NCBI RefSeq assembly: GCF_963921235.1
Contig: NC_086108.1
Location: forward strand, 36,334,001 to 36,398,000
Direction of reading: 5' to 3'
Length of the DNA: 64,000 bases
Source of the DNA: Mobula hypostoma
Taxonomy: Eukaryota
In this document: one piece after another, positions 1 through 64,000 of the stretch
Layout of the letters: the number at the start of each line of letters is the position of its first letter
Numbering within the stretch: position 1 is the first letter of the stretch
Program-made: the position numbers and the translations under genes
Notes under the pieces: model-generated
Databases searched by the model: none
Told to the model about the DNA's origin: nothing
Seen by the model: the letters and a program-made list of their open reading frames with translations, nothing else

Positions 1-186
1 TCATTGACGTATAATGTTAAAAGAATTGATCCCAACACAGACCCCTGTGGGGGAATATCACTAGTCACCGGCAGCCAACCAGTAAAGGCTCCCTTTATTC
101 CCACACTTTACCTGCTGCCAGTCAGCCACAGCTTTATCAATGCTAGAATCTTTCCTGTAATACTATGGGCTCTTCACTTGTTAACA
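1..186 (-). mobile_element. CR1 LINE RT fragment
   Basis: Reverse complement reads as the CR1 RT region preceding the [10 protein letters not shown] motif (gtgactagtgatattcccccacaggggtctgtgttggga). Confidence 0.75.
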
Positions 187-669
187 TGTAATATGAGGCT
201 CCTTAACAAGATGAAATCCTATGGCTTTACAGGAAAATTATTGGCATCGATAGAGGAATGGCTGACAGGCAGGAGGCATTGAGTGGGAATAAAGGAGGAA
301 TTTTCTGGTTGGCTGCTAGTGGCTGGTGGTGTTCCTTGGGGTCAGTATTGGGACCGCTACTTTTCACATTGTTTGTCAGTGATTTAGATAATGCAATTGA
401 TGGCTTTATGGCAAAGCTTCTGGATGATACAAAGATAGGTAGAGGGGTAGGAAGTGCTGAGGAAGCATTGCAATTGCAGCTGGATTTAGATAAATTGGAA
501 GAATCGACAAAAATGTGGCAGATGGAATGCTGTGTTGGGAAATGTATGATAATGTGTTTTGGTAAAAGGAACAATAATGCAGGCTATTATCTAAATGGGG
601 AGAAACTTTGAACATCAGAGGTACAGAGGGACTTAGGAATCTTCGTGCAAGACTCGCAGAAGATTAATT

Positions 670-1949
670 GGAAGAGGTAGAGTCGACGTTTCAGGCTGAG
701 ACCCTTCGTCAGGACTAACTGAAGGAAGAGTTAGTAAGAGATTTGAAAGTTGGAGGGGGAGGGGGAGATCCAAAATGATAGGAGAAGACAGGAGGGGGAG
801 GGATGGAGCCAAGAGCTGGACAGGTGATTGGCAAAGGGGATATGAGAGCATCATGGGACAGGAGGCCCAGGGAGAAAGACAAGGGTGGGGGGGTACCCAG
901 AGGATGGGCAAGGGGTATAGTCAGAGGGACAGAGGGAGAAAAAGGAGAGTGAGAGAAAGAATGTGTGTATAAAAATAAATAACAGATGGGGTACGAGGGG
1001 GAGGTGGGGCATTAGCGAAAGTTAGAGAAGTCAATGTTCATACCATCAAGTTGGAGGCTATCCAGACGGAATATAAGGTGTTGTTCCTTCAACCTGAGTG
1101 TGGCTTCATCTTTACAGTAGAGGAGCCCGTGGATAGACATGTCAGAATGGGAATGGGATGAGGAATTAAAATGTGTGGCCCCAGAGAGTCCTTCCAGGTG
1201 AGGCGACACTTCACCTGTGAGTCGGCTGGGGTGATATACTGCGTCCGGTGCTCCCGATGTGGCCTTCTATAGGCGAGACCCGACGCAGACTGGGAGACCG
1301 CTTTGCTGAACACCCACACTCTGTCCGCCAGAGAAAGCAGGATCTCCCAGTGCCCACACATTTTAATTCCACATCCCATTCCCATTCTGACATGTCTATC
1401 CACGGCTTCCTCTACTGTAAAGGTGAAGCCACACTCAGGTTGGAGGAACAACACCTTATATTCCGTCTGGGCAGCCTCCAACCTGATGGCATGAACATTG
1501 ACTTCTCTAACTTCCGCTAATGCCCCACCTCCCCCTCGTACCCCATCCATTATTTACTTTTATACACACATTCTTTCTCTCACTCTCCTTTTTCTCCCTC
1601 TGTCCCTCTGACTATACCCCTTGCCCATCCTCTGAGTCCCCCCCACCCCTTGTCTTTCTCCCCGGATCTCCTGTCCCATGATCCTGTCATATCCCCTTTG
1701 CCAATCACCTGTCCAGCTCTTGGCTCCATCCCTCCCCCTCCTGTCTTCTCCTATCATTTTGGATCTCCCCCTCCCCCTCCCACTTTCAAATCTCTTACTA
1801 ACTCTTCCTTCAGTTAGTCCTGACGAAGGGTCTCGGCCTGAAACATCAACTGTACCTCTTCCTGGAGATGCTGCCTGGCCTGCTGCATTCACCAGCAACT
1901 TTGATGGGTGTTGCTTGAATTTCCAGCATCTGCAGAATTCCTGTTGTTT
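670..1949. mobile_element. Penelope-like element, inverted tails-outward duplication of the GIY-YIG end and 3' region
   Basis: Minus arm 670-1180, plus arm ~1177-1949 (IGETRRRLGDRFAEH...GMNIDFSNFR). Flanked by direct repeat gcagaagattaatt at 656-669 and 1950-1963. Confidence 0.9.
681..716 (-). ncRNA. Minimal hammerhead motif (intact core)
   Basis: Reverse complement agtcctgacgaagggtctcagcctgaaacgtcgact. Confidence 0.75.
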
Positions 1950-2532
1950 GCAGAAGATTAATTTACAGGTTGAGTCTGTGGTAAAGAAGGCAAATGCAAT
2001 GTTGGCATTTATTTGAAGGGGAACATAATATAAAAGGAAGGAGATAATGCTGAGGCTTTATAAGACACTAGTCAGGCCGCACTTGGAGTATTGTCAACAG
2101 TTTTGGGCCCCATACCTCAGAAGGGATGTATTGTCATTGGAGAGAGTCCAGAGGAGGTTCATTAGGATGATTCTGGAAATGAAAGGGTTAACATATGAGG
2201 AGCCTTATGGCAGCTTTGGGCCTGTATTCACTGGGATTTATAAGAATGTGGGGGGTTGGGATCTCATTGAAACCCACTGAATGTTGAAAGGACTAGATAA
2301 GGTGGATGTGATGTTTCCTATGGTGGGGGTATCCAGAATCAGAAGGCACAGCCTCAAAATTGAGGGGCAACCTTTTAGAACGAGGTGAGGAGGATTTTTT
2401 TTAGCCGGAGAGTAGTGAATCTGTGCAGTGCTCTGCCACAGACTGCGGCGGAGGCCAAGTCCATGAGTATATTTAAATTGGAAGTTGATAGTTTCATGAC
2501 TGGTCAGGGCGTCAAAGGTTATGGCGAGAAGG

Positions 2533-4097
2533 TATCAAGTTGGAAAGCATCAAGTTGGATAAATCACCGGGACTGGACAGGATGTACCCCAGGTTACTGT
2601 GGGAAACGAGGGAGGAGAATTGCCGAGCCTCTGGCAATGATCTTTGCATCTTCAATGGGGATGGGAGAGGTTCCGGAGGATTGCGGGGTTGCGGATGTTG
2701 CTCCCTTATTCAAGAAGGGGATAGCCCAGGAAATTATAGGCCAATGAGTCTTACTTCAGTGGTTGGTAAGTTGATGGAGAAGATCCTGAGAGGTAGGATT
2801 TATGAACATTTGGAGAGACATATTATGATTAGGAATAGTCAGCATGGCATTGTTAAAGGCAGGCCGTTGCCTTACGAGCCTAATTGAATTTTTTGAGAAT
2901 GTGACTAAACACATTTATGAATGTAGATGTAGTGTCTATGGATTTCAGCAAGGCATTTGATAAGGTACCCCATGCAAGGCTTACTAAGAAAGTAAGGAGG
3001 CATGGGATCCAAGGGAACATTGTTTTGTGGATCCAGAACTGGCTTGCGCACAGAAGGCAAAGTGTGGTTGTAGTCGGGTCATATTCTGCATGAAAGCCGG
3101 TGACCAGTGGTGTGCCTCAGGGATCTGTTCTGGGACCCCTGCTCTTTGTGTGATTTTTATAAATGACCTGGATAAGGAAGTGGAGGGATGGGTTTGTAAA
3201 TTTGCTGATGACACAAAGGCTGGGGGTGTTGTGCATAGTGTGGAGGGCTGTCAGAAGTTACAACGGGATATTGGTAGGATGCAAAACTGGGCTGAGAAGT
3301 GGCAGATGGAGTTCAACCCAGATAAGTGTGAGGTGGTTCATTTTGGTAGGTCAAATATGATGGCAGAATATAGCATTAATTTTAAGACTCTTGGCAGTGT
3401 GGAGGATCAGAGGGATCTTGGGGTCTGAGTCCATAGGACACTCAAAGCTGCTACGCAGGTTGACTCTGTGATTAAGAAGGCATACAGTGCATTGGCCTTC
3501 ATCAATCATGGGATTGAGTTTAAGAGCCGAGAAGTAATGTTACAGCTGTATAGGACCCTGGTCAGACCCCACTTGGAATACTCTGCTCAGTTCTGGTCTC
3601 CTCACTACAGGAAGCACACGGAAACCACAGAAAGGGTGCAGAGGAGATTTACAAGGATGTTGCCTGGATTGGGGAGCATGCCTTATGAGAATAGGTTGAG
3701 TGAACTCAGCCTTTTCTCCTTGGAGTGACGGAGAATGAGAGGTGATCTGATAGAGGTATACAAGATAATGAGAGGAATTGATTGTGTGGATAGTCGGAGG
3801 CTTTTCCGTAGGGCTGAAATGGCTAGCACGAGAGGGCATAGTTTTAAGGTGCTTGGAAGTAGGTACAGAGGAGATGTCAGAGGTAAGTTTTTTACGCAGA
3901 GAGTGGTGAATGCATGGAATGGGCTGCCAGCGGCGGTGGTGGAGGCGGAAACGATACAGTCTTTTAAGAGACTCCTGGATGGCTACATGGAGCTCAGGGC
4001 TATGGGTAAAGCCTAGGTAGTTCTAATGTAGGGACATATTTGGCACAGCTTTGTGGGCTGAAGGGCCTGTATTGTGCTGTAGGTTTTCTATATTTCC
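2533..4097 (+). mobile_element. CR1 LINE (second subfamily), 5'-truncated, nested in the first CR1
   Basis: DKSPGLD, PGNYRPMSLTS, FADDTK and LVRPHLEY motifs; short flanking duplication aaggta. Confidence 0.88.
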
Positions 4098-4752
4098 AAG
4101 GTAGGTGTATGGGGTCAAGTGGGATCTGGGATCAGTCTTAATAGAATGGCAGAGCAGACTCAGTGGGCTGAATGGCTTAATTCTGCTCCGATGTCTTGTG
4201 GTTTTATGTGTGGCACCTTCTTAAAGGCTTTCTGAAAATCCAAGAACACAACTTCAACCAATTCTCCTTTGTTTGTCCTGTTTGTTATTTCTATAAAGAA
4301 TTCCAACAGATTTGTCAAGCAATATTTTCTCTTGAAGAAACCATGCTGACTATGGCCTATTTTATCATGTGTCTCCAAATACCCTGAGACGCATCTTTAC
4401 TAATCGATTCCAACATCCTCCCGACCACTGAGGTCAGACTAACAGGCCTATATTTGCCTTTCTTCTGTCTGTCTCCCCTCTTGAAGTGTGGAGTGACATT
4501 TGCAATTTTCCAGTCTTCCAAACCATTCCAGAACCTAATGATTTTTTTGAATGTTCATTACTAATGCCTTCACAAACTCTGCAGCAACCTCTTTCAGAAC
4601 ACCTGGTGTACACCATCTGGTCCAGGTGACTTATCTCTCCTTAGACCTTTCCGTTTCCCCAAGAACCTTCTCCTTAGTGATGGTGGCTCCACACATTTCT
4701 GATCCCTCACAGTCTTGAACTTCCAACATACAGTGAGGAGTGATGCACAATA

Positions 4753-7003
4753 TGGTCGTCCCTCAGTATCTGTGGGGGATTGGTTCCAGGATCCTCTGCG
4801 GATACCAAAATCCGCGGATGCTCAGGTCCCTTATATAAAATGGCATAGTATTTGCATATAACCTACGCACATCCTCCCGTGTACTTTAAACCATCTCTAG
4901 ATTACTTATAATACCTAATACAGTGTAAATGCTATGTAAATGGTTGTTATACTGTAGTGATTAGGGAATAATGAAGCTTTGGAAAAGGCTCAATAGTACT
5001 GATGTCAGGATCTGTAGAAGTTGAGGGCTGAGGATCTTCAAGCGTTGAAGTTCGAGGCTTCACAATTGCAGATGCTTTAGTTAGAAACATTGTTATAGGA
5101 AGCTGTTTCTTCTTTTTGTTTGCATCATCAAACAAATCTTGCAGTGTTTGTAGGCATGTTGTTATCCCTTGGCTGACACGGAGGCTTCGTTCCATCGAAG
5201 AATTGTACTCGAGGATCATATCCTTTAACACTTGCGCTTGTTGAAAAACTGCTGCAAATTTTTCAAGTGTCCAAATTGATGGCTCTGCCTCCTCTAAGTC
5301 TTCTGCATCATCATCATCTTCTGTAGAGGATTTCATCGAATCTTCAAGTTCTTCGTTGGTAAGGGTTTCTCTATGCTCTTCTGTGTGTTCCTCGACGTCA
5401 TCCTTGGTCGTGTCAGAGAAGCCTTCCCCACCAACTTCCCTTGCAACATTCAAGATATTCCTGATTTCTGCATCAATAGTGGGGAAGCCCCTGAAATCAT
5501 TGACTATCTCACTCCATAATGGCTTCCAACATACATTGACTATTTCGAGCTTTAGGGCATCTATAGCCTCTGCAATAAGCAAAATTGCAGCTGCAATTGT
5601 GAAGCTCTTCTATAAATCCATGATGCTGCAGTCAGAGTTAGCATGAATCCTCCCAAAGGTGAGGTGGCTGTAAGTCACCTTAATGCACTTGATGATGCCT
5701 TGATCAAGTGGCTGCAGCAGTGATGTAGTGCTAGGAGGCAGAACCATCACTTCCGTGTTATCGTTGGCGAAGCAGAGAGATTGGGGATGGCCGGGAGCAT
5801 TGTCAATTATGAGGACGACCTTGAATGGCAACCCTTTCTCTTCGAGGTATTTCTTCACTTCAGGAATGAAGCACTGATAGAACCATTTCAAGAACAAGAT
5901 GGCCGTCACCCGAGCCTTTTCGTTGTATTGCCAGAACATGGGCAGACAATTTTTGTTTTTGTTCTTAAGGGCCTGGGGATTGTTTGCTCGGTAGACAAGG
6001 CCTAGCTTGATCATGTGTCCTGCTGCGTTGCCACACAGCACCAGAGTAAGGTGATCTTTCCAGACCGTGAACCCCGGGGCCTGCTTGGCACTCGTATGGT
6101 TGCAGGTACGATTGGGCATCTTCTTCCAGAACAAGCCGGTTTTATTACAATTGAAGACTTGCTCTGGAAGGTAGCCTTTCTCTTCTATGAGTTTCTTGAG
6201 CCCCTCTGGGAACGCTGATGCTGCTTTGGCAACTGCCGATGCCGATTCTCCCATGATCTTTAAGTTCTTGAGGCTGTAGCGCTTTACATAGCTAGCCAGC
6301 CATCCCTTACTAGCCTTAAACTCCTTCCTCTCGCTCTCCTCAACCCCCTCACAGTAGTGCTCATAGAGGCTAAGTGCTTTTTCACGCATAATTTTGCCAT
6401 CAACAGGGGTATGCTTCTGTGACATGTCCTCTAGTCACACACTTAATGCTTTCTCTGTCTTTGCAAGCACTTTATCACGAACCAGAGAGACCATTTTTGC
6501 CATTGTAGGGGTAGCACTAACACTTTCACGAATGTCAGCTTCTTTCTGCTTTATTGTGCAAATGCTCGATTCGTTCTTACCGACCTTAGGCCCACTTCGG
6601 CAAGCGACGTGCCACTTTTCAAAAGATCTAAGATTTTTATTTTCTTGGCGAGAGATAGCACTTTACATTCCCTCTTAGCCTCTGAGGAATTGCTTTGACC
6701 ACTTAATTGCTATTTAGGAACCAATTTTTCACAGAAACAAAGGGTGCTCACAACACAAGTAGTGAATGAACGAGACGCGAGGCGAGCAGTGCTCAAACAA
6801 CAAGTGCTGGAGAGAGACTGAGGATCTGTGAAATGGCGGGAGGCTACAGCAGGGTGAGGCTACACATCACCTAATTCACGTGGATTAAGCGTAGTGCTCG
6901 GCGTGCGGCAAATTCAGGTTTTGCTTTTTGGAACTTCCTGGATTTTTTTCCAAATATTTTTGATCTGCGGTTGGTTGAATCCGCGGATACGGAGGGCCGA
7001 CTG
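4753..7003 (-). mobile_element. Tigger/pogo DNA transposon, near full length, transposase frameshifted
   Basis: TIR-like ends (tggtcgtccctcagtatc / gatacggagggccgactg) with TA on both sides. ORFs 5610-6425 and 4947-5582 carry FKASKGWL, QVFNCNKTGLFWK, LIIDNAPGH and LQPLDQGII (CENP-B HTH + DDE). Confidence 0.93.
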
Positions 7004-7859
7004 TACTTAGTTTGCCCACCATTTTCTTGACCCCATTACTACCTCTCCAGCATTGTTTTCCAGTAGCCCAATATCCACTCTCACCTCTCTTTTATACTTT
7101 GTATCTGAAAAACTTTTGGTATCCTCTTTAATATTATTGGTTAGCTTATTTTTGTATTCCATCTTTTCCTGAATGACTTTTTTAGTTGTCTTCTGTTGGT
7201 TTTTAAAAGCTTCCCAATCCTCTAACTTCCCACTAATTTTTGCTGTATTATGTGCCCTCTCTTTGGCCTTTATGTTGCCTTTGACTTCCTTGTTAGCCAC
7301 AGTTGTGTAATCTTGCTGTTAGAATGCTACTTACTCTTTGGGATGTATACTGAACCTTCTAAATTCCAGGAAGTCTAGCCATTGCTGTTCTGATGTCTTC
7401 CCTGCAGGTGTTCTTTTCCAATCAGTTTTGATCAAATCTTCTTTTAATTCCCTTAACTCCACTGTAATACTGATACATATGACTTTAGCTTCTGCTTTTC
7501 AAATTTCAGGGTGAATTTGATCATATTATGATCCCTTGTCCCTAAGTGTTCCTTTACCTTCAGCTCTCTGATCAATTCTGGTTCATTGCAGAACACTCAA
7601 TCCAGAATAGTTGATCCCCTGGTATGCTAAACCACGACCTACTCTGAAAAACCACCTCGTAAGCATTCTATAATTCCCCCTTTTGGGATCCAGCCCCAAC
7701 CTAATTTTCCCAAGCTGCCTGCATACTGAAATCCCCCATTGCTATTGTATCTTTGCCCTTTGACATGTGTTTTTTATTACCTGCTGTAATATGTAAACCA
7801 TATCCTTATTACTGTTTGGGGGTTTATATAACTCCTATCAGGATCTTTTTACCCTTGCA

Positions 7860-8027
7860 ACACACAAAATGCTGGAGAAACACAGCAGGCAACATCTATG
7901 GAAAATAGTTAACATTCGATGTTTTGGGCCGAGACCCTTATCAGGATATGTGATGCTGTCTGGCCTGCTGAGTTCCTCCAGCATTTTGTGTGTGTTGCTT
8001 AGATTTACAGCATCTGCTGATTTTATC
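7860..8027. mobile_element. Short inverted (palindromic) Penelope-derived 3'-end insertion
   Basis: Arms acacacaaaatgctggag... / ...ctccagcattttgtgtgtgttgc; 17-bp direct repeat atctttttacccttgca at 7843-7859 and 8028-8044. Confidence 0.75.
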
Positions 8028-8249
8028 ATCTTTTTACCCTTGCATTACCTTAGCTCTATCCACAATGATTCAGCACCTTCTGACCTATGTCACCTCTTTC
8101 TCATGATTTGATTTCACTTTTACCAAATGACCCATGCCACCCCCTCTGCCTACCCGCCTGTCCTTTTGCTACAATGTGTATCCTTGGACGTTAAGCTCCC
8201 AGCTACAACCTTCCTTCAGCCATGATCCATCAATGCCTACAACCTGATG

Positions 8250-9015
8250 CATGCAAAACTCCACCAAACATTTTCTGTAGCTTTGCCTTCCTGATGGCAC
8301 AGAGAGCATGGCTCTTAACAGAGTCATCTTATCCCCTGATCTGAAGGCAGTGTCTCGATTCAAGGGTCTGCTGCATGTTTTAGGTCATAACTGCACTGCA
8401 ACTTTGTTACCCAGCTCACAGATCTAGTGCATCAACCTCTGCAGTCAGCCATGCTTTCTGGTTTTCCCTGGCAGTGCAGTGTTTAATCACGGTAACTTCC
8501 TCAATGCATTTTCTGATGTAGCCAGTCACCAATCCCGCATAATCATCAATGTTGACGTGATGATCGTAGGTAGCTGCCTCCCTGATTATGCTTCAGACTG
8601 TGCTTTTGAAATAGTCCTGCAGTGCTGAAGACGTCTCACTTCCGATCTGAAGGCAGCACCTTGATCTCTCAGTAGTGTATGAATCTTTGCAGTTAACCCT
8701 TGTTTCTTATTTGCCCTGGGCAGTGTATTCCTGCAGTGCTGAGGTGGCATGTTCCGGCACACACTCAGCAATTCAAGGACAGCTTCTTCCCATCTGCCAT
8801 CCGATTCCTAAATGGACGTTGAACCCGTGAACACAATCTCACTTTTTAAGTATATATCATTCCTGTTTTTGCACGATTGTTAATCTATTCAACAGATATA
8901 TAATTTGATTGATTTATTTTTCTTCTATGTTATCTGTCTATTTCATTGAACTGCTGCTGCTAAGTTAACGAATTTCACGACACATGCTGGTGATAATAAA
9001 CTTGATTCTGATTTT
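8250..9015. mobile_element. Rex1/Babar LINE fragments (minus-strand internal pieces and a plus-strand 3' end)
   Basis: RDTAFRSGDK-type peptides; 3' end gacagcttcttccc...aataaacttgattctgatt. Confidence 0.6.
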
Positions 9016-9899
9016 AGTGTTTTTTTTATGATCAGTGTTTTCAGTCATAGAAAAGACAAACAGGGCAAGACATTTCACCATGGACTGGAGCCAGAGAGGC
9101 CTCAGTGACCATGCTATCTGCCATCTTGTGACTGTTTGAATACAACTCCCAAATTATCATTCCATTACAAGAATCAAAACATAAAAGAGTTTGTTATCTA
9201 ATTTAACAAGAAAACCTATAAAAGCATAATCAAATCTTGCCACAGAAGACATTTATTTATTGATTGTTTTATTGTGATACAGTGTGGAATAGATACCTCC
9301 AACCCTTTGAGCTGTGCTGCCCAGCAATCCCAAATTTAATCCGAGCCCAATCATGGAACATTTTACAATGCCCAATTACCCTGCCAACCAGTGTGTCTGT
9401 GGATAGTGGGAAACTTGACATAGTAGTTTCTTATAAAAATGTAAGAGAGAGTGTTTGGCATTCTGAAGCATGTCTCTTTAAAAATCTACTATCACAAGGC
9501 TATTTATGCAATACCTTATCAAAGAATGATGCAGTGGATTATATAAACTGTTCATGTTTAACTATCACCCACAAGTGCATGCAGGTTTTCATAACTTTTA
9601 GACAGATGAGCATGCTGAGAGATTGCAATGGAAAAGTAGAGAGAAAACAATAATGATTTACTGGTCTGGACCGTTAAGAACCTATAAACATTTTAATACA
9701 TCAGGGCTAAGGACAAATATTACCTCCAGCAGTTTCAAATTTAGCAATAGGAACCACACTTACATGGCTAATAAAAAATTAAAAGGGTGATATTAGAAAT
9801 GTTTTGATGCAGTGTTCTAAGACGATCATTGGTTCACACAGGTGTGTTACACAGATAATTTGGGTCACACCACTTAAAAATCAAGCAATGTCTAAAGCT

Positions 9900-10120
9900 T
9901 GGCCTGGATCTGGGCCGTACCCTCCAAATATCCGGATCTGCCTCTGGATTTTTTTGCACTACCTTACTTTCCCTTTTCTATTTTCTATTTATGATTTATA
10001 ATTTGTTTTTAATATTTACTATCGATTTGTACTCCAGGGAGCACGAAGCGCAGAATCAAATATCGCTGTGATGATTGTATGCTCTAGTATCAATTGTTTG
10101 GCGACAATAAAGTAAAGTAA
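9900..10120 (+). mobile_element. Rex1/Babar 3' end, same family as 60752-61941
   Basis: Near-identical to 61695-61941; (aaagt)n tail. Confidence 0.8.
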
Positions 10121-13046
10121 GCTTTGGGTTGCTATTGAATTGAACTGCTTGAAGGCAAGGTGAATATTGTGAGTGCAGTGCATGCAAAGCAACCATTTAA
10201 TTCCAAAGCCTGTAATTGCTTTAGAGGGAATTGTTCACATTCTGGCTTTCCATTTCAACATTGAAATTGTCATTTAGTGATAGTTGTGTATAATCATAAG
10301 TGATGAAACGTATTTGAATCTCTCAGAGCTAGGTAATCACTAAGGAAATACTCATGGGTTGACTTGGGAAAATTTGCTTCTTTCTTTATATTATGTACGC
10401 AGATGGGCTCTTCTGTTTCTATAATAAATCACTTATTTTCCGGGACACTATACATGAGACACATGTGGACACATTTAAAAGGGAAATGCTTGTGACTTAG
10501 TCCGAAGGGCATATACTGGTAATAGCTTTCTCACATGTCTTGCAGTCTAATGTTGGGAATTTGAAATCCAAATACCTTCATTTTCAACGTTGCAGATCAA
10601 GAGAAATCACACCTTGAAGTATTGTCGTGAAGCAATACAAAACTTTTTTGTAATTATATTTGAAACATGGTGTTCATAAGTTTTTTTATTGAAACTATTC
10701 ATTGGTGATTTAGTATTTGACACAATTTGTGTAATTTATGTGTTTCATTCTGCTGAATTATCAATTGACAAATTTATTATTGGTTTTTGTTCCACGGATT
10801 GGAAACATTTATGTTTCCAATAGCTAAAGTGCAGAGAATAATCCAAACCTGTAGATTTGTATATTCATTATTTAATTGCAGTGTTGCCGACTTCTGACAA
10901 AAAAAATCTTGTTGCAGAGGTTTTGTTGCCCTCGTGTAACCATGCATAATCTTCTGTATGTGTTCTTGATGCTTCCTTTGTCATATGTAGCCTTCCTTTC
11001 TTTATGAATTTTGGATTAAAATGTTGTCTAACCTTGATTAGTTTAAATTAGTACTTGCAGACTGAATTTCTTGGAGTGCAGTTATTGCAAGCTAAGAAAG
11101 AGGGGCTTAGTGTCATAATAGTGAGAAGAGTATAAAATAACTGACAAAGGAATTTTACATAAAGGGCCATAGTTTACCATTTACAGAAGTCTGCTTGTAG
11201 ATGTACAACATTGTAACTCAGTAGGTGGTTTGTTTTTTATAAATAATTTGGTTAAGAAAATTATGTAGCCAGAGTTTTGATGAGTTTCCAACTAAATTGC
11301 TCTTGCGTATCTCAGTAATTTTTAATAATCTTATTTAAAGTACCAACTGAATAAATATTCTTTTCAATAGAGATTAATGAATATCAGGAAATTTGGACAA
11401 GATGGCCCTTTCATTTCTTGAAAAAAGTATGGACATAGAGTTCTCTAAAATTCATTTGATCAAATGGACATGTGGTGTATGTTGCTGTTATCTGCGGCAA
11501 AGTGGCCACTAAATTAAGAATCATCTTAGAAAATTAAAGACTTCTGGTGAGGCACGAGGCAAGATGGCAGCACAGCATTGAGCGCTGACACATAAGCCTC
11601 CTTTTTCACGTTCTTTAGGGCTCATAGACAGTCTTAATACAAGGTTGAGTTGGAGAAAGATCTAACTAAAGGCATCACCTCAAAAAAAATCCAAATTCAA
11701 CCAAGAAACAAGATACCAGCAGACGACACCAAGCTAGTTATTCATCCGAGGAAATAGCTATGCTAATTAAACAAACAATGGCAACGGAGATGGAATCACT
11801 GCAAGAAATGGTAGCCCAGATGCTAAAGAAGTCACTGGAAAAGGCTCTCGACCCCATACGGAAGCATATGGCAGAGAATGGCAACATTCTCCAGTCGTTA
11901 AAGGAGCAAGCGGACATCCATGCTAAAAAATTTAGCATGGTCTTCAACAAAATAGACAGCATTCAGGTTAACTTACGCAAGAATGAGTAAGTTACTAACT
12001 CCTGTCTCGTGGAGGTGACTTAAGATACAGAAGAAGCTAAACGACTTGGAGGACAGATCCAGGAAAAACAATGTGCGGCTGGTCAACTTACTGACAGGCA
12101 CTGAGGACGACGATCCAAGAGGTTACCTCCAGGAGATGCTGCCTAATTGGATTCCAGTGCTCAAGAATTCCCACAACACTCCATTGGAGATCAATAGAGC
12201 ACATAGGATCTTTTCCAACAACACCTCAAGACTGCGGACCATGATTTTTAAGCTTCTACGGTATGCCGATTGGCAGCCTATCCTGGAGGGTGCGAGGAAA
12301 GCCAAACCTACTCTCCCTGATGGCACCCAGCTGCAATTCTTCGCCGACTACAACCCCGGCACGATGCAGGAACGGCAGGGATACAAGGAGATCCGTGCTA
12401 AGCTTCGACAGAAGGGGATCGACTCATTCCTCATATACCTGGCGATTTTGAGAGTGAATATCAAGGGCATGAAGATGTTGTTTAACTTGGCACAGGAAGT
12501 GAAAGAAGCTCTGAAATCATTGGTGCTGGGAGGTGTAGAAGAAGACCCTGGACAAAGTCCACACACCGCTCGGGAGAAGATGGGACTGCATTAAGAGCTC
12601 GGACCAGCCAGTATGCGCAATCTAACAGGCAGGGGCAAGTTAACGTCCTCAGTTAACTTGTTTGTACAAGGATAACATGTTAAGGTGATATAAGTCCGCC
12701 TAGAATATACTTCTTATCTTTTACCTTCTAAGGTGATATTCAATACACCCAAATGTCATACTTCATCGAGAATGAAGCTGAAAAACAGCAGTTTGTTCTG
12801 AATAATTTTAGTTGTACATGTTCATTTCGGGTTATGTCTCCAGTAGACTTGTTTATGTTCCTGGGCACGAGATAAGACGTCACTGGCGCCATCGCTAAGC
12901 AACGGTCTGTTAAAGCAGCAGTCTCCTGCAAGAGAGCTGTTGGGGTCTTGATTATATGTTATATTTGAGACAGGAATGGTTTTAATTATACAGGTTAACA
13001 GGTTTGACCAGGTTTTTTTTTCTTGTCTCTTTGATATGATTGTCTA

Positions 13047-14531
13047 CTAGACAATGGGGTGACCCGTTGGGGCACCCTTTGAGAGAAGGGTAGTGCAGTC
13101 TGATATGAGCAGAATGAACATTAAATTTTCCTGAGTGCTATTGGTATCGCTTTGCTTTGGAAACCGAAGTAGAAAACCTCAGTTTATTAAAGAAGAACGA
13201 CGCGTAGCAAAGCAAATATGGCTGCTCCTCATTTAACGAAGGACACTTTTGATGGCATCATTTCTGGTTTATCTGCCACCTTTGTGTCTCTCGTTGTCAT
13301 TCTGGAGACGTGCAGCCCTTTCAGCCCCATCTCTTCAGCTCTTCTACTGTTTGTTGTTTGTCTCTGATCCTGGAGACGTGCATGCCTCTCCTCCTCTGTC
13401 TCTTCTTCTCTCATCTTTTTTTGTCCTGACTCTTTGATCCTGGAGTTGTGCGGCCTTGGCCTCATCTGATTGTTGTTCTCTCTCTCTCCTTGCCGCTTTC
13501 CGACGACGTTTGGCATCATCCCTTGATCATAATGTCCCCCTTCCCTTTCCATGCGGCATAATTAGGCTGACCATTTTTTTTTACCCTAATGCTGTATAGA
13601 AGATACGAAGCACTAACACCAAAGGATGCTGATTATTCTTGATGATGTGGTTGGCGCTCTTCTAAATGGACGTGATATAGTCACCGCTGTCCTTTGATTG
13701 TAGCAAAGGGTTTTATGGGTGTCTCGAAGTACGTCATTACAATAAGATTTAATTATCTCTTATTGATGGGTGGTAGTTAGATCTGTCCAATCCTGCACAT
13801 ACTGATGGTGATTTGCAGAATGTGACCCCTTGCAGTCCCTCTCCCTCCCTTGCCCCACCCCAGTTTCACTCTGCCCCATCCCCCAGCTGCCTATCACCTC
13901 ACTCATGGTTCCGCCTCCTTCTACTACTCATTGTGCTTTTCCCTATTCCTTCTTCACCTTTCCTGCCTATCCCCTCCCTGCTTCCCCTCCCCCACCTCTT
14001 TATCTTTCCCCTTACTGGTTTTTTCACCTGGAACCTACCAGCCTTCTTCTTCCCACCCTCCCCCCACTTTCTTTATAGGGCCTCTGCCCCTTCCCCCTTC
14101 AGTCCTGATGAAGGGTTCCGGCCCGAAATGTTCACTGATTGTTTCCACGGATGCTGTCCGATCTGCTGAGTTCCTCCAGCGTGTTGTGAGTGTTGCTTTG
14201 ACCCCAGCATCTGCAGAGTATTTTGTGCCCTTGAAATAGAGCTGCCCTGCCCATTTGCATGTCACTGCTGAGGCTGGCGTGCTCATGCGTCGGGCTGTCG
14301 CATCCCGATTTTCATGATGGCCGATTGGCGCTCAGTTGAAAGGCAGCCTGTTGATTTTTGGCGAATGAGCAATTTTATAGGAATATATAACCCTGAACTT
14401 TGCCTGCATTCTGTAAGTTAGCGCATTTTAATTTGATGTAGCCAAAAAAAGTACTGCTGTAATGCAGCGTTTGTGCTGATTGGAGGTTACAAACAGACAG
14501 ACAGAGCATGAGAGTTTTAGTAGTATATAGA
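13047..14531 (-). mobile_element. Non-autonomous Helitron inside the L1 inter-ORF region
   Basis: Minus strand reads A|TCTATATACTACTAAAA...hairpin gggtgccccaacgggtcaccc...CTAG|T with no TSD. Residual peptide EETEEERHARLQDQRQ resembles Helitron N-terminal repeats. Confidence 0.85.
13830..14225 (+). mobile_element. Penelope-derived 3'-end fragment nested in the Helitron
   Basis: Pyrimidine-rich tract, then agtcctgatgaagggttccggcccgaaa and ctgctgagttcctccagc...agcatctgcaga. Confidence 0.7.
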
Positions 14532-16964
14532 TGAGAGCTGCTTTGCCTTTCTAATTTGTTGGTGCTAGAGGGGCTCGGTTAATGTTCAGCGTTTGACATT
14601 GCTGAGTGACACTCACAGATGTTACAAAGTAAAGGGTTGAATGCGAGGGCGGGTGGGAAGGGGGTAACTCAGGGCTCCACCACCAACTTACAACAACAGA
14701 TCCAGGGGAAGATGAGCAACACAGATAAATTAGAAAGTCTTGCTATTGTATCGTTTAATGTTAGAGGATTAAAGTCTCCCTACAAGCATTCAAAGGTTTT
14801 AGATTTCTTATGCAGAAAGAAAATAGATATCGCGCTGTTACAGGAAACACATCTTAAACCTAATGACATTCCCAGGGTTCAAAACCACTTTTATAAACCC
14901 GTTGTGGCATCAGCTGATGGTACTCATATGAAAGGAGTTATGATATTAATGAGACGTAGTATTAATGTATCAATTGAAAGGACTGGCGCCGACAATGAAG
15001 GACGTCTAGCTTTTTGCTGTACATCCATTCAGGGTAAAAAAGTTGCATTCATTAGCCCATGTGCCCCAACTATATTTGAGGTTGAATTTTTTCCCTCAAT
15101 TACCTCACAATCCCTGAAGTTAAGTGACAACCAACTTAAAAGTTGGTTCAGACATGAATACTTTGGTAAACAAAAACCTTGATAAATCTTCCTCAACTAT
15201 ATCAAGCTCTCAAGAATCTGCTTCCAAAGCACTTAACTTTTTTCTAACAAATTTAAATTTGCCTGATGTGTGGAGGGTGCATACTCCATCTGCTAAAGAC
15301 TATACCTTCTTCTCCACAAGACATAAAACTTTCTCTTGGACAGATTACATTCTTATATCCTCCGGTTTGCTGCCTTTGGTACACTCAATAGAATTTTTGC
15401 CCAGACATCTATCTGATCACAACCCAGTCATATCTACTTCTAATTATGGCAGAATTAAAAATAAGGCTACTAGTTGGAGCTTCTAAAAAATGATGAATTT
15501 CTAACACAACTGAGAACAAAACTGACGGAATTTATAAATTTGAATAAAAATAGTGTCTCGGATGTGAAAGTGATTTGGGCCTCCATCAAGGGTTTCTTAC
15601 GAAATAATGCCATATGGTTCAGTTACCATTTACATAAAAGCCGGCTTCAGAAGATTTCCACCCTAGAAGAAGAATGTAAGGTTTTGGAGAATGATCTCAA
15701 AAGGAGATACACCATAAAAACAGAAAACGAGCTCAAAACAAAACAAGCAGAATTAAATGATTTATTAAGAAGCAGGGCGGAATATATGATCCATATAACC
15801 AAACATAAGTATTATGCAGAAGGCAGCAGACCGAGCCATTTTTGGCACTAATGCTCAAACAACAGGAAGCTAAAAGGTCTATACTAGCGATTAGATGTGC
15901 TAAACATGGAGTAGTATCTTCAACAAAGGAGATAAACGAGACATTCAAGAATTACTTTAAAGAACTGTATACAAGTGGCTCAGTTCCTTCTGAGAATGAC
16001 TTCGCAGATTTTTTTTAGTGGATTAGACCTCCCTATGTTGTCATTAGAGGACACCAAAGCTCTAGACTCTTCTATTACACTGGATGAGCTACTTAAAGCA
16101 GTCAAAGCTACAAATAAGGGCCATACGCCAGGTATAGATGGCATACCTGTGGGACTTTACCTAGCGTTTTGGGATATTCTTGGACCAGTATGGTTAGAAA
16201 CATTAAACTATGCTTTTGAAAATGGCACTTTCCATAGAGATCGAAACACAGCCCTGATCACAGTTATACCTAAGCCTGGTAAGGACCCCTTGGAGTGTGC
16301 CAATTACCGTCCAATCTCCTTGATATTTTCCAAAGTCCTAGCCAGTAGACTTGAGACAGTAGTTGGGAAAATAATTAGCCCAGGTCAAACGGGCTTTATC
16401 AGGGGACGTCTGGCATCTGATATATTCACCGGCTCTTACACGTACTGAGTGCAACATATAAAATCCTGCCTGCCTGTGACCTGCTATTTCTAGAAGCAGA
16501 GAAAGCATTCGATCGCCTTGAATGGCCATATCTTTGGAGAGTTCTAAAAGAATTTAAGTTCGGCGATAAATTTATCAATATGATTCAAACACTGTATGCT
16601 AATCCTTCAGCCTGGGTATGTGTGCCAGGAGGTTTCTCAGAGTTATTTGATATAGGATGGGGCACACTACATGGGGACCCTTTGTCTCCTTTAATTTTTA
16701 CTGTATCTATTGAACCACTTTCACATTTAATTAGAAACTCTCCTCAGATCTCCCCTATTGCAATAGGTACAACATCACATTCGATATCACTTTACACAGA
16801 TGACACACTAGTTTATATGGCAAATATGCAACAAACTTTCCCCTATGTTTTAAAAACACGAGCAATTTGAAAATCTTTCCGGACACAAAGTTAATTTGTC
16901 AAAATCAGCGCTGATGCTGATTAATAACAGGTAAATCTGTATAAATGATGCTGACTAATACAGA

Positions 16965-17725
16965 TGATCCAGCAGGTGGTGCGGCACGGCAGCAGTGGCC
17001 TTTCGGATCTGGTGCTACTTTAATTTAGTTTTTAAATTTAATTTTAAGGCACAATTAGGGTTTAGGGCAATGGATAACAGAGCAACTATCTACCATCGCC
17101 AGATACTGCTACAATACAGAGATTACCCAAAAACAAACCTTCATGAAGATCTGCTGTTTAAATTGCACGACCTCATCTTGCTGAGGGAATTGGGCCTGCA
17201 GTCCTCGGAGTGGCCTGATGCCGGTGGCCGGAGGTGGGGACGTCGTAAGCGTGTGCGAGGAAGCGGAAGCGAGGCGAGTGGGCAGGAGTCTATGCCAGGA
17301 AAAAATGCAAGCCATAGCCGGCTGGCTCTCCCGTCCATTCTGCTCTCCAATGGACATTAAATTGGACTGCATCCGACTCTAACGAAATACTCAGCGGGAG
17401 TACAGAAACGGATGGAATCCCGGACTCAGCTGTTTATTTATGTAACAGTTTTTCCCCCCAAGCCATCGGACTACCAGCCTTCTGCCCTCTGCTGTACCTA
17501 TTGTCTTGTTTATCATTTATTGTAATGCCTGCACTGTTCTGTGTACTTTATGCAGTCCTGGGTAGGTCTGTAGTCTAGTGTAGTTTTTGTGTTGTTTTAC
17601 GTAGTTCAGTGTAGTTTTTGTATTGTTTCATGTAGCACCATGGTCCTGAAAAACGTTGTCTTGTTTTTACTGTGTACTGTACTAGCAGTTATGGTCGAAA
17701 TGACGATAAAAAGTGACTTGACTTG
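16965..17725 (+). mobile_element. Internally deleted Rex1/Babar derivative nested in L1 ORF2
   Basis: RRKRVR...RLALPSILLSN (Rex1 N-terminus) joined to a 3' UTR ending in a (gactt)n tail; L1 ORF2 resumes afterwards. Confidence 0.65.
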
Positions 17726-18880
17726 ATAAAAGTAAGGTGTCTCTCCTTCTCCAGCTAAGGTTACAAATGAGGTCCTCTACTTGGGTAGTAAAGTTAATAC
17801 TTCCCTATCGCCTGTGGCTAAAACAAATTACTCTTTAATTTTGAAAAAAATAGAAGATATTAATAGATGGAGACACCTGCCACCATCAGTCCCAGCCCAT
17901 ATATCGGTCATTAAAATGAACATCTTACCCTGCATTGATTTTATCGGCTCAATGATCCCACTTGCGCCTTCAGCAGGATATTGGCAAAAATTGGACTCTT
18001 TACTATGATGCTATGTTTGGAACAGTAAACAACCCAATATAAAGTGGTTAGCTCTACAATTCAAAAAGTCAGATGGGGGATTGGCATGTCCAAATTTTAA
18101 ATTTTATCACTGGGCATTTGTCTTAGCTATTGGATGGAGGAGGATAAAGTTTTGTCATGGAAAAATATAGAACAAGAGCTAATAGCACCAATAAGGTTGA
18201 AGGACTTTCTCCTTATAGGTATGTCTACCAAAAAATGTGATTTGTATTACGGTCCAATTTTAACCCATATGCTACAAGTTAGAGCAGCAGAAAAATTCCT
18301 AAAATTTAAAAGCGTATGGTGCAAATCATCTCCATTATGGAACAATAATCATCTTCTAACTGGAGAGAAACCATTCACTAACAGAACTTGAGAGGATAAA
18401 GGTATTACTACTCTTCAAGATATTAATGGGGCAAGTACTATCCTTAACTTTCAAGAACTGGTATCTCGATATAATATTGATAAACACTCTCTTTTCTTCT
18501 ACTTCAGAGTAAGATCAGCGTGTAAAGCCTATGGGGTTACCTGGGGGTCAGATTTAAAGGACCAAACCATTTTAAGTTGGATACAGAGTGCTCCAGGACA
18601 GATAGTGTCATATATCTATGATAAATTAAACTCCCAGAAATATATGCCCATATCAGGAATGAAAGCCTGGGATAGGGACATATCTGAATTGGGACAAGAC
18701 TAGACTGGGATGTGATTTGGGATAATGCTGCCGGTGCTTCGAAAAACCCAAATCATCAGTATATACACTTGAAATTTTGTCATAGAGCATATTTAACACC
18801 GAGAATTAGACATCAAATGGGACTGGTTCCTGATCCATATTGCTCATTTTGTTCCCAAAGAGCCATTGGCTCTTATATAT

Positions 18881-19066
18881 AAGCAACACACATCAAAGTT
18901 GCTGGTGAACGCAGCAGGCCAGGCAGTATCTCTAGGAAGAGGTACAGTCGACGTTTCAGGCGAGACTGTACCTCTTCCTAGAGATGCTGCCTGGCCTGCT
19001 GCGTTCACCAGCAACTTTGATGTGTGTTGCTTGAATTTCCAGCATCTGCAGAATTCCTCTTGTTTG
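18881..19066. mobile_element. Mini inverted Penelope 3'-end insertion nested in L1
   Basis: ~70-bp near-perfect palindrome of the Penelope terminus; imperfect duplication ttggctctt(a/t)ta on both sides. Confidence 0.85.
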
Positions 19067-20441
19067 GCTCTTTTATACATGTTGAATGGGAATGTCCAGG
19101 GGTTTTTGATTTGTGGGGGAAGGTTATCAGTACTCTTACAGAACTAATGGGGGTACAATTACCAATGGACCCTGCTGTACGTCTTCTTAATGGTGACTCT
19201 CACCTTTCCCTTACGGAAAAAAACACGCAAAGTCTGGCTGGCAGGCCTGACTGCAGCTAAGAAGGTTGTAGTCCTGTTGGAAACCTCCTCATGATATTTC
19301 AAGTACTCACTGGCTTCGGAGCTCTTTGGACATTTCTTACCTGGAACTATCATCAGCAAGAGTAAATGATGCATGACCAAACACAATCTTAATGTGGACA
19401 AATTTGATATCTAACTTAAAAGATCTTCTGTTAAAATAGGAATGCTCTGTCTGTGTATGCACTGCTATTCAGTTGGTTGGTGGAGGGGAGAGGGGCGGAG
19501 AGGGGGGTGGGGATGAAGAAGAGGTGGGAAGGATGGTGATGTAGGTTGGGGGTGGCTGGGTTAAACAGTTAAAATGTAATCGGCAACTGGTTGTATTGAA
19601 TGCAATTTGTTGGTGTTGCAATAAAAAATTAGTGATTTTAAAAAAAAGAAAATTAAAGAAGAGTAATTAGAAGCTGTATCTTCACCTATGACTGGGGGAG
19701 TAAGTAATTCCTATCACATGGAGAAGTTGAGGCAACAGACTAGTTTTGAAAGGAAGCAAGATAATGAGGGAAACGTGAGATTTGTTGCTGCCTATATTGC
19801 AATATTATGAGTGGGTTGTGAACATGATGGACAAAGTCAGTATGCCTATACTCTACATTCATGGGTCTGTAAATAACATTCACTGAATGAACAATTTGCG
19901 TACAAGGACATACAAATATCTGTCCTTGCCACCCTTCACTTCATATAATACTTCATATTTCACTTCATGGACTCAAGTGTTCTTTCCAGATGAAGCTGCA
20001 GTTCACTTGTACTTCCAATTCACTGGGGTATTGTTAATGAGGAAATTGCCAATTCAGTTGGCAAGTTAGCCTGGCAGAGACTGCTGTTCAAATACATAGT
20101 TTATCATATAAACCAAAACTATTCTACTATCTACATCGAGAATGCTTTTCTCTTGAAATTCAAATGCTCTTCAGAATTTTTGTGAGTGTTATTTTGTGAG
20201 CTTAGGCTTGCCTGTTATGTTTTCTGGAAGCAGGTTATTGTCTAAAATTCTCAAATATTGCTGAATGTTTCTTGATTCACGTTTGCAAAAGTGAAACTTG
20301 TGCAAGTCATGAATGCTTTGTTCTTCCCTGTGATTGTCTTTTCAGAAGCCACTGCAAAAAAATTGCATTCCAAATTTTTTTTAGGCTAGCAATACCAGAG
20401 AATTTCAGACTGTCTTAACTTTTACACATCATATCTTTCAG

Positions 20442-20499
20442 GAAGGTGCTTCAGCTAGAAAAGCTCAAACTCCTGCTGTTCAGCCTGTTCCACGACCAG
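20442..20499 (+). CDS. CDC73: CDC73/parafibromin internal exon (58 bp, equivalent to human exon 11)
   Basis: tttcag|GAAGGT...CGACCAG|gtaaaa. Translates EGASARKAQTPAVQPVPRP, matching vertebrate parafibromin EGASARKTQTPAAQPVPRP; phase joins the next exon. Confidence 0.95.
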
Positions 20500-21349
20500 G
20501 TAAAAACATTCATGAAATATTTTTGTTTTATTTTCTTGAGTGAATTTATGCGTAGACATTGTTGTAATTCTTGGTTCATGTAACCGTCTCCATTTTGTTT
20601 CCTTTAATGAATACTGTTGATGCTTGGATGGAAAATAAAATCAGATTTGAATGAACATTTTGTTTGTGAAAAGAAGCCAATATCCTAACAGAATAAATAA
20701 AGCCCAAAAATCATTCAGTGCCTAGACAAAAAGTATCCAAGGAATTACACAAAAGCAATTCAGCTGCAGTCAATCTGTGGTTTAATGTCCCTTAGCTTGT
20801 TATTAGTGCTTCCTCTTAAACTCTCAAAGTATTAAAGTTAAAGGGAAAAATGGATAGATTAACCTGGCCCTTATGAAAATTCAGAACTTTTTATTTAAGC
20901 ATCTTCACAATATAATCTGCTGAGAATTTTAATTTTTGGTGTAATTAATATTTTTGTGTGCCTGTTACATGGATTGAATATTTCTAATATGTTAGGAGTA
21001 AGGATGAAGCGATATAGAGAAGCAACAATAAGCTATTTGAGCCCTCATGATTGATAAATATATGGTTGTTCTATCCATCTTAATGTCTAAAAAGTTTATC
21101 AAATCTCAGTCCTCAATTTATAATAAATGACTGAGGATTTACAACTCTTTGGGACAGAGAATTCTAAAAGTTTCATGGCATTTGAGTCAAGAAATCTTTC
21201 CCCATTCCAACCTAATCCCACATTTTATATTACTCAACTAAGGAAAATGCCGATCTGGTATCAACTCTTTCAAGCTTGTTTCGTTGAGATCACCTCAGAG
21301 GGAATGTAGATTCATTCAGGTCTTGGGAATGTGCCTTTATCCCAGCAAT

Positions 21350-22040
21350 TAGATTAGATCAGATTATGAGGACACAGTCCTCTTTTATTGTCATTTAGTA
21401 ATGCATGCATTAAGAAATTATACAATATTCCTCCAGTATGATATCACAGAAACACAAGACAAACCAAGACTGAAAAACTGACAAAAACCACACATAATTA
21501 TAACATATAGTTACAACAGTGCGAAGCAATACCGTTACTTGATAAAGAACAGACCATGGGCACGGTAAAAAAAAGTCTCAAAGTCTTTCGAAAGTCCCAT
21601 CATCTCACGCAGACGGTAGAAGGAAGAAAAACTCTCCCTTTCCATGAGCCTCCAGCGCCGCAAACTTGCTGATGCAACATCTTGGAAGCACCCGACCAGA
21701 ACTGACTCTTGAGTCCGTCCGAAAACTTCGAGCCTCCGACCAGCCCTCCAACACCGAGCACCAAGCACCATCTCTGCCAAGCGCTTCGACCCTGACCCCG
21801 GCCTTGGCAACAGGCAATAGGCAAAGCTGAGGATTTGGGACCTTCTGCTCCGGAGATTCTCGATCGCACAGTAGCAGTGGCAGCGAAGTGGGCATTTCAG
21901 AAGTTTCTCCAGATGTTCCTCTGTGCTTCTCATGTCTGTCTCCATCAAATCAGGATTGTGCACGGTACCTACTTAACAAATACCGATATCATTTCGGAGC
22001 GGCTGCGCGCGCTGTGTCGCGTCGCCATCTTCTCCTCCCC
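21350..22040 (-). mobile_element. Non-autonomous LINE-derived element (~690 bp), related to 39884-40535
   Basis: Minus-strand start GAAGATGGCG; 3' aataaa plus short tandem tail; clear similarity to the copy at 39884-40535. Confidence 0.6.
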
Positions 22041-22734
22041 TCCTCCCGTCTTGACTGGAAGCCCAACCTTGCATGCATTTGCTTGCATAAAGAAATTAAA
22101 CTATATTTAGAACTCCAGGCATATTTCCATATGATTGAGTTTTGTACTTAAGTAAATTTGTTACTAAAACTAACTTATCAATTGCTTTCCCAATTGTTTG
22201 TTGTATATGTGTGTTAATTGCTTGTTCATGTATCACAATGCTCAGGTTTCCATTGATTGCCAAATTTCTCAGAACTTTGCCTATATTTATACCAAAGTGA
22301 ATAACTCAAGTGAATCACATTCTATTCCAGATAGTGTGCGATGTAGTTTCCCATTTATTTAACACAGAATCAGGATCAGGTTTAACATCACTAGCATATG
22401 TCATGAAATTTGTTTTGCAGCAGCAGTACTTGCTGTACATAATAATAAAAAATCTAAATTACAATAAATATTATTCAAAATTAAATAAGCAGTGGAGAAA
22501 GACAGGAAGAAAAAAATTAATTCTCCATTTAGAAATCTGATGACTGAGGGGAAGAAGCTGTTCCTGATACACTGGTGTGTGTCCTCATGCTCCTTTATGT
22601 CCTTCTTGATGTCTGCAATGAGAAGAGGGCATGTCCTGGGTGATGGGAGTCATTAATGATGGATGCTGCATTTTGGAATATCCTTGATGCTGGGAAGGCT
22701 AGTGCCCATGATGGAGCTGGTTGGGTTTACAACC

Positions 22735-24300
22735 TTGTTTTCTGCATTAATTATTCATAAAATGTGGTCTCATCTTCATCTTCATCTAAGTCACAATAAT
22801 AGACAAATAATCTGTAAACTAATAACACGCAAACAATTGTACTTTTCATGTCTTTATCGAACACATTGCTTAATCATTCACAGTCCAGGCTGGAAAAAGT
22901 ATGTGAACCCTTGTATTTAATAACTAGTAGAACCTCCTTTAGCAGCAATAACCTTCACCAAATGTTTCTTGTAACCGCTTATCAGACTTGCACAACGACG
23001 AGGAGGAACTTGAGACCATTCTTCCATACAAAACTCTTTTAGTTCATCAGTATTTCTGGGATACCTTACATGTACAGTTTTCTTCAGGTCATGTTACAAT
23101 ATCTCAATTGGATTAAGGTCTGAACTCTGACTTGGCCATACCAAAACAGGAAATTTCTTCTTTTAAAGCTATTCTGTTGTTGATTTACTGTTGTGTTTCA
23201 GATCATTGTTGCATCATCCAACTTCTATTAATTTTCAAGTGACTGACTGCTACCTTGATATTCTCCTGTAAAATGTCTTGATTTCATTCTTCCGTCAATG
23301 ATTGCAAGCTGTCCAGGCCCTGAGACAGCAAAGCAACCACAAACCATGATGCTCCTTCTACTATGCTTCACAGTTGTGATGAGGTTTCGCTGTTGGTGTG
23401 CAGTTCCCTTTTTCCTCCAAACATAGCAGTGTGCATTTCTGCCAAAAAGTTCAATTTTTGTCAGATTTGTCCACAGAACATTGTCCCAGAAGGTTTGAGG
23501 AGCATCTAGGTGGTTGTTTGAAAACTTGAGTTGTGCTGCAATGTTTTTTTTTGGAGAGCAGTGGTTTCCTTTCTGGTATCCTTCCATTAACACTATTTTT
23601 GTTCAGTGTTTTTCTTATAGTGGATACATGAACAGAGACTTTAGCAAGTTCTAGAGATTTCTGCAAGTCTTTTGCTGTTACCCTTGGGTTCTTTTTCACC
23701 TCCTTCAGCATTGCACGTTGTACTCTTGGTATGATATTTACGGGATGCCCACTCCTAGGGAGAGTAGCAACAGTTCTGACTGACTTCCATTTGTAGACAT
23801 TTTCTCTTACTGTGGACTGACGAACACTCAAGTCTTTAGAAATGCTGTTGTAGCCTTTCCCAGCTTCATACATCTCTACAATTCTTCTAAGGCCCTCTGA
23901 AAGTTGTTTTGATTGAGGCACAGTGCACATGAAGCAGATGTTTCTTGAGAAGATATGGCTCTGTCAGTAACCCGACTTTGTGTGTCTTTTTTATAGGATA
24001 GGGCACCTCTACAACCCACACCTCCAATCTCATCTCATTGATTGGAACACCTGACTCCAAAGAGCTTTTGTTGAAGGCATTAACCCAGAAGTTCACACAC
24101 TTTCTGGAAGCTAGACTGTGATAGTTTTAATAGTGTACTCAGTATTGACGAGAAGTACAATTGTTTTGCTTGTTTTTAGTTTAGGCAGATGGTGTTTGTC
24201 TATTGTTGTGACTTAGATGAAGATCAGACCACATTTTATGAGTAATTAATGCAGAAAGCCAGGTAATTGTGAAGGATTCGCAAACTTTTTCTTGATACTG
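22735..24300 (-). mobile_element. Tc1/mariner transposon with long (~200 bp) TIRs and decayed transposase, within Rex1 fragments (22530-22735, 24303-24740)
   Basis: ORFs with HVSTIRKTL, FWDNVLWT..TKIELFG and TVKHS..SIMVCGCF. 22735-22910 is the inverse of ~24090-24265; right end ...ctg|TA. Confidence 0.9.
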
Positions 24301-25209
24301 TATGCATCTTTGCTATCCAGATGTTCCAGGATTGAGTGAAGAGCCAATGAGGTGACCTCTGCTGTGGACCTGTGCTTCAGTAGGCATATTGGAGCAGATC
24401 CAAGTTGCTTCTCAGGCAGGAGTTGTGTTTCATCGCCAACCTCTCAAAACACTTCTTCACTGTGGATATAAGAGCACCAGGGCGATAGTCATTGAGGCAG
24501 GTCACCATGCTCTTCTTGGGCACTAGTATAATTGAAGCCTGCTTGAAGCAGATGGATTCCACACACTGCTGAAACAAGAAATTCAAGATCTTAGTAAATA
24601 CACCAGCCAATTGGTCAGAACAGGTCTTCAGTACATGGCCAGGTACTCCAACCTGTCCAGATACTTTGTGGATTCACCTCTCTGAAGGCAGCTTGCACGT
24701 CAGCTTCGGAGTCCGAGATTGTGGGATCATCAGTGATGTGGGGGTTTGCAATGACAAATGGACAGTAACAGGAGCAGAGGCTAGTGAGTGAAGGGAAAGA
24801 GAAGCAAAAGGAAAGCAAGACAAATACTAAAATATGGCAGAACCTCATCAACTTTTATACCCTAAAGATGAGGAACATTCATTCAAATTTGCAGATGAGA
24901 GGTAACCAGTTAGATGGACCCTATTCATATAATGCAGTGCCAGATAATCTTCCAGAGCTTTCCAGAATCATACAAATGTAACCATTAGGGGACACATTGA
25001 ACAACTGTATATGCATACTATGGCCACTAGGAAACATACTAAACAGTTACATGTATATTGTATCCATGTCAAGTATGAAATAATCAAAAACCATCTAAAT
25101 TATAAAAATATCAAAGGGCATATGTTCTTCAAAGTATTCATAGGATTATATCATGGTTAGTCAGATTAGTAGGCACACTTATGCGAGTTTGAACTATTCT
25201 ATTAGTGAT

Positions 25210-25760
25210 TACCTATAAACAAATAATAAAGACGTAAATTATGATAAGGCATATCAAGACAAATAATTGATTCACCCGAGTTTCCGAGATTTAAATGAAA
25301 CCAATCAAAGAAATCCTATCCATCAGATTGACGTATTTTAGCTATTTCCTTATGGATATGATCAGCCAAATTAGTTATATCTTCAGACTTGTCAGGTATG
25401 TAAGTATATTATTTGCCTATTACTGCACATGTTTCCCCTCCCCACCCTTCCTATGTATGGGCACTATTTCCATTGTTACTTTCCCCAAGGCATCAGCAGT
25501 GCTTGCCATTTCTAAAGCTGCTGCAAAATTTTAAATCTCTCTCGTACTCCTCGCAAATGGGAATAAAATTGATGCAAAACTATCTCCTCCTGAAATGTCT
25601 CGTTTACTTCTAGATTTGGAAGGTAAAGGTAAAGTGTGTTGGTGTGTATGTCACATAGCAAGAAAGACTATAGATAACAAGCTCCTAACCCATTAAATGT
25701 AAGAAAATTGTAGGCTCCATTTCTGCACATGAAGTACATATTGTTCCATGAACATAGACT
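25210..25760 (-). pseudogene. ERV env remnant (SU end, furin site, TM)
   Basis: Read on minus strand: NMYFMCRNGAYNFLTFNGLGACYL; SRSKR|DIS furin site (25600-25611); GETCAVIGK*YTYIPD (degenerate CX6CC motif); hydrophobic LFVLICLIIIYVFIICL. Confidence 0.75.
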
Positions 25761-26789
25761 TCCTTACTAGCAAGACCTTGCTAAATTGTAATATTTTTCT
25801 GTTGGATATCATCACAGAAAATTCCAGACTCATGACCTCATTTAGAACAATGTAATTTGTAATTACGCGATATATGCCCTACTGGAATGTTTCCTTCAGA
25901 ATTCAAGTTAAAGGTAGATTTTATAGTGAACACATGAAAAGATTTAATAACTTTATCATACACATTTCGAGATCCTAGGATAAGACATTAAAAGGGTCAG
26001 ATGAGCTGTAATTTCCCAAATGCTGATTAAATTTGCTTAAAAGATCTGGTATAAAGCAGTATGCGAGGGGCATGATCATTGTATTAGTGAAAGTATAACA
26101 ACAAATATATCAAAATAAACTTCATTATGCCCAGTAGTTGTTGATTTTGGCAAAGTCTTCTGACTGGAGAGTGATTTCTCTCACTGTAGCTCAGCAGCAG
26201 AGGCAGTGAGTCAGAGGTTACTATCATGTTAACCACCGTGCTTATTGTCCTCATTGGGTACCCTTTTCGCTCATTTGCATTGGCTGACGTACGTCGACTT
26301 ACTTTTGTCTTCCATCTTCACTGCTGAGATGGTAATTAACAGCACTTGATACGGACCTTCCCATCAAGTTCTCAGTGGTTCCTTACGTGCTCCTTAATCA
26401 GGACAGAGTGTGTCCTCCTCCTTTTGGATTACTCAAATTGACAGAAGCCGGCTGAGAAGCAGACTGTACAACTTGACTTAATTTCATACAAAAGTTAACT
26501 ACACTGCTATAATGTATATGTCAGCCTCTCTGAGATTGAGGGCTCCCAGCAGTGATATAGAACGTCCTATTATCACCTCAAATTGACTTAATTTAGTTTT
26601 CTTGTTTGGGGTTCAATGCTACACCAGACCATAGGAAGAGCCTTAGACCATGGTACACCTTCCTTGTGATACTTAGCCAGTTGTTGCTTGATGGTTCCAT
26701 TCATTTGTTCGACTTGTTATAATTACTATTCTATAGATTTGCTGAATATGTCCACGGGAAATGAATCACAGGATTTTATTTGATGTCAA

Positions 26790-29755
26790 TCCACAGCAGG
26801 GGTGTGTGAAAAGAGCTACTTTTTGAATCAGGGTAGAGATCCAAGTTTTGAAGGCAGAGTTTCGTGACAGTTTTTTTCTGATTTGAGGAGCGAACAATCA
26901 GCAAGTGGCAGTGCAAAAAGGAGCTATCTTTTCAGTCAGGTCTGCATTTCTACATTGGAGATTTGAAAAGCAGAGTTCCAGCCAGTTTTCTCTGAGTTGG
27001 ACAATTCGTGCACGAAAAGAGCTACTTTTTAATCAGAGTGCCAGTTTCAGGTTTTGAAGGCAGAGTTTTGCAGTAGTTTTTCTGATTTGAGGAGTGACCA
27101 GTCAGCAAAAGGGTTTCATTAGAAAGGGCAAATAGGAATAATTCAAGTGAAACCAAGCAGCCATTCTTTTGAGTGCGCCATTCTTTAGAATGGCTTTGGC
27201 TCATCGGGCTTAGGTGAGATCAGGTTTGGGTGAGGTAGATTGTCTTGTAACTTTGTCTCTCTCTCTGTTCTTATTTGTTCATTCCTCATCTATTAGTGCA
27301 TAGTATAGTGAGAATGGCTCCAGAGGCAGTGTTTTGTGCTGTGTGTGGGATGAGGGAATATTATAGTGGGGAGCTGAATGTCCAGGGATACACATTATAT
27401 CAAAAGGTCAGGCAGGAAAGCAAAGGGGGTGGTGTGGCTTTGTTGGTAAAAAATGAAATTAAATCATTAGAAAGTGGTGACATAGGATCAGAAAATGTAG
27501 ACTCATTGTGGATAGAGCTAAGGAACTGCAAGGGTAAAAAGACCCTGATGAAAGTTATATATAGACCCCCAAACAGTAGTAAGGAGGTAGTCTACAAGTT
27601 ACAACGGGAGGCAGAAAATGCATGCCAAAAGGATGTTAGAATAGTCTTAGGGGATTTCAGTGTGCAGGTAGATTGGGAAAACCAGGTTGGTGCTGGATTC
27701 CAAGAGCGGGAATTTCTGGAATGCCTACGAGATGGCTTTTTAGAGCAGCTCTTGGTTGATCCCACTTGGGGATCAGCTGTTCTGGATTGGGTGTTGTGTA
27801 ATGAACTGAAATTGATTAGAGAGCTTAAGGTAAAGGAAGTCTTAGGGGAAAATGATCATAATATGATCAAATTCACTCTGGTACTTGAGAGCTAAAGTCA
27901 GATGTATAATTATTGCAGTGGAGTAAAGGAAATTACAGAGGCATGAGAGAGGAATTGCCCAGAGTTGATTGGAAAAGAACACTGGCAGGGATGATGGCAG
28001 AGCAGCAATGGCACAGGATATATACATCCCAAAGAGGAAGCAGTCTTCTAAAGGAAAGATGACACAACCATGGCTAACAAGGTAAGTCAAGGCCAACATA
28101 AAAGCTAAAGTGAGGACATATAATAGAACAAAATTTAGTGGGAATTAGGAAGCTTTTAAATACCAACAGAAAGCAATTGAAAAAGTGATTAAGAAGCTAA
28201 AGATGGAATACGAAGGTAAGCTAGCCAATAATATTAAAGATGATACCAAAAGTTTCTTCAGGTACATAAAGGGTAAAAGAGAGGGAAGAGTGGATATTGG
28301 ACTGCTGGAAAATGATGCTGAATAGACAGTAATGGGGGTCAAGGAAATGGCACATGTACTGATTTAAGTATTTTGCATCAGTCTTCACTATGGAAGACGC
28401 TAGCAGTATGTTGAAAGTTCCAGATGAAGTGTGTGAAGTTACCATTACGAGAGAGAAGGTTCTTGGGAAACTGAAAGGTTTGAAGGTAAATAAGTCACCT
28501 GGACAAAATTATTTATGCTCCAGGGCTCTGAAAGAGGTGGCTGAAGAGATTGTTGAGATTTTGGAATAGTTCTGAAAGACTGAAAAATTACAAATGTCAC
28601 TCCATGCAGCTAGGAAATTATAGGCCAGTTAGTCTGACCTCAGTGGCTGGGAAGATATTGGAGTTTGATAATTAAAGATGTAGTTTCAGGGCACCTAATA
28701 AAATAGACTGTAGTCAGCATGGTCTTCTCAAGTGAAAGTATTGCCTGACAAATCAATTGGAATTCTTTGAAGAAATAACAAACATGTTAGATAAAAGTTG
28801 ATGTGTGCTTGGATTTTCAGAAGGCCTTTGACAAAGTGCCTCACATGAGGCTGCTTAACAAGCTACGAGCCCGTGGTATTACAGGAAAGATACTAGCATG
28901 GGTAAAACAGTGGCTGATTGGCAGCGGACAAAGAGTGGGAATAAAAGGTGCCTTATCTGTTTGGCTGCCAGTGACTAGTGGTGTTTCACAGAGTTCTGTG
29001 TTGGGATCGATTCTTTTTACGTTATATGTCAATGATTTGGATGATGGAATTGATGGCTTTGTTGCAAAGTTTGCAGATGATATGAAGATAGGTGGAGGGG
29101 CAGATAAGTTTGTGGAAATAGGGTGGCTATAGAAGGACTTAAACAGATTAGGAGAATGGGTAAAGAAGTGGTAGATGGAATACGGTGTCAGGAAGTGTAT
29201 GCTCATGCACTTCGGTAGAAAAAATGAAAGGTTGATTATTTTCTAAATGGAGAGAAAATACAAAAATCTAAGGTGCAAAGGGATTTGGGAGTCCTTGTGT
29301 AGGATTCCCTAAAGGTTAATTTGCAGTTTGAGTCTGGTGAGGAAGGTAAGTGCGATGTTGGCATTTATTTCAAGAGGATTAGAATATAAAAGCAAGGTTG
29401 TAATGTTGAGACTATAAAGCACTGGTGAGGCCTCACTTGGCGTATTGTGTGGAGCTAAGACCTGAGGACATAGCCTCAAAATAGAGTGGCATCCTTATAG
29501 AACAGAGATGAAGAATTTCTTTAGCCAGAGTGTGGTGAATCTGTGGAATTAGTTGCCACAGGCAGCTGTGGAAGCAAAGTCTTTATGTGTATTTGAGGCA
29601 GAGGTTGATAGATTCTCAATTGGTCAGGGCGTGAAGGGATGTGGGGGGAGGGTAGGAGATTGGGGCTGAGAGGATAAATGCATTAGTCATGATGAAATGG
29701 CAGAACAGACTCGATGGGCCAAATGGGCTAATTCTGCTCCTATATTATTGTCTTT
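26790..29755 (+). mobile_element. Long CR1 LINE with internal deletions, inserted in a Rex1 3' tail inside the ERV integrase region
   Basis: EN ORF 27275-27895 (GGGVALLV, VIYRPPN, GDFS, NDHN); RT motifs (DFQKAFDKVPH, FADD); CR1 3' tail at ~29730. Confidence 0.88.
26800..27110 (+). repeat. Three diverged ~100-bp tandem units at the CR1 5' end
   Basis: Repeated gaaaagagctacttttt..ttttgaaggcagagtt..tctgatttgaggag at ~26805, ~26912 and ~27012. Confidence 0.65.
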
Positions 29756-31971
29756 AATATGTACTTTGATCTTTGAACTTGCCCTGATGACTGGGTGATG
29801 TAGACAATGAAAAGACCACTAATATTCATCAGTCACTATAATTCCTAATAAACACTCCCAGTGAAATGTGTTCCTTGGTCAGAGTGTGGCAGTGACGTTT
29901 CTTGCTGAAATAGTTTTTTACCCATCTTAAAAACCTGTCCAGTATTACCAGTATGTCTGAGTATCCTGACATTTTGGCAAAGAAATGTAGTCTACTTGTA
30001 GGTGTAAAAATTAACCAGGTGGGGCAGTAACACTTAACTATGTTAACGTTTCCATTGCTCCAAGATTCATTTTCTGGCTGCATCTTTGCGTTCTGAACTC
30101 TGGATTCCACCACCATTGGGAGAATTTGTCGATCATCTTTTGCTCTTCTGTCTTAGGGAGTGTGTCTGCTGTATCAGATAAGGAAGCAACATAGTTGGAG
30201 TTGCTTGTTTTTGTGCCATACCTACATACTGCTTCATTGTTTAATCTCCCATCATTCTCCATCCAGAGCCACTTTTCCCAGTTAATGCACTGAGCTTGCA
30301 TCTTAAATATCTTGTATGTCAATCTGTGATGTATACTTCATCTTCATTTCCATAATTCCAGTTGTCGGCTTCACTGCATGTGTTCTTTGTGGTCTTTTAC
30401 TTTTTTTTTTACTTCTTTTACCCCTTCTGTAATTTCATCGACGAATGCATTTCCATGGCTTTTCATTGTAGTGAGTTTGGAGTGGCTTTTACATTTTAAC
30501 ACAGCACCTTCTGATGCAGTTGTATGACATTACAAGTTCTTGTACCAGTTGACCAATCTTGATTGGGGTTCCTACAGTTGTAAGAAATCCCCTTTGTCCC
30601 CATAAGTTTCCGAAATCATTAAGAACTCCAAAAGCGTATCGAGAATCAATGTAGATATTAGCTAATCTTTCTTCTACCAACTTACAGGCTTCAGTCAGAG
30701 CTCTTAGTTTTGCCTGTGGCACAGAGGTACTAGGAGCCTGGAATTCATCTCAATAATTGAGGGACAATTTGTGTAAAAGTCTTTGGCAGAGTAATAACCA
30801 ACAGGATGCTGTCAGTCTTCATGTTTTTGAGTTAACACTGCTATCATGTGATTCTTGTTGACATAGAGGGTAAATAGTTTACCTGTATCAGGGTTTCTTA
30901 ATGCAGGTACAGTGCACAGTGTTGCCTTTAAAGTTTAAAATGCCTTCAGTTCTTCATTAAGAGTCACAGGGTTGTCTGAGTGCTTACTGCCCTTCAGCAG
31001 ATAGTTGTGCAGTTGAGAAATTGTTCATGAATCTGCTATTAGCTTGCCAGTGCATTGACTAGTAATAGTTTCATCTTCAATCCTGCGGAGCTTTAGTCCC
31101 TCAGTCTTTATTGGAACCAGCTGTGACATGACTGTCCATTTTATTGTTTCATCACTATCATCCTCACTTGAGTTGATAGGGGCCATTGCAGAGTCCATGT
31201 CATGTCCATCTTGTAATTCCTCTGAGTTCAGATGGTGGTGCTGTGTTGGATGACTGTTCAACATAGGCTGTAGTTCATCGGAGTTTGGAATGTGTCATTT
31301 TCGAGGATTTCCGATGTAGGGGTGTCAGAAGTAGTGGCACTGGCAGCATCACTAGAAGTGTCACTGGAAGTGTCACTAGCAGAACTGCCCACTTGAAGGC
31401 CTGGCTTGGCTCTTTGAAATTGACCCAGTCTGCTTTGAAGCTCCGTACACTGCATTTCAGTTGATTACAGTTGTCATGATGCTTTTTCACTCATTTGATT
31501 AACGCAGTGATTTGTTCATTAGAATTTTTATTGTCTCTATCAGACCTTTTGTGTTTCTTTCCCAGTCGATTAGTAAAAGTGTTTATATGCACCTTTAACT
31601 TTATCATTTGCTTGCACACTTACCAAACTGACTGAGTATTCTTATCATTGGCTCACGCATTCCGTCTTATCATTGGCTCACGCATTCCAGGCTTTTCCTT
31701 TCCCACAAGCAGTCTCTGGATCTTATCATATGCCTTCTTATTCTTAATAAACTTAACATAGATGGTATTTTTCATCTGCATTTTTTGATTAATTTTATCA
31801 AACTGAGGTGTTTTATTCAGGTAACAGCTCATAGAAAGTTTCATAACTTTGGCCACTGTTTTAATTCTGCCTACTTTTTAATTACTTAGACCACAATCTC
31901 GAAATATTAATAGATTGCAATCAAAATTTTAATAGGTTTTTCTGCAACCCAAAGTTTTCTCACACACACTG

Positions 31972-33310
31972 CTTCAAAGTTCAAAGTAAAGTTGAAAGTA
32001 AATTTTTCATCGAAGTACATATATGTTACCAAATACAGGTGTCCCCCGTTTTACGAAAGTTTGCTTTACGCCACTTCGCTTTTACAAAAGACCTACATTA
32101 GTACCTGTTTTCGCTAATCAAGAGAAATCAGGAGGATTTTCGCTTTTATGAAAAAAGGCGCCTGCTTTAAACTTGTGTTTACCCCGAGAAAGACTACCAT
32201 GACTGTGAAGCCCTGCGCGGGCAGGTGTGTGTGCGCATGCGTGTATGTGCCAATTTTTTTCCTACAGATCTGTTTTGGCTAAATCTTACCAATTCTGACA
32301 AGTGAAACTACACTGTACATACATTATTTCTACTTTATGTAGGCTGTGTATTTATTATATCATTCCTGCTTTTTACTATATGTTAGTGTTATTTTAGGTT
32401 TTATGTGCTATTTGGTGTAATTTGGTAGGTTATTTTTTGGGTCTGGGAATGCTCAAAAATTTTTCCCATATAAATTAATGGTAATTGCTTCTTCACTTTA
32501 CGCCATTTTGGCTTATGAAAGGTTTCATAGAAATGCTCTACTTTTGGATAGCGGGGGAAACCTGTACAGTCCTGAGATTTACTTTCCTGTGGGCAATCAG
32601 AGTAAATACAAGAAGTACGATAGAATCTATGAAAGACTGCATTCAACAGGAAGGACAAGCAACCAATATGGAAAAGACAGCAAACTGCAAATACAATAAG
32701 AAAGAAAAAGAGAAATGATAATAATAAATAAATATGCAATAAATATTGAGAACATGAGATGAGTCCTTGAAAGTGAGCCAATGTGTTGTGGGAACAGGTC
32801 AGTGATAGGGTGAGTGCAGTAATCTCTGCTTCAAGAGCCACGTGGTTTGAGAGGTGATAATTGTTCCTGAACTTGGTGGTGTGGGCCCTGAGGCTCCTGT
32901 ACCTCCTTCCTGATGGCAGCAGCAAGAAGAGAGCATGGCGTGAATTGTGGGGGTTCTTGATGATAGATGCAGCTTTCCTGCAACAGTGCTGCATGTAGGT
33001 GTGCTCAGTGGTATCCATGATGGACTTGGCCGTAACCACTACTTTTTGTCGGCTTTTCTGTTCAAGAGGATTGGTGTTTCCGTAGTAGTCAATATACTCT
33101 CCACGACACATGTATGGAAGTTTGTCAAAGTTTTGCCTGAAAATGGTGAAGTTTACAAACTCTTAAGGAAGTAGAGGTGCTACTGTGCTTTCTCTATAAT
33201 GGCACTTATATGCTGGACAGATTCTCTGGAATGATAACACAGAGGCACTTAAAGTTGCTTACCCTCTGCACCTTTGATCCCCCGGTGATGACTGGCTTGT
33301 GGACTAGTTT
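31972..33310 (-). mobile_element. Rex1/Babar 3' fragment split by a Tigger MITE
   Basis: CCRKAASIIKNPH..LFLLLPSGRRYRSL motif; tail repeats ttcaaag. Confidence 0.75.
32036..32564. mobile_element. Tigger-type MITE
   Basis: TA|caggtgtcccccg...cgggggaaacctg|TA; same family as 54299-55170. Confidence 0.85.
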
Positions 33311-33324
33311 TTTTTTCTCAGACA

Positions 33325-33622
33325 ATTTAGAATTATACTTTATACTTTATTGTCTCCAAACAATTGATACTAGAATGTACAGTCATCACAGCAATATTTG
33401 ATTCTGTGCTTCCCGCTCCCTGAATTACAAATCAATAGTAAATATTAAAAATTTAAATTATAAATCATAAATAGAAAATAGAAAAATGGAAAGTAAGGTA
33501 GTGCAAAAAAAACAGAGAGGCAGGTCCGGATATTTGGAGGGTACGGCCCAGATCGGGGTCAGGATCCGTTCAGCAGTCTTATCACAATTGGAAAGAAGCT
33601 GTTTCCAAATCTGGCCGTACGA
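33325..33622 (-). mobile_element. Rex1/Babar 3' end (family of 60752-61941)
   Basis: Reverse complement of 61630-61941. Confidence 0.8.
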
Positions 33623-34385
33623 GAATTTAAATCTTCTTTGCCACAGGATTTAAGTGAGACCCTCTCTCATTGCTCCCCCTCTGTGATTTCTGCTTTCCCC
33701 TGGCTCTTTGAGCATGTGTTCAACTAGCACCTATTACCTTCTAGCTTTTCCTCCTCCCCACCCCCAACCTATTTATTCTGTCATCTTCCCCCTTCTTTTC
33801 CAGCCATGATGAAGGGTCTCAGCCTGAATCATTGAATGTTTATCCCTTTCCATAGCTGCTACCTGACCTACTGAATTCCTTCAGCATTCTGTGTGTGCTG
33901 CTCTTACCTCCTGTTTAGGTGCCTAAAATTTAGGTGCCTAAAATTTCTCACTTGGTTTGGGATTCTTCCAATAAATCTTTGTAACCATCCTGCTGATTAC
34001 GCGAAATAGTTAGATTCTAATGTTTTAATTCAGGTACTTTTAGAGGTCTGGAGAGAGGCATAAAACTTGTTGTTTCACGATTGTTTTATTAAGCGCGAAT
34101 AGAAAAGAGAACATTAAAAATGGACAGTAACAAGAGCAGAGGCAACTAAGTTAAGGGAGAGGGAAACAAAAGCAATGCAGACCAAAGACTAAAAGATTGC
34201 GGAGCCTGAGATCATCTCTTTTTACACCCCAAAGATAAGGAACGTTCCATTCATATTCTGAGGTAAGAGTTACCTTATTCAAATAATGCAGCACCAGAAG
34301 CTTCCAGAGCTTTCCAGAATCATACAGATGCAACCTTTAGGAGACACACTGAACAACTGCATATACGTACTTGTGGTTACTAGGA

Positions 34386-34387
<2 letters not shown>

Positions 34388-34429
<42 letters not shown>

Positions 34430-34500
34430 CATACACACACACACACGCTGTATATATAATGTGTATGTATATATGTGTGTATATATGTATTATATATAAG
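34388..34500. repeat. (TG)/(TA)/(CA) microsatellite
   Basis: Direct reading. Confidence 0.9.
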
Positions 34501-34650
34501 CAGTTATATAAAATGCAAGCAGACAATTAGATGCTAAGCTGCAAAGAAAATAACAATTCAACAGTCTAACATAGTGGTCGCCAACCGGTTGATCTTTGAG
34601 ACTTTCTCTGAAGATCCCAAAAAAAAAAGAAAAATAAATACACAAATACT

Positions 34651-34958
34651 GTTGTAATGTGAACATTATAAAAATAAGTAATACTAATTGGATAATGGTA
34701 ATATAGCAATACTCCTGCTACTGCAGTTTGTGAAGAGAGATTGTTTCCAGGTTGCAGGGTTTTATTTCCATTCTTTCTGCCCAGTGCGCATGTGTATAGC
34801 TCCCCCGCTATGCACCGTGGTAGAAAAGACCAGAAGTAAAACACCGCAAAACGGAAGCAACCTCTCTTTACAAACAGCTTTCCATAATGAGAGTATTGCT
34901 ATATTACCATTATCCTAATTTGCATTAACTTATCTTTATAATGCTCACATTACAGCAT
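34651..34958. repeat. Inverted repeat, probable hAT-type MITE interior
   Basis: 34651-34713 is the reverse complement of 34889-34958; hAT-like end tagtggtcgccaacc at ~34572. Confidence 0.55.
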
Positions 34959-35166
34959 TTCTCCCCCTTTAAATTCCAACATTCCCCAAATGTAAATAAC
35001 TGGGAAACAAAAAACAGTGGTGTCATTACCTTGCGTACCTCTGAAACTTATACTAGTGTCAGATTCAGCATTCAGTCTAACAAAGGAAACTGTCTATTCA
35101 AATATTCAGTCTGTCAGGAGGTTTGCGAGGGTGCTGTGCTACAACAGATGAAAATTATGAAATCTG

Positions 35167-35377
35167 GGCCGGCTGGTGGCATAGTGACATCGGCGCTGGA
35201 CCCGGGAGCGGGGGTTCCTGGGTTCGAAACCAGTCGGGTCCACTCCCAAGTACGCTTTCCATCCGTGCCGGGGTTGAGTGTCGAGATCACAACTCGACCT
35301 CGTAAAATAAAGGGAAAAATACTGCGAAAATGTCTGTGTGAGGAGTGGTGTATCACACAGTCAGTCAGTCTCAGTCT

Positions 35378-35440
<63 letters not shown>

Positions 35441-35900
35441 CCTCTCTCTCTCCCTCTCTCCCTCTCTCCCTCTCTCCCTCTCTCCCTCTCTCCCTCTCTC
35501 CCTCTCTCCCTCTCTCCCTCTCTCCCTCTCTCCCTCTCTCCCTCTCTCCCTCTCTCCCTCTCTCCCTCTCTCCCTCTCTCCCTCTCTCCCTCTCTCCCTC
35601 TCTCCCTCTCTCCCTCTCTCCCTCTCTCCCTCCCTCTCTCCCTCTCTCCCTCCCTCTCTCCCTCTCTCCCTCTCTCCCTCTCTCCCCCTCTCCCTCTCTC
35701 CCTCTCTCCCTCTCTCCTCTCTCCTCTCTCCCTCTCTCCTCTCTCCCTCTCTCCTCTCTCCCTCTCTCCTCTCTCCCTCTCTCCTCACTCCTCTCTCTTC
35801 TCTCCTCTCTCCCCTCTCTCTCTCTCCTCTCTCTCTCTTCTCTCTCCTCTCCCCCCCGCCTTGTAAGAGCCATGAAAAAGACATCATCATGGAAAAGTGA
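35167..35900 (+). mobile_element. tRNA-derived SINE containing an expanded CT-rich microsatellite
   Basis: A box tggcatagtg, B box ggttcgaaacc; shared core gagtgtcgagatcacaactcgacctcgtaaaa. Confidence 0.7.
35381..35857. repeat. (CT)n/(CTCTCTCC)n pure pyrimidine microsatellite, ~475 bp
   Basis: Direct reading. Confidence 0.97.
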
Positions 35901-37149
35901 AAGTTTAGACCATACTATGAAACCCACTTTATCTCATTTCTACTATTTAATATGAAATGTTGGCATACAATTTAGTTTTGCAGTGTTAAAGCCTGGAAGA
36001 TTAGGTCGTTATATGCATATTGTGACCATATTATGATTGAACACGCATTCAGACTTTATTTTTGTGATAGCAAAGGTTTCCATAAAGTTTTAACCATCAT
36101 TAAACAAATAGGCAATTTGCAAAAAATTGTTCATCATTGACCATATATATGAGCAACCTACTGGTCCAAACTAATGGCAACTATTCACACTTCTTTTTCT
36201 ATATGGAGGTGATCAATCACTGAGCTATACATGGCTGCCAGAGAAGTTCCTGACAGGTAAAGCACTAAGCTTAGACCAGGTTTGATTTGATTGGTGGTGA
36301 CCTTGGTCATAATCTGATGTGACATGTGACAATGAGATGCTCTGCCAGTTTCTGATGATCTGCCTTTGTGGATTCTGAAACCTCACCAGCTGGACGCATA
36401 GTGTTGTAGATTTCAGCAGGTGTGGGCTGATCAGGTGCAGAGCTAAGCAGAGCATGGCCAGGCCATCATTTTCAGGAGTTTTACTTGCCTTAAACAAGCA
36501 GACTTGCTCTTACACACATTGATCCAGACTCTCCCATTTGCTGTCATTTAACATTTCTGAGATAGAAGACAGGTAATTATAGCAGCCTGTATTATCTGTT
36601 GTCTTTAAATTATTTAATTTAGCACTCGAGGACTTGTAAAACCTTAACACATTTTACTGATCCATCCTCTTCTTTAAGATTGCTCGTCTGAACTTTTTTG
36701 AAGAAACATGAGCATTTTTCATCTTGGTCCACAAAATGAACTGTGGGTTGGAAGCTGACTTGAAAGGATGGAAGCACAGAATAATGTTTGCTGTCTCTTT
36801 AGGAACATCTAAGAGACAAATGGCTGAAGAAGGAGAAATCTGATGGGAGGGGACTGGCTTCTGCCCACTTCTTTTCCAGTCCTGATGAAAGTTCTCGGCC
36901 CAAAATATCGATTGTTCATTTCCCTCCATTGGCACGGCCTGTCCTGCTGAGTTCTTCCAGCATCTTATGTGTGAAGCTCAAGATTTCCAGCATGCAGATA
37001 ATCTATTGTGTTTAAGTTTGGGGCAGCCATCTCCATTTAAAATTTCTGAGCTGAATTGGTATTTCACCAGTCTGTCAGTTTTACAATCTTGTCATGTGTT
37101 AAATGGCATTTCAGTTATGGCTAGTACTATTCTGTTATACATTAGAGTA

Positions 37150-37548
37150 GCTAGCTGGTGGTGCAGTGGCATCCACACTGGATTTCAAGACAAGTGGTCC
37201 CAAGTTTGAATCTGGTCAGCTCCTTGCACACTTTTCATCCGTGCTGAGTTGAGTGTCGAGCTAGCAACTCGGCCTCGTAGGAAGCAGACAAATGCTAAAG
37301 AAACAGCAGACTTTCTGCTCTATGTGCCACAAGTTGAAGAGGAGGAGAAGAAGAAGAAGAAGAAGAAGAATAGCCCTTAACTCGGCAGTGGAGTTATCGG
37401 GGCACCGTCATGACGGTGTTTCCGTAGCAAGCTATTCTTGTTTTTACGAGGCCGAGTTGCTAGCTCAACGCTCAACCCGACTTGGATTCGAACACGGGAA
37501 CCTTGGCTCCGGAGTCCGGCGCTGATATTATCGTGCCACCAAGCGGAA
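37150..37548. mobile_element. Two related tRNA-derived SINEs: + copy 37150-37340 with a - copy (37345-37548, (TTC)n tail) inserted in its tail
   Basis: Shared core gagctagcaactcggcctcgta in opposite orientations; B box gttcgaatcc on the minus strand; duplication gttgaagag. Confidence 0.7.
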
Positions 37549-38349
37549 ATGTTGAAGAGAGGAGCAACAATAATTTTTGTAATCTAATGTACGTTCTATT
37601 TCCTTTAATAAAGTATAATTCTAATCTTGTTTCAGAATATTTGCATATCAGGTGTACGTACATTTGTTTTATTCTTTATAAAGATATTACATTGATCCTT
37701 TTCTAAATAAATACACTCTGAATTATTCACATTAGGCAATTATGCAAATTCTAAGTTCAACCAGTCAGCATCAGTGGATGTTGTAATCCAAGTTATTAGA
37801 GGGATTCACATGACAGTCACATAACACATTTTGAGAGTTGTGTGTTGTACATCCATGGATAATTTAGGGATGATTTTTACTTGTATCACTTCTTTGGGAT
37901 TTTGCCTTTTGCAGTATGATGCTTTTTGAAAGTTATTAGTGGCACATTTTGTTCAAAATAACTTTTTTAAACAAAATTATTTAAAATATTGGTGTCATTA
38001 TGGAAAAAATACTGAAGCATTCCTGTTAGCAGTTCTTGTGCCTCCACTTGCAGCACCATTGAATTTTTGATAAAAATAATTTGATTTTTCCACTAAGATG
38101 TCTGATTGTTTGGGGACTGGTTCCTCAAATACTAGACCTAGTGCAAAGTATGTAACTATATTAAATGTATTTTGGTTAAATTTTGGAATATTTTGAGGCA
38201 AAAGAAGTAATGCGCAGAAGCAAATTTGCAAAATATTTTGTATAACTATGATTGGATATTTATGTAATGCATATTGGTTATTTCCAGTTTTATTCCATTA
38301 ATCTATATATTGTAACAATATCCTATTTTTAATCTTTTTCCACCAACAG

Positions 38350-38385
38350 TTTCACAAGCAAGGCCCCCACCAAATCAAAAGAAGG
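38350..38385 (+). CDS. CDC73: CDC73 internal exon (36 bp, equivalent to human exon 12)
   Basis: caacag|TTTCACAA...AAGAAGG|gtaag. Translates (V)SQARPPPNQKK(G), in frame with both flanking exons. Confidence 0.95.
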
Positions 38386-38634
38386 GTAAGAGGCATGATT
38401 TAGCAGTTGTACTTTCTTTGCTTTAATTTGCACCTCTGCAGCCAAGAAATATTGTGGTAAAAATTTTCTGGACAGTACTCTGTACTTTAGAATCTGGTAT
38501 AATAAATGGTAGAAGTCTTTGCGTTTTTAAATTGCATGAATCAGGACAGTGTTATAATGGTGTTGAATGTTTTCTAAAGAAAAAAACTGTTATTTTCAGT
38601 CCCAGCTGTCATTGGATAGTAAAAAATCTCATAG

Positions 38635-38742
<108 letters not shown>

Positions 38743-39769
38743 TAAGTTGCATAATTTGGGAAGTATTTTATGTTGTAAAATAAATCTTGAGACTGAAAGT
38801 TGTGAGAGATTGATTGAGTCTATATGAATATAGGCAAATTTTATGGAATTCACACTTCAAATAAATAGAGCCTTTTTTTTGAATCTATGGATTACCCAGG
38901 ACATTACTTTTACATTAGGTTTCTTAACATTTTCATTATGTAGTCGAGGAGTCAAAATAAAGATTAAGCTCCAGGGGGAAAAATCCCAGAAATACTTGGA
39001 AAAATAAGTTGAATCTTATTTTTGTGAAAAGTATGAAAACCAATTTCAACAAAATTTTATACCGTACTTTAAATCACCAGTTATGATGAACGCGTGATTT
39101 TTTTAAAAGAATGTTTATACATTTTTAACCTATAAATACAGGTATTTTTGATAGTATTGATGATGTGGATTATTTAAGCATAATTTATTTATATTTCTGA
39201 GTGCTATGAAGAATATTAAATATAGATGCAGTTCTGAAATATTTGTTCTAGCAAATTAAATGAATTCTGGAAAGTAAATTGATGGATTTCTATGGAATAT
39301 AATTGAAGGATAAATCAGCATGATTAATTGGATTGAATGAGCTTTGAAGTTACAAAATAATGTAACGTGAATTGTCGAATATGCTCAATTTTAAGATAAC
39401 AAACAGGACTGTACAGTTGACTTGTAAAGTATTACAAAATATTATGAAGAGTGCAGTGCAAAAGAAAGACTTAAACCATTGAAGAGATAATCTAAATTGA
39501 CCATTAAAGAATGTAGAAAGGATATTTTCCCTTTAGACAAAGCATTTGTTTCTAATTGAGTTGATTTTACTGTTATAATTCAACTTTTAATAGTTAATCT
39601 GAGTTATTCAGTTTTGGAAGTGTTTTTTGTTAGTGTTGATTATAATTACATGTTGAAACTTAGTATTTAAGGAAGTATAACCTAGATGTTGTTATCTGAG
39701 GACCTGTTGTGAGGTCAATTATCTACAGTGGCAGCTGAGTATTTCTCACAGTCTGGGATTGTATTTCCT

Positions 39770-41050
39770 CTGCAGCTCTGCTCTATCTGCTACAAGCATA
39801 ATTTGCCAGTGGCCAACTATTTTAATTCCTATTCGCATTCGCATTCTGACGTGTTGGTCCCTGGCCTTCTGTTGTGCCAGGATCAGTTCAGTTCAGTTTT
39901 CGTTTATTGTCATTTAGAAATGCATGCATTAAAAAATGATACAACGTTCCTTCAGAATGATATCACAAGAAAACACAGGACAAACCAAGACTAAAGCTGA
40001 CAAAACCACATAATTATAACATATAGTTACAACAGTGCAAAGCAATACCATAATTTGATAAAGAGCAAACCATGGGCACGGTAAAAAGAAAGTCTCAAAG
40101 TCCCGATAGACTCATCATCCCACGCAGGCGGCAGAAGGGAGGAACCCTACCTGCCATGAACCTCCAAACGCCGCCAACTCGCCGATGCAGCACCATTGGA
40201 AGCAGTGGACTCTGAGTCCGTCCGAAAACTTCAAACCTCCGACCAGTCCCTCCGACACAGCCTTTCTGAGCTCCATCCTCTGCCGAGCGCTTCGACCCCG
40301 CCCGCCGAGCAACAAGCAAAGCTGAGGACTCAGGGCCTTCCCCCACCGGAGATTCTGGACCACACAGTAGCAACAGCAGCAGCGAAGCAGGCATTTCAGA
40401 AGTTTCACCAGATGTTCCTCCGTGTTCTCACGTCCGTCTCCATCAAATCAGGATTGTGCGCCCCATCCTACTTGACAAATAACAGACATCACCACCGGAG
40501 TGGCCGCTACGAGCTGCATCGCGCTGCCATCTTCCCACCATCCCACTCTTCCATCTTGTTCACCCACAAGATGAACCCATTCTTAGGGTGGAGGAGCAAC
40601 GCCTCGTATTCTGTCTGGGTAGCCTCCAATCTGATGGCATGAATATTGATTTCTCTTGTCCTATTGTATGTCTTATGGTCTTCCGGTTTTAAAAAAATCC
40701 CTCTCTCTTCCCTCTTCTTCTCTTCCCCACTCTAGCTTTTTACTTCTTCTCACCTTCCCCTGGTGCCCCTCTTCCTTCCCTTTCTCCCAAGGTCCATTCT
40801 TCTCTCCTGTTGGATTCCTTCCTCTCCAGACTTCTACTTTTCCTACTCACATGGCTTTACCTATCACCTTCTAGCTAGTCCTTCCTCCCCTCCTCCCACG
40901 TTTTTAGTCTGGCATCTTCCCCCTTCCTTTCCAGTCTTGAAGAAGGGTCTTGCCTGAAAGGTGAACTGTTTATTCATTTCCATAGGTGCTACCTGGCTGC
41001 CTGACCTACTGAGTTTCAACAGCAGTTTGTGTATATTGCTTTGTATTTCC
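39770..41050 (+). mobile_element. Old Penelope 3' fragment interrupted by a non-autonomous LINE derivative (39884-40535, minus strand)
   Basis: LPVANYFNS.SHSHSD peptide before the insert; 3' terminal region with degenerate HHR after it. Confidence 0.7.
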
Positions 41051-41714
41051 AATGGCCCGTTTAAGTATTTGAACAATAATAAACTGAGTATTTCAGCAAT
41101 GGATGCAATGCCATTAATTAGCAAGATACAAAGAAAGTAGTTTATTTGACAATGCAACAGTTGAGAGATAAAGGTGAAAGTGACATGCAGTATGTAACGA
41201 TTTTCTGTTCATGTCTATTTAACCTTGTTATCAGTTGATTTAATGTTAAGACCATAGATTTTAAAAATACTTTTGGTATCACTGAAATGTTCCCAGTAAT
41301 ATTTCACAATTGCAGGTGGGTAATTGAATTTCATACAGTTAACAGATAAAGTGTTACATGCAATGACATATTGATATTCGAAGCTGAAATCTACAGAAAT
41401 TGTGATGTATTTGCTAATTTTAGGTTTTATAGATAGAAAAGTTTGAGTTAACATTTGCTTTTCTGTGAGTCAATTTCCATAGCCATTCACCCACATTTTC
41501 ATAGTAAGGATCATGGGCAGGATTTCCACCCATGTTAAAATGACTGAATAGGTGAAATCATGAGAAAATTCGGAGAGCAATTGTCCTTTCCCTTACTGAA
41601 GAGTTGAAATAGATCTAAATGTATTTTTTAAGGAAAGATCAGAGAATTTTAAAGTAGGTAAGCTGTTAGAAGGAGCAAAGAAGTAGAATTTGTTTCAGAA
41701 TACTTGTACATGGA

Positions 41715-42725
41715 GTACAAGTCCTGTGACTAGTGGTGTGCCACAGGGATCAGTGCTGGGTCCATTGTTATTTGTCATCTATATCAATGATCTGGATGAT
41801 TATGTGGTAAATTGGATCAGCAAATTTGCTGATGATACAAAGATTTGGAGGTGTAGTAGACAGTGAGGAAGGTTTTCAGAGCCTGCAGAGGGACTTGGAC
41901 CAGCTGGAAAAATGGGCTGAAAAATGGCAGATGGAGTTTAATACAGACAAGTGTGAGGAATTGCATGTTGGAAGGACAAACCAAGGTAGAACATACAGGG
42001 TTAATGGTAAGGCACTGAGGAGTGCAGTGGAACAGAGGGATCTGGGAATACAGATACAAAATTCCCTAAAAGTGGCGTCACAGGTAGATAGGGTCGTAAA
42101 GAGAGGTTTTGGTACATTGGCCTTTATTAAAGTATTGAGTATAAGAGCTGGAATGTTATGATGAGGTTGTATAAGGCATTGGTGAGGCCGAATCTGGAGT
42201 ATTGTGTTCAGTTTTGGTCACCAAATTACAGGAAGGATATAAATAAGGTTGAAAGAGTGCAGAGAAGGTTTACAAGGATGTTGCCAGGACTTGAGAAACT
42301 CAGTTACAGAGAAAGGTTGAATAGGTTAGGACTTTATTCCCTGGAGCATAGAAGAATGAGGGGAGATTTGATAGAGGTATATAAAATTATGATGGGTATA
42401 GATAGAGTGAATGCAAGCAGGCTTTTTCCACTGAGGCAAGGGGAGAAAAAAACCAGAGGACATGGGTTAAGGGTGAGGGGGGAAGAGTTTAAAGGGAACA
42501 TTAGGAGGGGCTTCTTCACACAGAGAGTGGTGGGAGTATGGAATGAGCTGCCAGACGAGGTGGTAAATGCGAGTTCTTTTTTAACATTTAAGAATAAATT
42601 GCACAGATACATGGGTGGGAGGTGTATGGAGGGATATGGTCCGTGTGCAGGTCAGTGGGACTAGGCAGAAAATGGTTCGGCCCAGCCAAGAAGGGCCAAA
42701 AGGCCTGTTTCTGTGCTTCTATGGA
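41715..42725 (+). mobile_element. CR1 LINE 3' fragment
   Basis: gtgccacagggatcagtgctggg (VPQGSVLG), FADDT and LYKALVRPNLEYC motifs. Confidence 0.9.
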
Positions 42726-43815
42726 GTAAATGACTTGTTGCTGTTCTATTTCTTTAGAGAAAGCATACAACATTTTAGGTTTGCTTTTGACATATAAAGG
42801 TAGCAGTCATTCTTCTCATGTTGCTAAAACATTTGTCATTGGCGAACAAAGCTCCTTTGAAGGCAGTTCCTTGAATTGTAGTTCACCAAGAATTGTTCTT
42901 CTCAAGAATCGAACTTTTTCAGTCAGAAAACAGATAGCCTGTAACCTCCCACATAGGACTGAATGTCTTGTCTTTGGACTCACAGGACCACTTGTACAAC
43001 CTTTTAGAATAATCCTAATTTTTTTTAAGGAAAATAATTACTATGCCATAAATTTATCTTCAATTTTGAAAAGATGTACGAACTCTACCACAAATGACAT
43101 ACAGCATACCCCTTCATTCTTCATGATAATGTAACTTATTAGGTAACATTGTAATTTAGAGGTTATATATGTATTGGATTTTTGTGTGTCCTTTATTTAA
43201 GAAATCAATGATTCCTCCAATTGGGGATCTGTATAAAACTTGATAAGTGCAGGTAATCTGCTTAAAATGAAACCACAGTCTTAATTTTCTAAAATTGGAA
43301 GTTATTGAAGTATTTTCTACTTACTCTGCTTATATTGTTTCAAAAGTTTCAAAGGTACATTTAATGTCAGAGAAATATATACAATATACATCCTGAAATT
43401 CTTTTTCTTCTACACATGCGCTATGTGTTCCTGGTTTCACAGAAGCAGCTGTAGATTTTCTGTATGTAATCCCATTTTTGTCTTCCTGATGGCATGGGAA
43501 AGCACAGCTCTTGCTGCACCCCCCCCCCCCCAAACTGATGACAGCATATCGTTCTATCACCGGTGCCCAGAACTCTGTTATCAATCAGTGCGTTCAAAAC
43601 AATCCCATTGCACTGAGGTGACTCCTGACCAAACTTTTTTTTCCCTTTTGTTTGATAGCAACATGAATGAGGTTGGTTGAGTTTGGAAGTGTAATCCAGA
43701 TGTGTAGAGGAAATCAATTTTGCTGGGACAGTAGGTGGAATTGGTCAGAAGTAGCAAGAAACAGAAAAGCAAGTGAGTGGCCTATTCCTAGAAAGAAACT
43801 ACCTATTTTGGAACT

Positions 43816-44583
43816 CCGTGGATTATGGTTAATTGGTACACATGGGGACCAGTTTATTTTGGCCCAATTAAGCCGCTGACCCAATTAGCTGAAGTTTCAT
43901 GAAAATAGTTGAAAGGTATAAAAAAGACAAACTACCATTTCAGTGAGCAACCATTTATGTATTTAAATAAAATACTGACAACTTCGAACATTGCCAATAT
44001 CTCTACAGTACTATAAAACAGCATATTCATACCAATTTGTTATTGATGGGGGAATTCATCTGCCAAGTTCTTTTGATTGACTGTAATGAATTAAATCAAT
44101 GCAGTCACCTAGTGCAGATAATGGACTGCCTTCAGGCAATGTTTTAGATGGTAATATCTTCCAAATCTTCATTTTTATTGTAATACTCAAAATGATTGTC
44201 AATACCTTCAAATTTATTGTAGTTCCTACCTTGTTGAAGTAGTGAAATCATTTTATTTTCACTCCTGGCCATTTCTGGCATCTCTAAGCCTGAATGCTTA
44301 GAACTGCAATGATCAGAACAGTTGTGAATTGTCTTACTGCTCATTTCTCGCCATCTTTCAGTGACAAACATCACTGCTGTTTGAACACTGACAAACGCAA
44401 CTGACGCTATTTAAAAATTGTCTGCTGTAAGCACTGTGTAGGGTCTAACAGCCAGCTAAGTGCACGTGACTGATGCTAGTTAGAAACTGTTTGGCAACAG
44501 TCTCCTATCCCAATTAACTGGCATAGTGTCCCAAATAAACAGCTGCCATGATTAACTGATGGCCCGATTAACTGAATCCACTG
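43816..44583. mobile_element. pogo/Tigger-type non-autonomous element
   Basis: Ends ccgtggattatggttaatt / gattaactgaatccactg|TA. Confidence 0.6.
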
Positions 44584-47500
44584 TATGTTAAAAAAAATTA
44601 ACCAAATTTCTTCCTGACCTACTTTTATAAGCATTATTTTCTAGCCCTGTCAGTTAAGGAAAATCGCTGTTGATCCATGACTTTTTGGAAACTGTTTTAA
44701 GATGTGAAATTATCACAAGGTTACTATTAGTTGGTAATGTGTTCCCAACATTATAATATTTTTATTGACAGCATACGTGAGGAAGATCCTTACTTGATAA
44801 TAAGGTGTATTGTGATGTCAATACAGCAGTGTGTATAGAAATATATGACTATACACCTGTTACATGTAGATATATGTCATATACTTGAAAATGTAGATTA
44901 AGGAATACTATAATACTGATTACTTGAATGAAATGGACCATATAACCATCACTTTGGTACAAGTTCATTTTTATATCTTGGATATGAAGTCTCAATGTTA
45001 GTGAATAAAGTAAGCTTGGTTGGCATAAAAATTTAAGAAATACAGGGAGGTTTAGCCACCTGGCCTGTCAAACCTACCCCGTCAAGCAATATTATCATGG
45101 CTGATTAAGCTGTGGACTCAGCTCCATCTACCCATCTTGTCCCCATAACTCTTAATTGCCCAACAATGCAAAAATATACATTTAATGAGGTAACCTCTAC
45201 TGCTTCCTTGGGCAGAGGATTCCACAGATTCACAGCTCTCTGGGAGAGCAGTTCCTTCTGAGATCTGTCCTAAGTTCTGTAGAATCTATAGTATTTTATA
45301 ACTTAAAACAATAGTCATGAATCAATTATTAAAACAACATACCATCTCAGTATGACAGTTGAGGTCAACAATAATATATGTATTAATAAATAATGGTGTA
45401 ACTAGATTGTGCTGCAGTTTGGAATGAAAATAATTTAGAAGATTAGTTTACATGGCATTGATAAATGAAACTGTTGTCTTGGCAGAGTTTATAGTGCATG
45501 TTGAGATAAATGTCATGATATTTCATTGAAAGATTAACTTGTAAAATGTGCATTAATTTTTTAATCAATACACAATCTAATACATTTTGATTTAGATCAT
45601 TAAAAAGATTTTTTGAGCTCTAGTTATGGAGTGTAGCAGATTCATATCTACTGGAACATTTTACTTGACAATATACAGATAAATGTTTAAAATTCTAAAG
45701 GCAAGAACAGACACTGGAGTTTCTTTTTACTTTGGATGAAATTTATTTGCTGAAATGCAAAATCAGGTTTTGGAAGCACTTCCATTCATTGTTTTTTTTT
45801 CCGGAGATGTTGCGTAAGAAATCTGATGTATAACAGAATACTGCTATATACATTTAGTAATGTAGGGGTTTTTAATTATATGTGATGTAAAAACTCACAC
45901 AATAGCTAGTCAAACTATTTGTTTCTGCTTGAGTGTGACTTGCTGCATCCATTTGTCTGGTCAAGATCTTAAAGAAATTGTAATTTACCGATGCAAATGA
46001 AACTTTTATGCAAACTGTAGTGTCTAGATTTCAGTAAATGAGGTTGAAATTTGATGACTAGTAGGGATATATTTTCATACCAGATAACGTAAGAAACCAG
46101 TTGAAGAACAAAACCTGGAGGAACAAACAAAACAATAAATTATATATGAGGCATTTCTCTACCACCAATATGAGACTAAATGTGTCAAGACAAATGTGCC
46201 TATTGGAACTTGATTCTTATACCAGTTACAAAAGTTAATCAGTATAACCGACCCAGTTATTAAGCATGAAAAAATTGCAGATTGTGCAGTTAAAGGCTTT
46301 GGAAAAATGCAGGTTGAACTCAGATCAAATCAAGAAGCTGAAATAATTTAAAAGAATGAAATCAGCAGGGTAGTTGGTAGCACAGTGATAATACTGAATT
46401 GAGCCAAGACCAGACATTCTTTAGAAAGACGGTGTTTAGAATATATTACCAAGCAAATCAAGAGTAGAGGTAGGCTACTAAAGCCCCTGCCGTTCAATAG
46501 GATCATGGCTGATTTGACTGTAATCTCAAGTTTCCATTCCAATCTATCAGCAGTAACCTACTAACCTTGCTTATGAAGAACCTATCTATTTCTGCCTTGA
46601 AATTAATTACAGTCTCTATCCACTGCACTTATTGAAAAGAATAACAAGGATTCATGGCCCAAAGTGAGCAAGTATCTTTAATCTCTGTCTTAAGTGTTTA
46701 TTATTTATTAAATAAAGTCTCTCTGTATTTTTAAGTATTAACACCTTAGTATAGATTCTTCCTCAAGAAAACACCTTCTTCAAATCCATCCTGTCAAGAT
46801 CCTGCAGGTCTTTATGTAATTCAGTCATCACCTCTCAATCTTATGAACTCCACTGGATACAAGTTTGGAAAGATCCAGACTTTCCTCATAAGACAACCTG
46901 CCCATTTCAGGTTTAGGGCTAGATGATCTTCACTGAATTGGTTCCAATTAGCTTTCCTTTTCTCTTGCATAATTTCACAGATGATATACTATTTTGAATA
47001 TCCTTATGTAATCAGTTTTCAACCAGTTTTGTAGTTTTCAGATATCTTTTACAATTCTGCCTGTCTTTCCTGTAGGCTTAAAGAACCTATTTTCCAGTGG
47101 TCTAATGCACCGATGCTTCTTGCTTCATGGTATTCCTGCATCTTACTTCCTTCTCCTGTAGGTTATAATTTACTATTCGTTCCAAACAAATATTAGTATG
47201 CTACTTCGTGTACTCACTGCTTTGGTGAATCACATCTGTTGCAGGCTTTTTGCTTTACGCACTGGACCACTAATCTTTGTATTTCAGGAAAATCCTCCGA
47301 AAAACACTAACACCCAGCTGCCCTCTTTACACCCTCCCCCCACCATCCATCCCAAGGATTTAATGCACACTACATCCCACTAATACTACTTCCATATCTT
47401 GGAAGTCATTTCTAATATGTTCAAACCCAAGCACACTTACTATATTCTAGACCCCTTAACTCTTTTTTTGCACTCTCAACCATATTTGTACCTCTACCAA

Positions 47501-47724
47501 GCTCTGTCTTCTCCTTTCTCATGCTACCTGCTGGGGGTGTCACTTTCATTAATGCCCTGAATGTGTTTCTTCATGTGTTACTGAATTATAATTAGAAAAT
47601 CACTGCAAATATTTAACTGATTTTAACTGTTCATATCTTTGCAATTAAAAAAATAAAATCTATGTTGCACAGTGATCTAAAATCTCCAGATATATGCACA
47701 TGATATGAGGCTGGTTATAGAAGG

Positions 47725-50310
47725 ACAACATAAAAATCCTGGAGATTCTTAGCAGGTTGGACATCATTTATGGAAGGAGATAAACAGAGGACATTTTGGA
47801 CTGAGACTAGTAAAGGCATCCATTAGTCTTGTGAGACCATGGATCTGCGCTTGGAAAGTCATCACTCTCTAGGTTACAGGCGTGGGCAAGGTTGTACGGG
47901 AGACCAGCAGTTGCCCATGCTGCAAGTCTCCCCTCTCCACGACACCGATATTGTCCAAGGGAAGGGCATTAGGACCCATACAGCTTGGCACCAGTGTGGT
48001 TGCAGAGCAATGTGTGATTAAGTGCCTTGCTCAAGGACACAACACGTTCCCTCGGCTGGGGCTCGAACTCACGACCTGCAGGTCACTCGTCCAACGCCTT
48101 AACCACTTGGCCACATGACTGAGACTAAAACCTAGAAAAAATATCGGAAGTAGAAAGAGGCCAGAATAAAAGGGTGAGGGAGGGGAGGAGCACAAGCAGA
48201 CAGGTGATGTCAGATGAAAGGGAGAAAGATAAGTGGGAGAGATGGGGGAGAGGAAATAATGTGAGAATCTGCATTGGAGATGACCAAAATGGGATATGAG
48301 GTGCTGTTCCACTAGTCTGTGTCTAGTATTGTGGGAATGGTTTTGGGGGCAGTGCAGGAAGTTAAGAGACAGGTTAGGGTTTAAGGATAGGGATGAGAGC
48401 AGTTAACGATCGGGGCAGTAAATGAAGAGTCGCTGGTGAACAGGTCAGCGAGTCCAGGGATCAGATGTCCATGTGGACTGGAGGCACAGCACAGGTGACA
48501 CTCCAGGTTTGCGAGTCCCAGGCTTGGAGTCTGTGCAAGTCCAGAGTTTGTGATCCGGGCTTCAAATTCCTGTGATCAGCAGGACTTGGGGTCAATACCA
48601 AAGGCCGAAGCCTGAAATCCAAGACTGAAATTGGTGAATCCAGAAGTGAGGCTCGATGGTCAAAGTCCCTGGCTTGACATGTTTCTGTGTCGGGACCCGA
48701 TGACTGCAAGTCCAGGCCAGGAACTGGGCGTTGGAGACAGCCTGTCCTGGGTTATGTGTGAGTGAGTGGGTGGTTGGGAAGTAGGAAAAGGGTTTGTTTT
48801 TTGTTGTTATTATGTTTTATTGCTGGTGTTTTGTTGTTGTTGCTTGTGTTCTTTCGCTGAACATTGTGGGCATGCTGTGTTAGTGACAGAATACGTAGCA
48901 GCGCTTGTCAGGTGCCCCAGCATACCCTTAGGTTGTGTTGGTTGTTAATGTAAATGACACATTTTACTGTGTGTTTCATTGTACATGTGATAAATAAATA
49001 CATCTAAACCTAAGTTTGGCAGTACAGGAGGCTGTGGACAAAAGTGTCAGTGTAGGTATGGGAAGTGGAATTAAGTTGTCCGGCCACTGAGAGATCCTGG
49101 CTGATGAGGCAAACAGCTTGAAGGTGTGTGACGCAGTGACCTTCTCTGCCTCCCCAACCCCCCCATTCCCTCTCCAGTTGCATTGGGGCTCCCCAGTGTA
49201 GCACAGGTCACACTCGGAGCATAGAATCTAGAAAGTGATACTAATGATTTACACAGGAAGTGCTGCCTCACTAGAAGAACTGTTTAGGCCTCTGAATGGT
49301 GCTGAGAAAGAAACTGTAGGAACAGGTGTGATATTTGAGACAGTTCAGGCATAAATGCCTCGGGGAGTGGAATTGGTGGGGCAGGAGGAAAGGACAAGAG
49401 ATTTGCAGAGAAAGAGATTCATCCAATAAGTGAAGGTGGGGGCGGGGGGAGAGATGTATCTGGTGGTGGGATCATGTTGGCGATGCAGGAAGTTGTGAAG
49501 AACGATGTGTTGGATGTGGAAACTCGTGTAATGGTAGGTGTGAAGAAGGGGAACCTATCTCTATTACGTAGGGTGGGCAAGTGGTGCGAGGGCAGATGTG
49601 GAAAAGATGCGAATGACATCTGCATTTATAGCAGTGGAGGGGAAACCCTGTTTCCTGGGGAAAAAATGACATTTTGGATGTCCTGGAATGGGAAGTCTCA
49701 TTATAAAAACAGATGTGGCAGAGATAAAGGAAATAACAGAAGGTGGTAGCATCCTTGCAAATGACGTGATAAGAAGAGCTGTAGTCAAGGTAACTGGAAG
49801 TCATTTGGTTTGTAAACAATGTCAGTAGATAATCTGTTGGTGAGACCCATTACACATTAGGGAATTGCTTCATTAGGTACCTTCACCCTGTCTGCCGTAA
49901 CAGCCAGAATCTCCTGGTGGCCAGCTGTTATAATTCCACTTCCCATTCATGCATTGATGTGTATACCAATGGCCTACTTTACTGCCAGGTTGTGGCTAGA
50001 CACACACTAGAGGAACAAAACAAAACTTCATGTTTTGTCATGGTAGTCTCCAACCTGACGGTATCTAGCTTCCATTAACCACTCCCTTCTGCCTCCCCTC
50101 CCCCTTTTGTGTTGTCTTATCTCTCTGACCCAAATACTTCTTTTTCCTCTACCCCACCCTGATAACTTGCCCATCCGCCACATCTTCCTCCCTCTGCTTT
50201 CCCACCTCCTTCCTTTTATCCTATAATCCACTGCCCTGTTCTATCAGATTTTATCTTCCTTAGCCCTTTGCCTCTTCCACCCATCACCTCCCAGCTTCTT
50301 GCATCAATGA
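47725..50310. mobile_element. Old, diverged inverted Penelope (minus arm ~47725-49840, plus arm ~49840-50310) with nested SINE and another insert (~48330-49010)
   Basis: Minus: SYLDYSSSY.VICKDA and MEQHLIS peptides; plus: GIY-YIG-like tggtgagaccc...ctagaggaacaa. Confidence 0.6.
47810..48116 (-). mobile_element. tRNA-derived SINE with TSD
   Basis: A box tggccaagtgg, B box gttcgagcc; TSD gactgagacta at 47799-47809 and 48117-48127. Confidence 0.85.
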
Positions 50311-51162
50311 ACAAAAATAGACTATGTGTCAGTGCTTTTGCTGGAGCAAATACGGGGGAGGGTTGATGCTTGTGCTGCTGCTTATTTGTGGGAGAGGGAG
50401 GGGGACGGGTGCTTTGGGGTACTGAATTTTCTATCATTCTTTGGGTCTTTTCTGTTTTGTGGATGTCTGCAAAAAGTAAGAATTTTAGGTTCTATACTGT
50501 ACATTCTCTAATGTTAAACCATTGAATCCTCATCTGTCATTTTTCATGTAAACACTTTGCTTGCGAAGGGGGCTGTGATGGATAGATTAATGAAGGTATC
50601 ATTGTGAATGCAGGAAGAATAGGGATTGTGAACAGGGTTAGGAGCAGCATAGTTAGAAACGAGTGATTGTCAGGAAGGAATTCTGAATTTGCTATTGGTG
50701 TTGATCAAATGGAGATACTGAATACAGTTCACTATGTGAGGAAGGACTGGGCATTAAAAAGATACAGGAAAGGATAAATAAATTGACAGCTGCAATTATG
50801 CAAGTGATCTGTGAGGCAAGGTTAGAGAAGCTTTGGCAAATAAAAGTTAAATATCATGATTGCTGACATTTCTGGGTGTGATTTATTTTTGTTGTATGCA
50901 CTTCCTCAGTTCCCTTAAGCTGCTTAACCCTGTTGATCTTTTAGTAATAAACTGAAGAAGAACTTTGCTGCTATTGATAATGACCCTCCCTTTTGTTCTT
51001 ACTTGGAGGGAGATCAAATTAATCCAAGTTTGCATTGAAGTCTGAAATTGTAATAGAAAAACGCAAACAACAGGAATTCTGCAGATGCTGGAAATTCAAG
51101 CAACACACATCAAAGTTGCTGGTGAACGCAGCAGGCCAGGCAGCATCTATAGGAAGAGGTGC

Positions 51163-51198
51163 AGTCGACGTTTCAGGCCGAGACCCTTCGTCAGGACT
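51163..51198 (-). ncRNA. Minimal hammerhead motif (mirror copy, intact)
   Basis: Exact reverse complement of 54133-54168. Confidence 0.8.
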
Positions 51199-51928
51199 AA
51201 CTGAAGGAAGAGTGAGTAAGGGATTAGAAAGCTGGAGGGGGAGATGCAAAATGATAGGAGAAGACAGGAGGGGGAGGGATGGAGCCGAGAGCTGGACAGG
51301 TGATAGGCAGAAGGGGATACGAGAGGATCATGGGACAGGAGGTCCGGGAAGAAAGACGGGGGGGTGGGGGTGACCCAGAGGATGGGCAAGAGGTATATTC
51401 AGAGGGACAGAGGGAGAAAAAGGAGAGTGAGAGAAAGAATGTGTGCATAAAAAAGAGTAACAGATGGGGTACGAGGGGGAGGTGGGCCTAGCGGAAGTTA
51501 GAGAAGTCAATGTTCATGCCATCAGGTTGGAGGCTACCCAGACGGAATATAAGGTGTTGTTCCTCCAACCTGAGTGTGACTTCATCTTTACAGTAGAGGA
51601 GGCCGTGGATAGACATGTCAGAATGGGAATGGGATGTGGAATTAAAATGTGTGGCCACTGGGAGATCCTGCTTTCTCTGGCGGACAGAGCGTAGATGTTC
51701 AGCAAAGCGGTCTCCCAGTCTGCGTCGGGTCTCACCAATATATAAAAGGCCACATCGGGAGCACCGGACGCAGTATATCACCCCAGTCGACTCACAGGTG
51801 AAGTGATGCCTCACCTGGAAGGACTGTTTGGGGCCCTGTGTAGCACTTGTTCCGCTTACACGGATAAGTGCCAGGAGGGAGATCAGTGGGGAGGGATGGG
51901 GGGGACGAATGGACAAGGGAGTTGTGTA

Positions 51929-53834
51929 CGGGACATCAACCGTCTCGACTTCACTGCACCTTGTCCCCATTCCAACCTCACTCCTTCGGAACGCTCTGCT
52001 CTCCACTCCCTCCGCACTAATCCTAACATTATTATTAAACCCGCTGATAAAGGGGGTGCTGTTGTAGTCTGGCGTACTGACCTCTACCTTGCCGAGGCAC
52101 AGCGACAACTCGCGGATACCTCCTCTTATTTACCCCTCGATCGTGACCCCACTAAGGAGCACCAGGCCATTGTCTCCCACACTATCAACGACTTTATCCG
52201 CTCAGGGGATCTCCCATCCACTGCTACCAACCTTATAGTTCCCACACCCCGCACTTCCCGTTTCTACCTCCTACCCAAGATCCACAAACCTGCCTGTCCT
52301 GGCCGACCTATTGTCTCAGCTTGCTCCTGCCCCACCGAACTCGTTTCTGCATACCTCGACACTGTTTTATCACCCCTTGTTCAATCCCTTCCGACCTATG
52401 TTCGTGACACTTCTCACGCTCTTAAACTTTTCGATGATTTTAAGTTCCCTGGCCCCCACCGCTTTATTTTCACCATGGATGTCCAGTCCCTATATACTTC
52501 CATCCCCCATCAGGAAGGTCTCAAAGCTCTACGCTTCTTTTTGGATTCCAGACCTAATCAGTTCCCCTCTACCACCACTCTGCTCCGTCTAGCAGAATTA
52601 GTCCTTACTCTTAATAATTTCTCCTTTTGCTCCTCCCATTTCCTCCAAACTAAAGGTGTAGCTTTGGGCACCCGTATGGGTCCTAGCTATGCCTGCCTTT
52701 TTAGTTGGGTTTGTGGAACAATCTATGTTCCGTGCCTATTCTGGTATCTGTCCCCCACTTTTCCTTCGCTACATCGACGACTGCATTGGCGCTGCTTCCT
52801 GCACGCATGCAGAACTCGTTGACTTTATTAACTTTGCCTCCAACTTTCACCCTGCCCTCAAGTTTACCTGGTCCATTTCCGACACCTCCCTCCCCTTTCT
52901 AGATCTTTCTGTCTCTGTCTCTGGAGACAGCTTATCCACTGATGTCTACTATAAGCCTACTGACTCTCACAGCTATCTGGACTATTCCTCTTCTCACCCT
53001 GTCTCTTGCAAAAATGCCATCCCCTTCTCGCAATTCCTCCGTCTCCGCCGCATCTGCTCTCAGGATGAGGCTTTTCATTCTAGGACGAGGGAGATGTCTT
53101 CCTTTTTTAAAGAAAGGGGCTTCCCTTCCTCCACTATCAACTCTGCTCTTAAATGCATCTCCCCCATTTCACGTACATCTGCTCTCACTCCATCCTCCCA
53201 CCACCCCACTAGGAATAGGGTTCCCCTGGTCCTCACCTACCACCCCACCAGCCTCCGGGTGCAACATATTATTCTCCGTAACTTCCGCCACCTCCAACGG
53301 GATCCCACCACTAAGCATATCTTTCCCTCCCCCCCCCTCTGCATTCCGCAGGGATCGCTCCCTACACAACTCCCTTGTCCATTCGTCCCCCCCATCCCTC
53401 CCCACTAATCTCCCTCCTGGCACTTATCCGTGTAAGCGGAACAAGTGCTACACATGCCCTTACACTTCCTCCCTTACCACCATTCAGGGCCCCAAACAGT
53501 CCTTCCAGGTGAGGCATCACTTCACCTGTGAGTCGACTGGGGTGATATACTGCGTCCGGTGCTCCCGATGTGGCCTTTTATATATTGGTGAGACCCGACG
53601 CAGACTGGGAGACCGCTTTGCTGAACATCTACGCTCTGTCCGCCAGAGAAAGCAGGATCTCCCAGTGGCCACACATTTTAATTCCACATCCCATTCCCAT
53701 TCTGACATGTCTATCCACGGCCTCCTCTACTGTAAAGATGAAGCCACACTCAGGTTGGAGGAACAACACCTTATATTCCGTATGGGTAGCCTTAACCTGA
53801 TGGCATGAACATTGACTTCTCTAACTTCCGCTAG
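51929..53834 (+). pseudogene. Penelope-like RT + GIY-YIG endonuclease ORF, 5'-truncated, about three frameshifts
   Basis: KPADKGG, FYLLPKIHK, GRPIVS, MDVQSLYTSIPH, RYIDD, Cys-rich linker CKRNKCYTC, and VIYCVRCSRCGLLYIGET...RFAEH. Confidence 0.93.
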
Positions 53835-54132
53835 GCCCCACCTCCCCCTCGTACCCCATCTGTTACTCTTTTTTATGCACACATTCTTTCTCTCACTCTC
53901 CTTTTTCTCCCTCTGTCCCTCTGAATATACCTCTTGCCCATCCTCTGTGTCACCCCCACCCCCCCCCGTCTTTCTTCCCGGACCTCCTGTCCCATGATCC
54001 TCTCGTATCCCCTTCTGCCTATCACCTGTCCAGCTCTCGGCTCCATCCCTCCCCCTCCTGTCTTCTCCTATCATTTTGCATCTCCCCCTCCCCCTCCAGC
54101 TTTCTAATCCCTTACTCACTCTTCCTTCAGTT

Positions 54133-54168
54133 AGTCCTGACGAAGGGTCTCGGCCTGAAACGTCGACT
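54133..54168 (+). ncRNA. Minimal type I hammerhead ribozyme motif in the Penelope 3' terminal region
   Basis: AGUC-CUGACGA-A-GGGU(CUCG)GCCU-GAAA-C-GUC/GACU: helix I AGUC/GACU, both core boxes, helix II, palindromic ACGU in place of helix III, GUC cleavage triplet. Confidence 0.8.
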
Positions 54169-54298
54169 GCACCTCTTCCTATAGATGCTGCCTGGCCTGC
54201 TGCGTTCACCAGCAACTTTGATGTGTGTTGCTTGTAATAGAAAACTTGTTATTGACAGTATTAGATTTCTTGGGATTGTTCCAGTAGGGAATTTATTA

Positions 54299-55170
54299 CA
54301 GGTTTCTCCCGCTATCCGAAGGTAGAGCATTCCTATGAAACCGTTCGTAAGCCAGAATGTTGTAAAGTGAATAAGCAATTGCCATTTATTAATATGGGAA
54401 AAATGTTTGAGCGTTCCCAGACCCAAAAAAAATAACCTAGAAAATCATGCCAAATAACACATAAGTCCTAAAATAACAGTAACATGTAGTAAAAGCAGGA
54501 ATGATATGATAAATACACAGCATATATAAAGTAGAAATACTTCACTGTGGCGCAGTCTAGCGCAGCGAAAATCTCACGGCAGCACTGTCGGTGGAAGTGC
54601 TCTTGGCAGAAATACTCTCTCTGGTAACCTTTAAGCTATGAAGCTGCAAATCATACCAAATAACACATAAAAATACACAGCCTATATAAAGTAGAAATAA
54701 TGTATGTACAGTGTAGTTTCACTTACTGGAATCGGGAAGACTTCAATAAATTGCAGTTTCGTCACAGTTTAACACTTGCTTATATGAATAAACACCTTCT
54801 GTATTATTTTCTTTAGTTCTGCTGGGAACTTTTCGGCAGCTTCAGTACCAGCCGAAGCGCTCTGTCCGGTAAACGTTAAACTATGAAGCTGCCCTCACCT
54901 CAGAAACCGATCAAACCACCCATGACTACCTTTAAATTCCACTTTCACAACACTTTCGTCACCATCGTTCAGTGCTTTCTGTTTCAGCTTATTAAAAAGA
55001 CTGACTGATTTCTCCTTAAGTATAAGAAAACTTAACGGAACACCACGCTTTTTACACCCGTCAATCCACTCAAGCAATAGACTTTCCATTTTATCCATTA
55101 TTGGATGCCGACTAAGAGAGACCACATTGCTACGAGCAGAACCAACAGTAACATCGGCAGCTTTGAAGTT
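54299..55170 (-). mobile_element. Tigger remnant with one TIR and a CENP-B HTH fragment
   Basis: TA|caggtttctcccgctatcc; peptide MESLLLEWI...FKGSHGWFDRF. Confidence 0.8.
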
Positions 55171-55594
55171 TGGAATTTGTCTTATCAGGTCTTGTCCTGC
55201 CATAAACTGACATTTTGAATTGCTCTTTCATCATTAAACATTTTCAATCTCGAAAATCTATTCTAATATAATTTGTCATATTCAGAGAGTGCGTAATTTT
55301 TCTAATTGTATTGCAATAATGTCTCTTCCAATATTGTTATCTCCATAGTCCACAACAGATTTCCCATTGATATGTTGGTCCTTTTCAACAATGTTGAGAA
55401 AACATGAGAAAAATTATCTTCTATATGCGCAGCATTGATAGTCTCTTGACATGTCTATTCCCTTTAACTTGTCAAACAATTTTTAAATCTTATATTCAAT
55501 ATAAAATTTACTTAATTTAAAAATGGTGACATCCACATTCACTGTCCTCAGTCAATAACTAACTGTGTGTAATTATTGGACATATTCATTTTTA

Positions 55595-57045
55595 AATCTT
55601 TTTTATTAATTATTATTGAAAATCAACAAAAAACATTAAAGTAATCAAGTCAACATGTCGACTTGTACAATAAAAATTATTATCAAATAGCTGATTAACA
55701 AAGCTAAACAATATATCAATAATAATAAGAAAAAACAAAATGTTAATACTATTTTTTTTGGAAAAAAGAAAGAAGGCAAAAAGAACCCCTACTAACTAAA
55801 ACGAAAAAAACCCTACTAACAAAAAAAACAGGAAAAGAAGTCCCATTGGGAGCACACCCCAGAGCTATACGCCATAGAAGCTTCCATAAATGAAAAACAT
55901 CAATCCGCCAACCAAATCCATTTAAACAAGAATCAGAAGGGGACCATCTTAATTAACTCAAATCAAATGATAGTAGCGGGCAAAAGAACCCCACCTTTTC
56001 TCAAAGTCAAATCCAGGATCAAAAGTTCGACTTCTGATTTTCTCCAAAATAAGACATAACATCACCTGAGAGAACCATTGTATCAAAGTAGGAGCAGAGG
56101 CATTTCAATAAAATAGCTCTTCTGGCCAATAATGTGAGAAATACAATTACATGTTGGTCTGATATAGAAATAGCATGAATATATTGAGGAATTATACCGA
56201 ACAGAACTGTCAATTTATTAAGTCGTAAATTAATTTTTAAAGCTTTAGAAATTGTAGAGAAAATAGATTTTCAAAACTGCTTCAATACAGAACATGACCA
56301 AAACATATGTGTCAATATAGCTGTCTCAGATTTACATCTATCACACCCTGACTATCAACATTAGGAAATATTTTAGACGGTTTCTCCTTTGTCAAATAGT
56401 AACAATGTACAATTTTAAATTGAATTAGAGAGTGACTGGCACAAATCGAAGAAGAGTTAACCAACTTCAAAATTCGCAACCAATCCTCTGTTATCAAGGT
56501 CATGTTAAGCTCTCTTTCCCAATCTTGCTTAATCTTAAGTAAAGGATAATTGTACTGTTGTAATTATAAATTATAAATTTTCCCAATAAAACCTTTCACT
56601 AAAGGATTCATTTTTAAAATAATGTCTAACAGGTCAGAATCTTGTATATATGGAAAATTACTTAAATATTCTTGTAAGAAATGTCTGACCTGAAGATATT
56701 GCAAGAAATGTGAGTATGAAAGAGAATATTTAGTTACTAATTTCTCAAAAGACATCAATCGGCCTTCTTAGAACAGATCCATGAAGGAATAAACTCCTTT
56801 ATTCCTCCAAAGAGAAAAGGTAGGATCACTAAGTGAAGGTTTAATGACTGCTTAATCATAGGATGTAAATTTAGAATAGAAATTTCGGCTAGTTGTACAG
56901 GTAAAGAAGCTCCTAATAACGTTAAGTAAAATTGTTTCACAGCTTTCAATTCCAAATCAACCCAAGGTGGTCGTTCATTTTTATCAGTCCAATATAACCA
57001 AGAACACACATAACGTATATTAACAACCCAATAATTATTGAACAT
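55595..57045 (-). mobile_element. L1 3' fragment
   Basis: Poly-T on the plus strand at ~55600; ORF2 C-terminal peptides YLQVRHFL and IQFKIVH. Confidence 0.8.
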
Positions 57046-59130
57046 ATATAAAAGTTTAATAACTTTTCAGTGCTTATGACATCAATTCGATCTCTTCCTG
57101 GTAATTATCTTGAAGCAGATATTTTATGGACTTGTCATCTCACTTAGTATGATGTGAAATACGGATCACCACTGTCTATTTTCACCTCCCTGATGTTGGT
57201 CATCTTTGCCCTGTCTCGGTGCATCTGTGTTGAATCTCTTGAATACATTTCTTACCTGTTGATTCAGCTACTCCAATGCACTCAGTGTTTCTCATTCTTC
57301 CTTTGTAAGTGGTCGCTCAGAGCACCTCTGCCTAAACCCTAACTTGTATTAGGTTGAACTCGGCTATCACTTTCCTGAACCAAACCAGATTCTGTTTAAG
57401 TAATATGTTGATTTTTAAAATTTTCTTCAATTACCATTCTCTGGTAATTCTTAAGTCTTAGTGTGTATTACTCCTGATTTTAATTCCTGATTTTAATTGC
57501 TCCACCATGTCCCTCTGAACCTTCAGCACATGCCCTGGGCTCCAAAATTCTCTCCCTAAACCTCTCTCTCTTTTCCTGTTTTATCCACCCTTTTGCCCAT
57601 CTGCACTAATGTATACTTGCAGGCTCAGTAACAAATATCATTTCATGTTTGTGATATTTGATATTTTCCCAAACATCCTGTGAAGTTACTTGGGATTTTT
57701 AAAAATGCTTTTAAGAGAACAAATACATTCCGTTGATAATTTCATTGAAAGCATGTTGTCATCTTCAGCCTTGTGTTCTTGAGCCAGACCTGATGCAATG
57801 AGTAAATAATTTGCATATAAAAGATCATTTATAAGGTTCAAGTGCACTTTCAGATGCACACTCCAGTCATATCTTCCCCTGAATATTAGAATATCATAGT
57901 ACACCAGTGACAATACTTGTTATCCAAAGAATTAAGTGTACTGATGAGATATGTATTTGCTGTTTTGGAGTTTATTAACATCTGAAATGGAGCACATTAT
58001 GGGACAACTCATTGATGGCATCCTTCATGCATTTGTGGAAGGTTGTTGGTTCAATTTTCAATTTAGTTTTCTCATTAGACTATATAGAAGCCTGATTCAA
58101 TTTTAGCTCTTGACAAAAATTGGAGAGCCAATTGGGACACTCTTATTTATCTTTTGGTGGCCAGAACTATGAACAGAACTGGTTGTATGGAAGGTGCATC
58201 CAACCAAAACCAACACATTTTGAATAAGGTGTTCAAGGATAACATATTTTAGTGCCATAGTAAATGCTTCTATTGCTACATAATAAGATTTTTAATTGGA
58301 TGTTAATATTTTGTATTCTAATAAACAACATGATAGGATATGTATCATGTCATTCAGGACTAATATCGGCTCCAGATACATAATTGACCTGACATAGCTA
58401 TATTTTATACTATGCATAATCATTTAACATCTTAAAATGAGCAATGTTTTGGTTTATAAGATTTGGTGCAACTGGTGGATTAACAGCTTAACAGTTGGCT
58501 TTTAAGTACTCCACTGATTTTTTGAAAGTCATTGTTTTTGAAGAGACTTGAAAAGACCGAGTATGAAGATCCCGAAATAGTCAATGTTTCTATGGTTACT
58601 ATATTTGAGTTGGAATGTGTCAGAGTCATTCTTTACTTTTGGCACAATGTTGACAAATTAATTGCATTACTGGCAATGCTAGAAAATATTAGGTAACATC
58701 TCACAAAGTACTTTGTGTTGATTTCGATTCTGCAAAGTAACAATTTTTTTTGAAAATAAGCATTGATCAACTCATGCTTTCATTGCTCTTGAAATATTAA
58801 TCTCAAACATTGGAGTTACTCTCTAGTCTGTTTATTGAAGCTTGTCGGCTTTTGAGCTCACAGAATATTACACAAAGTATAATGTTAATGCAATTGATAC
58901 CCTGTTCTGAAGGGAATTTAAAATATTCTCAATTTAAAAGCTCAAATCTTTTAAGTTGAGAGTATCTTAAATTGAAAATACATCTGTTCAATCTCTTTTA
59001 TGGGAAACAACTGTCTATGTCCTAGACTGTATTTGAATTTAGTAAGAACAATACAATATCTTCAAACATACTCAGTTTTAATAATACGAAACTAAAAAAG
59101 GAAACTATAAAAGAACATATGCATTTGATA

Positions 59131-59940
59131 CAGCTGCACATTCCTTTATCCGAAATTCTGAAATCCAAAAAGCTCCGAAAATCGAAGTTTTTTTCACAGC
59201 TGACGTCACTCAGGTGTGACGTGGCAGCACTCGCAGAGGCCGCCAGACGTCAGCTGTGGCTCAGCGCTCGTACTGGTTATATGTGCATTTGCTGTTCGCT
59301 GATATTTTGTGTTCGCTGTTGACTTTGTGTTTACTTTCACTGTGAAAATGTCAAAAAGAGCTGCAGATACCCTTATGGGTAACAATGAGAAAAAGAAAAG
59401 GAAGCATCTATCATTATCAATAACGCAGAAAGTGGACATTGCAGAAGCTTGATCGTGGTGTATCTGTGCGGCGTCTTACTGAAGAAAATAGTGTCGGAAC
59501 TACCACTGTATGTGATTTAAATAAACAGAAAGACAAGTTACTGAAGTTTTATAGTGACACTGACATTCTACATTTATTCCAATAAGTCATTTACCATGTG
59601 TTTGATTCAGTTTTATATTTTATTGAATGATTTTGTTGGAAATAAAATGTTTTCTTGTCATTATTCCCTAAACAATACAGTATAACAACTATTTACATAA
59701 TAGTTACATTGTATTAGGTATTATTAGTAATCAAGAGATGATTTAAAGTCTGCAGGAGGATGTGCGTAGGTTTGGTGTGCCGCTGGGTCCTAAAGTCCAC
59801 TGCACTGAGACAAGTTAAATAAGGGACTTGAGCATACGTGTTTTTTGGTATAGGGGGTGGGGGGGGGTTGAAATCCAAAAAATTCTGAATTCTGAAATGC
59901 AACTGGCCCCAAGGATTTCGGATAAGGGATTGTGGACCTG
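59131..59940 (+). mobile_element. Tigger/pogo internally deleted element
   Basis: TA|cagctgcacattcctttatccgaaa...tttcggataagggattgtggacctg|TA; N-terminal peptide MSKRAAD...KRKHLSLSITQKV. Confidence 0.8.
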
Positions 59941-60751
59941 TAATAAAGGATGAAGTCTCCCTTATTCTTGCACTTCGGCAAAAAATTGACATTCGTATTA
60001 ATCTGTTCACCCATCAAAATCTGTTCACCCTTTTTTTCTTTTGATCTTCAGTAAGTTCAAATAATTAATGTTGGACTACCTTATAGAATCAAACAATAAA
60101 GTTATGGTTTATGATAGAATATTAATTTCAGCTCAGAATGGGTTTAGTTAAATATTTTAAAGCTTACTCTGGTGGAAAAACCAGAAGTGTACAACAAATA
60201 TATTTTGTAATGTTGATGTTGCTCTTCATTAAGGAAAGAGGTTTTCATAAGTTTACTAACTAGTGAAACTGATATTTGTATTTTATTTTTATACATTGCC
60301 TTTTAATGTATATGCAAGCAGTAATCTGTACAATTTGATATTTTTGTATAGTTCCATCAAATATGCAGAATAATTGCATAGATATAATTGTATATTTATT
60401 TTGGAGAAAATATGATTCAAGTATATTAGAAATCGTCAGGAATAGGTTTAATTTTGTCCTTATCTCTAAAACAGTACCAATGTAAGGTTAGAAGGGTTCT
60501 GTAAATAACGAATGTAATAATTAAAGAATCTATTATCTAGACTTTTATGCGCCATAAAATCTGATGTATATGGTGTTTTGCTTAATTTTATGATTTGTTA
60601 CAGTTTACTCTGACCTTCCTAAGTATGTCTTCAGAAACAATCCACCTGTGTCTTAGAAGCACACTGCGATGTTTTTATTCATTGCTGAGCAAGAAGATGC
60701 AGGAAAATCATTGGTGATGTTACCTAGTTTTTATATGTAAGGCTCCTTTTC

Positions 60752-61941
60752 ATTGACTATAGCTCTGCCTTTAATACCATCATTCCAAATAAACTGATTC
60801 CTAAGCTCCGGAACCTGGGCCTTAGCACTCAGATCTGCAGCTGGATCTTCAACTTCCTCACAGACAGGACCCAGGCTGTAAAAATAGGGGACAAGCTCTC
60901 CTCTACAATCACTCTGAGCACCGGTGCCCTACAAGGCTGTGTACTCAGCCCCCTGCTGTACTCGCTGTACACCCATGATTGTGTAGCCAAGTTGCCATCA
61001 AACTCAATATACAAGTTTGCTGATGACACAACAGTTGTAGGCCGTATCTTGAGTAATGATGAGTTTGAGTACGGAGAGGAAATTAAGAACCTGGTGGCAT
61101 GGTGCAAAGACAATAATCCATCCCTCAACGTCAGCAAGGCGAAGGAATTGGTTCTTGACTGCAGAAGGAGTAACGGACAGCACGACTCAATTTACATCGG
61201 TGGTGCGCAAGTGGAACAGGTCAAGAGCTTTAAGTTCCTTGGGGTCAATATCACAAATGACCTGACTTGGTCCAACCAAGCAGAGTTCACTGCCAAGAAG
61301 GCCCACCAACGCCTTTACTTCCTGAGAAAACTAAAGACATTTGGCCTGTCCCCTAAAACCCTAACTAATTTTTATAGATGCACCGTAGAAAGCATTCTTC
61401 TAGGGTGCGTCACAACCTGGTATGGAAGTTGTCCTGTCCAAGACCGAAAGAAGCTGCAGAAGATCGTGAACACGGCACAGCACATTACAGAAACCAATCT
61501 TCCGTCTGTGGACTCACTTTACGCTGCATGCTGTCGGAGAAGTGCTGCCAGGATAATTATGGACACGACCCACCCGGCCAACAGACTTTTTGTCCCTCTT
61601 CCCTCCGGGAGAAGGTTCAGGAGCTTGAAGACTCGTACGGCCAGATTTGGGAACAGCTTCTTTCCGGCTATGATAAGACTGCTGAACAGATCCTGACCTG
61701 GATCTGGGCTGTACCCTCCAAATATCTGGACCTGCCTCTCAGTTTTTTTTGCACTACCTTACTTCCCATCTTTCTATTTTCTATTTATGACTTACAATTT
61801 AAATTTTTAGTATTTACTAATTTTAACTATTTTTAATATTTATTATTCGTAATCCAGGGAGTGTGAAGCGCAGATTCAAATATTGCTGTGATGACTGTAC
61901 GTTCGAGTACTAATTGTTTGGCGACAATAAAGTATAAAGTA
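60752..61941 (+). mobile_element. Rex1/Babar LINE, 5'-truncated, fairly young
   Basis: [26 protein letters not shown] and [10 protein letters not shown] motifs; open to the stop at 61696; tail aataaagtataaagt. Confidence 0.92.
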
Positions 61942-62395
61942 CAAGTTTTTTATTGAGCTTTTGCTTCAGTAATTGGAGCCACAAGTCCCATCCACTTTAT
62001 ACAGTGGTGAATATTTAAAACTGATCTCAATTATCTCATTTATGGCCCCTAGACAGAGACCACTTTGTATTGAGATAAATAGTGTGTACATCAGACTTTG
62101 ATCTTGACCTTGCTTTTAATATGCACTGCCTTCTCATGAGCTCCTGCCTCAGGCTATGATCTATAAGAGTAGAGAAATTTTTAATCTGATGAAAAATGCT
62201 TAATTTAGGAAATATGTTATCTAATGCAGCATTTTTCTGTTGTACTTAAGTAAGTTCTAAATGGGAGAAATATTGTTTTAAACATAGCATATGTCTATAG
62301 CTCAATGTCCTAATACAAATTTTGAGTGTGTATACAGATTCAATTGATCAAGATATTTGTTTTCTTGGGCAGGCTTTGTATCTCAATTCAGTATT

Positions 62396-62492
62396 GTTGT
62401 CTTGGCCATTTGTTCTTCCTCCTCAGGTCAAGTTCAACAGTAGTTGTCTTGGCCATTTGTTCTTCCTCCTCAGGTCAAGTTCAACAGTAGTT
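62396..62492. repeat. Perfect 47-bp tandem duplication
   Basis: gttgtcttggccatttgttcttcctcctcaggtcaagttcaacagta x2. Confidence 0.9.
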
Positions 62493-63579
62493 TTTGACTC
62501 TGTTTTAATTTGTGCGGTAAAACTCCAATATTGTGACAAATTATTTGGAAATCCTAATGGTTCCATATCTGTCTCCCCAAGTGATGTTTCCTGTACTCTC
62601 TCTTGGCCCCCATTTAGTGTTCTGCCTGTAAACTCTCTTGGACCCCATTTCCTGTACTCTCTTGAAGTTCACCAATGCCCTATTTTCATGCGCTTCTTTA
62701 AATTCTTTAAGGTCCTGTTTCCCAGGCTTGCTTTAAAGTTATTGGGGTCACTGCTGTAAAATTTATTGAACAACAATGTTAGATTTTTAAAAATGTGAAT
62801 TAAAATTGTATTAGAATACTTATAAGAGTAGCATAGAACAATCTGGACTATGTCATTCTGACACACCAGTGTTCCAAGTGTGTCAGGTTAATGGAGTTTT
62901 AATTCATGCATGTATGGGATAATTTCTGATGTTCATGAATACATGTCACATTAAGTAGTGTATAATCCGGAGTTTATTATAAACTCTGCTGTTGACAATC
63001 ATTTGGAAAGTTTTTCTCATTATCATTTGTAGGTAGATTTTTTTTTACAGTAATAACTACTTCTTAATCATATCCATTATTTCCCTTTCTGCTAAACTAA
63101 TGAGGATTATTAGCTCTTAAGGATATCTGCCACCCATAATTTGCTTTGGATTTTTATTGATGATGACTGTCTGCATTTATGATGGATTGGTATTTTTTAG
63201 GCTCATTTTAATTCTTCAGGTGAATTGAAGATAACTAGTAAAATCTGTAGTTGCAGAGCCATCACTTTTGTTATTGGTGAATTATAATGGCTCTGTTTTA
63301 AAACCCACAGATTTCTGAGATTTCTACTATGCTCTAATTGTGGAATCTTATTTTGACACCACAACTTTAGCATTTATAGTTTTACATATATAGGTTTGGA
63401 ATATCCTCCTCAATCACTTTTTTCCTGCTGCTCTTGTTCACGGATGATCCTTGAAACCTGATCTCTGATCAAACTTTGTTTTTCTGCTTTATTTGGCTTG
63501 GTACCAATTTTGTTTAAGATTTATGTAAAGTCTCTTGAAACATTTTATTGTTAATTGTTATTAAGTTCATTGGGTCATC

Positions 63580-64000
63580 AAGAGGTGTAGCACAGAAATA
63601 GGCCCTTTGGCCCATCTAGACAATGCCAAATCAATTTAAACTGCCTACTCCCATTGACCTGTACTGGGACCATAGCCCTACATACCCCTACTATCCATGT
63701 ATCTATTGAAGCTTCTCTTAAATGTCGAAATTGAGCTTGCATACTCCACTTATACCGGCAGCTCATTCCACATTCTGACAACCCTCTGAGTAAAGACGTT
63801 TCCCCTCATGTTCCCCTTAAATTTTTCACATTTCACCCTTAACCCTTGTCCCCTGATTGTAGTCCTACTCATCTCTGTGGAAAAAACCTGCTTGCATTAA
63901 CCTAATCTATACCCCTTGTAATTTTCTACACCTTTATCAAATCTCCTCTGAACCTTCTGTGTTCTAAGGAATACAGTCCTAACCTATTCAATCTTTCCAT
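63580..64000 (-). mobile_element. CR1 LINE 3' end
   Basis: Reverse-complement similarity to 42300-42720. Confidence 0.8.

What the first reader, a model, noticed from the sequence alone, without database searches (positions are those of the whole stretch)
670..54234. Recurrent rule across four or five inverted Penelope insertions: one complete end, one end truncated at the same motif
Seen: inverted units at 670-1949, 7860-8027, 18881-19066 and 51061-54234, plus an old one at ~47725-50310. In the four clear cases one arm runs to the full terminus (...agcatctgc...) and the other stops short. In three of four it stops at ...GTGTGTTGC(TT), ~35 nt before the end. TSDs of about 10-17 bp overlap element sequence by a few bases. 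Inference: a defined second priming site or RNA end that anneals to the target by microhomology, used by both autonomous and tiny non-coding derivatives.
Basis: partly seen in the sequence, partly recalled or inferred. Interest (0 to 1): 0.7.

Follow-up and report, generated by a model that had tools for sequence, protein, structure and literature searches.

The report
Penelope retrotransposon one-sided tail insertions
These mirror-image jumping-gene insertions in a cartilaginous-fish-like genome carry a 35-base extension on only one side, which is the already published 'tail' signature of Penelope-like elements starting their copying at two fixed places inside their RNA; the only small addition is a hint that a few matching bases with the target help the start.

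Summary
Four inverted Penelope-like (PLE) units with 13-17 bp target duplications lie at the given places. In 4 of 4 one arm carries a 33-36 nt extension; in 3 of 4 the other arm stops at GTGTGTTGC(TT). This is the PLE 'tail', described as present on one of the inverted pLTRs (Arkhipova 2013; Craig 2021) and explained in vitro by two internal reverse-transcription start sites used on both cut strands (Frangieh 2024). Corrections: the 'complete end' is most likely also an internal start site; the large copy is 5'-truncated and frameshifted, not autonomous; the tiny units look like very short products of ordinary insertions; the old unit does not fit. Small additions: 2-4 nt target/RNA identity at 5 of 7 measurable ends (P about 5e-5, small n), which the in vitro work did not report; a Neptune-type protein; and a short hairpin at the short site. 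No host genome was held. Contigs of three related runs confirm the long site, but support the short site only weakly. The scan noted similar mini-PLE palindromes earlier on other DNA.

The parts
656..669 (+). Target duplication of unit E1, left copy (right copy 1950-1963), 14 bp exact
670..1180 (-). E1 inverted arm; stops 15 nt after the hammerhead cut site, not at the common short site
1177..1951 (+). E1 forward arm: GIY-YIG remnant, pLTR, hammerhead, long end with tail
7843..7859 (+). Target duplication of unit E2, left copy (right copy 8028-8044), 17 bp exact
7860..7943 (-). E2 inverted arm of an older related family; begins at the upstream edge of the hammerhead, stops at the short site
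7945..8027 (+). E2 forward arm with tail
18866..18879 (+). Target duplication of unit E3, left copy (right copy 19064-19077), 14 bp with 1 mismatch
18881..18966 (-). E3 inverted arm, stops at the short site (GTTGCTT)
18964..19066 (+). E3 forward arm with tail; begins at the predicted hammerhead cut site (+1 to +4)
47725..49838 (-). Old unit, long arm: decayed RT-thumb/linker remnant at 49189-49838, interrupted, pLTR ending at the short site at 47725
49884..50310 (+). Old unit, other arm; ends before the hammerhead, no tail, no target duplication found
51048..51060 (+). Target duplication of unit E4, left copy (right copy 54232-54244), 13 bp exact
51061..51931 (-). E4 inverted arm with GIY-YIG remnant, pLTR and long end
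51061..51097 (-). The tail: about 35 nt between the short and the long start site
   Evidence: literature
51163..51198 (-). Minimal hammerhead motif (AGTC-CTGACGA...GAAACGTC/GACT); second intact copy at 54133-54168 (+), third at 681-716 (-)
   Evidence: own descriptor scan; Rfam had no hit
51932..54234 (+). E4 forward arm: 5'-truncated, frameshifted RT, CX4CxxC linker, GIY-YIG endonuclease, pLTR, stops at the short site
14101..14225 (+). Terminal part of a non-inverted copy of a related family, long end
33800..33903 (+). Terminal part of a non-inverted copy of a related family, stops at the short site
36860..37014 (+). Very short non-inverted copy, long end
40933..41051 (+). Terminal part of a non-inverted copy that ends about 13 nt into the tail (intermediate end)

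Best explanation
These are ordinary insertions of endonuclease-positive Penelope-like retrotransposons of Neptune type. The GIY-YIG domain makes a staggered cut 13-17 bp apart in AT-rich DNA (inferred from the duplications). Both freed 3' ends prime reverse transcription on the element RNA (shown in vitro for the anole Poseidon element, inferred here). Priming begins at one of two preferred internal sites about 35 nt apart, here about 67-70 and 102-103 nt downstream of the hammerhead cut site, which leaves a 'tail' on one arm only. Both cDNAs copy the same 3' region from the same source element, stop at variable lengths, and are joined head to head, at a few shared bases in two of the units, giving an inverted unit. 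A 2-4 nt match between the target end and the RNA probably sets the exact start base (inferred from 7 junctions). Tiny units are the same event with both cDNAs stopping after about 80-105 nt.
For: Structure and duplications. The arms of one unit share 19 diagnostic sites and the two alternative groupings share 0, over 514 columns; E4 arms differ by 1.0%. Centres differ in every unit, with GGCC shared at E1 and GAC at E3. RT and GIY-YIG homology. Independent contigs: loose-end clusters at 51057, 51064 and 51065 in runs X1 and X5 (214-256 contigs each); 8 of the 10 listed pieces with 14 or more loose letters on the element's 3' side end at 51059-51065 (4) or 51096-51104 (4), out of 24 pieces shown; the first-listed joint links 51065 to 51098 on opposite strands in 3 contigs in each of two organisms. 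Literature: tail on one inverted pLTR; two internal start sites, both strands cut and extended. End identity of 2,0,3,3,0,4,3 nt against a null mean total of 2.6-3.0 (P 3e-5 to 6e-5).
Against: Only 4 clear units, and E1 breaks the short-site rule. One non-inverted copy ends in mid-tail. In one search no short-site position is among the 18 loose-end rows shown (756 not shown), so the genome-wide strength of the short site was not measured. The 24 pieces shown are the longest of about 188,500 and 85-92% alike, so some stops may be family divergence rather than ends. The raw-read run X21 laid 0 reads. The published in vitro result says initiation is at a site not homologous to the cut DNA, which differs from the identity seen here. 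The terminal RNA folds no better than shuffles (z +0.2 to -0.7). The E4 long-end identity uses that arm as its own reference; it is backed only by other contigs matching to 51057.
Confidence: 0.85

Rival explanations
1. Coupled asymmetric priming: within one insertion event the two target strands are obliged to use different sites, one long and one short, for instance because a protein dimer sits on one RNA or on a pair of RNAs with fixed geometry.
For: 4 of 4 duplicated-target units have exactly one tail. The joint 51065-51098 pairs the two sites. A dimer is predicted for the anole protein.
Against: 4 of 4 has probability 1/16 if each arm chose freely at even odds. In vitro no difference in start site was seen between strands. 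The literature says 'often' or 'optionally' at one end.
Confidence: 0.35
2. The short end is made after priming: both arms start at the long site and about 35 nt is trimmed from one arm by the endonuclease when the intermediate is resolved.
For: [quoted passage not shown] Both sites share the motif TGTTGYTTG in the E1/E3/E4 family, which could be a DNA cut motif.
Against: Frangieh 2024 mapped RT starts directly onto both tail boundaries. The short arms abut intact target duplications and show 3-nt identity at 2 of 3 canonical short ends.
Confidence: 0.1
3. The tiny units are a separately transposing non-autonomous family (MITE-like or retrozyme-like), copied as ready-made palindromes.
For: Putative non-autonomous PLEs and retrozymes exist. 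One opposite-strand joint has depth 507 over 4 contigs in X5.
Against: Every unit in the window has its own centre. E2 and E3 belong to different families. No two share a junction. Listed joints are seen in 1-5 contigs among about 90,000-128,000 laid.
Confidence: 0.1
4. L1-type twin priming: one primer at the RNA 3' end, and the second at a random internal site chosen by microhomology.
For: Inversion, target duplication and 2-4 nt identity resemble it (twin priming recalled from memory; one search found no paper applying it to PLEs among 3 listed).
Against: In twin priming the arms are non-overlapping parts of one RNA. Here both arms copy the same 3' region and the second site is mostly fixed.
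Confidence: 0.03

Closest known systems
PLE 'tail' on inverted pLTR units (Arkhipova et al. 2013, PMC3846280; Craig et al. 2021, PMC8557442; passages read)
   Same: Inverted 5'-truncated arm next to the main copy, 30-40 bp extension on one end only, short target duplication.
   Different: Duplications here are 13-17 bp against 8-10 bp in Adineta. Target/RNA identity at the outer ends is not mentioned in the passages read.
PAc, Poseidon element of Anolis carolinensis (Frangieh et al. 2024, PMC11167929; parts 1-3 of 4 read; supplementary figure text not retrievable)
   Same: Two internal start sites bounding the tail, downstream of a hammerhead; both strands cut and extended; AT-rich targets; a stem-loop at the start site.
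   Different: Neptune-type linker here. The start region is GU-rich rather than AC-rich. First site about 67-70 nt after the cut against 85-92 nt. Short identity with the target is seen here, whereas the paper says not homologous.
Minimal hammerheads of metazoan PLEs (Cervera and de la Pena 2014, PMC4209133; passages read)
   Same: Core CUGANGA/GAAA, 4-bp helix I, extra base before helix II, palindromic ACGU at helix III.
   Different: Activity not tested; Rfam gives no hit.

Membership tests
EN+ Penelope-like element | PLE-type RT with DKG motif | tested here: met
   KPADKGG, YIDD and RT motifs in the E4 frames; 2379 homologues, the best 78% identical (Chiloscyllium punctatum), most listed with PF00078. 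Pfam itself gave no RT hit on the two broken pieces.
EN+ Penelope-like element | C-terminal GIY-YIG endonuclease with CCHH | tested here: met
   PF01541 at E 7e-5 (23.5 bits, above cut-off) and 2e-4 (21.9 bits, just under); VIYCVRCSRC..YIG and two His.
EN+ Penelope-like element | pLTR with hammerhead motif | tested here: met
   Descriptor scan found 3 perfect and 2 near copies in pLTRs plus 1 unrelated hit; Rfam none.
EN+ Penelope-like element | Inverted 5'-truncated arm and 30-40 nt tail on one end | tested here: met
   4 of 4 units; tail 33-36 nt.
EN+ Penelope-like element | Partial tandem: element sequence continues past the tail into the next ORF | tested here: inconclusive
   No tandem copy in the window. 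Contigs extend to 51057 and share a further motif (agreement 0.40-0.51).
Neptune (or Nematis) clade | CX2-5CxxC linker between RT and EN | tested here: met
   CKRNKCYTC in E4; 33 of 58 long homologues match my linker pattern.
Neptune (or Nematis) clade | RT phylogeny with reference Neptune and Nematis sequences | not tested
   No named reference sequences in hand. Neptune is preferred because only Neptune and Poseidon were found in vertebrates.
Autonomous element | Intact full-length ORF | tested here: not met
   E4 starts at residue 165 of 654 in the best homologue and at 262-334 of 893-955 in two longer ones, with two frame changes.
Non-autonomous PLE / retrozyme | Multiple copies with one fixed structure, or tandem arrays of hammerhead units | tested here: not met
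   Different centres in all units of the window; window-level test only.

The most novel reading that the evidence does not exclude
In vivo, each inverted PLE insertion is one concerted event in which the two target strands are assigned to different start sites (one tail, one no tail), on either side of a conserved short hairpin, and each start is registered by 2-4 nt of target/RNA pairing. This would revise the in vitro conclusion that PLE initiation is independent of homology and extend the two-site rule from Poseidon to the Neptune clade.
Probability: 0.3. Interest if true: 0.45.

Novelty: already known. Interest (0 to 1): 0.2.

Why it matters
The main pattern matters little as news, since it is the published signature of PLE insertion. 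It is a clean set of examples from a Neptune-type family with more than 90,000 matching contigs per deep run, so a host assembly would make two open points of the PLE cycle directly countable: whether the two arms' start sites are coupled, and whether short pairing with the target guides initiation.

Tried and rejected
Own genome not held, so the genome-wide plot could not be made. Pattern scans of viral, metagenome and prokaryote collections gave 0, 0, 0, 0 and 1 hits; the one hit, L001, is a 65% GC bacterial coding region matching by chance and was dropped. Rfam: no hammerhead hit, only 20 sub-threshold matches to a TA/CA microsatellite near 34400. Folding of the terminal RNA was no better than shuffles in 6 of 6 stretches; only a 4-6 bp hairpin ending at the short site recurs (4 of 4 pairs in 9 of 12 copies, 3 of 4 in 1, pattern not matched in 2; one double change AGCA/UGCU to AGGA/UCCU). 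The depth profile is ragged from contig breakage and was not used. 'Skip' joints and the loose ends at 51109 and 51162 were read as divergence of related families, not as ends. Raw-read run X21 laid nothing and is no test. The search of Frangieh supplements returned no passages (7,325 characters held as text), so Figs S1-S2 were not seen and may already show arm pairing or junction identity. A sequence look-up of earlier findings gave nothing.

Full report
Observation. Self-BLAST and direct reading show four inverted units at the stated places. Each is flanked by a direct duplication: 14, 17, 14 (one mismatch) and 13 bp, 65-85% AT. Measured from the predicted hammerhead cut, the long end lies at about +102/103 and the short end at +64 to +70. 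All four units have exactly one long arm. The other arm stops at the short site in E2, E3 and E4, and at +15 in E1. A profile search of the window (read) found more ends of related families: two non-inverted copies with a long end (near 14225 and 37014), one with a short end (33903), one ending about 13 nt into the extension (41051), and the old unit, whose left arm stops at the short site (47725) while its right arm lacks the terminus. My tally is 6 long ends, 5 short-site ends and 3 others. Under a uniform null, 3 of 4 within 6 nt has P 0.015 (150-nt range) and 5 of 8 has P 0.0004; for a 60-nt range the values are 0.08 and 0.013.

What the element is. The long arm of E4 encodes, in three frames, an RT with the DKG motif, a CX4CxxC linker and a GIY-YIG domain with the two cysteines between the motifs. 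The best homologue is a shark protein at 78% identity, which points to a cartilaginous fish host (inference). Craig et al. 2021 give the linker as the mark of Neptune and Nematis. E4 lacks the N-terminal part and changes frame twice, so it is not autonomous. The pLTR holds a minimal hammerhead of the kind described by Cervera and de la Pena, which Rfam misses.

What is known. Arkhipova et al. [quoted passage not shown] Craig et al. [quoted passage not shown] Frangieh et al. 2024 show with purified anole protein that both strands are cut and extended, that reverse transcription starts at two internal sites, and that the tail is the sequence between them (parts 1-3 of 4). I did not see that paper's supplementary figures.

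Outside evidence. No host genome was held. Of 24 runs listed, 17 hold half or more of the stretch's words. I laid four on 51001-51300. Three contig sets gave 127,648, 90,507 and 4,544 laid records; the raw-read run gave 0. Loose ends cluster at the long site: 51057, 51064 and 51065, with 214-256 contigs per row in X1 and X5, and a flank consensus that is T-rich in RNA sense at only 0.38-0.40 agreement. The rows at 51057 in X1 and X14 end in a shared motif, so element sequence seems to continue past the 'complete' end, as expected for an internal start in a tandem transcript. The short site does not appear among the 18 loose-end rows shown (756 hidden, selection rule unknown); this neither confirms nor excludes it. 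Of the 24 pieces shown, 10 have 14 or more loose letters on the element's 3' side: 4 stop at 51059-51065, 4 at 51096-51104 and 2 elsewhere (51117, 51122). These are long, diverged pieces, so this is weak support. The first-listed joint links 51065 with 51098 on opposite strands in 3 contigs in each of two organisms, naming exactly the two sites.

How the inverted unit forms. Over 514 shared columns, 19 sites group the two arms of each unit together and none groups them otherwise; the E4 arms differ by 1.0% and the E1 arms by 6.6%. Both arms thus come from one source element. The centres differ in each unit, with GGCC shared at E1 and GAC at E3, so the inversion is built at insertion and is not inherited from a palindromic master. 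Both arms cover the same 3' region, which rules out L1-style twin priming on non-overlapping parts of one RNA (recalled mechanism). The tiny units fit the same event with early stop; very short PLE insertions are also reported in Chlamydomonas (median 128 bp).

What may be added. At 7 of 8 outer ends a reference continuation was available (E2's long end had none and was left out). The duplication matched it for 2, 0, 3, 3, 0, 4 and 3 nt, total 15 against 2.6-3.0 expected (P 3e-5 to 6e-5). The published in vitro study calls the start site not homologous to the cut DNA. Searches for a report of such identity at PLE outer ends listed none by title or abstract start, and the Frangieh text holds no 'microhomology'; subscription papers were not searchable. 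The sample is small and one reference is partly circular. The short site lies at the 3' base of a 4-6 bp hairpin that recurs across families with one compensatory change, although overall folding is not above shuffles. Both sites share TGTTGYTTG in the main family. Exactly one tail in 4 of 4 units hints at coupling but has probability 1/16 under free choice.

Verdict. A real, correctly described feature that is the known PLE tail. Already known; interest 0.2. The open residue is whether arm starts are coupled and guided by short pairing, which a host assembly would settle.

Noticed in passing
window 18964: The forward arm of E3 begins at the predicted hammerhead cut site (+1 to +4, blurred by a 3-nt overlap). 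It could be run-off on a self-cleaved RNA; one case only, and the published work found no RNA ends there.
   Followed up: partly
window 51194-51198 and 7943: Loose ends (482 and 366 contigs) and several joints fall at the upstream edge of the hammerhead, and E2's inverted arm starts there. It may be a preferred 5' stop, or merely where related families diverge.
   Followed up: partly
window 51065 and 51098 (table 5): Long end joined tail to tail with a short end in 3 contigs in each of two organisms: tandem inverted units, a circle junction, or insertion at an element's own end. Letters between are not excluded.
   Followed up: no
window 47725-47745: Old copy has AGGA...TCCT where the others have AGCA...TGCT: a double change that keeps the hairpin at the short site.
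   Followed up: partly
window 51835: The E4 inverted arm has an internal deletion of about 32-40 bp in the linker region relative to the forward arm.
   Followed up: no
window 39790-41051: Old non-inverted PLE copy interrupted by a 640-bp repeat (39894-40534) that also occurs at 21375-22032.
   Followed up: no
window 1-382 and 34650-34957: Two other imperfect palindromes (71-73% arm identity) without the PLE terminus; nature not determined.
   Followed up: no
window 35369-35855: Tandem repeat array with units of about 56 or 112 bp.
   Followed up: no
window 193-669, 1954-2534, 7019-8221, 27348-29743: E1 and E2 are inserted into older repeats whose uninterrupted counterparts lie at 27348-29743, giving a stand-in for the empty sites.
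   Followed up: no

What the first reader, a model, noticed from the sequence alone, without database searches (positions are those of the whole stretch)
51061..54234. Tails-outward inverted Penelope insertion whose two arms come from one template
Seen: the ~870-bp minus arm mirrors the 3' part of the plus arm. Both share private variants (tgcataaaaaagag, ccgctaggccc, gaggcatcac) that are absent from the copy at 670-1949. One 10-13 bp TSD flanks the whole unit. The minus arm has a 32-bp deletion (53455-53486 equivalent) at a CA microhomology. Inference: one integration event in which both target strands primed reverse transcription near the RNA 3' end. This differs from L1 twin priming, where the inverted piece does not duplicate the 3' end. 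Inverted pseudo-LTR arrangements are known for PLEs, but this is a clean mechanistic example.
Basis: partly seen in the sequence, partly recalled or inferred. Interest (0 to 1): 0.72.

Follow-up and report, generated by a model that had tools for sequence, protein, structure and literature searches.

The report
Typical two-armed Penelope retroelement insertion
This is a real, fairly young single insertion of a Penelope-like jumping gene whose end was copied twice in mirror image, which is the usual and already described way these elements land, so it is a tidy example rather than a new mechanism.

Summary
The structure is real. A 13-bp duplication (51048-60/54232-44) flanks an inverted arm (51061-51928) and a 5'-truncated RT-GIY-YIG arm (51929-54234). 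The arms differ by 5 substitutions in 831 bases and 5 indels, including the 32-bp deletion. Contigs of two related organisms stop at the duplication and do not enter the element, as an empty site would.

The layout is ordinary. An inverted truncated copy plus a one-sided 30-40-bp tail is the published typical Penelope-like insertion.

One other shared letter is rare (at most 0.3%). So one event and a close donor lineage are supported; one RNA molecule is not shown.

Neither arm contains the other, which excludes a simple fold-back. It fits priming of both target strands at two start sites 36 nt apart, each step shown in vitro for another Penelope-like element. Low interest.

The parts
51048..51060 (+). 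left copy of the target-site duplication TTGTAATAGAAAA
   Evidence: contigs of runs X5 and X15 align up to 51060 and then leave the stretch (table 8)
51061..51096 (-). 36-nt tail, present on this arm only
   Evidence: the same tail ends the plus arms at 1177-1951 and 18964-19066
51061..51928 (-). inverted arm: tail, 3' UTR with hammerhead-like motif, GIY-YIG coding part; 32-bp deletion near 51838 removes part of the zinc-finger-like linker
   Evidence: (PF01541, E 2.8e-4, just under the curated cut-off)
51160..51203 (-). minimal type-I hammerhead-like motif (CUGACGA core, short helix II, GAAA, palindromic ACGU in place of helix III)
   Evidence: motif scan and reading by eye; no Rfam hit at gathering score; cleavage not tested
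51925..51933 (.). head-to-head junction at 51928/51929; no palindrome; an offset 4-letter match (GGGA) between the two arm ends
   Evidence: relatives' proteins match the plus arm from the RDINRL motif onward
51929..53805 (+). 5'-truncated, dead ORF: RT (PADKG, YIDD), CX5CX2C linker, GIY-YIG; broken by frameshifts near 52700 and 53335, and damaged again near 53793
   Evidence: tblastn of P0006 residues 257-876 in three frames; 77% identity to P0001
53363..54234 (+). part of the plus arm mirrored by the inverted arm; ends without the tail
54128..54171 (+). minimal hammerhead-like motif of the plus arm
54232..54244 (+). right copy of the target-site duplication
656..1963 (.). unit B, same layout: minus arm 667-1192, plus arm 1177-1951 with tail, 14-bp duplication, GGCC overlap at the junction; arms 5.5% apart
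   Evidence: another copy of the host repeat (29053-29448) runs through the site uninterrupted
18866..19077 (.). unit C, same layout in miniature: minus arm 18881-18966, plus arm 18964-19066 with tail, 14-bp duplication with 1 mismatch, GAC overlap
7843..8044 (.). unit D, same layout, older or sister subfamily (75-84% identity): minus arm 7857-7946, plus arm from 7952 with tail, duplication up to 17 bp

Best explanation
One insertion of an endonuclease-positive Penelope-like element (Neptune-type linker), dead on arrival. Its endonuclease nicked both strands of an AT-rich site 10-13 bases apart. Each nick primed reverse transcription on element RNA: one at the inner start site (54234, no tail), running about 2.3 kb into the RT region; the other 36 nt further 3' (tail end, 51061), running about 0.87 kb. 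The two cDNA ends were joined head-to-head and the gaps filled, giving tails-outward arms in one duplication. Shown here: the anatomy, the single duplication, non-nested arms, close kinship of the arms. Shown for another PLE in vitro: both-strand nicking and extension, and two start sites that define the tail. Inferred: that these steps made this unit, and the end-joining. Open: one RNA or two sibling transcripts, and whether the 32-bp deletion arose during copying or later.
For: 13-bp duplication against at most 9 bp in 2998 random pairs. Contigs of organisms B and E stop at 51060 and continue unaligned for 78 and 138 letters; 78 letters would end 26 letters into the repeat that starts at 54297, where a contig should break. 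Arms 0.60% apart, about 7% from unit B's arms, and closer than the flank is to organism B (8 of 599, 1.3%), as expected if the insertion is younger than that split. Each arm holds sequence the other lacks; the same holds for units C and D. A rare letter at 51226 (at most 0.32% of X1 depth) is on both arms. Junction overlaps of 4 and 3 letters in B and C. PAc cleaves and extends both strands, and its tail lies between two RT start sites (PMC11167929).
Against: Sequence alone cannot separate this from a self-primed palindromic intermediate trimmed by the endonuclease (PMC3846280 discussion; PMC8557442): both predict the same short inverted match at the junction. Unit B's minus arm is nested in its plus arm and ends 52 bases short of the usual site, so it does not need two primings. 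A's own junction has only an offset 4-letter match. No listed contig bridged the inner junction (the table was cut), run X1 crosses the left junction by only 21 letters, the right junction was not in the stretch laid, and the letters of the relatives' overhangs were not printed. PAc is a Poseidon-clade element, not this clade.
Confidence: 0.68

Rival explanations
1. Self-priming or cDNA fold-back builds a palindromic intermediate, and the endonuclease trims one end inside the tail on integration. The short arm is then a copy of the long arm's cDNA, and one template follows by necessity.
For: Proposed in print for head-to-head PLE insertions (PMC3846280 discussion); the tail is ascribed to endonuclease resolution in PMC8557442. 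Near-identity of the arms and unit B's nested arms fit.
Against: In A, C and D the tail is on the arm that reaches less far 5', so a plain fold-back cannot supply it without an extra trimming step. No palindrome at A's junction. The later in vitro work maps the tail ends to RT start sites.
Confidence: 0.21
2. Two unrelated donors or two successive insertions at one site, made alike by belonging to one young subfamily or by later gene conversion between the inverted arms.
For: 4 of the 5 shared letters that could be read are common in organism A (23-69% of depth), so kinship of the arms is partly subfamily membership. Unit B's arms are 5.5% apart.
Against: One duplication only; both arms carry the rare letter at 51226; the same layout with one duplication recurs in 4 units; arm divergence is below flank divergence from organism B.
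Confidence: 0.07
3. Assembly fold-back artefact.
For: The inner and right junctions were not confirmed on independent reads; no long reads were seen.
Against: The arms differ at 5 bases and 5 indels, each has sequence the other lacks, the flanks are different, and a duplication closes the unit. An X1 contig matches 50460-51081 with no difference, though X1 may be the assembly's own sample.
Confidence: 0.03

Closest known systems
Typical insertion units of endonuclease-positive PLEs (Craig et al. 2021, PMC8557442; Pen2a_Av and Pen2 in Arkhipova et al. 2013, PMC3846280; D. virilis Penelope, PMC2377424; passages read)
   Same: 5'-truncated copy, adjacent inverted 5'-truncated copy forming inverted repeats round the unit, 30-40-bp tail on one end only, one short duplication (9-10 bp in A. 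vaga), hammerhead motif in the terminal repeat.
   Different: No upstream direct pseudo-LTR or partial tandem, because the long arm is cut inside the RT. The inverted arm reaches into the ORF. No palindrome at the junction.
PAc (Poseidon, Anolis carolinensis) in vitro mechanism (Frangieh et al. 2024, PMC11167929; parts 1-2 of 4 read)
   Same: Both strands cut and extended, AT-rich target, two RT start sites whose distance equals the tail.
   Different: Different clade (this element has the CX2-5CxxC linker). In the text read, the paper does not use its result to explain inverted insertions; its supplementary figures were not visible.
L1 twin priming and the proposed 'dual priming' (Meyer et al. 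2010, PMC2837659; passages read)
   Same: Two cDNAs primed at the two nicks, inverted relative to each other, inside one duplication. Dual priming uses two RNAs, both at their 3' ends, and the authors could not tell it from twin priming.
   Different: In classical twin priming the second primer anneals inside the RNA and the two pieces do not share the 3' region. Here 831 bases are shared and there is no poly(A).

Membership tests
Endonuclease-positive Penelope-like elements | [quoted passage not shown] | tested here: met
   RVT_1 weak (E 0.029) and GIY-YIG (E 2.2e-4), both under the curated cut-offs; colinear with full-length P0006 and P0030 across frameshifts; P0030 passes both Pfam cut-offs
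Endonuclease-positive Penelope-like elements | DKG motif in RT and CCHH motif in the endonuclease | tested here: met
   PADKG, CVRCSRC and two later His residues read in the translations; motif names from PMC8557442 passages; the His assignment is by eye
Endonuclease-positive Penelope-like elements | Inverted truncated copy, one-sided 30-40-bp tail, target-site duplication | tested here: met
   36-nt tail on one arm, 13-bp duplication; definition
Endonuclease-positive Penelope-like elements | Minimal hammerhead motif in the terminal repeat | tested here: inconclusive
   Core motif present on both arms by pattern and like the description in PMC4209133 (part 1 of 4); no Rfam hit; the free-energy fold did not give the hammerhead; activity untested
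Endonuclease-positive Penelope-like elements | Partial tandem with a direct pseudo-LTR upstream of a full ORF | tested here: not met
   This copy is truncated at about residue 257 of an 889-residue relative; expected of a truncated copy, and pseudo-LTR-less copies are known
Neptune (or Nematis) clade | CX2-5CxxC linker before the GIY-YIG domain | tested here: met
   CKRNKCYTC in the plus arm; 63 of the 65 relatives with a recognisable GIY-YIG motif, among 120 listed, have it; absent from Penelope/Poseidon
Neptune (or Nematis) clade | RT tree placement with named Neptune versus Nematis elements | not testable with these tools
   No named clade references among the hits
Classical L1-type twin priming | Inverted piece comes from inside the RNA and does not repeat the 3' region | tested here: not met
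   831 bases are shared by the arms; definition
   Nearest within the window; no genome held; of 19 letters shared by A's arms against B's, 5 were shown: 4 common, 1 rare

The most novel reading that the evidence does not exclude
Both arms were read from one RNA molecule. The first RT starts at the inner site and leaves 36 nt of free RNA behind it; the second nick primes on that free tail and must displace the first cDNA, so it stops earlier. This would explain in one step why only one arm has the tail, and it predicts that the tailed arm is the shorter-reaching one. Here that holds in 3 of 4 units (A, C, D; not B; p = 0.31), so it is a lead only. With the very many copies in this genome it could be tested by counting. 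I found no statement of this rule in the passages read or in searches.
Probability: 0.3. Interest if true: 0.5.

Novelty: new member of a known kind. Interest (0 to 1): 0.22.

Why it matters
By itself it matters little: it is one dead copy in a published layout. Its value is as a clean data point. How PLEs make their inverted insertions is still called undefined in PMC8557442. A young unit with long, non-nested arms and an apparently empty site in relatives links that layout to the two-strand, two-start-site chemistry seen in vitro. A census of arm lengths, tail side and arm-to-arm differences over this abundant family could decide between two-nick priming and fold-back.

Tried and rejected
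No whole genome is held, so the arms could not be compared with all copies. A short pattern for the element end found 0 loci in metagenome, viral and genome contigs. Rfam at gathering score: 0 hits. PDB sequence searches gave no relevant relative. Folding the 3' 158 nt gave z = -0.99, no better than shuffles, so I make no claim about structure at the start sites. The inner junction was not among the contig pieces listed; with 604,196 rows hidden this says nothing either way. Run X17's contig ends at 51050 and is uninformative on the empty site. Runs with small word shares were not used. Rejected: simple fold-back and assembly mirror (arms not nested); the 32-bp gap as an intron (no GT-AG on either strand, by eye) or as the family state; 'private' status of the first word. 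One apparent sixth substitution was an alignment artefact of a 1-base indel. A text search of 3 supplementary files of PMC11167929 found no hits; its supplementary figures were not visible and may bear on the tail-side question.

Full report
Observation. The region holds two mirror arms. Aligned, 51097-51928 (-) and 53363-54234 (+) differ by 5 substitutions in 831 bases and by indels of 32, 1, 1, 2 and 6 bases. A 13-bp word, TTGTAATAGAAAA, lies at 51048-51060 and 54232-54244; three of its letters overlap the element end. The same search at 2998 random position pairs never exceeded 9 bp.

The element. The plus arm encodes RT with PADKG and YIDD, a CKRNKCYTC linker and a GIY-YIG domain (both Pfam hits are under the curated cut-offs). 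It is colinear with residues 257-876 of an 889-residue relative across frameshifts near 52700 and 53335. The best of 120 listed relatives, at 77% identity, is labelled Chiloscyllium punctatum by its source. The CX2-5CxxC linker marks Neptune and Nematis and is absent from Penelope/Poseidon (PMC8557442 passages); 63 of 65 relatives with a recognisable GIY-YIG motif have it. No named references were at hand for a tree, so 'Neptune-type' rests on the motif. Both arms carry a minimal hammerhead-like motif by pattern, of the kind described in PMC4209133 (part 1 of 4 read); Rfam gave no hit. The copy is truncated and dead.

The layout is common. The window holds three more tails-outward pairs, each in one duplication and each with the tail on one arm: 667-1951 (14 bp), 18881-19066 (14 bp, one mismatch) and 7857 to about 8027 (up to 17 bp). 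It interrupts a host repeat whose other copy at 29053-29448 runs through the site. An older head-to-head pair lies at 49020-50021. Three solo end modules had no partner arm. In print, an adjacent inverted 5'-truncated copy and a 30-40-bp tail at one end are described as typical of PLEs (PMC8557442 passages). Pen2a_Av has inverted pLTRs, a 31-bp tail and a 9-bp duplication (PMC3846280 passages). The commonest D. virilis structure has large inverted terminal repeats (PMC2377424 passages).

One event. I laid contigs of 4 of the 23 runs listed on 50300-53340, which covers the left flank, the minus arm and the RT part but not the right junction. A contig of organism A matches 50460-51081 without a difference; it crosses the junction by 21 letters only and may come from the assembly's own sample. 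Contigs of organisms B and E align up to 51060, the last base of the duplication, then run on unaligned for 78 and 138 letters. Those letters were not printed. An empty site predicts that 78 letters end at 54322, 26 letters into a dispersed repeat that starts at 54297, which is where a contig should break. The fourth run was uninformative. The flank differs from organism B at 8 of 599 bases (1.3%), more than the arms differ from each other (0.60%), which fits an insertion after that split with arms alike at the start. No listed piece bridged the inner junction, but the table was cut. An assembly mirror is unlikely, since the arms differ and each has sequence of its own.

One template? Over 503-511 common columns A's arms are 1.0% apart and 6.8-7.5% from B's arms; B's arms are 5.5% apart. 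Nineteen letters are shared by A's arms against both of B's. Five of them appear among the rows shown; 497 rows were hidden. In organism A the window's letter is carried by up to 69% (51446), 54% (51398), 23% (51454) and 23% (51246) of summed contig depth, and by at most 0.32% at 51226. Summed depth is not a copy number and leans towards the reference, but the first four are plainly not private. So the arms belong to a young subfamily and share one rare letter. That supports one donor lineage. It cannot show one RNA molecule: two transcripts of one locus give the same picture, as Meyer et al. noted for L1 twin versus dual priming (PMC2837659 passages).

Mechanism. Read on either strand, the unit cannot be made by one cDNA folding back on itself: the long arm lacks the tail and the short arm lacks the RT part. 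Units C and D are also non-nested; B is nested. The simplest reading is two cDNAs, one from each nick, started at two fixed sites 36 nt apart and joined at their ends. For PAc, purified protein cleaves and extends both strands, prefers AT-rich targets, and starts at two sites that bound the genomic tail (PMC11167929, parts 1-2 of 4 read). The joining step is inferred; B and C show overlaps of 4 and 3 letters, A only an offset 4-letter match. The main rival is a self-primed palindromic intermediate trimmed at one end (PMC3846280 discussion read whole; PMC8557442). It predicts the same junction match and needs one extra step. I give two-nick priming 0.68 and this rival 0.21. The 32-bp deletion is not the family state (542 loose ends in X1 carry the undeleted letters); whether it arose during copying or later cannot be told.

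Novelty. The layout, tail and start sites are known. I found no paper that applies twin or dual priming to PLE inversions: one search listed 3 papers holding both terms, none about PLEs by title (not opened), one search listed 2, and none. The library lacks most subscription papers, and the supplementary figures of PMC11167929 were not visible. Passages of two further preprints added nothing on this point. The boldest reading left is that one RNA serves both primers and the tailed arm is therefore the shorter-reaching one; 3 of 4 units fit (p = 0.31). Earlier notes of this scan describe the same pattern elsewhere in this genome; they are unchecked and are not used as support.

Verdict. Real, single, young, ordinary Penelope-like insertion. 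Interest 0.22.

Noticed in passing
   Followed up: yes
window 18866-19077 and 7843-8044: Two miniature tails-outward units with their own duplications and a one-sided tail.
   Followed up: yes
window 49020-50021: Old (63-73% identity) head-to-head pair of the same element type about 1 kb upstream; ends and duplication not resolved.
   Followed up: partly
window 14101-14217, 33802-33878, 36878-36993: Solo end modules of related subfamilies with a hammerhead-like motif and no partner arm within 1.5 kb.
   Followed up: partly
window 54297-54700 and 32281-32566: A dispersed repeat starting TACAGG, 87% alike between the two places, with an internal duplication; possibly a DNA transposon (by recall, untested).
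   Followed up: partly
window 22732-22908 and 24091-24264: Inverted pair of about 175 bases, 77% alike, 1.2 kb apart, unrelated to the Penelope end; may be terminal repeats of a decayed DNA transposon.
   Followed up: no
window 51014-53340: Contig depth peaks at the hammerhead-and-tail end, about ten times the RT part in run X1, and opposite-strand joints between 51109 and 51197 occur in 3 of 4 runs: short inverted units of this family exist in several organisms.
   Followed up: no
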